Program-made: the position numbers and the translations under genes
DNA from: Octopus vulgaris
Taxonomy: Eukaryota
Direction: 5' to 3'
DNA: 64,000 nt
NCBI GenBank assembly: GCA_951406725.2
Contig: OX597830.1
Location: 68,820,001 to 68,884,000 of the forward strand
In this document: one piece after another, positions 1 through 64,000 of the stretch
How positions within the stretch are numbered: position 1 is the first letter of the stretch
How the letters are laid out: each line of letters begins with the position of its first letter
The notes under the pieces: generated by a model
Database searches by the model: none
Seen by the model: only the letters and a program-made list of their open reading frames with translations
What the model was told of the DNA's origin: nothing

Positions 1-34
1 CCCCCGATTACCTTTTCTCCTAAGACCTTTCACA

Positions 35-186
35 TATTATATGTGCACGCTTGTATATGTGTATCGTATGTATGTATGTATATATGTATAGAAATGCATG
101 GGTACAGTAGGAATATACGCATGTATTATGTGTGTGTGTGTGTATGTATGCATGTAAAAATATATATGTATATATATTTGCATATA

Positions 187-231
<45 letters not shown>

Positions 232-599
232 GCTTGTATGTGTGTGTGTGTGTGTATATGTGTATATGTGTTTGTATGTATATGTGTATATATGTATATG
301 CATATGTATGTGTAAATGTATGTGCTTATGTATGTGTATGTATGTATAAAATATTATATAATTAGGGCTTAGGAAAATAAAATAAATTACTTTGCCACAT
401 ACTTAACTTTCTAGAAATAGCAGCCAATAAAGTTTTTTAGCCTCTTCCACTACTTAGAGAATTTTTTTCCCTCTAACATTGTTTACTCAAAATAATAATG
501 GTCCCTTTACATACTGAACACTTGATGAAATTGATTAATAACTAATTAACTTTACCCTCCCTTGTTGATATATATATACATATGTATATGTGTACATGT

Positions 600-637
<38 letters not shown>

Positions 638-897
638 ATGTGTGTATGTATGTATTTGTATATGTGTGTGTGTATATGTATGTGTGCGCGTGTGTGTGTA
701 TGTATGTGTATGTATACTTGTATATGTATATGCATGAATGTATATATATGTGTGTGTATATGTGTATTATGTATGTATTTATATAGATATGTAGTTTTTA
801 TATATATATATGTATGTATATGCATCTGTCTGTGTGTGTGTATGTGTATATATGTGTATCATTTTTGCGTATGTATACATGTATATGTGTATATGTA

Positions 898-934
<37 letters not shown>

Positions 935-1139
935 GTGTATATATATGTATATATATATATATGCATACGTATGTGTATGTACATGTATATATGTATGTGT
1001 GTATATGTATATATGTTTATATATGTGAGTATGTAGTGATATAAGTATATGCATGTGTATGTATGGGTATGTGTATCAGTGTATATGTATATATGTATGT
1101 GTGTGTGTATGTATATGTATGTATATGTGTATATATGTA

Positions 1140-1174
<35 letters not shown>

Positions 1175-1237
1175 GTGTATATGTGTGTATGTATGTGTAT
1201 GTGTATGTATGTGTATGTATATCTATGTATGTATATA

Positions 1238-1281
<44 letters not shown>

Positions 1282-1415
1282 TGCGTGTGTGTATGTATGC
1301 ATATATGTATGTATGCATGTATATGTGTATGTATATATATGTGTGTAAGTGTGTGCATATATGTATTTGTAAGTATGTGTGCGCGTATGAGTATGTATGT
1401 ATGCTTGCACACGTG

Positions 1416-1448
<33 letters not shown>

Positions 1449-1779
1449 GGATGCGCGTGCGTGTGTGCACGTGTATGGGTACGCATGTATATGTGTATGT
1501 GCGTGTATGCGTATACGTGTATGTATGTATGTGTGTGCGTAGATTTGTATATGTATGTGTGAGTGTGTATATATATATATATATATATATACATATATAT
1601 AGATGGGTGTGTGTATGCGTATAAATGCATGTAAGTATGGATGTATGGATGTATGTATGTATGTATACGTATGTATGTGTGTATGTGTGTATGTATATAT
1701 ATATATGTGTGTATATATGTTTGTGTATGTATATATATGTGTATGTATGTGTGTGTATATGTATGTGTGTATGTGTATG

Positions 1780-1826
<47 letters not shown>

Positions 1827-2724
1827 TATGTATCTGTATGTAGGAGTATATATGTGTGTGTGTGTATGTATATGCGGGTATATATATATATATGTATATT
1901 TATTGGTGTATATGTATAGACTAGCCTCCTAAAGTGTAGACACGAATCTGTAGGTACGAGTACGTATGTGTATATACGTGAACGTATGTAGATGTTTGTA
2001 TGTATGAATATAACGCGTGCGTACGTGTATGTGTATGAGTGTACGAATGGGTGAATGTACGTGCTAATGAGTGTGCGTGCGGGAATGAGTACTTGCCTTC
2101 TAGTAGACAGACAAATGGACATGCAGCCATTGCCAGGATTCTTAGCCCTAGCGATCAAAGATAACAAAAGTAATAAATGAAGATAATAAAATTAAAATTA
2201 GGGAATGGGCCTGTATTGGATTGTATATATATATATGTATATGTATATTTGTATGTATGTATGTGTGTATGTGTAGGTATGTATAGGTACACATGTGTAT
2301 GTGTATGTGTATGTATATATGTGTGTATGTATGTATGTGCACACATGTATATATATGTATGCGTGTATATGTTTATATATATATATGTGTACATAGGTGT
2401 ATGTGGGTGTATGTATATATAGGTGTAAATATGTGTATATAGGGAACTAGGTGTGTTGTGTGTGCATGAGTGTATGTGCGTATGAATATATATTTTTATG
2501 TGTATATATGTATGTGTGGTCGTGGGTATATATATATATATATATATATATACATGTGTGTATGCGTGCATGCATGGGAGTGAGTGTATGCATATATACG
2601 TGTGTGTATGTGTAGACAGGTATAGGCATGTGCATGTGTATAAATTTGTATATGTGGGCGGGTGTATGTATGTGTGTATGTAGATATGTATGTATGTGTG
2701 TACATATGTGTGTGTATATATATG

Positions 2725-2759
<35 letters not shown>

Positions 2760-2825
2760 GTGTGTGTGTATATATATGTGTATGTATGTATGTGTGTGTA
2801 GATACGTATACATGTGTGTATAGGT
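35..2825. repeat. Compound (TA)n/(TG)n/(TATG)n microsatellite field
   Basis: Visible directly; produces the many YIYI/CVCV pseudo-ORFs. Confidence 0.97.
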
Positions 2826-3171
2826 ATAAGTGAGAATCTCCTTATTTACCTATAACTCTATCCCCCCTTTTTTTATATATATTTTTATATATATATTTTA
2901 TATATATATTTTTTTTATATATATTTTTTATATTTTTTATTTTTTATTTTTTTATTTTTTTATTTTTTTATTATTTTTTTATTTTTTATTTTTTTATTTT
3001 TTTATTTTTTTATTTTTTTATTTATCTATTCTTTCATCTAACTTACCACTGACTCCTTGACCACTCCCCCAAGTCTGATATTTTGCGCTATGCCTACCCC
3101 CAAAAAGTCCCCCACCACCACTCCTTTAAACCTGCCTAAATGTATAAATGCTAATACAATTCTTGTTAAAT

Positions 3172-3222
3172 AGCTTCCTGAAGATTTCTCTTGAATGAAA
3201 CAGTACTAGTCCTGTAGAAGCT
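3172..3222 (+). ncRNA. Type I hammerhead ribozyme motif, probably in a Penelope-like terminal repeat remnant
   Basis: Stem I AGCTTC/GAAGCT, core CTGAAGA, stem II TTC-TCTT-GAA with an atypical T.T closing pair, GAAA, stem III ACAG/CTGT, cleavage triplet GTA. Confidence 0.65.
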
Positions 3223-3308
3223 CCTTCTATATAATAAATTAATTTTACTCTGCTATGTATTGAGTACCTTACTTACTGTGGTTAACCCCGAATCAACCCG
3301 GGACCTAC

Positions 3309-3385
<77 letters not shown>

Positions 3386-3964
3386 CACGCATTATATTTA
3401 CAAATTATATATATATATATATGTATAAATTAAATTAGAGATAAAACCACAAATAGGCAAAAAGACAAAAACAAAAACATAAAAATAAAAATATTATATA
3501 GAAAATATATAAAATTGAAAAATTTAAATTATTTAAATTTAAGATAAAAATTATTAAATTGTATTTATAATTTGTTTAAAAATATATATAAATATCAAAA
3601 AGTATTAAAAGGTTTAACATACATAAATACAGATATATACACTTTGTATATTTACATTATATATACATATTTATATATCGAACACACACACACACATATA
3701 TAAATGAACGCAATGAATATCTGATTCATATTTGTTCTCATGATTGTGTGTTGTTGGTGGCAATGATAATTCTCCCTATGAATGCAGGCAGATCGATCAA
3801 AGAACGCCGTTTGACGAACTTATAAAGGAAAAGTGAAAGGGATTTGAAGGGAATACATTAAATAACAGGAGTGGACATTGTCAAAGTTATAGCTGAAGGG
3901 AGCAAGAGGAGAATAGAGGAAATAGCGTGAGTGAGAAAGATGGCTTCTAGCAACCACACCTTTT

Positions 3965-4110
3965 AAGATAGGGATTTCTAACGTAGCCCATAGGCATCGT
4001 CACCTCATTCTACATGCCCCTGTAAATTCTAGAGCGAATCGGACGGGACGTTGTGGCATTGAAAGCGAGCCAAACGGTAAAAATGCATTTCAGTTTTATA
4101 TATATATATA
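3965..4110 (-). mobile_element. Probable 5' end of a non-autonomous Helitron-like element
   Basis: Minus strand begins tatatatataaaactgaaatg..., the same type of start as the Helitron at 26312. Confidence 0.35.
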
Positions 4111-4470
4111 CGTGTTACGATTTAGTCCTTTTGCAACATTGAAATATACCTTCCGGTACTTTTGCCCTGTATGATCATACCCTACTATTATTCATATATT
4201 CGGGTATAATTCTATTTATATTTATTTTCCAGCTGCTAATGCTCTCTGTCAATCAATTCACAGACTGACCATTTCCAAAGATACCCTTTTTATAATCCTT
4301 TTTCTTCCCCTCCCTCTTTCATGTACTTTTTCCTTCTCACCACTTACTTTCTGTCTCTCGTCTACTTTATATTTTAGAGAGTATTTATTTATTTATTTTT
4401 TTATTCATTTATTTATTTCTTATTTGTGTCTTTACTATTTCTCTTAACATGATTTTATTTTTAAATATTT

Positions 4471-4685
4471 TACTCTTTTACTCGCTTACTTGTTTCAGTC
4501 ATTTGACTGCTGCCATGCTGGAGCACTGCCTTTAGTCGAGCAAATCGACACCAGGACTTATTGTTTGTAAGCCTAGTACTTAATCTATCGGGGTCTTTTG
4601 CCGAACCGCTAAGTTACGGTTGTCAAGCGATGTTGGGGGGACAAACACAGATACGCAAACATATACACAAACACATACATATGTA
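4471..4685 (-). mobile_element. SINE family 1 (octopus-type), 3' portion
   Basis: Reverse complement of ...gctccagcatggcagcagtcaaatgactgaaacaagtaa; homologous to the copies at 13075, 33855 and 43595. Confidence 0.85.
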
Positions 4686-6974
4686 TTTACCGTATTTACC
4701 TATTTATATTTAAATGAGAATATCAGAGCAAATCTCTTTATTACATTCGTGAAAACACGTGATTATGCTTCGTAAACAGTTCATCTACAGTTTTATACAA
4801 CGATCGAAGTGTAATTTTAATTCGATTTTAAAATATTTTACTCAGAAAGTAACAACCACACACTTATCCGCACGTAGAGCGGATCACCTTCAGCTAGTAT
4901 ATATATATATATATTGTTTCAGGGAGAAAAAGATAGATCTATACAAATATACACATATACCCAAATAGAAGGTCGCTTAGACACCCAAAGACGAGCACAA
5001 ACAAAATAAAGTGCATACATATATATGCATGTATGTATGCATGTATGTGTGCATGTAGGTAGGTATTTATGTATGTATGAATGCATGTAATATGTATGTA
5101 TCTATGTATGCATGTATGCATGTATGTGTGTATGTATGCATATGCGTGTGTGCATGTATATAGTTAGGTAGATAGGGATCACGGCAAGTACGTGTATACT
5201 TATGAAAATATGTTCAACCTAAACTTTATTGCTAATGACTTTGTTGCTGCATTTCTCGTTCCTAAGGGTTGATGTTACATGGCAACGCCTGGGTATGTTT
5301 AAAATAGGGCAGGGTATTTATGAGAATTTCAACAAACATTTCAAATCGAATACAAACATATTAAATAAATCTGCGTGGTACATGAATTCCGAGAGAGATA
5401 AAGGAGACTGAACGTGGATTTATGCGTGAGAGAATGTGCATATGTGTGAGTGCGTGCCTGTATCTGTATGTGTGTGTGTTTTATTTATATATTTACATGT
5501 CCAAACCTATTATGATATTTGTCATCCTTGTTTCACTTTGCAGCTAACAACCAATGTATCATAGTATTAAAGTGAAAAGGATTTTAAATGCTTATAGCTA
5601 AATCCACACCCTAATATTCCCTTACGTACCTTATCGTGAATATAGTTTAATGCTTCTTTGCTGAAATATCGTTTGCCCAGACAGAAGTTGATTTCTATAC
5701 AAAGATATTTGTGATTATTCATTGAATAAGGAAGAAAAAATAATAATACAACGTGTAGGTTTGTTCAAAATAGAGCAGAACATGATTCATCGATTAATTG
5801 AGAACGTGAGCAAGAATCTCAAATGGAATACAAAGAACTAAATCAAAACTGCATGGTACGTAAATTACGAGCGACAATAAGGATATTGAATGTCGCTGCA
5901 TACTTGTTTGTATGAGCTTCAGTGTGTGTGTGTGTTTGTAAGTGTGTGTGTGTGTGTGCGTGTGTGTGTGTGTGTGTATGTGTGTGTGTATGTGAGTGTT
6001 TGTGTGTCTGATTCATATATTTACCTCCCAAACCCTGTTATGCTATCTGCCCAACTCAAGACATTAGGCGTATATAACGTAATGCAGTAAGATGTTCCCT
6101 GATGATCCGTTGTTGTTAAGAATCCATCCAATGCAGTGTCGCAAAGAACTAGAATAGTGAAACGTAAGTTGGAACGAACAATCTAGCCTTGTGTTTATCG
6201 GAATTTGTCATGCATATATATGCGTGTGTGTGTGTGCTCATGCAGGCGTAAATGTATTCGTAAATATTGACATACAGACTTAACATCGATAATTATTATT
6301 AAGATATTGCTCAGAAATACGTTTTATCGCTGTCGAGCCTGTTGAAGGTTAGAGAGATGAGTAACAGGAAAAGATAATTAACGGAATTATAATTGTTGGA
6401 AGCTGTAGCCACAGGGTATACAATGTTTTGATTAGCAGATATTTCTAATTAAATGAAAGTCTCCGCCACATCACATCGCAATTCGAAGGCAAAGCATTTG
6501 AAATCCAAAAACGAGACATTGATAGGAAATCATTAATAAGCGAAAGATAGAGTGAAGCCCTAGCAGTCTGAAAACATTTTAGGGGTTACTGATTGCATGG
6601 GACATATTTTCAGTTAAATTTAGAAACTTTTCTTTATAACCTTGATAATATGTAGCTGCCCGGTCAATATTGAAAAGAGACAGCAAATCACATACATACA
6701 CACGTGCATATATAGTTACAGAGATATATACATACAAACATACACACATAAATACCTACGTACAAATACATACATACGTACCTATACATACATACATACA
6801 TACATACATACATACATACATACATACATACATACATACATACATAAATGTATGCATTCATGCATATATAATTAAACTGCCATGGTTGCTAGCTGCAAAG
6901 TGAAAGAACGAAGGATTCAGACGTTCTTTTTCAAAATCTCAAAATAATTTTCATACATACATTCATACATAATA

Positions 6975-8885
6975 ATGTTCGTCCTTCGGGTTCGAAGATG
7001 ACCATTGACATCATTTGGTGGATTTGCTGCTATGAGACCGGAGGTGGCTGGTGAGGCCAATCTGGGCAAGGAAGCCCCTCCCACAGGTGGGGCAGAAGTG
7101 GGTAGGGGCTGTGCTATTGGTGCAGGTGGCTCTGGCTTTCCGCATCTGGCGTTTCTGTTCTGCTGACTGAATCCGCGTCTCCTCGGCTGTCTTTGCTCCT
7201 GTGGTGATTGCGCTGCGCCAGGATGAGCGGTCGGCAGCAAGTGTCTCCCAAGTCTCTGTGCCGATGGAGAAGTCTGTGAGAGAAACATTGAGACTGTCCT
7301 TGAAGCGCTTCTTCTGCCCTCCGACTTTGCGTTTGCCCTGGCTGAGTTCACCGTAGAAGAGCTGTTTTGGGATGCGAGTGTCGGACATGCGGGAGACGTG
7401 GCCCGCCCATCTCAGCTGGGCCTTGCGCATGATCATGATGGTGCTAGGGAGATCTGCCTGCTTCAGAACTTCCGTGTCTGGGACTTTGTCCTGCCAGCGG
7501 ATGTGAAGGAGGTTCCGAAGAGACCTGAGGTGGAAGTGGTTTATCTGGCGCTCGTGCCTTCGGTAAGCAGTCCACGTCTCGCAGCCGTATAGTAGGGTGG
7601 TAAGCACGACTGCCCAGTAGACTTTCAGCTTGGTGTTGAGGCTGATTCCTCTCCGCTCCCAGACTTTCTTTCGCGGTCTCCCAAACGCGCTGCTTGCTTT
7701 GGAGATTCTGTTGATGATTTCAGCATCTATGTTGGCATTGCAGGAGAGAGTACTGCCCAGGTAGGTGAAGTTTTCCACCGCTCGTAGGATCCGTCCGTTC
7801 ACCTTTATCTGAGGCTCATGGTATTGTTTGCCGGGGGCTGGCTGAAACATCACTTCGGTTTTCTTGGCACTGATGGTGAGACCGAAGTTGTCACAGGCTG
7901 ATGAGAACCTGTCCATCCCGAGCTGCATCTTCTGCTCATCGATTGCGTTAAGGGCGCAGTCGTCAGCAAAGAGAAAGTCTCTGACGACTGTCTCCCTTAC
8001 CTTTGTGACGGCCTGCAATCTTCTGGAGTTGAAAAGTTTCCCGTCCGTCCTGTACTTGATGTCGATACCGGACTTGCAGTCCCTGAAGGCGTCGGACAGC
8101 ATTGCCGAGAACATGATGCTGAACAGTGTTGGGGCCAGGACACAGCCCTGCCTGACTCCGTTGGTCATGTGGAAGGCTTCAGATGAGCTGCCGTCTTCAA
8201 GGACTCTGGCTGTTATTCCGTCGTGGAACTGGCGGACAATTGCAATAAATTCGCTGGGGCAACCAAATTTTCCCATGACCTTCCAGAGTCCCTCCCGACT
8301 GACTGTATCGAAAGCCCTAGTGAGGTCAACAAAGGTCATGCAGAGGTCAAGGTGCTGCTCCATGCATTTCTCCTGGAGCTGGCGGGCGGCGAATATCATG
8401 TCAGTGGTCCCTCGACCCGCGCGGAAGCCATACTGGCTCTCAGGGAGAAGGCCTTGCTCCAAGTGTTCCAGAAGGCGGTCAAGCAGGACTCGGGCCAGGA
8501 TCTTGCCTGCTATGGACAAGAGGGAGATTCCTCGGTGGTTGTCGCAGGACTGCCGATCTCATTTCCGCTTATAAATGTGGACGATTGTTGCGTCCCGGAA
8601 ATCTTGAGGGAGTTGTTCCCTGTCTCACATCGACTAGAACAGGCTGGTGAGGGGGAACAGCCAGCTCGTGGTTTGTCGGCACCTGGGGGAGTCGTGAGAT
8701 GGCTTCCTCGTTGATCTGGGCTGGTCGGTTGAGCACGATGTTGAAATGCTCCACCGATCTCTCCAGGATCAGCCTCTTGTTAGTCAGGAGTGAGGTTCCA
8801 TCCGAGCTGAGCAGAGGGGTTAATCCAAAGGAGGACTGCGGTCCATAAACAGCTTTCAGCGCCTCGTAGAATTTCTTGGTGTCGA
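6975..8885 (-). mobile_element. RTE (BovB-like) non-LTR retrotransposon, 5'-truncated, relatively young
   Basis: ORF 7011-8519 has FVDLTRAFDTV, GVRQGCVLAP, FADD and a C-terminal C2H2 finger. Upstream there is an in-frame TGA near 8559 and a deletion near 8650. Much more GC-rich than the flanks. Confidence 0.95.
7011..8519 (-). pseudogene. Reverse transcriptase plus C-terminal domain of the RTE element (open 502-codon remnant)
   Basis: RT motifs as above. The start shown in the ORF track is an internal TTG codon. Confidence 0.9.
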
Positions 8886-8889
8886 TTCA

Positions 8890-9385
8890 GGGACAGTTAA
8901 ATTTTCGAGCCCGTGCGGCGTCCATATTATCTTCATGAGGAACCGTTAACATTAAAATCTCCAGCTACAAAGATGAGATCATTATCATTCGTCTTTGAGG
9001 TAGCATGCAGAAGAATATCATAAAAGAGATAATTCTGTTCATTTGGTAGGCCCGCTTGTGGGGATAGGCGGAGATAATTGTAGCTATACCATTCTGCAAG
9101 ACTAGCCTGAGTTTAAGTATTCTGTCGCACACCCTCGCTACCTCTACGGCCTTATCCACCTATGTTTCTGCAAGAAGTATGCCTACATCCCTTATTCAGT
9201 CACTATTACCTTTCCAAAACAGTTTATACCTATGTTCTTTGCCTGTGAGGACTGGCTGAAGCTCCTCTCTATCTTAACTCTTGTACGCAACATACATCAA
9301 CACGTCTCTGTTCAAGCACCTCTGCAATCTCGCTAGACCGGCTTTTCAATGTGCCTACATTTATAGTGCCAACTCTGAAAACTGG
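8890..9385 (-). mobile_element. Degenerate AP-endonuclease region of an older RTE-1-type LINE
   Basis: Translates to RVGTINVGTL, VDVCCVQE, CDRILKLRL..IISAYP and GDFN, with stops. Confidence 0.75.
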
Positions 9386-9662
9386 GAAAGTGATGTGGGA
9401 GATAACGCAAGAAGGAGAGATGTTATTAATATGATTAATTCATTTGTACATATATAAAATATAAGTGTTTGAAATTCTTAATACATGTGCATTATCTATT
9501 GTTGTGTCATTATACCTGAGAATGTAAACTTTCTACTTCTTATGTTCTGTCTAATTACCATGACCAACTCATGCCAGCATGGAACATGGATGTTAAATGA
9601 TGATGATGATGAACCCAAAACTACTTTACTCAGATCCTTCTGAATTGTTTTGTATACATCTG

Positions 9663-9765
<103 letters not shown>

Positions 9766-10212
9766 ATATAATGAACTTAACTACATATAATTTGGTAGAA
9801 AACTGAATTAGGTAGAGTTCATAGAAGTGATTGTGAAACAGTATATTAACCTTAAAATATCATTCACTGTCTGCTTGTCTATAAATAGAGAGAAAAAGGC
9901 ATAGCTATAGTTCACCCTCAAGTCTGAACACTTTTTACTTCTCTACTTTTTTTTTACTGACTGTACCAATTTTGAAATGATATTCTGTATTAGATTCCTC
10001 TTCATTAAAATTAAATTATACTAATTGCTTTTTCTGAAATAAATGAGATATGCTTAAATACGAATTTCATCCTTATTCTCTCTCCAAGTCATCAATATAT
10101 TTACCTCAAAAGATTTTTTTCCATGCAAAATGTTTAAAGATTGTTTTTTAGAATTAGACTCGCTTCATTTGGAACTTTTAGGGAAGTTTAATTATACTAA
10201 ATTGTCTTTCAG

Positions 10213-10401
10213 CCCTTTAGCATTCAAATTATTTTATTAAATATTATGCTTATTTATTAATATTGTTTTGGAGATTTTGATGCAATTGTATATTTTTATA
10301 ATGACATTGTAGAGCAGGTGTGAGAGGCCGTACCTTGCCAGTTTTAACATGAAGCATGTAGGATATTTCAACCAGATACAGCCAGTTTAAATGCTAAATG
10401 G
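10213..10401. mobile_element. Short MITE with piggyBac-like ends
   Basis: Left CCCTTTAGCATT, right AATGCTAAATGG followed by TTAA. Confidence 0.55.
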
Positions 10402-10437
10402 TTAAGAATATCATTCACTCATTGCTGTGGGTGAATA

Positions 10438-10479
<42 letters not shown>

Positions 10480-10485
<6 letters not shown>

Positions 10486-10668
10486 ATCACTGCTTGACAA
10501 TGAGTATTGGATTGTCTTTGCCTCCATGAAATAGCACTTTGGCAAGAGAAATCAACAGGAAAAGTATCTGACTTTAAAATGATCACTGAAGTCAATTCAA
10601 ATACCTAAACTCTTTGAGGCAGAGACCCCAGCATGATCACAGTTCTATGACTGATAAAAGTAAAAGAA
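10480..10668 (+). mobile_element. SINE family 1, decayed 3' portion
   Basis: gcttgacaa...ccagcatgatcacagt..atgactga..agtaaaaga following a (TG)n tract. Confidence 0.6.
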
Positions 10669-11294
10669 TATTCCTATTTCTATAAAGAATGGGCTGGTCA
10701 TGGCTGAACTGCCTCTGCTCAAGGCTCTATTCAAATAGGTTTGATCTGAGCTAACAACAATGATAACTACAGTGACAACTCATGCTAAAAAGAGAGACTC
10801 TAGAAATTGCAGCTAAATTTCTTCCAAATCATACCCAATATATAACAAAAAAGAAGTACATATTACAGTTAGATAATATAGTGTTAGATATGACCCTAAA
10901 AAGGGTAAAGATGATTATAGCTGGGATGCTTTTGATCATAGATCTACTTGATTTAAGTTTAACCTGGAGCTAAACAACAAGGAGTATCGCCGCCACCATC
11001 ACCACTACTGCTATTACTAACACCTCTTATATTACTTCAACCGCTACCACTAACATGTATTATGAATAGCATTTGAGAATGGACTTACGGTCACATCAAG
11101 TACATGCAATAACAATTGTAACAGAGGAAACATAAAGCCGGATATATCTCAATATGTTAGTGTGATGCGTTAATGTATATAAGCTAACAGGCATATTTAC
11201 GTGTTTCAGGTGTTTTTAAAGCTTTCTATTTATTCATTTTATTTCAACGTTTTATTAAGTGTAGAAGATATATATATATACATATGTATGTGTA

Positions 11295-11333
<39 letters not shown>

Positions 11334-11526
11334 ATATATATATACATCCATGTCCTCAGGTGTGAATCTTGGCTGGTGGGGGTGCTTGCCTCCCCTTCAC
11401 AAATATAAGGACACAGGAAATGTGTCAAAGCCGACAGGAAGCGTTCGATGCTTCCTAGGGCTAAACAGCGGTGACGTAATTCCCATACGGGACTGTCACG
11501 TTATGTTGACAGTATACAACCACACA

Positions 11527-11628
<102 letters not shown>

Positions 11629-12333
11629 AGATAAGTTAGATATGGCTGCTATATGGGGTTACCCTGGGTTTCATGTCCATGAAGTGCTTAGTTTTATTGC
11701 GCTTCTTCAGACCCTAGATAGAGATATACACATATACACATGCATATTTATTCCAGAAATATACGATTTGGTATGTGATGTAGAATATGAAATATATGAG
11801 TTTTCTACAATACATATGAAATATAAATGGTAATAGGGTTATAAATTATTAAAAGTTACAGAAATATAACAAATATATAAGGTATCTATCGAAATGTGCG
11901 TGCGTCTTCGTTCTTCTTTCAACTCTACTAAAACTAAGATAATTTTATTAATAAGCTTTAAAGGATAGAAGGATAATGCATTATCTTCTTTTTCTCCCTC
12001 GCATTAGTCTTTCTCTCATCCTTCCATCCTTTATTCTCCTGTATTCCTCTTTTCTTCTTCTTTCTTTCTCTCTCCAGCCACGAAACGATCTCCTAACCAT
12101 AAGCTTAATACTATCTCAGTCCTTTCCCACTATGATCGACATTGGAATCGTCGAGTCACATGCCTCTATGTTAATTTTCATGAGAAACTGTAATTGTTAA
12201 TTTTGACACATTTCGCCTGATGAAAACGGGTTTTTCTTTTGCATGATGTTACAGTTCTGTTCCTCAATAAAAACACATTACAAACAGCTGTAGTGAACCT
12301 TTATCCATCAGTTGTTATTATATATAAATATAA

Positions 12334-12373
<40 letters not shown>

Positions 12374-12442
12374 CTTTATCTATCTATCTATCTATCTATA
12401 TTTATATATATATATATATAGTAGCAGTAGTAGTGGTAACAA

Positions 12443-12506
<64 letters not shown>

Positions 12507-12569
12507 TGGAAGAGGAGGCGGCGGCGGAGGAGGTGGTGGAAGGGGAGGAGGAGTAGGCATCCGTCGAGT

Positions 12570-12925
12570 GCGTTTTTCTTTGGTTGCGAGTTTCTGTTAC
12601 ACCTCCCCTCGCCTATATGACTACTGGACCCAGGCTATGGTGCCCTGGGTCACCTGCCGAGCCATACCACAGAACAAAATCTTCCAGAGGCCTTTTCGAC
12701 ATTTACTTCAGTGTGGACGATCATTTGCGACCTCCTCTCATCTCAGGACATCCAGATCAAGCGACTTCATAACTCCCTTGTAGACGTCCTTGAACCGAAG
12801 ATGAAGTCATTCTCGTGCGCTTGTGTCGGTGGCCAATTCCCGGTACAGGAGGTTTTCGAATCCTTCCGTCCGGTATTCGATGCACGTAACCGAGCCAACG
12901 TAGACGACGCTGCTGGAGTAGGATG
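12570..12925 (-). mobile_element. RTE LINE 3' fragment
   Basis: Minus strand reads QQRRLRWLGYVHRIPDGRI; flanked by (TAG)n and (ATCT)n. Confidence 0.75.
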
Positions 12926-12939
12926 AGATACTCAAGATC

Positions 12940-13020
<81 letters not shown>

Positions 13021-13074
13021 GTCAGTTGATCTGTCTGTCTGTCTATCTATTTGTTCTTTTATTTTCTATTTTTT

Positions 13075-13290
13075 TATTTGCTTCAGTAAATAGACTGAGG
13101 CCATGCTGGGGCACCGCCTTGAAGAACTTTTAGTCAAATATAGCGGCACTAGCACTTATTGTTTAAAGCCTGATACTTACTCTATCGTCCTCTTCAGCCG
13201 AACCGCTAACTTACGGGGACATAAACATATCAGCACCGGTTGTCAAGCGGTGGTGGTGGGGGACAAACATAGACACAAAGACGTGTGTGT
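13075..13290 (-). mobile_element. SINE family 1
   Basis: gccatgctggggcaccgcc...gccgaaccgctaacttacggggac...ggttgtcaagcg, homologous to the 4471 copy. Confidence 0.85.
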
Positions 13291-13729
13291 ATGAGTGTGT
13301 GTAACAGGTTATGATACTGTTAGAGTGTTCAAACTCCGTGAGACAGTGTAATATAAACCATAAGAATCAACATGGTGATGAAAGTTCTTGCGTGCCAGAT
13401 TTATTTTCCTTTGAATTCCGCGTTAGATTAGGTATAGAAAGGTTGTCTGTAGTAGTCGGTTGTTAAATGGTGGTAAAGGGAGAATGACAATGATGAAGCT
13501 CTCGCCACTTTGGTAACATGTATGCCTGTTAGGAAGAGGTGCTTGCTAGAAAGCGATAGGCATAGAACTTATGGAAGCGAAAACGACCGACCCCCGCCAA
13601 TGCTTTGTATTTATACTTGTTGGAAAGCCGAATGTATGGTGGAGAACAATGGAAAGCAGATTTCTGGATAAGAAACCAAAAAACAATAATAAATCTCTGA
13701 ATGAGATGTAAACAGTAACTGCTCGACAT

Positions 13730-13910
13730 CGTAAAGTACACTAGTCATCTTAATATGGCTAACCACTAAGGGTGGGTGTTACTGTAGCACAGAAAGGGCA
13801 CAGAAAGTCTGCCTAAAGCCAGCTGGAGACGATGATCTCCTGGGGATAAAAGCTACAGTAACACCCACCCTTAGTGGTTAGCCATATTGAGATGGCTAGT
13901 ATACTTTACG
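13730..13910. repeat. Fold-back/MITE-like inverted repeat with 59-bp arms and a 63-bp spacer
   Basis: 13730-13788 is the reverse complement of 13852-13910 with 3 mismatches. Confidence 0.92.
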
Positions 13911-14039
13911 AAACCAAAAAACGATTTCTTTCAAATATTTTTTAACTATAGTCACGATTTCGAGAATGACGGTTCTGTATTTCCTTTCTGAACAACCTAC
14001 AAATGAATTTTTTTTATTATGATCACGTGTTCGTGCTGC

Positions 14040-14232
14040 GCATTAGCTCACTTTCTCCATCAAATCGACATCACCTGTACAGGTGCTTAGTGTGCCACAA
14101 ATGAGATGTCCAAGTGGTTGCAGAACAACGTGAAATGAAGCGTTTAGCTCAAAACCCAACACACCACCCGGCCTGGAAATCGAACAGACGATTACGGGAG
14201 CAGCACCCTAACCGTTTGGCCATGTGCCATCA
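14040..14232 (-). mobile_element. Decayed tRNA-derived SINE
   Basis: Minus-strand head gtgatggcacatggccaaacggttagggtgc...gttcgatttccagg resembles the 37570 copy. Confidence 0.55.
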
Positions 14233-15869
14233 CACAGACTCACCCACGCTAATTTTTGTTTTTTGGTTCAATAACTTCATATCAATCCCATTAATCCAAG
14301 GGTCACGACTAATAATAAATGCTTGATTTTCTAACATAATACCTTTCCTAATCTTGTAAGTTAATAGACACAAATAAGTGCTTAAAATACCTCACGCCGT
14401 TTATACAGGCATCCTTTGTTTTGCGGAACCTCAGGTTACTGAATTTCATACATATAGAAATACAGAAATATGATCACTAATTTCGGAATACTGCCTTTAT
14501 TTCGCTCCACCCTCATTATAATGCAGGTAAATGTTAAATCATAGTATCAATGATTTTTTTTTACCTTGAACAACACCTGCCTCTCACTACTTCCGTCTTC
14601 ATGTTGGTGTCTTGTGCACTTATTGTTTTCATACTTTCTCTCACCTACCCGCTCCCTTCTTGGCATCCCTCACATTGTTTGAGCATGTGTCCATTTTTAC
14701 ATAAGTTTGGTGAAGGATAATACATCGGCAATATTGTAAAAAACATTGTGTGTGTGTGTGTGTGTGTATTACAATACTTTCATAAGAATGTGGCAGCATA
14801 TGTAGCCATATCATTCAGACGTTTTAGATTTTGCAAAAGGTCTACTTTCAGGATATTTCATGCGGACAGACTTCTACCAATTGTTCAGTTTTAATTATAT
14901 CTGACTCATTCTTTGCTTTCCTTTTTTTCTCTCTCTCTCCCTCTCTCCCCTTTTATGTATTAATTTATTTCATCTACGAAATCAGTCCCTTAAATAACTT
15001 CATTTTAAATACAGAAAGATCTCAACTTAATAATTCGAATGATTATATCGTCAAGTGATGAGATTTGAAGCAAGCAGTTTTTGGAAGGTTTTGATAAAAA
15101 GCAAGCAGTTTCCGAATAAACGATCATTTGGTTAAATACATCATTTAAAATGATAAATAAGAAAATGTCTCTAGTTTTTTTCTATTTTATCCCTCAATTT
15201 TCATTTGCTGTTCATTTGGATTCATCACTTGATGTGGCTTTGCAACTTGTACTTAGTTCACATGAGTAGAAGGTGTATCTCATTACTTTAAAAATGCATC
15301 AAGCATTCCTAGGTTTCGCAACCAGTCTTCTTATTTTCTTTATAAATTTCATAAATCAGATGCAGTATATATTTAAATCAGCATCAACTTTCCTATGTTG
15401 CTCAAACTTTGTATCTTGGAACTAGAAATTCTCTTGCTTTTTAAATATGTGAAAAGGTTTTATGAATTCATTCAAGAGAGAAGCAATAATGAGTTTCCAC
15501 TATTTGGTCTTTTTTCTTCAGTTTATTTAGAGTGTTTTTATTAATTTATAATGAATTTAGAGTATATTTATTAATTTATAATGAATTATTGTAAAGGGAA
15601 AACATGCACACAATGTTAACCTGCAAACAAAATGAATGGCTGACCGAATGGAAAACATTCACAAACACATTATTGACGTCCAGTGTTGTAATTAAATTTG
15701 TGTAGCAATCTTTATGAATGCTTAATATTATTTTACGGGGTTGCCTGCTTAATAAGCGCAAATTACTAGGTTTGGATGTGATAATCATCAGCGAGACTAG
15801 GAATTCGAATACACGCAAATTTGCACCCGTTTGTAGCAGATTCAATATCTTCACATTTCTTATTAAATC

Positions 15870-17850
15870 TGGAATGGGTGGTGGGGTGGCGAAGTGACAG
15901 GATTATTTCGGAAAGACCTGGGACTAGAGATCCATTCAATTTCCGTGGACCTGGGCAGACATGATTCTCGAGATGCGTTTTGTCTTCCTGGACTCTATGT
16001 TATTGGTTGTAGATGTGAACAGTAGCGAAGGTAGTGCCTTTAGACTGATAACTGTGTGTTCTTCACTGTGGAAAGGAAGCAGGATTTCTTCAGGCCTTTC
16101 GAGGGTTTCCTAGGAACGTCCCGATCTTTAGTGCTAGTGTGTAATTGCAACGCCATCTTGAATGCACGTCTCACATACTGGCAGCACATCTGGCCCTTGA
16201 TCTATTCTTCTACACTAAGCACGAAGGTTGAATTTTCAGAGCTAGAGTATGCGATCGAAGGAATAAGGGTGGAAGATGCTCAATGCAGCAACAAGGCCAC
16301 AATTCGACCTTTGGCGAATTTGGAAGGGTGCGTGACGCTCTACTACAGCAGATGTGACACTTCGCTCAACTATTTGGGTGGCTAGTCGATGGTGGACGAT
16401 GGATGGAGATGAGCTTTACTGCCTACATCGATGGTGTGCCATGGCTCTTGGCCTGGAATGCGAAGTTCTGTAAAAAGCCGATATCAGCTGATGAAATACG
16501 GGAAACAATATCGGGCTGGACGATGGAGGAGTCGCCGGGGCCTGATGGTCTGTCCTTCAAGCTTTATCGTCATATGCCAGACTTATTCAGGGACTGCTTG
16601 ACAGATTTCTATTGCAACTGGCAATAAACGTGGGAATATCCAGTTCTGTGGAAAGAAGTGTAGTGTTGCTGCTGAGAAAGGACCCGAACAAGGGAGATGG
16701 TTTGAAGATTTTGACCAAAATATTATCGAAAAAGTTGGTACTGGTCCTCGATACTCCGATAGGTGAGGCACTGAATGTGCTAAAGCAAACAGATTTATCT
16801 ATAACAATCTCCACCTCACATGGTGCACCACAGAAAATTTAGGTAAAAAGCCTGGCATAGGTGGGGTTCTGGTTAATTTAAATCAGTTGGAACCGTTTGA
16901 TAGAGTTGACCATTAATACTTGGTGGCATTCCACTAAGTAATTGGATTCGGGCTCGTCTGCAGAAGCTAGATCATTACAATTTATTGTGTCATTTGCTTG
17001 GTGGTAACTTTAAATAGTCACCTATCGGTACTGTTTAGTATCAAGCACTCCGACCGTCAAGGATGACACCTCTCTTCCCTTTCTCTTCTGTACGTAGTGT
17101 CCTAAGAGTTACTTCCTCTGAATTTGGGGGTTAAATGGGTTGGGGGCATCCCGTCAGAACTCTGGCATGAAAGATCCATGATTGCAGAAGCGGGTAATTG
17201 TCAGTGAAATAATGTCGGAGCTGTTTGGTACTACACTGGGGAGCTGCGAGACGGGGACAGGAACAAAAGTTAACCAGAAGACGTCGGTGAGATTGCATCT
17301 GGGTACCTGGAGAAGCAGGTCCATGCCGTCCAACAGCATCATGGGGCAGTGGACGACTGTACCGGTTTAATTGCTCACGATTTGGTTTGATCCAAATCTC
17401 CAAGTGGAACAGACCTGGGAGACGTGACTTGTGGGGTGGCTAGTTTCAGTCAGAAATGGGCTGTGAAGAAACTGTCCATGAAAGGCTTACTTTGCTTATG
17501 TTATCACCAGACTCTCGTGCCTTGCTCCACTTCATGGCTGATGAGATTGAAGCGTTTGGTTTTTCTTTTTCTGCGGAAGGGATGTGATCTATTGGTCAAA
17601 CAGTTCATTTGCTGTCAACATACGCTGAGTGGAGGACCGATCATGCAATGTCTAGTGATGCGCAGTCACGCTCTGAGCCTGCGACATGTCCAACATTTCC
17701 TTGACGATAAGGATGTGCGATTACCGATTGTTAGATCCAAAGATCGTGCCCCTGACTGAGCTGGACTCCTGGATGGAGCGTAGACTAAGGCAGGGTGCTT
17801 GGCAGCTTGAGTGCTGGCAGGCGCTTACTCCTTACTGGCATTTCTTCTCG
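15870..17850 (+). mobile_element. Highly degenerate L1/Tx1-clade LINE ORF2
   Basis: Fragments SPGPDGL, LLRKDPNKGD, FDRVDH and RQG in shifting frames with many stops. Confidence 0.7.
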
Positions 17851-18089
17851 CTCTTTATGTTCCAGCTTCAAATACCACCACGGTCAACTTTGCTTTCATC
17901 GTTTTCGGGATCAATAAAATAAGAACCCAGTGAATTCTGGGGCCGATTTAATCGACTTGTTTGCTCCCTCAAGATTCCATTTAAGAGTTTACATCAAATA
18001 ATAGTCCTATTATTTGATGAAAACTCTCAGCTTATTTTGCTGGGTATGATGGAAAGTGTCGGATGTTCACTGCAAGCAGACACTGGTGA

Positions 18090-18480
18090 CATTAGTTTAC
18101 TGATCATGCTTCAAGAACCCTGCGGAGAACTCTTACAGCTGCAAGCAGTGCTGATTTTTGAGGGTATTTATATTTATATTTGTAGCAACCCTTTGCGCCA
18201 TGTTGGTAGTTGAGTGTTGATACTGCCAAGGGCGCCAATTACTATTGGTATCACGTCCACACTTTTCATTACCCACAACTTTCGTGTATCCAAAACACTC
18301 GTAGTTGTTCAATTTCTTTCTTTGTTCCTCTTTGTTCACCACAACAATGTCAAGTTTTTGACGTCTGATATGATGGTTACACCGAATCATTGCATCCGAC
18401 AGGACTTTGCAGTCTTATATTTAGGATTTGTTCATACTACGTCTTTGCTATTTTTAGGCCGTGAGTTCCACAGAGTTCCT
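18090..18480 (-). mobile_element. R4/Dong-like LINE C-terminal (RLE) remnant
   Basis: HHIRRQKLDIVVVNKE resembles the RPDIVV motif of restriction-like endonucleases. Confidence 0.55.
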
Positions 18481-18732
18481 ACCAATGAAATTGTTAGAAT
18501 GTCAAAAAAAATATTTTGCCTCTTTTGTTCCGGATTTTTATATTCTGATTTCAAATCTTGTCACAGTCAACTTTGTCTTTCATATTTTCAGGGCTGACAA
18601 AATAAAGTACTAGTCAGGTACTGAAGTCGATCATACTAACTCTTATTTTCCTTGATGGTCTTGTGTGAACATTAGAAAGAATTTTTATTATCGCTATATG
18701 TTGAATTAGTAGGTTGGTGGGTACATTATCTA

Positions 18733-18950
18733 AGGCTGCAAGCTGGCAGAGTCATTAGCATGCTGGACAAAATGCTTAGCAGTATTTCACTCATCTTTAC
18801 ATTCTGTGTTCAAATTCTGCTGAGGTTGACTTTGGCTTTCATACTTTCAGAGTCGTTGAAAATAAGTGTCAGTTGAGCACTGGGGTCGATGTAATTGACT
18901 ACACCGTTCTCCCAAATTTCAGGCCTTGTGCCCGTATTAGAAACCATTAT
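18733..18950 (+). mobile_element. SINE family 2 (octopus-type); partial copies also at ~17885-17980 and ~18541-18690
   Basis: aaggctgcaagctggcaga...gttcaaattc...ggggtcgat...caaatttcaggccttgtgcc; homologous to the copies at 32340 and 44034. Confidence 0.85.
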
Positions 18951-18999
18951 CTTTATTTAAAGGTATGCACAAATATATTGCATTTGAATATCAGGTCAG

Positions 19000-19900
19000 A
19001 ACTGTTCATTTGGTATTGAGGACCTTTTGAGCAATCGTTGCAATTTCTAATATAACAGATTTCTGCATTAATCCAATTTTCGTATTATTTAAGAAACAAC
19101 CAAGTTTATTGGTATCAGTACCTCGGGCGCCTATAACTACTGGGATAACTTATGAAGAAACCCTCCAGAATTATTAAAAATCTTGGCATTTTCTTTTTGC
19201 TCTTCCGTTTTTTTCTTTTTTCAACTGGTACATTCAGACATAACCACACCTGGGATGACACACTCTTTGGAAACCTTATCTAGCACGATAGTATCTGTTC
19301 GTCTTGCTTGAATTTCAGGATCAGCTTTTCCCATAATACCTTAAACTGTTCATTCTCTATCACACTGTCTGGTCGTTGTTGGTACGATGATTCTCCCCTT
19401 AATCCAAAGCCTCTTTGAAGTAATCGTGCCTGCATTTATACTCTTTCTGTGAAAAAGGAACTCCAGTACTTATTATCTGCAGAATTGACTCGCCATTTTC
19501 GTTACACATTCTGTACTAAACACTTTCCATGGTTCTGTCTATTCTTGCTTTAATGACATTCGTTTGTAAAGACTGGATTTGAGCAACCACAATGAGGCCT
19601 TCTATTTGTTCTTTGATCTCTCCATTATTCAACCATAATCACGATTTATCTGCTGCAACATCCTGCCTTCGTCTGAAATGTTTACCATCTAACTCTTTTC
19701 AACAGTTGTTGCGCCTGTTTTCTTCTTTCCTTGTATTATTTCACAATCTGCAAAGTGTCTTCTCTCTTACTCTTCTATATCATATTCAGCCATCTCCATG
19801 CTGTTTTCTATCAATAACTATCACTTCTATTTTGCCTGTTTGGAGCTTTTTGATGATTTCCGGATGTGATCTTTATAATCCATTTATACTGTTCTCTCTT
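19000..19900 (-). mobile_element. Decayed LINE remnant, probably the N-terminal half of an R4/Dong-like element
   Basis: Coding-like composition on the minus strand, resembling 24000-24600; no intact ORF. Confidence 0.35.
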
Positions 19901-19923
19901 TCAGAGACGAAGAATTCTGTACA

Positions 19924-20198
19924 TTATTTACATTATTTACATTAGACGGTTATGTGTCCTCAGCTTGTTTGTTGTTATCAAAACGTTTCGGCTGATTTAT
20001 TCCTCAGCCTTCATCAGGTGTCCTGGTGGAATTTTAGTAACATCACCAACAAATACCTTAAGAATGAGAACTTAAGGTTGGGTCTAAAATTCCACTAGAA
20101 CACCTGATGAAGGCTGGAGAGTAAATAAGCCGAAACGTTGTGGCAACAACAAACAACACGAGGACACATATCCGACTAGTGTAAATAATGTAAATAAT
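19924..20198. mobile_element. Palindromic element with a hammerhead core in each arm (Penelope-derived inverted pLTR-like)
   Basis: Arms ~19924-20037 and ~20084-20198. CTGATGA-aggct..agcc-GAAACGTT at 20104-20139, and its inverted counterpart at 19982-20017. Confidence 0.8.
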
Positions 20199-20626
20199 AA
20201 TGCATCTATACTTATATAAACTGTGTTTCATATTACATTTGATGATTTTATTTTCCTAAACATTTCTAAATTATGCCTAAAATAATATGTTAAGGGATTT
20301 TCACTGATATCATGAAAACTGAACCTTATAAAAGTAAACTAATTATAAACACTATTTCATATCTTTATTTGAAAGCAATAATAGCTATGTTCAGATTTCT
20401 ACAACTAAACTGAAAATAAAAATATCTTTTCCCATTATATTTTCTGAGTCTATATCTGTGTGTAGTTGGATTTTTAGATGTGGTTATTCTTTGTCTTTTG
20501 CACACTACTGTTACTTATATACCTCCTCCTTCATATAAGCATATTGTTTAAACCTTGCTACTAACAGCTAAACATTATAACTCCAAAACTTTTTCTGCAA
20601 TTAACCATGTTTGTATTATTCTCTAG

Positions 20627-20679
20627 ATTCGAAGAGGTGGAGGACGAAGGCCGGTGGCAATGGCATCTTCTGCCAATGG
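20627..20679 (+). CDS. Micro-exon A1 (53 nt, phase 0->2) of an unannotated modular micro-exon gene; IRRGGGRRPVAMASSAN(G)
   Basis: Acceptor ttattctctAG, donor GTAAGT. Flanks 20200-21050 are homologous to those of A2 and A3. Length 3n+2. Confidence 0.75.
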
Positions 20680-21379
20680 GTAAGTAGACAAACATTTCCA
20701 TATTACATTTACTCATCATATTTAAAGACACCACTAAACCTCTAAATCTCTTCATATCTGATCCTTAGAGAATTTTAAGTATTGCTTTTATCCTTTAGTA
20801 TTTGAACAATTTCAACAATAATAAAAGAAAGAATAAACTATATTTACCCCACCATATTACTGGTATTTTTATAAAGGGAAAGCGATGTTATTGAGTATTT
20901 TCCATGATGGAAAAATGAAAGAGAATCGACAGTTAAGAAATGATATATGGCAAGTATTTTGTACAACAGCCTGTGAGTTCAGGTAACTTAGTCACCTTAG
21001 AAAAATTTAGAACATTAATAACCAAAATAAGATTAATGTTTTACGAAGTCTCTACACCAAGTGAAAGAATTGATATAAAATATACGGATTTTATTAATTG
21101 GCAGTGAATTTCTACCTACAATGCTATTTAATATTACGTCATTTCAATGATATTTGACGTATTTTATTGTGACAGAAAGTTTTAGTTGAATGAATCGGTC
21201 CCAGATCTTATTCTGTTTTTAAGCGTGGTATTTATGCTATCCGAAGGGTATTATTAATTAATATCCTAGAAACAGCTGGAAGAGCTTCTATCTATAAATG
21301 CTCTAATATCTATGCAGCCTTGGTTTTTTATCTTATAACGCAAAAAATTCATATATGATAGATCGTTAGCTACTACACA

Positions 21380-21540
21380 CATTTTTCTCTCCTTGTTTTT
21401 TCTGTGTCCCTTTCTGTAGAAGAACGTAGGCTCGAAACGTAAAAGACTTTTTCTATTCCTGAGCGTTATACTAATACATCTGTTTGTTTTGTACACCACC
21501 TCTCTTCGTCCTTTGTTTTTTCGAAAACTCTCCCTATATA
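21380..21540 (+). mobile_element. Short interspersed repeat with gaagagcgtaggctcgaaacgt motif (Penelope-terminal-like); further copies at ~28140-28310 and ~35350-35560
   Basis: Three homologous copies in the window. Confidence 0.65.
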
Positions 21541-21599
21541 TATATATGGATTTCATAGACAGAAACTTACAGAAATCAATCGTTTATATATGTATGTAC

Positions 21600-21757
21600 A
21601 TATGTAAGTGTATGTGTGTGACTTTGTTTCTGTGTTTCGCCCACATCACTGATTCACAACTGCTGTCCGTTTATTTACATCCCCATAACTTACTGGTTTC
21701 ACAAGAAGAAACTAATAGAATAAGTACCAGGCTTATCAACATAAAAAAGCACTAGGC
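21600..21757 (+). mobile_element. SINE family 1, decayed
   Basis: catccccataactta...atagaataagtaccaggctt. Confidence 0.55.
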
Positions 21758-22849
21758 TGTCTCATATTTTTGTTTGCCCACTCAGTTGTATCTATCAATT
21801 TATATTTGTGTGTATATACACTTTGCCCGTGTTACATGTAATTGAAGAATTAGACTTTTCTGTTATATTTTCTGTAATGTTTCGAATTTCATCAAAATTG
21901 CAGATGAGGGTTATTTCCCTCTTTACACAACCTAACAAAATTGTAATCGTAACACATGTATCCCATACTAATGATTTTTATGCGCATATTCCAAAATTCT
22001 AGTCTTATAGAACCTGTTAAAAGGATTTTGCTCCTGAAAAATGGAGGTCATGGAACGCTCTAAAATGTGAGAGTTAAGGCCTCTATTGGTGGGGGATGTC
22101 TTAATGTCAAGCAGAGAAGTTGAATTGTTGAGAATCTTTTTAACTAGGGTCTTATATCTATTGCTTGAATTTCTTTGAAATAGGAAATATATGTTCACTG
22201 GGTTTGTAAAATAGAGCAAAGCTACAGGAAACCAAAGGACGAATCATCACAATAAGCAGTCAGCTACCCTACTCCAGTCGTTACCACTCCCAATGTAATA
22301 TTCCCAATGTAGTATTACAGCCGTAAGATGCATTACGAATCTATAGTAATTGGAAGGGCGTGACCCAACTGAAATAAACATTAACAACTGTGTGACGTGA
22401 GGGCTAAGGATAAATGAAAGTTGGAGTTTGCAAATGACCACTGTACTGATACGTAACTGGACAGAATAAATTTACAATCTATAAATGTCTTTGAATAACA
22501 AGTCACTCATCTGGGAAGGCCTTGAAATCAATGTTACTCTCTGGGGACTATGTGTGACTCAGTGATAATAAAAAGACTGAAAGGAGGTCTGCAATCAAAT
22601 AACTTTACTCAACACTTTGCAACTGAATCAGCGGAAGCAAAGATGCCTCCCATTTTCTTGACAATTTATGCACCACATTGCAGAAATCACAATCTAAGTG
22701 TATGCCAAAGCAAACTCTTACACTGTTGTACCATTGAATTACAAATAATGCTCATCTTTATGCTCGGGTGACCCTACAGCTTCCAAGAGTACAACTGTAT
22801 TCGTCTTTGCTTAGATAAAATGATTAAATTGTGGGTATTAAGTCCCCAT

Positions 22850-23335
22850 TAAGGGTCTTTCTAACTTGCAAGAAGATGAAATTTTATAAATATTACTTCA
22901 TTTGTATCTTATATCTGTGGTTAAAATTTCATCAGCAGCAAAAATATATGAATTGTCATGGGGGTTATGGCCTTTATACATAGAATATAATTCCCAAATT
23001 TCGTGAAGATCCATTCAGTACTTTTGACCTAATTTTGGATCATAAAAGAAATGACTAAAATTTGGGAGTTAAGGCCCTCAATATGGTGTCTTAGAATCCT
23101 CATATGAAGTGGAATCTTTGAGAATACTTCTTGATGTGTATCAATTACTTCAAATATCATAAGGATCCATTCAGTAATTTTGGTCCATGAAATTGTATGA
23201 AACACACAGCATTGCCCTTCTCCCTAGGCTTTGATTTTGTGTTCTAAATTTCATTATGATCGGTGCAGCAGTTTTTGAATATATAAGTAACACGCGAACA
23301 CACATAAAGACATTGACGTTGATATAATAGATATG
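22850..23335 (-). mobile_element. Non-autonomous Helitron/HINE-like element with internal subrepeats
   Basis: Minus strand starts atctattatatcaa...aaaaactgctgcaccgatcataatgaaatt. Subrepeat gatccattcagta occurs at ~23008 and ~23164. Confidence 0.45.
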
Positions 23336-23999
23336 AATAATGTTGAAAAAAGCCTGCGAAACGCAGAACATAAACAAATGTGGCGTTAACAAAAAAAAAA
23401 GCACGAAGGAGTTCCAACAATAATAATCCAACAATGCAACACTCACGTACGAAATGAACTACTCCAAAGGCGAAGAAATTTGGAATGCCAGGAATGCTAT
23501 TCAAGTTCATTTTTATAGCCATAACCTCCACGAGATGCACGTGCATTTCGGTTTTCTTTTCAATAGTTTGCGACTGCTACCCACGACATTCAACGCAGCT
23601 GCATTTTGGCGTCCCGTTTCAGGAAAGTCTAAAGATTGCCTGTAATTTGGGTCTCAGCCATAAATCAGCATGTTTTGGAATATTTACTCTTACGTCACTG
23701 AAATATATTTAGAATATAAAATGACATTTGAAAAAGATTGCGTTTCTTTTGCGATTCAGTGTACATTAGGAAATCGTAGATAGTGACCACACAGCAATGC
23801 CAAATAATATCATAAGCACTGGGAGTGTAAGATACGAAGTCAAACGTAACGAAAAGGAAGAAAACAACGAAAGGCAACAAACCCAGGCCGCATGAATGTA
23901 TAATGATGAGCTATATGCACGAAATCAGAACACCACAGACAAAAAATATGAACAGGAAGGAAAGCGAAACAAATCTAAAACCTTAAAAGAGTGATTATG

Positions 24000-25345
24000 A
24001 TACTCTAAATATGAATATAATCAAAGAATTGAAAGGCTCAGATCTCAGTATGGATAACTGACTGTAGCTCCCCAAAATTAAGATTGATATTAAAGCCACA
24101 TTAATAATAAATAATAGGAAACTGGCCGTCACGGAACTAATACCCACAGAAACAAACGTCAGTATAATCAGGTTAAATGCTATAATATATCAAAGCTGGA
24201 TACCCTCTCAAACCCATCCAAACAGGAGAATTACCACCTAAAAAAATCTTGTGGATAAAGAATATCTAGAAAGAGATATAAAATAAAAGAAAGGATCTCT
24301 CAGTCCTTAAGGAAATTAGTAGACAATCAACACTACTAAGCAACAAGAACAGAACTAAAATACTATGGAAATAGAAAATTCTAGAACAAAGTATACCTGG
24401 GATAAAAGAACAGCTAAAGCAAGATATCCTCGCCAAAGTACAAAAAATCCGCCAGTATGAGATACGCCAACGTTTCTTTGAACAAAACAAACAGTTCTAC
24501 TCCAATTTCAAAAGATTCTACCTAGAACTTGGCAAAAATAAAATAGAGATCAATGGAAAGAAATATGGTCGGTGAGGGAACAACCTAGGAAAAGGTCTTT
24601 CAAAATAACAAAAACAGCTCCTCTACAAATCTGGACTCCTATAACAACTGAAGAGGTCGGCAACCATGCACTACAAGGTCTCCAATTTCTGGTTGAAATA
24701 TCAAACAGGAATACAGAAAACGATGCCCAGGAAATTTGATGAAATACTAAAAGAACCTGAGACAATATTTAAAGGGCCCATAGAAGGGAAACATTTCCTG
24801 ATTAGCAAGTCCACTGAAACGGGAAACCCACAAAATTACAAACCGATAACTTGTCTCGCTACAATTTACAAAACCTTTACTGCAGAGATTGGGCAAACAT
24901 CTGGAAGATAACAACCTGATTCTGAAACAGAAGAAGGGGTGCTGCAAAAGCATCAGCTACCTGTCAATAAAGCCATAACTGAAGACAGCCGACAAGAGAA
25001 GAATGGGGCAAGTATGACTGGGATCGATTATCGAAAAGCTTTTGATAATATTCTATGACCAAAGTAACGACAATAACCGAAAGAGAGCCGTCCCCGTTAG
25101 AACAGTAATATTTCTGGGAGACACGATCTTTCCACTCTTTCTGCTTGGCACTGATACCTTTATCTGACGTGCTAAATAGAATTAGATATGGATACAACTT
25201 TTACGGGAAAACAATCGACCAACTCTTGTATAAGAATGATCTAAAACTATACGCTACAAATGATAAACAGCTGGAAACAGTACAAGAGAGAGTACATGCC
25301 TTTGCCAAAGAAATAAACATGGAATTTGGCTTAGAAAAATGATAA
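24000..25345 (+). mobile_element. Degenerate R4/Dong-like LINE RT region
   Basis: NYKPITCLATIYK, LALIPLS and LLYKNDLKLYA (decayed YMDDLKLY), MEFGLEK. Confidence 0.8.
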
Positions 25346-25689
25346 AGTATTAGCGAAAAACTGATGAAGAATTAGCGAGTATCTGTGACTTATACATATA
25401 CGTTTTTAGCTGTTGCTTATTTCCATATATGGCTGTGCGCGCGCGCGTGCAAAATAGTGAGTTAAAAAACGAACATGAAAACAAACGGGACAACGTACAC
25501 AAAAATGTATTATAGCTTGACGCCCACTGAAAGGAGTAGGTATGACATTTCGATCATTTACACACACACACACACACATATATATACATATATATATATA
25601 TATATAAATATATATATGTATATATATGTATATATTATAGATAATATATGCCTATATACATACGCATATGTACATACTTACATTTATAC

Positions 25690-25759
<70 letters not shown>

Positions 25760-26311
25760 ATATGCATATCTGGGCATAGGACGTCATTAAACGTGTACAA
25801 AAATACGAAGCACGTGTACATGGAACACGAACTATTTTTTTCGAACAACGAAAGACATAAATGGAAAACAAAACAAACATGAAGAACGACCGCTCATCAG
25901 TTGCTGGTTGTTTCTCTATTCTCGTATTTCGAGCATTTAACAACAATATACGCATTCGATAAAACAGTTGCTCCCGCAAAGCAAATTAAGTAGAATTTGG
26001 GATTTTGCGGAGGATCAAAATAGGTAACACAACCAGGACAGTGAAAAGAAACAGGAAGGGCTGTTAAGCCTAAACGAGGTTGTGGTGACGAACGCGTAAA
26101 TTAAGCTAGGACATGATACAAGCAAGAACACGTCTTCCTTCTTCCAGCTACAACGGAGAGAAAATAAGAAAGATGTCCGATGGTCACGCGGGAGCCACGT
26201 GAGCAAGGAAGAGTGAAGGAGAGAATAACAGAGTAATAGGATAGAACAGTGGGAGAAGAGCAGGTAAAATAGTAATAATGATGATAATAATAATAATAAT
26301 AATAATAATAT

Positions 26312-26820
26312 ATATATATATATATAAAACTCTAGTTGTGTGAGTGTCTGTCCCCTTCGATTTAGATTCCTAACTCCTCCCACATTTTGCGGTACAGTTT
26401 AACCAAATTCGGGTATCTTATAGTCGTGATTCATATCGAGCCCGTCTGACTATTAGCGCGCGTCAACGATGAGTCTACGATTTTAAAAATAATTTAACAT
26501 CATTTTTTATTCCATTTTAATGCATAAAATGCATCGTGTGTCGATGGCGGCGAAGTTGGCGTCCACGCTCACAGCTGCACCTGTTTGCTTCTCCCCCTTC
26601 CCTCCCTCGTGAAGCTGTGGGGAAGGGAGTGTAAAGAAATCAACGTCGTAATGCGTTGTGAAGGAAACCAGCGTTCTTTTAGAACAACGATTTCATGGCT
26701 TGAAGACACCAAAACAAAAATGGCTAAGAAAGCCCGAATTTATAAGGGAAGTAACTCTCTAAAAATGCTTATATAGTTATTTCCCTTACAAACCCGAGCA
26801 ACGCCGGGCGATACTGCTAG
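26312..26820 (+). mobile_element. Non-autonomous Helitron
   Basis: Subterminal hairpin cccgagcaacgccggg followed by CTAG|T at 26817-26821; 5' end tatatataaaa merges into (TA)n. Confidence 0.8.
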
Positions 26821-26949
26821 TATATATATAAAAGGAAAAAGTAAAAAGAAACAAAGAAAATACACACTAGGCATAAAAGTAATGGTTCTTTTTCTTAGAA
26901 CAAAGATACATATATATACAATTAAATGATTTGAGGGGAAATTAAGAAG

Positions 26950-28135
26950 TATAAAAATCCTTACTATGAGTCATTATAGAAAGTCATACCGGTTTCGACA
27001 TCGCTGTTCACTAACTTTGAATCAACACCAATTTCCAAACGCTGTTGGGTCTAATAGTACCTGTATCTGTATCTGTATGCAAGGGAGGTAAGCTGTTCTG
27101 AAAGTGATGCAATTAGATTAATATGATTAATTGAGTATGAATGGTATATGAGATATTTGAGGATTAGTGGGATTACTTGTATTAGTAAGGTTAGTAGTGT
27201 CCTGTATTAAGTTGTGTGTTCATGTTAAGTTGTGGTTGATATTTATTACTGAAAGTTGCCTCTTTATTTAGTCATTACTGCACTGAGGTGTTCTGGGAGC
27301 ATTGAGAAAAAGGTAAAATTAGGAAGTTTGGTTTAAGACTCCTATCACATCTATCTATGTGCTCACTAACATGTATCTGTCTATACTGTGGGAAACTGAT
27401 TTGTTGTTTTTGAAGCGTTGTTCTTCGTGTTTGTCCTATATAGTAGTTTTGGCAACCTAAGCAAGTAATGACATAGATTTGGTTTTCAGAGGCAAAGTGA
27501 AATGTGACTTTATCTTAAATATTTCACCTTGTTTGAAGTGAAATTCTGTACCCCCCCCCCCCCCAAAAAAAAGGTGGAAGCATGTGCCCCAGTTAGGCCA
27601 CCCCATTTTCCACCTTTGGTTCCGTTGTTAAGGGATATAATCTTGCGCCGGTTAAATTTTGATAATTTTGTGTGAGTCCAAAATTTCGTTCATTGTTTAT
27701 CCCCAGTGCAAATGGGTAAATTCCGGATGATGATGTTGAATGCCTCATTGTTTCTGGAGTTATATGTGGAGATGTATAGGAGTACATTTAAATTTTGTGT
27801 AGTATTTCGGTTAACTTCTCTTAAGGCTCGTATGTCTGATTCCTTTGAGGTACCATATTTTTGCTGTGATAATTGGTATATTTTAATTTCTATATTACAA
27901 AATTCGCAATCAGTGGGGCAGCACGAGGTTCCACTGCAATTCCACATTTTTCTTGATAGTAAACTGTATCGGACATGAAGTAGTTGTTCTGGAGGTTAAA
28001 TTTCAGTGCAGGGATTGTGAAGCTGTGGCTGATGCGTCCTGGGATCTCTTCTGGGTATTTTTCTAGCCAGAAGAGGATTGCTTTTATATCATAATGGTGT
28101 GGGTAACTAGTGCACAAATTCACCACATCCAATCC
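26950..28135 (-). mobile_element. Penelope-like element remnant (RT plus GIY-YIG)
   Basis: DVVNL..QNNYF..YYQEKCGIA..AAPLIAN (RT) and IYVITCLGCQNYYIGQT at ~27430-27480 (GIY-YIG). Confidence 0.85.
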
Positions 28136-42600: not shown

Positions 42601-43171
42601 ATACTATAACCATCTTGTTATTATATGCACACGTACATCCACACATTAACTATATATTAAAGCTTCATCCAAATAAAATTTTGTATTACTTTCTTTCTCT
42701 GAAGAATTTCTAATAGGAGAATTCTTACATATTCCTGTTCCCTGTTTATCTTAGCAACTCGTATTAGGAAATTAAACATGTGTAATTAGTAATAAATTAT
42801 ACAAAAAAATTTTTCCTGTGTACTGTGTGTCCCACGTTATCTCTCCAAGTATTGTGTTTTCCACATGTACCGTTAATATCTTACGCCTAATATTATCGAT
42901 AAAGTCGAAGTGAAAACCAAATATATAGTACGAGTGATTAACTGGAAAATATATGACCAAATGTAACAAGAGTTGTTTCATCAATGTCCAATGTGAAATT
43001 TGGCATAATTTCTACAGTTGGCTTCCTTTCCTAATCCTAACCACTTTACAGAGTGTACTGGGGACCTTTTTGCATGCCACCATCAATACTGAAGTTTCCA
43101 CGCAGCTGCTAAGAATATTGGTAGGTTTTAAGTTGGGGAATGAAGAGATACAGTAAGGAAAGAGTGGGTTG

Positions 43172-43249
43172 CAGAGAAGGATCTTCTCAGAGAAGGATCT
43201 TCTCAGAGAAGGATCTTCTCAGAGAAGGATCTTCTCAGAGAAGGTTCTT
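43172..43249. repeat. 16-bp minisatellite CAGAGAAGGATCTTCT, about 4.8 copies
   Basis: Visible directly; the repeat contains the hairpin GAGAAG-GAT-CTTCTC. Confidence 0.9.
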
Positions 43250-43594
43250 GTCGTGTTTTAGCTGTTTATCTTTAGAGGTTTGGGCGAGAATAATGAAGAG
43301 CTGAAAAGGTATAGATAATAATGCTCAGGTGTCTAGGTGGCGCTTCAACGTGAATAGAAGTGGGTAGGAACAAGGAAAGAGGTGTGTGGATTGGTGGGGT
43401 TGTAAAAAGGATTTGGTTAGCAAAAGATGGAGAAATGAGAAACGGAAAGGGAGGCAAGGACCAACTGTAAAGATTGGATAAAGGATGGGGTTGAACAAAT
43501 GAGCCAAGACCAAAGAGAAGTGCACTTTCAAAATAAGAAAGAGGGAGATCAACAGAATCGGGAACACATGAGTCAAACGCAAAGACAGCTGCAC

Positions 43595-43883
43595 TTCGTG
43601 AGGGGATTTGGTAGACGGAAACTGAAAGAAACCCGTTATGTATAAATATATGTGTGTGTGTGTGTGTGAATTTGTGTCTGTATTTGTGCCCCTCACTACC
43701 ATCGCTTGATAACCGATGTTGGTGTGTTTGCGTCCCTGTAACCTAGCTGTTTGGCAGAATAGTTTGCTAGAATAAGCACCAGGCTTACAAGAAATAAGTT
43801 CAGAAGTCGATTTCTTCGACTAAAGGGCGATATTCCAGCATCGTCACAGTCAAATAACTGAAACAAGTAAAAGAGTAAAAGAA
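43595..43883 (+). mobile_element. SINE family 1
   Basis: ggatttggtagacggaaactgaaagaa...actgaaacaagtaaaaga. Confidence 0.88.
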
Positions 43884-44033
43884 TAGCAGAAATAGGTTCC
43901 GTTCCACTAAACCAAGAAGGTTCTTTGAATATGTGCGATGCATTTTATGGCTAACTAGTAATACTGCTTCCGTATGCGTAACTGAGATATTTGGGTTGGA
44001 TTATATAGTTATTGCTTTGTTTTCAATTTATTC

Positions 44034-44255
44034 CAAGGCGGTTAGCTGACAGATTCGTTAACAGGCGGGACAAAATGCTTGGCGGTACTTCCCCCCGTCA
44101 CTACGTTCTGAGTTCAAATTCTGCCATGGTCGACTTTGTCGTTCATCCTTTCGGGGTCGATGCAATAAGTACCAGTTCCGTACATGCGTTGATGTAATCG
44201 TGTTATCGCGTCTCCCCAAATTTCAAGCCCTGTGCCCAGGGTAGCAAGGGTTATA
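44034..44255 (+). mobile_element. SINE family 2
   Basis: aaggcggttagctgacaga...ctgagttcaaattctgcc...cctttcggggtcgat. Confidence 0.85.
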
Positions 44256-44384
44256 TGCTTACTGATTTTACACCACTTTCTATATTCTGTAATTGTCACA
44301 ATACAGAAACATTTCTCATAGCACACGCACACAATTTACAGATGCTTACACTTATTTTCCGTGACATTTTAACGGGTCCAGTTA

Positions 44385-44458
44385 ATTATTATTATTATAT
44401 TTTATTATTATTATTGTTATTATTATTATTATTAATATATTTATTATTATTATTATTA

Positions 44459-44496
<38 letters not shown>

Positions 44497-45041
44497 GAGT
44501 GAGAGAGCAGTTCATGCCATCAAAGTGACACTGGGGTAAAATATACGAAGCCCAATATACCCATCATGACTACCCGTCTGATAAAGGTACATCAGGCACA
44601 TGCATCACAACCATATGTGCGCGACATGGTGATCTCATATCAAGATAAACAGCACATGACCTTGCAGGTGGGGCCCAGTTAGAATTTTCTTCAGGTTGAG
44701 TAGCCCATCCTGCTCAAAAGGTCCTTGAATAAGGGTTGCTTTAGGATGTTGAACGAAACACCTATGTTTCCAGAGGTGAACCATTCAAACTCCAAAGAAT
44801 CCCTCTCAACACATGGCCATGATGCTCCCCCACTACTTCTGCTCGTGATCAGAGATGCACGTATTGTCAGCCACTAAGGGACATGCTCAACTGGTTAAGG
44901 TCAAACAACTGACAAGCAAATCTGTGGTATTGAGCAGAATATTTGCTGTAGCCCATCTTTTATACCAAGACAAAACAATGTACATGATAACACTTCCAAT
45001 CAGTTAAGATCAGAAGCCATGAGAGCCACTGCCTGGTACTG

Positions 45042-45112
<71 letters not shown>

Positions 45113-46192
45113 TTTATTATTATTATTATTATTGATTGATTGATTGATTGATTGACTGAAAGAACAGCGCATGCAATCCAAATGACAGTGGAATGAAATA
45201 TATGAAGCCCAGTATAACCATCATGACTACCCTTTTGATAAGGGTACACCTAGCACATGCAACACAGCCACCCAGTTTAAGTAGATCACTCCGCTCAAGA
45301 GGTTCCTGAATAAGGCTTGTTTTAAGGATGATGAACGAAGCATCCATATCTCCAGACGTGAATTATTCAAAACCTGCAAGAATTTCTCTCAACACATGGC
45401 TATGATACTCCCCCACTACTTCTGCACAAATCGACAGCCACTAAAGGACATGCTCAACTGATTAAAGCAAACATCTGACAAGTAAATCTGTGATATTAAG
45501 CAGAATATTTGCTGTAGCACATCTTTTATACCAAAACAAATCAATGTAAATGATAGCATTTCCAATCAGTTAAGATCAGAAGACATGAGAGCCAGTGTCT
45601 GGTAATGCATCAGGGTATTTATTATTATTATTATTATTGAGTGAGAGAGCAGTTCATGCCATCAAAGTGACACTGGGGTAAAATATACGAAGCCCACTAT
45701 ACCCATCATGACTACCCGTCTGATAAAGGTACACCAGGCACATGCATCACAACCATATGTGCGCGACATGGTGATCTCATATCAAGATAAACAGCACATG
45801 ACCTTGCAGGTGGGGCCCAGTTAGAATTTTCTTCAGGTTGAGTAGCCCATCCCGCTCAAACGGTCCCTGAATAAGGGTTGTTTAAGGATGTTGAAAGAAC
45901 CACCCATGTTTCCAGAGGTGAACTATTCAAACCCCAAAGAATCCCTCTCAACACATGGCTATGATGCTCCCCCACTACTTCTGCTCGTGATCAGAGATGC
46001 ACATATCGTCAGCCACTAAGGGACATGCTCAACTGGTTAAGGTCAAACAACTGACAAGCAAATCTGTGGTATTGAGCAGAATATTTGCTGTAGCCCATCT
46101 TTTATACCAAGACAAAACAATGTACATGATAACACTTCCAATCAGTTAAGATCAGAAGCCATGAGAGCCACTGCCTGGTACTTCATCAGGGC

Positions 46193-46250
<58 letters not shown>

Positions 46251-46488
46251 TACTTGTAATGTGCATGTTTGTTACAATCACTAGCTGAGCCACACCTAGC
46301 GTCATAGGGCGAGTGAAGGATAAGAGATGTTACAGTATAACTGAAAGCTGGTGGATGTGAAGAATACTAAATAGAAACTTCAATCGATAAGGTTCTTCTT
46401 CTTCTTCTTCTTCTTCTTCTTCTTCTTCTTCTTCTTCTTCTTCTTCTTCTTCTTCTTCTTCTTCTTCTTCTCATTATTATTATTATTA

Positions 46489-46523
<35 letters not shown>

Positions 46524-47066
46524 GAGTGTGAGAGTAGTGCATCTTTCATAGTGAAACCGGAGCAAAATATAGGAAGCTCAGTATACCCATCATGACTAAC
46601 CTTCTAATGAGGTTACACCAAGCACATACATCACAAACATATGTACGCAGCATGGTGACGTCATATCAAGATAAATACCACTTAACCATGCGGGTGGAAT
46701 TTTCTTCAGGTCGAGTAGCGCACCTCGCTCAAAAGGTTCCTGAATAAGGTTTATTTTAAGGATGATGAACGAAGTACTCGTGTCTCTAGAGGTGAATTAA
46801 TTAAACCCCAAAGAATTCCTCTCAACACATAACTATGATGGTCCCCACTACTGCTACCCGTGATCAGAGATGCAAATATTGTCAGCCATTAAGAGACATG
46901 CTCAATTGGTTAAGGTCAAACAACTGACAAGCAAATCTGTGATATAGAGCAGAAAATTTGCTGTTGCCCATCCTTTATACCAAAAACAAATCAATGTATA
47001 TGATAACACTTCCAATCAGATAAGATGAGAAGCCACGAGGGACAGTTTCTGGTACGGCATCAGGGC

Positions 47067-47145
<79 letters not shown>

Positions 47146-47275
47146 GAGTGAGAGGGCAGTGCACGCCATCAAAGTGACACTGGGGTAAAATATACGATGC
47201 CCAGTATACCAATCGTGACTACTCGCTTGATAAGGGTACACCAGGCACATGCATCACAAGCATAAGTGCGCGACA
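44385..47275 (-). repeat. Five same-orientation copies of a ~550-bp non-coding element separated by (ATT)n tracts
   Basis: Units ~44497-45043, ~45157-45616, ~45639-46193, ~46524-47068 and truncated ~47146-47275 share the gagtgagagagcag..gccatcaaagtgacactgggg end. Strand is inferred. Confidence 0.92.
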
Positions 47276-47279
47276 AAAA

Positions 47280-49925
47280 TTAGACATTTGAACATGTCCA
47301 AAGTTAATTCCTTTAATTTGAATTTTTCACAATCTGTTAACAATCCCAGCATATACTTAAAAAACTTAGATGTGTTTCGACCAATGATTGGTCCAGGCCA
47401 TGTCTAACTTAATAGCACCACCTGATAGGATTATTTGAATCCTGTTTAAGTCAAGTTTTGCTTATGGTCCATTCAAGTAGTGAGTTTTTGTTGGGTGAGT
47501 TGTATCCAATTATGGGTGGCTTATCTGGTATTCCTTGAAGGAATCTATCCAGACTCCGTTTAAAGTTGGTGGGATCCTGTTCCTCTTTGATCTCTTTCGG
47601 GACAATGTTAAATAGGGCAGGGCCTGTTGAGGAAAAGAAATTATGTTGTAGTGTATATGTATGCTGTGATCTTGAATTGGGCAGGGGACGTATGGCCCGT
47701 GGTCCCAGTCTTGGATGAACCTTGAAGCTTATGTTCAGGTCGTTTGGGCAAAGTTAGCGGTATATTCTCCACATCGTACAAATGATGCACCGCTCACGGC
47801 GACGCTGGAGAGAGTAGAGTTTCAAGGCTTTAAGGCGATCCCAATAATCGAGAGCAGCCATGCCTTCAATTCGTTTAGTGAGTGCTCTCTGGGGTGATTC
47901 AATACTCGAGATGTTTTGTCTTGTATGGGGAAACCACAGTGGACAGCAGTATTCGAGGTGTGGCCGTACAAAGGAGGAGAAAAGTGGTATGATGATACCT
48001 TGTTCTCTGGACCGGAAAGTTCTTAAGATCCAGGAACTCATCCTACGAGCTATATCGACCTTCTTGTTGATGTGTGCACTCCAACTGAGATCGTCATCAA
48101 CAATTACACCTAGGTCTCTGATGTTGTTAGAGGCTGTGAGCGGTTCCCCTGAAGGAAGAGAGTATGGCTGTTTTAGTGAGGAATTTCTTCCAAAATGCAT
48201 CAGCTCAAATTTTCCCTCTTTCAGTTGCATTATGTTTCTGTCTGCCCATTGACTCACAGCATATAGATCAGACTGGAGTTGAGTTTGGTCTGCTTCTTCA
48301 TTGACGATATGCTGGAGCTTGGTGTCATCAGCAAATATTTTCACTTTGCAGTAATGTACGACACTGGAAAGGTTGTTTATGTAGATTATGAAGAGTAGCG
48401 AAATCAAGACAGTCCTCTGGGGGACACCGTTGGCGACTTTTGCTGGGCTTGAGTGGACTCCATCAACTACAACATGTTGTGTTCTATTCGCCAGGAAATA
48501 CTTGATCCAGTGTAGAACTTTTCCACGGATTCCAACATTTGCCAATTTTGAGAGTAGGATATTATGGTAAACCCCTGTCGAACGCTTTACTGAAGTCAAT
48601 ATATATGACATCAGAGTTCGAACCTGTTCCCAAGGCTTTGAATACATCTTCAATGTGGTGTAAGAGCTGTGTTAGACAGTCCCTGCCACAGCGAAAGCCA
48701 TGCTGATTTGCATTTAGGAGTTTCTGGGTCTCCAGGAAGTCAGCCATCCTTGATCTTAACACTCTTTCAAACACTTTGATGATGTGGGAGGTGAGTGAGA
48801 TTGGGCGATAGTTGAGTGCGAGGGATCTGTTTCCCTGTTTGAAAACCGGGATGACTGACTGGGATAGAAACTGTTTCGGTATATAACCTGCATCTAACGA
48901 ATTTCTCCAGAGGTTGGTCAGAGGGACTGCAAGTTGGTGTCTACATTCCTTCAGGAGACTAGCGGGGAATCTATCAGGGCCTACAGCAGAGTAGTATTTG
49001 ACCTCATTTATTGCTGCTATGATGTCAGTGGCAGTGAAGGTTATGTCCGAGATTTTATGTTGAGAGTCAACTTCGTTCACTTCTCTAACGTCAATATCAG
49101 TGGGAACACTAAAGACAGAGCAGTATTGTTTCTGCAGTATTTCTGCCATTTCTTTAGCATCGTGTTGGGGGATGCCGTTATCATCAATCAATGGCCCAAT
49201 GGGTGAGACAGTGGTTCTATGCTTATTTGCATAGGAATAGAACACTTTTGGGTTCTGTTTGATGTTTTTGATTACCCACTGTTCCTCCGAAGCTCTTTGA
49301 TTTTCAATGGAGGTTTTCATGTCGTTCTGCAGATGAAGTTTTTCCAGCTCCAGCCTTTTCATTGTTGTTGAATGTGGATGTTGTATGTGGGAATATTTTA
49401 ATTGGTTGATTTTCTTGTTGAGTCTTTTGATGCGCCTGATGAGTGTTTTTTTTCTTTTTAGGGAGGCGATTTCTGTTTGTGTTAGTAGATTTCGTGGGAG
49501 CGTGTTTAGAGCATGTATATGTGACAATGTTTTCAAAGTGCTGCCATGCGGTCTCAATATGGGTGGAATTGAGAGTAAAAGACCAGTCGATGAAAGACAG
49601 ATCCTTTCTGATTGCTCCTCAGTCCGCTTTGTGGAAGTTTATATTATCAAATGAGTGCCATGGAGTGGGATTGGCTGGTTTGGTTTTTATATGTCGGGAA
49701 TTGAAATTGCAGAGTACCATGTCGTGGTCTGAGAGGAGAGTTTTTTCAACTGAAATACTGTGAACGAAGCTAGAGTGATTGGTCAATACCAGATCCAAAA
49801 TCGTTTTATTATGTCTCGTTGGTTCGAGCACTAGCTGAGTCAGGAAGTATTCATCCATTAGATTAAAGAGCAGTTCTGCTGCTGCTCTATCTGATGTAGA
49901 GCACTTGCCTAACTTCAGAGTATAG
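47280..49925 (-). mobile_element. CR1-clade LINE, 5'-truncated, frameshifted ORF2
   Basis: PTR..ILDLVLTN..SDH (endonuclease end), NYRPISLTS, QHGFR, YIDFSKAFD, FADDTKL and VRPHLEYC across ORFs 49619-49858, 48562-49557 and 47754-48653. Confidence 0.93.
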
Positions 49926-49949
49926 GTGACGAAGGCTTCATTTTTTTTT

Positions 49950-50690
49950 TTTTATCAAATTTAAACACTGCCAGCGAGTATTGAACAGGGAACTTGTTTC
50001 ACTGATAAGTTTCGATAAATAATTGTTTCATCGAAACAAATCTCACTTGGTTTCTTGGGCATTATATAGTTACTATAATTTTCATGTTTGGCAGGCAATA
50101 ACTTTCTTAAAAGTAGTCGTACTTTTTTCTTGTCAGAACAACTTTTACATTCTTCTTTGAAACTTTCTACGTATCTTCAAAAACATGCAGAGAACGTAGT
50201 TCCTTTTTTCTGGATTATAACTGAACTCTCCAATGGCGTTTGCTACACTGTCTGGCGAGTATAAACCTGAAGTATTTTCAGACTGCTTCCATATTAACTC
50301 CAGCAAATGCTGGTTTTGTTGTTGCTGTTGTAATCGCTGTTGCAGCTGTTGTTGCTGGTGCAACTGCACCACCCAGGTCAATAAGTCCTCCATATTAACG
50401 ATTTTTTTCTCTGGTTCCATACCGAAACATTTTAACCCAAGCTTCGAATATCTCGTCACCACTTTTAAATCCTGGTGCTGGATAAAGAAAATTTAACGAA
50501 TTTGTGTAGAGGGGAGAAAGTATTTACGCGACACACTGCTATTACTGCTGCAGGAGGCTAATTCCCCTCTATAAACTGCTCACAGTCAATTGCTGCTGTC
50601 AACTCGACAGTTGTTGATTTTAAAGAAATGTGTCAGTGCACTTTTAGTCACTTGAGGTGGTCAGAATCCTTCCATATCACTTATATTCCC
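49950..50690 (-). mobile_element. Gypsy-type LTR retrotransposon 5' fragment (LTR remnant, PBS, gag start)
   Basis: PBS-like TGGTGACGAG on the minus strand at ~50452-50461, followed by a Q-rich gag-like segment ..SVANAIGEFSYNPE. Confidence 0.6.
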
Positions 50691-50791
50691 CATTCTCAGT
50701 TAAAAGATAAAGAGTGAATCATTCGATTCTAGACTCATCATGACAAATTCACTTTACTAATCTGGAATTTTCTCATTTATTCAATTTGCAG

Positions 50792-50837
50792 ACTCTCAAA
50801 CAAACCTGCCGTAGATGGTTTTACCAACAAAAGTAAA
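50792..50837 (+). CDS. Micro-exon B3 (46 nt, phase 2->0); LSNKPAVDGFTNKSK
   Basis: ttactaat...caatttgcAG acceptor, donor GTAAGT. Flanks ~50695-51190 align with the B1 flanks ~28815-29312. Confidence 0.75.
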
Positions 50838-52019
50838 GTAAGTCTTTTTAAATTTTAAAATACTTTTCTTTTGTTTTATTTGCCTGGACTGTGATGAATG
50901 GTTTGTTGAAATTTTCATCAATGGATATGTATAAAAAGAATACTGAATATCATTTTTATGAATATTTTTATATATTTTCTCACATTGGTGCAATCTTTTA
51001 TACTGGGGGGCCAAACTATTATTCTTCATTCTGGTAGAGCCAGCTACTATTTTTCCAATAAGTAGAGTTGTCTACTTTATCTCTTACTGGTAGTTCCAGA
51101 AACTATATTCCATATATTTAGAGACGCCTTCTATTTTTTTGTATTATTATGGCCAGTGTAGTAGTCTTCATTTTAGTACGGCGGGACACTAGAAAAGTCA
51201 TCATGTAGCTCGAACGACTATGCATCCTGAGGTAGGATAATTTTATGCAGAATTAGGAGTAGAAAGCAGTAAAGTATGAGCGAAAAAGGTTTGAGCAGAA
51301 CAAGTTCGTTGTTACACAGGAGAGAGATGAACGAGTGGAGAAGGAAAATGATGGACGATAGGGGTTACGAGGTGCCAAAAAGGACATTGAAGCTAAAAGA
51401 TTGGTAGAAATGCGTGGGGAGCAGGAGATATCTTATAATACAGAAGAACAGGAAAAACAAAGATGGCACAGTAAAAGAGACAAGAGAGATGACATGCTGT
51501 TGAGTAGGCTGAGGAATGAGCGGCGAAGAGAAAGGAGAGGGTGACAGGTATAGTGGTGGCGGCGGCGGCGAGATAATTTGATGGCATAGTGGGGTGGGTG
51601 GGAGTGATGAATGAAAGTGTGGGTGGAAAGAACAATATTAAATGATGAAGGATGGATAAATAGTGAATTTATTCTGGATAGAAAGAAAAGTGATATCAAG
51701 TAAGAACTGGTGTTAGGGAGTTGATGGAGATGGTGGGTGCCTTGAAAAGAATTGAAATTGGGTGAAAGGCCGAGTTAAACATAAATATACATACACAACT
51801 TTACAAGAGCACCGTTCCACTGAGGTGGTATGTCTTTTAGAGAACTACACATCACCAGTCATACTGGTTCTCTATAATTTCTTCCATGTGGTCCAAGCTC
51901 TTAATCACCTCTCTGAAGTTCAAGATCCTGAGATAAGCCTAACACATACACACAAACATACACACACACACGCACACACACACACGAGAGAGCTATTAAC
52001 ACTGGTCGACATCTTTTGA

Positions 52020-53960
52020 AAAGTCGTGTGCTTCTTAAGTGAGATTAGTTAATTCTTATGTATTTTCATGTCCTGAATCCAAATATCACCTTGAAAAATG
52101 CTTATTAGCTATAGGTTGAAAGACACATGACATATAATATTTGATTATTTTATTATAACGTACAGTTTTTGTCATTATGTTTAATGCTCTAGTCCGTATC
52201 TACTCCCTGCCTTTTTGCTTGACGCTTATGGAGGGCTGAAGAATAATGTCCAGCAAGCATCGTTTTCCTCCATTTGCACTGGTACCGCTGTTTCCATAGT
52301 TGAAATATCTTGGTAAAACCGTCAACGATGTTCGTCACTAACTGCCCCACAGCCCGCTAGAAAAACGTCCAAATGTGTCTCCAAACGCGGATTTAACATG
52401 ACATGTTACATCTCATATTCTTGTAAGCCTTGGCGAGGTTTTCCATTAGTTCTTTAAGAAGCTCTCAGCACTGAGGACCAATGAAGACTCCCTCTTTTAT
52501 CATAGCATTGCTCAGTGAGGGTGGGAATTCTGATGTTAAATACTTGAATCCTTGACCAGATTTGTCCATAGCTTTTACAAATTTTTTCATGAGCCCCACT
52601 TTTATGTGTAGTGATGGGAGAAAAATTTTGCTTGGCTCAGTGAGAGGTGGAAGCTGAACATTTTTCATCCCAAGTTTCAACGTTTGACGAGGTGACCAGT
52701 CTCTCCTGATACAGTGCGAACCTCTTGCGCAGCTATCCCATTCACACAGAAAGTAACAGAACTTGGTGTATCCGTCCTGAGAGCCCATCACAAAAGCAAC
52801 AACCTTTAAGTCATCACAGAGCTGCCATTGATGTTCACTATATTTTATGCATTGCAGCATAAGCTTTATATTCTCTTATGTTTTTTTTTTTCATATATGA
52901 TTCATAGCCCACATGAACTGAAGGTTCACTATTGCTATTATGCAACAAGAGAGCTTTCAGGCAAATTTTTCATGAATCTATGAACAGCCTCCAGTGACTG
53001 GGTTCGTATTTAATATCAAGTGCTTCCATCAGACCATTAATATTTTTGCAGGCCAATAAATCACCTTCCATTATGAAAAAATTGCTGAACTGTTGCTGAC
53101 GGTCATGAAATTTTGAAAGTTTACATCAGCTATTCGGAGATTTCACTGTTGAAGACGAGAGCCTAGCAGCTCTGCCCTATTCTCAGGTAGTCATAGATCC
53201 TTGTCAAGGCCATGGAAATCCCGTTGTGATCTAGAGGAGTGTGTTTCATCAAAATTTTGGTCATTCTGCAATCCAGCACTGTTATCCCCTTCTGCTTCCT
53301 CTTCACCCCCTTCTTCATCTGACTCGAAGAATATGGAAGTTGGTGCATCAGGAACAGATAGACATTTTCCACGTGGAACCTGGCGCATACCTAATGGAAT
53401 ATTTCGATATTCATGGGACTCTTTTTTGAAAAGCCCTTTTTCACTGGAAGTACCATGCAGAAATAACAATTGCCTGTATTGTCTGTTGGCTCCCGCCACG
53501 TAATTCGTACAATAAAAGATATTCCTTTCCTTTTCCTGTTCAACCATTGGTGAAGGCTAGTAGCACAAGTGTTGCAACACATGTGAGGAGCCCACTTCTT
53601 ATCCTGGTCGCCAATCTTGCATCCAAAACATAGGTGATATACCTTTCTAACCAGAGCAGTAATACGGCGCTTCTGCGATGCAAAGGTCACCTCACCACAA
53701 ATGTTGCAGAAGTTGTCTGCCTTATTCACACAAGTGCGAGGCATTTTAAAGAAGACGACAAACAATAAGCAGCTAAACAGAAAATTCGTTCATAAGTTTA
53801 TCATTAGCAGAAGTGTTTATATCATTCAGTAGAAAAATAAAATTAATATAAAATGCTTCATATGCATATCAACAGCTTGCTCAATGAATATTTATTATAA
53901 GTTTAAAAAGTGTTTGACTAGGAAAATCATTTACCTTTTACTTCAGTATTTAAACTTGCA
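52020..53960 (-). mobile_element. Chapaev3-like (CMC) DNA transposon with disrupted transposase
   Basis: MPRTCVNKADNFCNICGE..FGCKIGDQDKKWAPHMCC..WREPT..CYFC, then DLKVV..GYTKFCYFLCEWDS and LPSLHIKVGLMKKFVKAM. Family assignment is from motif recall; ends are approximate. Confidence 0.7.
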
Positions 53961-54619
53961 CAGCACAACCACATCCTACGACTTCTCTAACAATCCTGAA
54001 GGGCAGTGCAACTGTGAGTGCGATAAGCAACTGTGAGTGCGATAAGAAACATACTACTGCGTGCTTTTGGAAATTTGTTTTTAATAGGATACCAACGTTG
54101 GCGGCGGAATTTATCTTGAAGGTTTCACCAATGAATAGATCTTTCAATTGATGGAGGCTACAAAAATATTAAATATATTAAACAACAAGATCATTTATCT
54201 TTAGCATCTGTTCTTTCCTTCCTTTCATTTTAGTCTCTATTTTTTAAATATGCATTAGGTGTATTGTATAACTTTCTCAGCCTGACAGATGTTTAAATTG
54301 GTGAAATAAAATTCTCTTATCATCTTGTGGCTCTGTTTCTATCCGGAAGATTTGATTCATTCCAATCCCATGTCAAAACCAGTGTACCATGCTAAAAACT
54401 ATAAATCAGTAAAAAACAAATTCATGTGTACTTGTGTTAATATGGATTGGATTATCTCTTCCAGATAATTGTAGTTATACTTATTTATTATAGTATTTCT
54501 GTTCAGTTATGTCATCTCTGTATAATTTGTTATAGAATTTGAAACTCTGTGTTATTAATGCCAGATGCTGAAATCTCATCATTCCTGCAAACATTCATAT
54601 TATTTTCTTTTATTTTCAG

Positions 54620-54660
54620 AAATCTGATAAGAAATGGATAGAGGAAAACATTAAACTAAG
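54620..54660 (+). CDS. Micro-exon A4 (41 nt, phase 0->2); KSDKKWIEENIKL(R)
   Basis: Strong acceptor ttttcttttattttcAG and donor AG/GTAATT. Length 3n+2 and open. Flank homology to A1-A3 is weak. Confidence 0.62.
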
Positions 54661-56213
54661 GTAATTCAAGAAATATGCCCCTAAATTTTACAATGTATAA
54701 GTACACATATATTAGGATTTCAGTTATGGTAATGTAAATTGAAACATTTTTATCAGTTGAGATTTTTCCAGTAATTAGTATACAAAAACATCGCTTAGAG
54801 ATGTGGACATCCAAAAGCAATGGGCGGGAGAGGTAACTAAAAGAATCTCTTAATTGTTGATTTCCATATAAGTCATTTTTTCTTATGTGAAATTTGACTG
54901 GCGACTGTTGGTGCTGCCACCTACAGTTGCTTTCGGAATAAGAGAAGATGAGAAAGAAAGTTTACTAAGAAATAGGGAGAGAGTAAGGTTTTCTATTTTC
55001 TTTACTTTTAACAGTGGATTAGAGATGCAGAAGGCGAGAGACAGTGATAGAATGAGGGAAAGTTTCTTACATGTTTAGGATTTCATTCCAGTAGTTTTTC
55101 AAAGATATTGTTTTATTTCTCTTGTTAATTTTCCCCCTCCAGTGCTTATTCGCCTTGTTAGATTGTTCTTCATACAGACTTGACTACCATTTCCTTTACA
55201 AACTACATGCACACCGCTCTGTGTTTCTCTCGGGTGCAAACGTGGGATCTCTTGTCGTATTTCCACGCTGCTTATCACGTGAGGATGACTTAGAATTAAT
55301 TTCCAATATGTTTCATCTCGCCATGGTACCTTTCCTTTTGTCTTGTGTGTAGCATTCATCGTTCGAATCACACGTGGGAAATGTGACAGGTAACTGTTGT
55401 TGCTGCTACCTACAGATGATTTTGAGTAAGAGAGAGAGAGAGAGAGAAAGTAAGTGAGTTACCTAGAAATAGAAGGGAGGGTGAGGTTTTCCTTTAAAGA
55501 GAAAGAACCACGCAGGGCTTATATTTTTTATTATTACAAGATTTTTTCTTACGAGGGAGAGAACATAAAATAATATTTCTATATAATTCAATTTTCCACC
55601 TCATTTTTAAGTGTCCTAGTAGCTGGAAATAACGTTATTTCGCTTTTCTTTGAGCATCCCAATACATCATAACTTAGTATCATGAGGCCAGTTGGACTAT
55701 GTTCATTTTAAAACATTTAGGAATTATATACAGTCGATTTTCTTATTTCCGTTTTCTTTCTTTTTTTTCTTAAACGCTTAGCACTTAAGAAAAGAAGTGA
55801 AGAGATAGAAGCAGAGAAATAAAATCTCTGGGGTTTTCTCATAATAATTTGGGAATATATTAAATTGTTACATTTCCAAATCCTACTCCCTTAGATCACC
55901 GGTATTATTTATGAAAAGCATAAAAATGGAGATCAACAGAAGACTAAAAAAAGTTAAATTTAATTGGTGTTTGATATAACAGTATATCATTTCTGTTCAA
56001 TCATTACTCTTAATACAGCAAAGGCATAAATAATTTTAACAATCACACACATGTTTATGAGTGAAAGAGGTTAGGTTTTGTGATGCCGATTTGTTTCTCT
56101 TTTATATAAAGAACAAATTAAAGTGAATTAAGCAAAAGTTAAAACTGGTTTGTGAACTCAGTGGGAAATCCACAGCATCTGCTAATAATGATCCTAATTA
56201 TATTTATGGAGAG

Positions 56214-56255
<42 letters not shown>

Positions 56256-56792
56256 AAGAGATTTTGAAATTTTACTTTTCTGGCTGGGGACTTGATCTAA
56301 TTTTATGTGAAGAAACTGAAATGAGTTCATCATAGATGATGAGTTATAACCACGACAACGTATATTGTTAGAAGTGTTTTCTTATATAATATTAAATATG
56401 AAGAAGTCTCAAAAGGTTAAATCGAACATGCATTTTGGAAGTTTGAGATGAAAATCAAAATGTCTAGCTTTATTGTTACTTAAAAATTCTATAAATGCCA
56501 GTTTCCCCTCTTTCCCAAGATGTTAGGGCGAAAGCAGTAATTAAAACATGAAATCCAAAATATGAGAAATCCTGGTCTTTGTGTTCCGCAGCAAATGTAA
56601 ATCATAGAAAGAAAATATATGGAAAATTTAAAAGAAAGTCAGCGTATTTAGCCAATTGGAAATGAAAAAGATGGCAAACATTGAAGCAAAAGACATTTTA
56701 TTGGAGAAAGATATCTTTTGCAATGAAAATGTGTTGCTGTGAAGATTTAATTTTGATGTAGAGGCATGTAAGAGAAACATCCTCCTCCTCCT

Positions 56793-56823
<31 letters not shown>

Positions 56824-56864
56824 ATCATCATCATCATCATCATCACCATCATCATCATCACTAT

Positions 56865-57475
56865 TTAACGTCCATCCACCTTGCTGCTACGGGTTTGACG
56901 GTGTGACAGGAGCTGGCCATCCAAGAAGCTCTCCAGACTCCAATTGTCTGTTTTTACATGGTTTCTAGGGCTGGATGCCTTCCCTAACGCCAACCACTTT
57001 GCAGAGTGTGCTGGGTGCACTTTACGTGCCACCGGCACGGGTTCATTTTACATGGCACTAGAACCTGTAAATCACATGCCTGTGTATATGGATGACCGGG
57101 ATATTACTTAGCGTGGTACGTCTTTTCAAGTACAGCAGATCATCACAACTCCCGGTCCCTTGATATTTCCTCAGTGTAGCCCAGTGTCTGAAGATACTTT
57201 CTCACCATTTCGTCCCATCGCATCTTCCCCCGCGTATTCCATCCACAAGTTCTCTCCACAATTAGGGATCAGCTCTTCTTTATGCAACCGTCCTCATCCA
57301 CACGCAACACATGATCAAACCAGCGCAGTCTCTTCTCTTGCACACAACATCTGATGCCTCTTAAATCATATAGTTTTCCTCTTAAATCATATACACTCTG
57401 ACATCCAGCGGAGCATTCTAGCTTCGTTTCTTTCAAGTGTTCGCAAGTCATCTGTTGTCATAGCTCATATTCCAC
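56865..57475 (-). mobile_element. RTE-1-type LINE 3' end with UTR and (CAT)n tail; related tail at ~43015-43090
   Basis: RGIRCCVQEKRLRWFDHVLRVDED. Confidence 0.7.
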
Positions 57476-58029
57476 CGCCAGTGGTTTCATTAAAATAAAT
57501 CCAACGGTAATGGGGAATCTACAAAAAAAATTTAACCTGAATATCGAAAAATGTTTCTGTCTTTAACTTTTTTGATGTACTACAATTTGCTGTTAATGTT
57601 ATTCTCGTTTTGTTTTTAAAAAGAAATATAATTCGTCTAATGTTGATTACGATACTATTTCCACTTTTTGCAAAAATTTCCGAGATGATAGTGGCTTATA
57701 CCTGTCATTCTGGCACCTTTTCATTTTCATGGAAGTGAAGCATAATTTTGAAGAAAAGTAATTTTATGGAAACGAAATCATTAATCTGTAATCCTTGAAC
57801 ATTTTTCTATTCAATTTTTATTAACTTTGGCAGCTGCTCTATTTATCTGCAAAAGACATAGGAGTAACACATATGCATAAAGTGACTGGCTTAATATACC
57901 TGCAGCAGGATTAAATGAAGTATGTCTACATTGCTGCTATCAGTTCCAACATTATTTATTCATTTTTTTAAAATTATTTTCTTTTGCTTCTATTCAGAAT
58001 ATATATTATACTCACACACAAAATATCTA

Positions 58030-59200
58030 AGAATGCCACAGAAAATTCAATTGACTGGATCTCAGACGAGTAAAATTTACAAAGAACAAAATGAAAACAT
58101 GCTGCTGTATTAGAAAAGACACAACACTGTGTAGAATTGTTATTTTCTTTGAAAAAAGAAAGCCTAGAGGCTAATAATGTAGAAACAGTATCAGACGTTC
58201 CTTTTGAAGAACCAGCTGCATTCCTAAGTAGATCTGCAGAAAAGAGGAAGAACGTATTACATCAAAACATTCAAGGTGAAGAATCCTCATGTCCTACTGT
58301 CATGAATAGCAAAGTAGCATCATGGGATCCAGACACAATCATATGATTTTCTGTCAGAGAAAAGTATTTGTCCATGTTCTTTCAGGCAAAATCATCCATA
58401 TGTTAAAATAAAAATGCCTCCGACACCTTCCCAGTATCTCGACACCATTATAAACCAAGTGAAGGCAAACTGGCTGGGCACTATCGTTGTTTAAAAAATT
58501 TAATGTTTTATACCATTCATGACAATGGTGAGCAGTTTTTTTAAAGATGTGACCCCTGTACAGCTCATCAGAGGGTAAGGTTTATTGTTTTTACTGCACT
58601 TTCCTGCAAGGTCAACATGACAGGTTTTCCAACAAGGAAGGCTTTACTGAAATGAGAAAAGCAGAGGAGAAACTGAAAACAGAAGAACAAAGTCAAGCCC
58701 CATCTTTTATGCAGGGATCATCTCATGTTAACAAGGTATTGGAAGAACAAGTCCAGGGAAACAAGAAATACTGGACTGAAGTATTGCATTCTTTCATGTA
58801 GTGACTGTGACAATATTTCTAGTTGAGAGAGGTCTGGCATTTAGAGGTAGTGAAGAGATAGTTGACTGAGAAATTTTCTGAGAATTATGGAACAATTTGA
58901 TCCATTTCTTATGGGTCACTTGAAAACCTTTGGCAATACTGGAAGTGGTAAGCAGTCGTACTTATCACCTACCATCTACGAAGAAATTGTTCTGTTGATG
59001 GCAAAACATATCAAGAATTATATTGTTGCAGATTTTAAAACTGCCAAGTATTTCCCTGTTTCTGTAGATCCAACACCAGAATGTTGCTCAGCTTTCAGTT
59101 ACTGTGTGTTACGTTCTTTCGGGTAAGCCAATAGAAATTTTGAATACTGCAGGAGACAGTCTTATGACAATGCCAGTATTATGTCCTGTCATTTTGACGA
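58030..59200 (+). mobile_element. Degenerate hAT transposase (ZMYM1-like type)
   Basis: FLVERGLAFRGSEE, then QFDPFL..HL..YLSPTIYEEI..AKYFPVSVDPTP; many stops. Confidence 0.78.
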
Positions 59201-59751
59201 TTGATGGTATGGAATGCGGAATTGGTTGTAGGTATGAGATTTCTAGTAGAGGAGAACGGAGAGAGGGTGTTCCTGTTGAGATAGGGTGTTGATGTGTGTA
59301 TCAGTGATACCTGGATAAGGTGGTCAGAGACCATCCAGCAGAGGCTATTTGTAGTAGCGGTAGAAAAGGCAGAGAAGACACAGCACAGTATGGGTCAGAA
59401 TTTGGTGTGTATTTGTAAGTGACTTCGTGCCAGTCAGTTGAGTAATCTTTTTCTCTCTGAATATGGTCTTATCATACCTCAGATGTGGAATGGTGAAACC
59501 CATTTTCTTAATTTATTTTGACGGCAACATATTTCTTATTTTTCCTTTTCAGTTTATTTAAAAGTAATCATTATTTGATTCAACTAAATTAAAATTTATT
59601 TATTTATTTCCGTGTATGGATTTATGTATCTATGTCGGTAATATTCATTGGAGTTGTTCTTTATCTCTTGATTTTGTCATTTTTCCTCTTCTACCTTCCC
59701 CATCACAACTTTACTTCAACAGTTCATTTGGTTTCTGTTTGTCTTTGATAG

Positions 59752-59836
59752 AAATTCTAAAGATGAGGAGCCATCAAAACCCTGTGATGCATTTGGTAAA
59801 ATAAAGTTTACAGGACATAATCAGGGAAATGCAATG
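59752..59836 (+). CDS. Micro-exon B4 (85 nt, phase 2->0); NSKDEEPSKPCDAFGKIKFTGHNQGNAM
   Basis: Acceptor tttgtctttgatAG, donor ATG/GTATTC. Downstream tgtttgtagaaattatccaat and ttttgtgaatattt resemble the B2/B3 downstream intron. An alternative donor exists after 59795. Confidence 0.55.
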
Positions 59837-60026
59837 GTATTCTTTTTGCTTGCTTTTTATTGATGTTGTTTGTAGAAATTATCCAATAATCAGCTGAATA
59901 TTTTGTCCTTGGATTTGTATAGCAACAACATTTTACATGCTTTTTGTGAATATTTTTACATATCGTTTCTTTTTTTTGTATAGTTGGCTGTTATTTTTCA
60001 TATTGGTGTGTGTGTATGTGTGTGTG

Positions 60027-60081
<55 letters not shown>

Positions 60082-60149
60082 ATGGATAGAAGTGATTCTG
60101 AGAGGTAAAAAATAACTTGAAAGTGCTATCATTTAAGGTTACTATATGT

Positions 60150-61330
60150 GGAGATAACATGGAAGAAAGATCTTTCCAACAGAATGACTAGTCATTCTAG
60201 CTGGTAGCAATATGATAGATAGGGCCCTGAAGAATATTAAAGCAGGAGAAATCCCATTAGCAATTACTATTATAAGGTTTAAAATACTTGGCACTGTGGG
60301 ATATGGCTTAGTTACTTGTATAGTCAATCAGATTATACAGGAAAGTGGTATACCTAGTGACTGGCATTACAGCATTACAACAATTGTTACAAGCATAAAG
60401 GAGATGCTATAGAAAGGTAATCACAGGAGTATCAAATTGCAGGACAAGGACACGAAAGTTATGGGAACAACTACAGCTCAAGCAATTACAGAAAAAGACG
60501 AAACGAGATAAAGTTCGGTTCTGTGCTATAGATAAGTATTAAAAAATCCATGTTTTGAGGAAGTTACTGCAGAGCATTCATTGATCTGCAGAAAACGTTT
60601 CACAGAGTTCCTTACTCTGAAAAGGTGAGGTCAAAGAAGAAGCTAGCAGCAGAAGAATAGCTTATGACAGCCACACAAACCCTATACAGAGATACTATTA
60701 GAAATTCCATGCGGTATACTTAGTGCAAACTATAGAAACACACGAGTTGCCATAGTATCACAGACAGTTTAACAGAGAAAGTAGACTCCATACGCAGTTG
60801 ATGCACACTAGCAAAGAAATTCTAAATGTGCATAGGAAATAGATTTTCTGAAATGCTCAGGAAGATCCCTAAACAAAAAAGATAGTTTCTATTACCCATC
60901 AGTGGAGCGGTTGTTCTGAAGTTATAGCTACTAAAATAAAAACAGGCTGGAGAAATTTCAAGGAGTTTTTGCCTCTGTTGGTAACAAAATGCTTCCCTAT
61001 CAGAATGAAAAACTGATTGTATGATGGCTATATACAAACAACAGTGCTACATAGTAATAAGATGTGGGCTCTAAATGCAGTGGACATGTGAAAACCTATA
61101 CTCCATTGGATGTGAAAAATCTGTGTATATGAACAACAAAGTATAAATGTATTTAAGAGAAAAGTTAGGCATAAGAGGAATCATATGCGTTCGAGGGAGA
61201 AGACTATGTTGATATGACCATATGATGGTTATGAAAGGGGCTAGCTGTATAACGACATGCTGATCATTGTAAATGGTTGGCTCTTGTGGAAAAGATAACG
61301 TAGAACTAAGTAGTGAAAGCTGATTTCAGA
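60150..61330 (+). mobile_element. Highly degenerate RTE-1-type RT
   Basis: ALKNIKAG, IPSDW, NHRSIKL and AFIDLQKTFHRVP fragments. Confidence 0.65.
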
Positions 61331-62059
61331 ATTTTGAATCCGAAAGAGATGACAAAATATTGGGACGAAGAGGTGACCTTCACTGGATCCCCTGTTTTCA
61401 CTCTCTCCAAGACGTCTTGCATCATAGCAACTCTCTTCTAACACATTTTTTCTGCTTCACTTCCTCAGATCGTCTCTTGATGCAGCTTCATGCCCTTTGG
61501 AGCCATCCTGTTATAGGATAGTGCTCTACCAGTTTTCCGCATATTGAGAGCAGTTCTAACCTACTCATGTGCTCGCTCAGATCTCAAATCCCATTTCCTC
61601 TCTAAAACACGGGTCTGCCCACCTTACCTCTTTCGTGTTTGAGCCTCAGCGCAATGCCTCCTATAGCCTCGGTGGTTTGTGGTCACCTCACACCACCTCA
61701 AATGACCCACAATTTACTCTACCAACTGCACATACTAATCTATCCAGAATGCGATATGTGTAGGAACTCGTAGCCTGTGCTACCTTGGTCATCAAGATCG
61801 TCCTAAGAACCTTCGCCATGATTTTTGGTTCTGCACTGAAACCGAATGCCAGCCGGATCAGGAAATATATTCTGTTCTTGTACCTCACCAGATAGTAACA
61901 CCACTATTTCTCAGAGCTGTAGATATACCGACTTAACATCGACGATCGTAGTCGTTCCTGTTGTCAGCCCCTGTCCCGCAAAATTTCACCGCCCTAAAAG
62001 CATTATACGTGCTCATTCAATTCCCAAAAATCTAGCAATGGTTAGACTTTATTCTTTAT

Positions 62060-62960
62060 CGGTTGGACCCTAACACACTAGTGGGAGGACTCCATTCTTC
62101 ATTTCCTTTCTGCACTGTGGTAAAATGCCTTATTTTCTCTGTCTGTCCAGCCATGTAGCTTTGGCATCTTGTTAACAGGAACGACAAAGTGTTCACTGCC
62201 AATATAGACAAAATTACCGATAGAATATCGCCCTGGAATGCGCCTGTTGATAGCTTAATCCTGTTTGTACCAATAGGTGTTGCATTAATAGTTGTCAGTG
62301 ATAACTGTGTAGACCACGTTGTGGTCATCCATGAGTGAGCACAGATTCAAACACCTTCTTGCAGTCTAGCCATATTGTTAAGATGTTCCAACGATGCTGC
62401 TTAACTTCTTTCAGGGCAACTTTGTTAAAGAGGACCTGTCCAGTACAGCTGCAAACTCCTTTCTTTCCCCCTGCCACTTCGTGAGTTATCACACCATTTG
62501 TTTGATAATGGTCCTGGGGAAATTTATTCAGGCAACCTGCGTAAAGTTCAAGCCTATAGTTTTTGGTCACATTGGACTCTTCGTTCTTGCGGGCAGTCGT
62601 ATTACGTGCGAACGTTAGCCAATCTGGTATATCTAGCTCTGCATTCGTTCTTTTTTGCAGCAAGGCCATGAGAATTTCTCTGAAGAATGTGAGATTTCTG
62701 TACCTGTAGCATGTTACCAGGTCTCTCCCAGATGGTTTTCCTTTCGGCAGTTACATAATAACCATCAGGAGTGTTTCGCTGATGATGTTAGATGTTTGGG
62801 AGAGGCATTTACACAATACTCCCTTCGTATGTCGTTTAGCTCTGCTGCATCATGGTTGTGTTCTTTCTTTATATACCGGATTTCCCGCCAGAATGACTCT
62901 AGGTCTTCCGTGCGAAGAGAATTTGCTGCTTTGATAGTGCAACGGTATGCGAAATCGAAG
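62060..62960 (-). mobile_element. Degenerate R4/Dong-like LINE RT
   Basis: IPDWL, KNYR, WLDCKKVFESV and GAFQGDILSVILSILAVNTLS. Confidence 0.75.
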
Positions 62961-64000
62961 TCAGTGGTCATCAATTGTCACAGTAATTGTGTAATGATAT
63001 ATGTTGATTGTTGGCAGTTAACGATTGTAACGGATATTGATGTTGTAGATGTGCAAAATAAAAGAAGATGCAAGAAGAACAGAGATTAAAGTTATGTTGG
63101 CTTCAAATTTTTTTATTTACCGTTACTTAATATAATGCCATGCCTCGACGGGCAGGTGTGTGTAATAATATAAGTGGAAAAGCATGCAAAGTTAAGAGAG
63201 TTAATTTCTTCTTGTATAGGTGTGTTTGTGATCTCGTCATTATGTAGTAGTAAAAGGATAGAGATAGGGTAATGTTGTAGAAAACAAAATTGAGTTAGTG
63301 GATGTCAGAGAGTAGTGGGAAGTTGTATGTCTCATATTGTTTTCTTTCTTCCCCTAGCAATTTGTCTCAAGTGGCTGTCTGCCGGTGGCCATTTCTAGTT
63401 GCCTCTGTTCACTAACTGATATTTCCTTAGCAAATTCTAGTATTTATAACTATACAAAACTAGTTAGAAAGATAGCTATGCTGCAAAGACAATGGATATA
63501 CTTTGAGGGCTTGACTGTTATCTCAATTCAACTCCCCATCGCATACAAAAGGTTAGAAGAGTCAAGTGGCAAAGACATAATTCAACTTAGCAAAAGCCAT
63601 GTGTTCATTTTATTGCTGTCAACTTAATGTCTCTTTATGACAAAAGTGCTGTTGAAATGTGAAAGGAAATTTGTCGATTCAGGTTCGAATCTACTCTATG
63701 CCTAAATGAAGTCCACTACAATAATATCACTGATCATACTGCGATATAGAGTTTGTGGGTTTCGGGAAAATTGTGTGCAATTTTTTACAATAGCAGCGTT
63801 GTTCATTTACTGCTCGTAAATCGTGTTTGAGGGTGACCAGTTGGCTTGTGAGTGTTTCTCGATGACAATTCTCATACCATTTGGAGAATCTATCATGCTG
63901 TTGTAGCTAGTGATTTGTGAAGTCATTTTTAGCTTTGGATTTCATCATAAAATCCAACTGTTCTATTTTTTCTATCTCCATTATGTTATTGGGGTGCGGT

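Follow-up and report, generated by a model that had tools for sequence, protein, structure and literature searches.

Duplicated micro-exons in Octopus vulgaris as probable 5' exons of a TRPM-beta-derived gene with tandem MHR1/2 units

Within the window (the whole 64,000-nt stretch of Octopus vulgaris chromosome C17 analysed here), all eight short segments named in a preliminary description of this DNA were found in place, flanked by AG and GT and measuring 53, 49, 56, 70, 59, 46, 41 and 85 nt. Their phases alternate between an A and a B class as described, and joined in order they give 459 nt in frame 0, corresponding to 153 codons with zero stops. Upstream of the first segment (A1) lies a single Met-Gln site followed by a GT donor, which is kept in six of seven compared copies and altered in one; the gene models P0005 and P0009 start with it, and model P0001 (XP_036366249.1, LOC115221043, O. 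sinensis), which holds the window exons and has four SLOG stretches, starts within A1. The site is a candidate start, still unproven, the alternative being the in-frame Met within A1; a homologue of the start exon of the single-domain paralogue P0021 was searched for upstream of A1 and not found. The features are listed below, with residue matches to P0001, to the O. bimaculoides model P0010 (XP_052830016/7, LOC106871768) and to the O. sinensis channel isoform P0012.

14521..14526, + strand: candidate end of the start-codon exon (Met-Gln, then GT donor), the sole such site upstream of A1
20627..20679, + strand: A1 micro-exon, 53 nt, phase 0-2, N-terminal module 1; homologous exon in a single-domain TRPM-beta paralogue at C17:43.014 Mb
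28909..28957, + strand: B1 micro-exon, 49 nt, phase 2-0; 13/16 residues match P0001 and 12/16 match P0010
30867..30922, + strand: A2 micro-exon, 56 nt, module 2; 17/18 residues match P0001
37143..37212, + strand: B2 micro-exon, 70 nt, acidic and Ser-rich; 23/23 residues match P0001
42168..42226, + strand: A3 micro-exon, 59 nt, module 3; joint 42226/50792; 19/19 residues match P0001 and P0012
50792..50837, + strand: B3 micro-exon, 46 nt; joints in run contigs on both sides; 15/15 residues match P0001
54620..54660, + strand: 'A4', exon 1 of TRPM MHR unit 1, start of the folded domain; its paralogues open units 2, 3, 4 and 5
59752..59836, + strand: 'B4', exon 2 of TRPM MHR unit 1, spliced straight to A4; joint 54660/59752

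The open frame by itself is weak evidence, since, with free choice, 16 and 13 of 99 AG..GT candidates in the window are usable as A or B, respectively; random joins of eight such candidates were open in 8 of 20,000 draws. The case for exons is carried by paralogy, RNA joints and homology, and not by the frame alone. Reads were placed on 41600-61500 only, and three of the seven proposed junctions were thereby covered, all of them with GT..AG ends: 50837/54620 in four of four runs, 54660/59752 in three of four, and 42226/50792 in three of four, the fourth having the latter with two other letters, where the RNA status of the runs is the tool's guess and the contigs, counted from 92% likeness, may stem from paralogues. 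The earlier proposal that the segments are translated exons is borne out. None of the records holding the window stretch is classed as RNA, a blank that says nothing about expression, and an Rfam search of the window gave 0 matches.

Serial duplication of two-exon modules, visible mainly in the introns, had been proposed for four A/B pairs and holds for three: A1-A3 have intron flanks in common (z 10-60), as do B1-B3 (z 3.8-33), and the flanks of A4 match those of no other window exon on either side (z at most 1.8). Weak matches connect the donor flank of B4 with B1-B3 (z 6.7-9.0) and its acceptor flank with A2/A3 (z 5.5-6.6), and simple repeats of the window outscore B1-B3 against the B4 donor flank. 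A4 and B4 match the first two exons of every downstream MHR unit, and A4 aligns with the start of MHR1 of nvTRPM2. As judged from these comparisons, the duplicated modules comprise six exons only, which encode a predicted disordered tail. Residues 1-111 of the window peptide are 77% disorder-promoting, and residues 1-79 of the near-identical P0012 reach a pLDDT of about 31 and are predicted to be disordered; the hydrophilic, probably disordered character suggested earlier fits this part, and the folded domain sets in at A4 (pLDDT 70-78 for the A4 region in the P0012 model). On the chromosome, 54 of 54 module copies keep phase, AG/GT ends and a frame without stop, and their lengths change by multiples of three only. 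The module exons show excess amino-acid change and collect more variants than the introns belonging to them (0.26 vs 0.09 per nt), with a hint of diversifying selection. CpG decay was rejected as the source of this fast change, just 6 of 83 variants lying in CpG context. The modules were found in Octopus and nowhere outside it in the searches run, in agreement with the lineage specificity claimed before.

The frame runs on 1.5 kb past the window end into TRPM SLOG (MHR1/2) exons: B4 ends in phase 0 at its donor, and the following SLOG exon, which starts at C17:68885467, is in frame. PF18139 exons above the cut-off lie directly after the window at C17:68885467, 68890763 and 68895098 (+). Contrary to the earlier statement that no family could be recognised, the protein has one, and its exons are already contained in public Octopus gene models such as P0001. 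The last exon found ends at 69054393, and the resulting 41-exon model is open for 1,370 codons before a stop appears in the 39th exon, a frame that passes through three complete units and one partial unit of ~360 aa, each unit consisting of nine exons and beginning and finishing in phase 0. The product is colinear with P0001 across about 1,400 residues. Colinearity of the window copy with other copies ends at ~C17:69066850, some 1.5 kb before the next exon, and no further exon was found up to a scaffold gap at 69122222; exons for MHR3/MHR4 (PF25508) or for a six-helix pore with TRP box were absent from 69054393-69224000, where the gap at 69122222 allows a mis-join. The window gene appears to be a TRPM-beta variant, TRPM-derived and with the N-terminal ligand-sensing-type domain fourfold in tandem.

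C17 holds eight copies of the gene 5' end, with 3-6 modules each where complete; the totals for this one lineage are 25 matches to the first SLOG exon, 8 gene 5' ends and 5 pore-exon sets, against 3 copies of unit 5. The sequence comparisons drew on a minor part of the copy at 67.75-68.0 Mb and on none of that at 79.947 Mb, and copies that are 97-99% identical could in some cases be alleles left unmerged in the assembly. A gap-free paralogue at C17:79.248-79.693 Mb (-) comprises 72 exons and 7,418 nt (about 2,470 codons) in the order modules, four units, pore, stop, the stop codon lying 63 nt inside the last exon. Both the genome and the gene models contain hybrid units. A family search with Ion_trans gave no C17 match among the 150 of 279 candidates scored; a protein query did locate the pore exons.

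In O. bimaculoides, five units are spread across two adjacent models in the same order as in O. vulgaris, and all five unit types have orthologues in both species: P0010 ends at unit-4 exon 6, and P0080 (XP_052830018) extends from within unit-4 exon 8 over unit 5 and MHR3/4 to where the membrane region begins. A published list (PMC13143021 Table S1) places XP_052830018, along with two sister paralogues, in TRPM-beta. Both P0012 and P0016 carry PF25508 and PF00520, and the P0012 model folds as a TRPM (E 7e-57 to TRPM3 and 2e-56 to nvTRPM2, TRPM4 also being matched); a single-sequence fold of P0006 was unusable (pLDDT 35). In a 29-row tree, all units form one clade (99/97) within the Octopus radiation (100/99), each unit type groups across species and the cuttlefish-type P0024 stays outside; the units nest among Octopus sequences with P0024 (100/99), the outgroups being few and long-branched. 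The tree is without P0064, P0069 and P0077, in which no unit was recognised, and the positions of P0004 unit 3 and P0012, both hybrids, should not be read as orthology. A protein or transcript combining at least four units with a pore was not found at 810-2,580 aa, nor at 2,581-5,000 aa, where the search was weak. Five identifiers of these Octopus models were looked for in the literature searched, and none is mentioned there.

Compared with the TRPM-beta channels nvTRPM2 (PDB 6CO7) and vertebrate TRPM2, the SLOG/MHR1/2 region is common, with 31-34% identity per unit to nvTRPM2 and matches to PDB sequences, and full-length Octopus paralogues likewise have MHR3/4, a six-helix pore, S6 and the TRP box. 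In contrast, the window copy has four units and the longest form of the family five instead of one, all units of this family are without the Cys3-His zinc subdomain, the positions of nv Y264 and R329 are changed in most of them, and the gene has a micro-exon tail and linkers but no NUDT9-H tail. PMC9112350 defines the Cys3-His motif and describes that vertebrate TRPM2 is impaired in folding or function once the zinc subdomain is lost. This MHR1 subdomain is absent from all aligned units and present in P0022, P0024 and nvTRPM2; its absence here follows from B4 being spliced directly to A4, as seen in the contigs, and a Cys-rich exon sought between the two was not found. At the N-site positions of nvTRPM2 (T143, T179, Y264, R271, T307, R329; PMC7201885), the window-copy units read I-L-F-R-T-P, I-L-gap-R-T-R and I-L-S-K-T-K, and units 4 and 5 of P0016 read I-L-P-R-T-G and I-L-S-R-T-Q, so that most ADP-ribose contacts are altered and a TRPM2-type N-site is lacking. 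NUDT9-H or other Nudix domains were absent from P0012, P0016, P0021, P0022 and P0024, and the tail beyond S6 in full-length paralogues measures 149-189 aa. Classical ADP-ribose gating seems unlikely on these sequence grounds, because key contacts are altered and the NUDT9-H tail is missing.

Close relatives, placed as sister lineages by the tree, are the single-domain Octopus TRPM-beta paralogues (P0021, P0018 and P0022 types; C17:42.9-44.3 Mb). Homologues of the A, B and unit-exon-1 exons are present in P0021 together with a micro-exon array of its own, and P0021 and P0018 also are without the zinc motif, which P0022 retains. They differ in having one MHR1/2 unit, a conserved R329 equivalent and one SLOG start each. 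LOC115221043 and LOC106871768 contain the same exons and four SLOG units, but are labelled uncharacterized and cut before the pore. Two PF18139 stretches per protein, in one case with a pore, are found in the TRPM models P0111 (Sanderia), P0112 and P0109 (oyster), which differ by about 33-35% identity, by two units only and by being single, possibly fused, predictions.

With a probability of roughly 0.75, we regard the eight segments as 5' exons of an Octopus TRPM-beta-derived gene, six of them duplicated micro-exons for a predicted disordered tail and two opening the first of four tandem MHR1/2 (SLOG) units, with full-length members likely forming one chain that ends in a TRPM pore. Unequal crossing-over could add, drop or hybridise such symmetric cassettes (two-exon modules, nine-exon units) without breaking the frame. 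The product would be a putative tetrameric cation channel in which the last unit contacts MHR3/4 in the normal manner, and the upstream units, held by flexible micro-exon linkers, may add further domains for ligand binding or interaction, each tuned differently. Several results count against this reading: the unsuccessful search for a transcript or database protein with at least four units and a pore, the 1-nt loss and missing downstream exons of the window copy, the frameshifted exons of the gap-free paralogue, and the harm that loss of the zinc subdomain does to vertebrate TRPM2.

It is conceivable, if not the reading we would choose, that the window copy and others stopping at unit 4 encode a pore-less cytosolic protein with three to four SLOG units, which would bind ligand or join TRPM-beta channels as a modulating partner. 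The end of the window copy in unit 4 with no pore nearby would fit, as would the excess of 5' ends over pore-exon sets and unit-5 copies; six of the first nine homologues are SLOG-only multi-unit models (742-1,423 aa), two more of these nine are likewise SLOG-only, and P0010 and P0003 terminate through read-through of the unit-4 exon 6 donor. In the gap-free paralogue, however, this donor is an ordinary one followed by a 28-kb intron, of which the window copy retains about 12.5 kb, and the majority of the remaining breaks coincide with 100-N scaffold gaps (67565374, 67695403, 68083022, 68603507, 44495808, 56965707), so that truncation may be an assembly effect.

We are rather doubtful that most copies, including that of the window, are transcribed but decaying segmental duplicates, with only one or two members making a working channel. 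Frameshifts do occur in both modelled copies (a 1-nt loss in unit-4 exon 4 of the window copy, three frameshifted exons in the gap-free paralogue), a repeat nest lies in the unit-4 intron of the window copy, and the core exons of recent copies, with 104 non-synonymous vs 17 synonymous variants, give no sign of purifying selection. Yet at three of the four lesion sites a single base is missing within or next to a short run, a pattern that would fit long-read consensus errors, and O. sinensis models have counterparts of both the window-type N-terminus and the 68.30-Mb-type one (P0001, P0012). The intact phase of all module copies and the faster change of module exons than of their introns also speak against this view, the latter not being expected from decay alone.

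It is unlikely that units 4 and 5 are what remains of distinct gene starts, each under a promoter of its own, the long models being read-through fusions and working channels having one unit. The A/B pair in front of unit 4 and the five micro-exon pairs preceding unit 5 do look like gene starts, public models split the locus, and the O. sinensis channel isoforms P0012-P0015 have one unit only; every modelled unit-to-unit junction is nevertheless phase-compatible and open, units 1-4 are linked in models from three species, P0004 and P0016 continue through unit 4 to the linker, and the unit order of O. bimaculoides is identical. A stand-alone, family-less disordered protein of ~153 aa from four A/B pairs is highly improbable, since B4 continues in frame into a SLOG exon and A4/B4 are MHR1 exons, although residues 1-111 have the composition and predicted disorder for it and B4 alone, too short a query, has no match in Pfam or PDB sequences.

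Recently published counts give a single beta-TRPM for each cephalopod species (PMC13402157, Table 1), three for O. bimaculoides (PMC13143021, Table S1) and two TRPMs for O. vulgaris (PMC12919962), and the cephalopod TRP expansion has been called among the lowest in animals (bioRxiv 2021.11.14.466824); the Octopus TRPM sensor set likely is much more varied than that. No TRPM with several MHR1/2 units is described in the literature searched. More tentatively, a fast-diversifying Octopus TRPM-beta array might let up to five different MHR1/2 units serve one pore, with sensor chains of hybrid make-up or variable length arising through splicing and recombination between phase-matched exons, as in O. 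sinensis isoforms in which exons 1-5 of unit 1 are followed by exons 6-9 of unit 5, and with pore-less copies in a modulating role. Such a combinatorial sensory channel would have no parallel among the TRPs described. If expressed whole, the multi-unit genes would be natural experiments on the coupling of ligand binding to gating by MHR1/2 and on whether the zinc subdomain is dispensable, and would represent a candidate Octopus-specific sensory receptor family. The micro-exons illustrate how disordered linkers are built through exon-pair duplication. A metagenome scan returned 39 loci, all of them distant relatives or short matches.

Rather than a protein of no recognised family, as the preliminary description had it, the window's micro-exons are genuine exons belonging to an established family of channels, TRPM, already contained in public gene models and followed in frame by SLOG exons (PF18139), which lie on the same strand beyond the window's span of C17 68820001-68884000, at 68885467, 68890763 and 68895098. 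At the first of these, 59 residues are identical to P0001 (XP_036366249.1, LOC115221043), a 1,423-aa Octopus sinensis model with four SLOG stretches, which is colinear with the window's gene across 200 kb and carries B2, A3, B3 and A4 unchanged. What is new is the architecture and expansion of this undescribed TRPM-beta variant, not the exons themselves.

The eight segments with AG/GT ends do join into an open frame of 153 codons at the proposed sites. The four upstream junctions (before 42226) are used in P0001 and P0005, another model of the same lineage; the remaining three of the seven were covered by a check of window positions 41600-61500 against contigs of four runs, whose RNA status is a guess. 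Exact GT..AG joints were present for 50837/54620 in all four runs and for 42226/50792 and 54660/59752 in three each; in the fourth run 42226/50792 is present with two letters differing, in agreement with how B3 begins in the copy at 44.6 Mb. As contigs were accepted from 92% likeness, these joints show splicing at the level of the family, not origin from the window's copy.

Of the four duplicated A/B pairs proposed, three stand. Comparison of intron flanks within the window clusters A1-A3 together and B1-B3 likewise; A4 flanks matched no other window exon, and those of B4 are weakly similar to B1-B3 on the donor side and to A2/A3 on the acceptor side. Since close paralogues of A4 and B4 also open every downstream unit (the ~360-aa nine-exon MHR1/2 repeat), the series is made up of three A/B pairs followed by two exons of TRPM. 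It is plausible, if weakly supported, that the modules derived long ago from such an A4/B4-type first exon pair. A paralogue's linker joining units 4 and 5 (C17 79406813-79369214, L151-L147) contains five pairs that reflect the same duplication mechanism, here with A4 as template; each combines a 32-nt exon of A4 type with a B-type exon of 28-76 nt, all in phase 0-2-0. Some O. bimaculoides isoforms carry an insert of 13 residues in this linker that others lack. The window also contains the following repeats and mobile elements.

Repeats and mobile elements in the window (window positions)
7014-8558, minus strand: reverse-transcriptase (PF00078) fragment
about 19885-20200: palindromic, MITE-like interspersed repeat; many chromosomes hold matching sequence
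40598-40996, plus strand: partial DDE transposase (PF01359)
44385-47275: tandem repeats of ~560-870 nt, 78-96% alike, with (ATT)n runs between them, very deep in run contigs
47757-49638, minus strand: reverse-transcriptase (PF00078) fragment in two frames

The window's copy was modelled with 41 exons, of which the first six are those of the modules; three complete units of nine exons each follow (1,107, 1,074 and 1,086 nt, each beginning and finishing in phase 0), then an A/B pair of 26 and 28 nt and six exons of unit 4. Past unit-4 exon 6 the sequence tracks other copies for ~12.5 kb and then enters a repeat nest up to the scaffold gap at 69122222; TRPM pore exons, sought downstream, were not found for this copy. 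A contig from 67695503, which opens with related repeats and holds the next exons without a 5' half of its own, is a candidate continuation of this or another copy. Unit-4 exon 2 is tandemly doubled in the window's gene (C17 69025773 and 69031501, L015; two residues differ), and the two may be mutually exclusive, because both together would break the frame.

The 5' end of the gene occurs in eight copies on C17 (97-100% identity), unit 5 in three, and pore-exon sets in five (at least 80% to P0008, a further model of the lineage); by our count, the 81 PF18139 matches include 29 first exons, 25 of them from this lineage (one on C60). Some copies may be unmerged alleles. The six copies reaching A4, with complete N-termini, have 3, 3, 4, 4, 4 and 6 modules; phase symmetry would permit gain, loss and hybridising of modules and units. 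The copy at C17 79.248-79.693 Mb, free of N, has 72 exons (7,418 nt) in the order four modules, unit 1/2 hybrid, unit 3, A/B, unit 4, ten-exon linker, unit 5, MHR3/4, pore and stop. Other apparent rearrangements coincide with 100-N gaps. Beside the scaffold gap lies another 5'-end copy (C17 69122322-69205311, L028-L037), with module exons inverted either side of 69135 kb; A4 and unit exons were not found in its fetched part.

In O. bimaculoides, XP_052830016/7 contain units 1-4 and stop at unit-4 exon 6, and XP_052830018 runs from unit-4 exon 8 via unit 5 into the membrane region; from their adjacent accessions and fit as two halves, we infer one five-unit gene. In a tree of 29 rows all units form one clade (99/97) inside an Octopus radiation (100/99), with a cuttlefish-type sequence outside; unit types group across species, so the five units are older than the split from O. 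bimaculoides.

We give a probability of about 0.6 to production of a channel protein with several units. Against it stand the lack of a pore in the window's copy and the frameshifts in both modelled copies (the frame of the window's copy is open over 1,370 codons and then broken, following the loss of one base in exon 4 of unit 4; three exons are frameshifted in the 79.248-79.693 Mb copy), and no protein combining a pore with at least four units was found among the database proteins searched. Among O. sinensis isoforms, some link exons 1-5 of unit 1 to exons 6-9 of unit 5, some contain unit 5 alone, and some keep one module exon and skip the rest; this variety may stem from splicing, from a hybrid in the genome or from reads mapped to the wrong place. 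Phase, AG, GT and open frame are kept in 54 of 54 fetched module copies (at least 85% to A1-B3). Relative to the window's copy, the distinct variants of the module exons comprise 77 non-synonymous and 6 synonymous changes, where the flank mutation spectrum expects 26% synonymous (naive p 1e-5); exon variants number 87 in 333 nt versus 149 in 1,632 nt of flanks, and core exons have 104 non-synonymous to 17 synonymous. The copies share ancestry and have probably undergone gene conversion, so the pattern hints at diversifying selection on module exons but does not amount to a test.

In an alignment-based structure model of P0012, an O. sinensis channel isoform whose N-terminus has A3-A4 exactly as in the window's copy, residues 1-79 are unstructured (pLDDT about 31) and folding begins at A4; the model matches TRPM3, nvTRPM2 (PDB 6CO7) and TRPM4. 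The Cys3-His zinc subdomain (motif as given in PMC9112350) is missing from every unit in the alignment. Among the six ADP-ribose contacts of nvTRPM2 (T143, T179, Y264, R271, T307, R329), where loss of Y264 or R329 raises the EC50 more than 1,000-fold (both from PMC7201885), only T307 is present in each of the three complete units of the window's copy; positions Y264 and R329 vary between units. No NUDT9-H domain was found after the pore in the pore-bearing models examined. Judging from sequence, classical ADP-ribose gating is probably absent. The last unit of the channel would rest on MHR3/4, and the units upstream of it, carried on flexible linkers, would add further domains for binding or interaction, each tuned differently.

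In the accessible literature searched, neither a TRPM with multiple MHR units nor this C17 cluster was found to be described (PMC13143021, including Octopus rows of Table S1; PMC13402157, section 3.2; bioRxiv 2024.05.23.594666; bioRxiv 2021.11.14.466824; PMC7306681; PMC12919962); a description may exist in subscription papers or in further supplements. In other animals, TRPM predictions with two SLOG stretches occur sporadically; P0108, P0109, P0111 and P0112, with at least two SLOG stretches, may be fused models. The single-domain Octopus TRPM-beta paralogue P0021 (C17 43013806-43029403, L182-L184) has homologues of A, B and unit exon 1, and at least eight small exons, several with B-type flanks, between MHR exons 1 and 2, the usual place of the zinc subdomain.

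What the first reader, a model, noticed from the sequence alone, without database searches (positions are those of the whole stretch)
20627..59836. Phase design allows combinatorial in-frame splicing (any A to any downstream B)
All A exons are phase 0->2 and end in GG, AT, AT or AG. All B exons are phase 2->0 and begin with A. Every A-to-downstream-B junction is therefore in frame and gives Gly, Ile or Arg, never a stop, and every B-to-downstream-A junction is also in frame. B1 has an additional in-frame internal donor (CAG/GTATCT after 28933, giving 25 nt). Inference: a possible isoform-diversification cassette, analogous to schistosome micro-exon genes but using paired asymmetric exons.
Basis: inference. 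Interest (0 to 1): 0.7.

Follow-up and report, generated by a model that had tools for sequence, protein, structure and literature searches.

The report
Duplicated exon pairs in octopus TRPM
Eight tiny exons at the start of an octopus ion-channel-derived gene do fit together in frame in alternating pairs, but this fit is shared with the ordinary two-exon unit that they were likely copied from, and the RNA seen so far joins them mostly in order, so they likely encode a fast-evolving flexible tail rather than a dedicated mix-and-match splicing cassette.

Summary
The phase arithmetic is right. Four 0->2 exons (53, 56, 59, 41 nt) alternate with four 2->0 exons (49, 70, 46, 85 nt), and all 10 A-to-downstream-B junctions give Gly, Ile or Arg. 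They are the 5' exons of an octopus TRPM-derived gene with four SLOG (MHR1/2) repeats.

This is probably inheritance, not design. A4/B4 are the standard first exon pair of the TRPM domain. Two single-domain TRPM genes in this genome have the same 0->2 / 2->0 (A-start) pair, and A1-A3 share intron flanks with one of them. Only 9 of 21 skips are in frame (0 of 6 single-exon skips), and one paralogue's A1 forms TGA.

Of 16 RNA-contig junctions, 12 follow a reference paralogue's exon order. None is a window-gene skip or uses the B1 internal donor. One RefSeq O. sinensis isoform does skip four exons in frame, and an alternative upstream exon is spliced in.

Diversity shows mainly in the DNA: 4-7 pairs per paralogue, and amino-acid changes about 3 times faster than silent ones. 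The scan had already reported this array on paralogous DNA.

The parts
20627..20679 (+). Exon A1, phase 0->2, IRRGGGRRPVAMASSAN; likely degenerate copy of the TRPM 'W..ENIK' exon
   Evidence: 3' flank similar to that exon in the single-domain TRPM at C17:44.34 Mb (z 4.6); A1|B1 junction in contig X1 record 1
28909..28957 (+). Exon B1, phase 2->0, LELQEMAQVSGQKTKQ; its ATG is the start codon in several RefSeq models
   Evidence: spliced to A2 at GT..AG
28931..28939 (+). Internal in-frame donor-like site CAG/GTATCT; GT absent in 5 of 18 B1-type copies; use not seen
30867..30922 (+). Exon A2, phase 0->2, PETTKTQIQAPVASTSFD
   Evidence: flanks shared with A3 (98.7% over 150 nt upstream)
37143..37212 (+). 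Exon B2, phase 2->0, SLSSERNLESLAEEDSHRDEESQ
   Evidence: A2|B2 junction as loose ends in X18 and X19
42168..42226 (+). Exon A3, phase 0->2, PQASERLIQRYFKPTFVSD
50792..50837 (+). Exon B3, phase 2->0, LSNKPAVDGFTNKSK
   Evidence: flanks shared with B1
54620..54660 (+). Exon A4, phase 0->2, KSDKKWIEENIKL(R): conserved first exon of the TRPM MHR1/2 (SLOG) repeat, not a linker exon
   Evidence: recurs at the head of each SLOG repeat (gene exons 16, 25, 36)
59752..59836 (+). Exon B4, phase 2->0, NSKDEEPSKPCDAFGKIKFTGHNQGNAM: conserved DAFG exon of TRPM MHR1/2; its 3' half is hypervariable among paralogues
   Evidence: the paralogue's B4 aligns to human TRPM2 TDAFGDIVF
14521..14526 (+). Candidate upstream ATG CAG followed by GT donor (Met-Gln, phase 0); predicted only
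   Evidence: public O. vulgaris predictions P0005, P0009 and P0016 begin MQI(R/G)RGG; no RNA test

Best explanation
The eight exons are the 5' end of an octopus TRPM-derived gene with four SLOG (MHR1/2) repeats, and their alternating phases were likely inherited from the domain's first two exons, which form one frame-neutral unit that was likely tandemly duplicated and eroded into a predicted disordered N-terminal tail. Shown: exon phases; the same 0->2 / 2->0(A) pair in two single-domain TRPM genes; flank homology among A exons and among B exons; strict A/B alternation with 4-7 pairs in six complete paralogous arrays; in-order splicing in 12 of 16 contig junctions; excess amino-acid change. 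Inferred: only duplications or deletions of whole pairs keep the frame, so alternation is a by-product of how the array grows. The main transcript includes the exons in order. In-frame block skipping and an alternative upstream exon give minor extra isoforms. Most combinatorial variety arises in the germ line, by unequal crossing-over or conversion among paralogues, under diversifying selection. The tail would act as a variable interaction or regulatory segment ahead of ADP-ribose-type sensor domains (function untested).
For: Single-domain TRPMs at C9:99.44 Mb (80 nt 0->2, then 166 nt 2->0 starting with A) and C17:44.34 Mb (77 nt, then 145 nt starting with A). Flanks of the 44.34 Mb W-exon match A1 (3', z 4.6), A2 (z 6.4/4.2), A3 (z 5.4/3.3) and A4 (5', z 7.3) against 200 shuffles. 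All 9 phase 2->0 exons of the gene start with A, as do 46 of 46 B-type calls in the fetched regions. Six of six complete arrays alternate strictly, with 4, 7, 5, 4, 5 and 5 pairs, and hard-wire forms that look like skip isoforms: B2->A4 in three paralogues; B1->A4 in a seventh, separate array at 67.8 Mb. 12 of 16 RNA junctions are in a reference paralogue's order. Minimum changes in linker exons: N 86/315 sites, S 8/96, intron 173/1724 (N/S 3.3, binomial p 1.7e-4); three SLOG1 control exons give N/S 0.94. The tail is 73-74% disorder-promoting residues against 55% in SLOG1. Human data show that duplicated neighbouring exons are nearly always phase-symmetric (108 of 118, PMC3632108, passages).
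Against: RefSeq O. sinensis isoform X4 skips A2-B1'-A3-B3 in frame, so pair skipping is at least modelled. 4 of 16 RNA junctions are not in any reference order: two use upstream exon U, one goes to an exon absent from this assembly, and one joins a G4-type B1' to the window's A2. The last, and the U junctions, could be skips or haplotypes. Contigs drop rare isoforms, depth was 2.5-22, only B1-A2 could be laid, and 12 pieces and 4 loose ends were not shown. B-flank homology to the single-domain DAFG exons is weak (z up to 3.3). The N/S count ignores the tree and gene conversion.
Confidence: 0.72

Rival explanations
1. The array is an actively used combinatorial splicing cassette. Pairs of exons are skipped in many combinations per tissue or cell, giving a family of N-terminal tails, as micro-exon genes do with single exons.
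For: 9 of 21 skips in frame and all junction codons open. RefSeq X4 B1->A4. An O. vulgaris prediction (P0003) also joins across one A/B pair of the 67.79 Mb array. Alternative upstream exon U is spliced to A2 in 2 contigs and begins RefSeq model P0004. Exons evolve faster than introns, as in MEGs (PMC4350168, passages).
Against: No window-gene skip and no use of the internal donor in 16 junctions. The phases match the ancestral pair. 0 of 6 single-exon skips are in frame. TGA at the A1/B1 junction of one paralogue. Of the four O. sinensis isoforms that carry the tail, three include all exons.
Confidence: 0.18
2. The window copy is a decaying partial duplicate. The tail exons drift or are converted among recent segmental duplicates, and neither the phases nor the variation have a function in this copy.
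For: No channel-domain exons found from the 4th SLOG repeat to 69.244 Mb. 1-nt frameshift in gene exon 40. Near-identical duplicates and fragments nearby. SLOG1 control exons have N/S about 1.
Against: Window-identical B1 and A2 sequences occur in spliced contigs. The frame is kept over exons 1-39 when one of the twin exons 37/38 is used. All six complete arrays keep alternation. N/S of 3.3 exceeds neutrality. Four-SLOG models with the same tail exist in O. sinensis and O. bimaculoides.
Confidence: 0.1

Closest known systems
TRPM-beta / TRPM2-like channels, MHR1/2 (LSDAT/SLOG, Pfam PF18139) domain
   Same: A4/B4 and the following exons are the MHR1/2 N-terminus. The paralogue-type protein P0012 matches human TRPM2 at E 1.3e-142. 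Same 0->2 / 2->0 first exon pair as the single-domain TRPMs of this genome.
   Different: Four tandem SLOG repeats, a duplicated micro-exon tail, no MHR3/4 or transmembrane exons found downstream of this copy. ADPR-site residues Y295 and R358 of human TRPM2 (PMC6759353, passages) vary by repeat: in repeat 1, F for Y295, R kept for R302, P for R358.
RefSeq models LOC115221043 (O. sinensis XP_036366249.1), LOC106871768 (O. bimaculoides XP_052830016.1) and O. sinensis TRPM-like 2 isoforms X1-X5 (XP_036366250-254)
   Same: Same exons in the same order, four SLOG domains; X4 skips four tail exons in frame.
   Different: Automated models, mostly 'uncharacterized'; I could not see the RNA support for X4.
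Schistosome micro-exon genes (MEGs)
   Same: Short exons in long introns, recent gene-family expansion, accelerated non-synonymous change (PMC4350168, passages).
   Different: MEG exons are symmetric, make up most of the coding region, and the proteins carry signal peptides. Here the exons are asymmetric, cover about 10% of a 1400-residue protein, and show no signal peptide.
Tandem duplication of phase-symmetric, disordered exon modules (Schad et al. 2013, PMC3632108)
   Same: A frame-neutral unit duplicated internally, encoding low-complexity sequence (passages).
   Different: The symmetric unit here is a pair of complementary asymmetric exons rather than one symmetric exon.

Membership tests
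Schistosome MEG-type micro-exon gene | Exons individually symmetric (3n), so any one can be skipped | tested here: not met
   All 8 exons are 3n+1 or 3n+2; 0 of 6 single-exon skips in frame
Schistosome MEG-type micro-exon gene | Micro-exons make up most of the coding region | tested here: not met
   The tail is 143 of 1423 residues in P0001; 42 exons mapped, most 80-185 nt
Schistosome MEG-type micro-exon gene | Signal peptide, secreted or surface product | tested here: not met
   Maximum 11-residue hydropathy in the first 35 residues 0.05 (P0001), 0.04 (P0010), 1.64 (P0014); simple hydropathy only, no dedicated predictor
Schistosome MEG-type micro-exon gene | Many skip isoforms in transcripts | tested here: inconclusive
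   None for the window gene in 16 contig junctions; one RefSeq skip isoform in O. sinensis; contigs cannot show absence
Schistosome MEG-type micro-exon gene | Accelerated non-synonymous evolution and recent family expansion | tested here: met
   N/S 3.3 and N/intron 2.7 in linker exons; 25 A-flank matches on C17 among 43 rows
TRPM family | N-terminal melastatin MHR1/2 (LSDAT) domain | tested here: met
   PF18139 exon hits at 68.885-69.05 Mb; four stretches in P0001; four repeats mapped
TRPM family | MHR3/4 plus six-helix channel domain in the same gene | tested here: not met
   No tblastn hit for P0010 residues above 420 up to 69.244 Mb; no PF25508 hit there (28 candidates scored, a lower bound). 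Channel exons do lie downstream of a paralogue at 79.31-79.35 Mb
TRPM family | ADP-ribose binding or gating | not testable with these tools
   Only residue equivalence was inspected
Tandemly duplicated symmetric exon module | Unit of length 3n with homologous flanks between copies | tested here: met
   Each A+B pair is 0->0; A flanks 72-99% and B1/B3 flanks about 72-79% alike; even-numbered arrays in 6 of 6 complete loci

The most novel reading that the evidence does not exclude
Octopus has a cluster of TRPM-derived multi-SLOG sensor genes whose tail is diversified at three levels at once: germ-line shuffling of exon pairs between paralogues and haplotypes, positive selection on the exon sequence, and regulated in-frame skipping of pairs or whole SLOG domains (RefSeq X1-X4 join SLOG1 to the last SLOG before the channel). 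This would be an immune-receptor-like diversification system built from an ion-channel gene, with channel-less copies such as this one acting as soluble sensors or decoys.
Probability: 0.2. Interest if true: 0.72.

Novelty: new variant of a known kind. Interest (0 to 1): 0.38.

Why it matters
The phase pattern itself is ordinary and should not be read as evidence of a splicing code. The setting is worth attention. Two 2026 surveys searched here list no multi-SLOG octopus genes in the passages and supplement rows found (PMC13402157 gives two TRPM per octopus species). Yet this genome has roughly 20 SLOG units on one chromosome (my count from the 81 exon hits), with a tail that changes amino acids about three times faster than silent sites and varies in exon number between copies and individuals. 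That is the signature of an arms race or rapid sensory tuning in a gene class not known for it, and it is directly testable with long-read RNA and population data.

Tried and rejected
1. General repeat finders on the window gave only microsatellites and a few intronic duplications; a self-BLAST showed the exon-flank homology instead.
2. My splice-site scan was crude: it listed only 3 of the 8 exons above threshold. Exons were fixed by flank homology and tblastn.
Skips were read from loose ends, and A1-B2, B2-A4 and A3-B4 stay untested.
4. No RNA holder was listed as RNA on record; the runs are treated as RNA-derived only because their contigs are spliced at GT..AG.
5. The apparent B1->A3 junction in run X3 was rejected as a skip: its B exon carries the differences of the G4 paralogue, where B1' is followed by A3.
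6. The 'goes back' joints A2->B1 were rejected as back-splicing: they match G4's order A2-B1'.
7. One RNA exon variant is absent from the assembly (0 matches), so junctions out of reference order cannot be assigned to skipping.
8. A search for shorter proteins carrying the tail found only 3 gene predictions among 530 candidates, and no transcript-derived fragments.
9. Pairwise pN/pS was superseded by minimum-change counts because pairs are not independent. Length groups with fewer than 3 copies were dropped, A4 and B4 were left out of the pooled linker figure, and control exons E2/E3 had boundaries off by 2-3 nt.
10. Literature searches: octopus+TRPM+expansion+cephalopod (14 papers), SLOG+TRPM+tandem (21), octopus+microexon+alternative splicing+cephalopod (0). 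None of the listings or the passages read describes this array. The search on short TRPM isoforms gave only listings and was not used.
11. No structure or complex prediction was run; neither would decide the splicing question.
Full report
1. Observation. The window is C17:68,820,001-68,884,000 of a 2.8-Gb genome. Proteins labelled Octopus vulgaris lie on a contig of the same length. The eight exons were located at 20627-20679, 28909-28957, 30867-30922, 37143-37212, 42168-42226, 50792-50837, 54620-54660 and 59752-59836. A exons are 53, 56, 59 and 41 nt (0->2; ends GG, AT, AT, AG). B exons are 49, 70, 46 and 85 nt (2->0; all begin with A). All 10 A-to-downstream-B junctions give GGA, ATA or AGA, and the internal site after 28933 is in frame. 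The description is accurate.

2. What the gene is. The exon after B4 hits Pfam LSDAT_euk, the SLOG/MHR1/2 domain of TRPM channels. O. sinensis P0001 (four LSDAT stretches, no channel domain) maps exon by exon over the window and the next 170 kb. I mapped 42 exons: six tail exons (A1-B3), then four SLOG repeats, each headed by its own A4/B4-type pair, with one more small A/B pair before repeat 4. A4 and B4 are therefore the conserved start of the domain; B4 of the paralogue-type P0012 aligns with TDAFGDIVF of human TRPM2. No channel exons were found downstream to 69.244 Mb, and exon 40 has a 1-nt frameshift. This copy would give a channel-less protein of about three repeats, unless the indel is an assembly error. 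A paralogous region at 79.31-79.35 Mb does carry channel exons.

3. Where the phases come from. Two single-domain TRPM genes of the same genome have the same pair. At C9:99.44 Mb an 80-nt 0->2 exon (CQRAWIERVFCKREC...) is followed by a 166-nt 2->0 exon starting with A. At C17:44.34 Mb a 77-nt 0->2 exon (EEERIWILENIKMRKC...) is followed by a 145-nt 2->0 exon starting with A. The intron flanks of the 44.34 Mb W-exon resemble those of A1 (3', z 4.6), A2 (6.4 and 4.2), A3 (5.4 and 3.3) and A4 (5', 7.3). B-exon flanks match the DAFG exons only weakly (z up to 3.3), though B1, B2, B3 and B4 share flank segments among themselves. An A+B pair is a 0->0 unit, and such units can be duplicated without a frameshift; in human genes 108 of 118 highly similar neighbouring exons are phase-symmetric (PMC3632108, passages). 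The alternation thus follows from the array's origin (inference). 'Never a stop' adds nothing beyond 'all B start with A' and 'in-order junctions are open'. It is also not universal: 1 of 40 A-type ends, the A1 of the paralogue at 68.30 Mb, forms TGA with its B1, and the matching O. sinensis models start at the ATG in B1. As a cassette the layout is only modestly permissive: 9 of 21 skips are in frame, against 155 of 465 in the domain exons, and 0 of 6 single-exon skips.

4. Paralogues. The A2 exon with flanks has 25 matches on C17 among 43 rows. Six complete arrays were mapped by flank homology: window 4 pairs; 44.6 Mb 7; 67.3 Mb 5; 68.3 Mb 4; 68.4 Mb 5; 79.6 Mb 5. All six alternate strictly. 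The arrays at 67.8 and 43.0 Mb also appear to alternate (partly motif-based calls). Forms that look like skip isoforms are hard-wired in DNA: B2->A4 in three copies, B1->A4 at 67.8 Mb, A2->B1' at 68.3 Mb. The O. bimaculoides model P0014 has the same kind of tail. Tail exons diverge faster than their flanks in 6 of 6 linker classes (ratios 1.4-7.7). Minimum-change counts give N 86/315, S 8/96 and intron 173/1724 (N/S 3.3, p 1.7e-4), against N/S 0.94 for three SLOG1 exons; B4 shows 17 N and 0 S changes among 7 copies. These counts ignore the tree and gene conversion, and length groups under 3 copies were dropped. The tail is rich in disorder-promoting residues (73-74% against 55% in SLOG1) and has no clear hydrophobic leader.

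5. RNA. Contigs of four runs from two studies (not on record as RNA) were laid over B1-A2 only. Seven contigs show 16 exon junctions, all phase-matched. Twelve follow the order of a reference paralogue, including A1|B1, B1|A2 (GT..AG joint) and A2|B2 of the window type. Two join an upstream exon U to A2. U lies in introns after B-type exons of 8 other loci (10 hits) but not in the window gene, and it begins RefSeq model P0004, so it is likely an alternative first exon. One junction leads to an A3-like exon absent from the assembly. One joins the 68.3 Mb copy's B1' to the window's A2, an order no fetched locus has. No contig shows A2-B3, window B1-A3, or a cut at 28933. That GT is missing in 5 of 18 B1-type copies, though my rough score (2.5) does not exclude its use. 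Contigs drop rare forms, depth was low, and 12 pieces and 4 loose ends were not displayed, so this shows in-order splicing, not absence of skipping. For skipping: of five O. sinensis RefSeq isoforms in one cluster, X1-X3 have the full tail, X4 joins B1 to A4, and X5 starts elsewhere. I could not see their read support.

6. Mechanism. Most likely (0.72) a frame-neutral exon pair of the TRPM MHR1/2 domain was duplicated and eroded into a flexible tail that is mainly spliced in order, with minor block skipping and an alternative first exon. Its variety would be generated mainly by gene-level shuffling and diversifying selection. An actively used combinatorial cassette (0.18) remains possible; a decaying copy (0.10) is less likely. 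The downstream repeats keep some ADP-ribose-site residues of human TRPM2 (Y295, R302, R358 per PMC6759353, passages) and vary others; binding is untested.

7. Known systems and novelty. It works like ordinary tandem duplication of a symmetric module. It is not a MEG by three tested features (MEG definition from PMC4350168, passages), though it shares their fast evolution. It is TRPM-derived, but this copy lacks the channel. Papers seen: PMC13402157 (passages and supplement search) lists two TRPM per octopus species; PMC13143021 (passages and supplement search, 3 of 16 places shown) lists an O. bimaculoides TRPM-beta whose accession is next to P0014's; PMC12919962 (passages) reports two TRPMs; bioRxiv 2024.05.23.594666 (passages only, supplements closed and may bear on octopus TRPM counts). 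None describes this array in what I saw. Searches found no description. Earlier notes of this scan on paralogous DNA (e1-8662684, e1-9550311) reach the same reading; I had recorded mine before opening them, and they are not independent evidence.

8. Verdict. Observation confirmed; interpretation partly supported; new variant of a known kind; interest 0.38. The phase 'design' is ordinary. The rapidly evolving multi-SLOG cluster around it is the part worth pursuing.

Noticed in passing
L023 (G000:C17:69025773-69025857 and 69031501-69031585): Twin 85-nt B4-type exons (2 differences, inside a 3.3-kb 97% duplication) ahead of SLOG repeat 4; including both would shift the frame, so they are a candidate mutually exclusive pair.
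   Followed up: partly
L024 (G000:C17:69040679-69040841): Gene exon 40 is 163 nt instead of 164: a 1-nt frameshift in SLOG repeat 4, real or an assembly error.
   Followed up: partly
L071 (G000:C17 about 68431960-68432160) and 9 similar sites: Intronic exon U next to a palindromic element, spliced to an A exon in RNA contigs of two runs and used as first exon in RefSeq model P0004; open frame MTLTMMLMLIM... read by eye as in phase with A exons.
   Followed up: partly
window 59752-59836 and 6 paralogues: 3' half of B4 is hypervariable (17 non-synonymous, 0 synonymous minimum changes) while its flanks are 97-100% identical.
   Followed up: partly
P0008, P0010-P0013 (O. sinensis RefSeq): Isoforms X1-X4 join the first half of SLOG1 to the second half of the last SLOG before the channel: an in-frame whole-domain skip if real.
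   Followed up: no
L084 (G000:C17:68300643-68300695): A1 of this paralogue ends in TG and forms TGA with B1, so A1 is probably non-coding or an upstream ORF there.
   Followed up: partly
L033-L035 (G000:C17:69.124-69.146 Mb): Inverted duplicate of a B1'-A1-B1 fragment at the end of a truncated opposite-strand array.
   Followed up: no
G000:C17:68.41-68.50 Mb versus 79.61-79.70 Mb: Two arrays are nearly identical in the tail exons; recent duplication or a haplotype assembled twice.
   Followed up: no
window 7014-8558 (minus strand): 515-codon open frame resembling a LINE reverse transcriptase (family name recalled, not searched).
   Followed up: no
window 44497-47275: Intronic array of 5 related 120-550-nt units separated by ATT microsatellites.
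   Followed up: no
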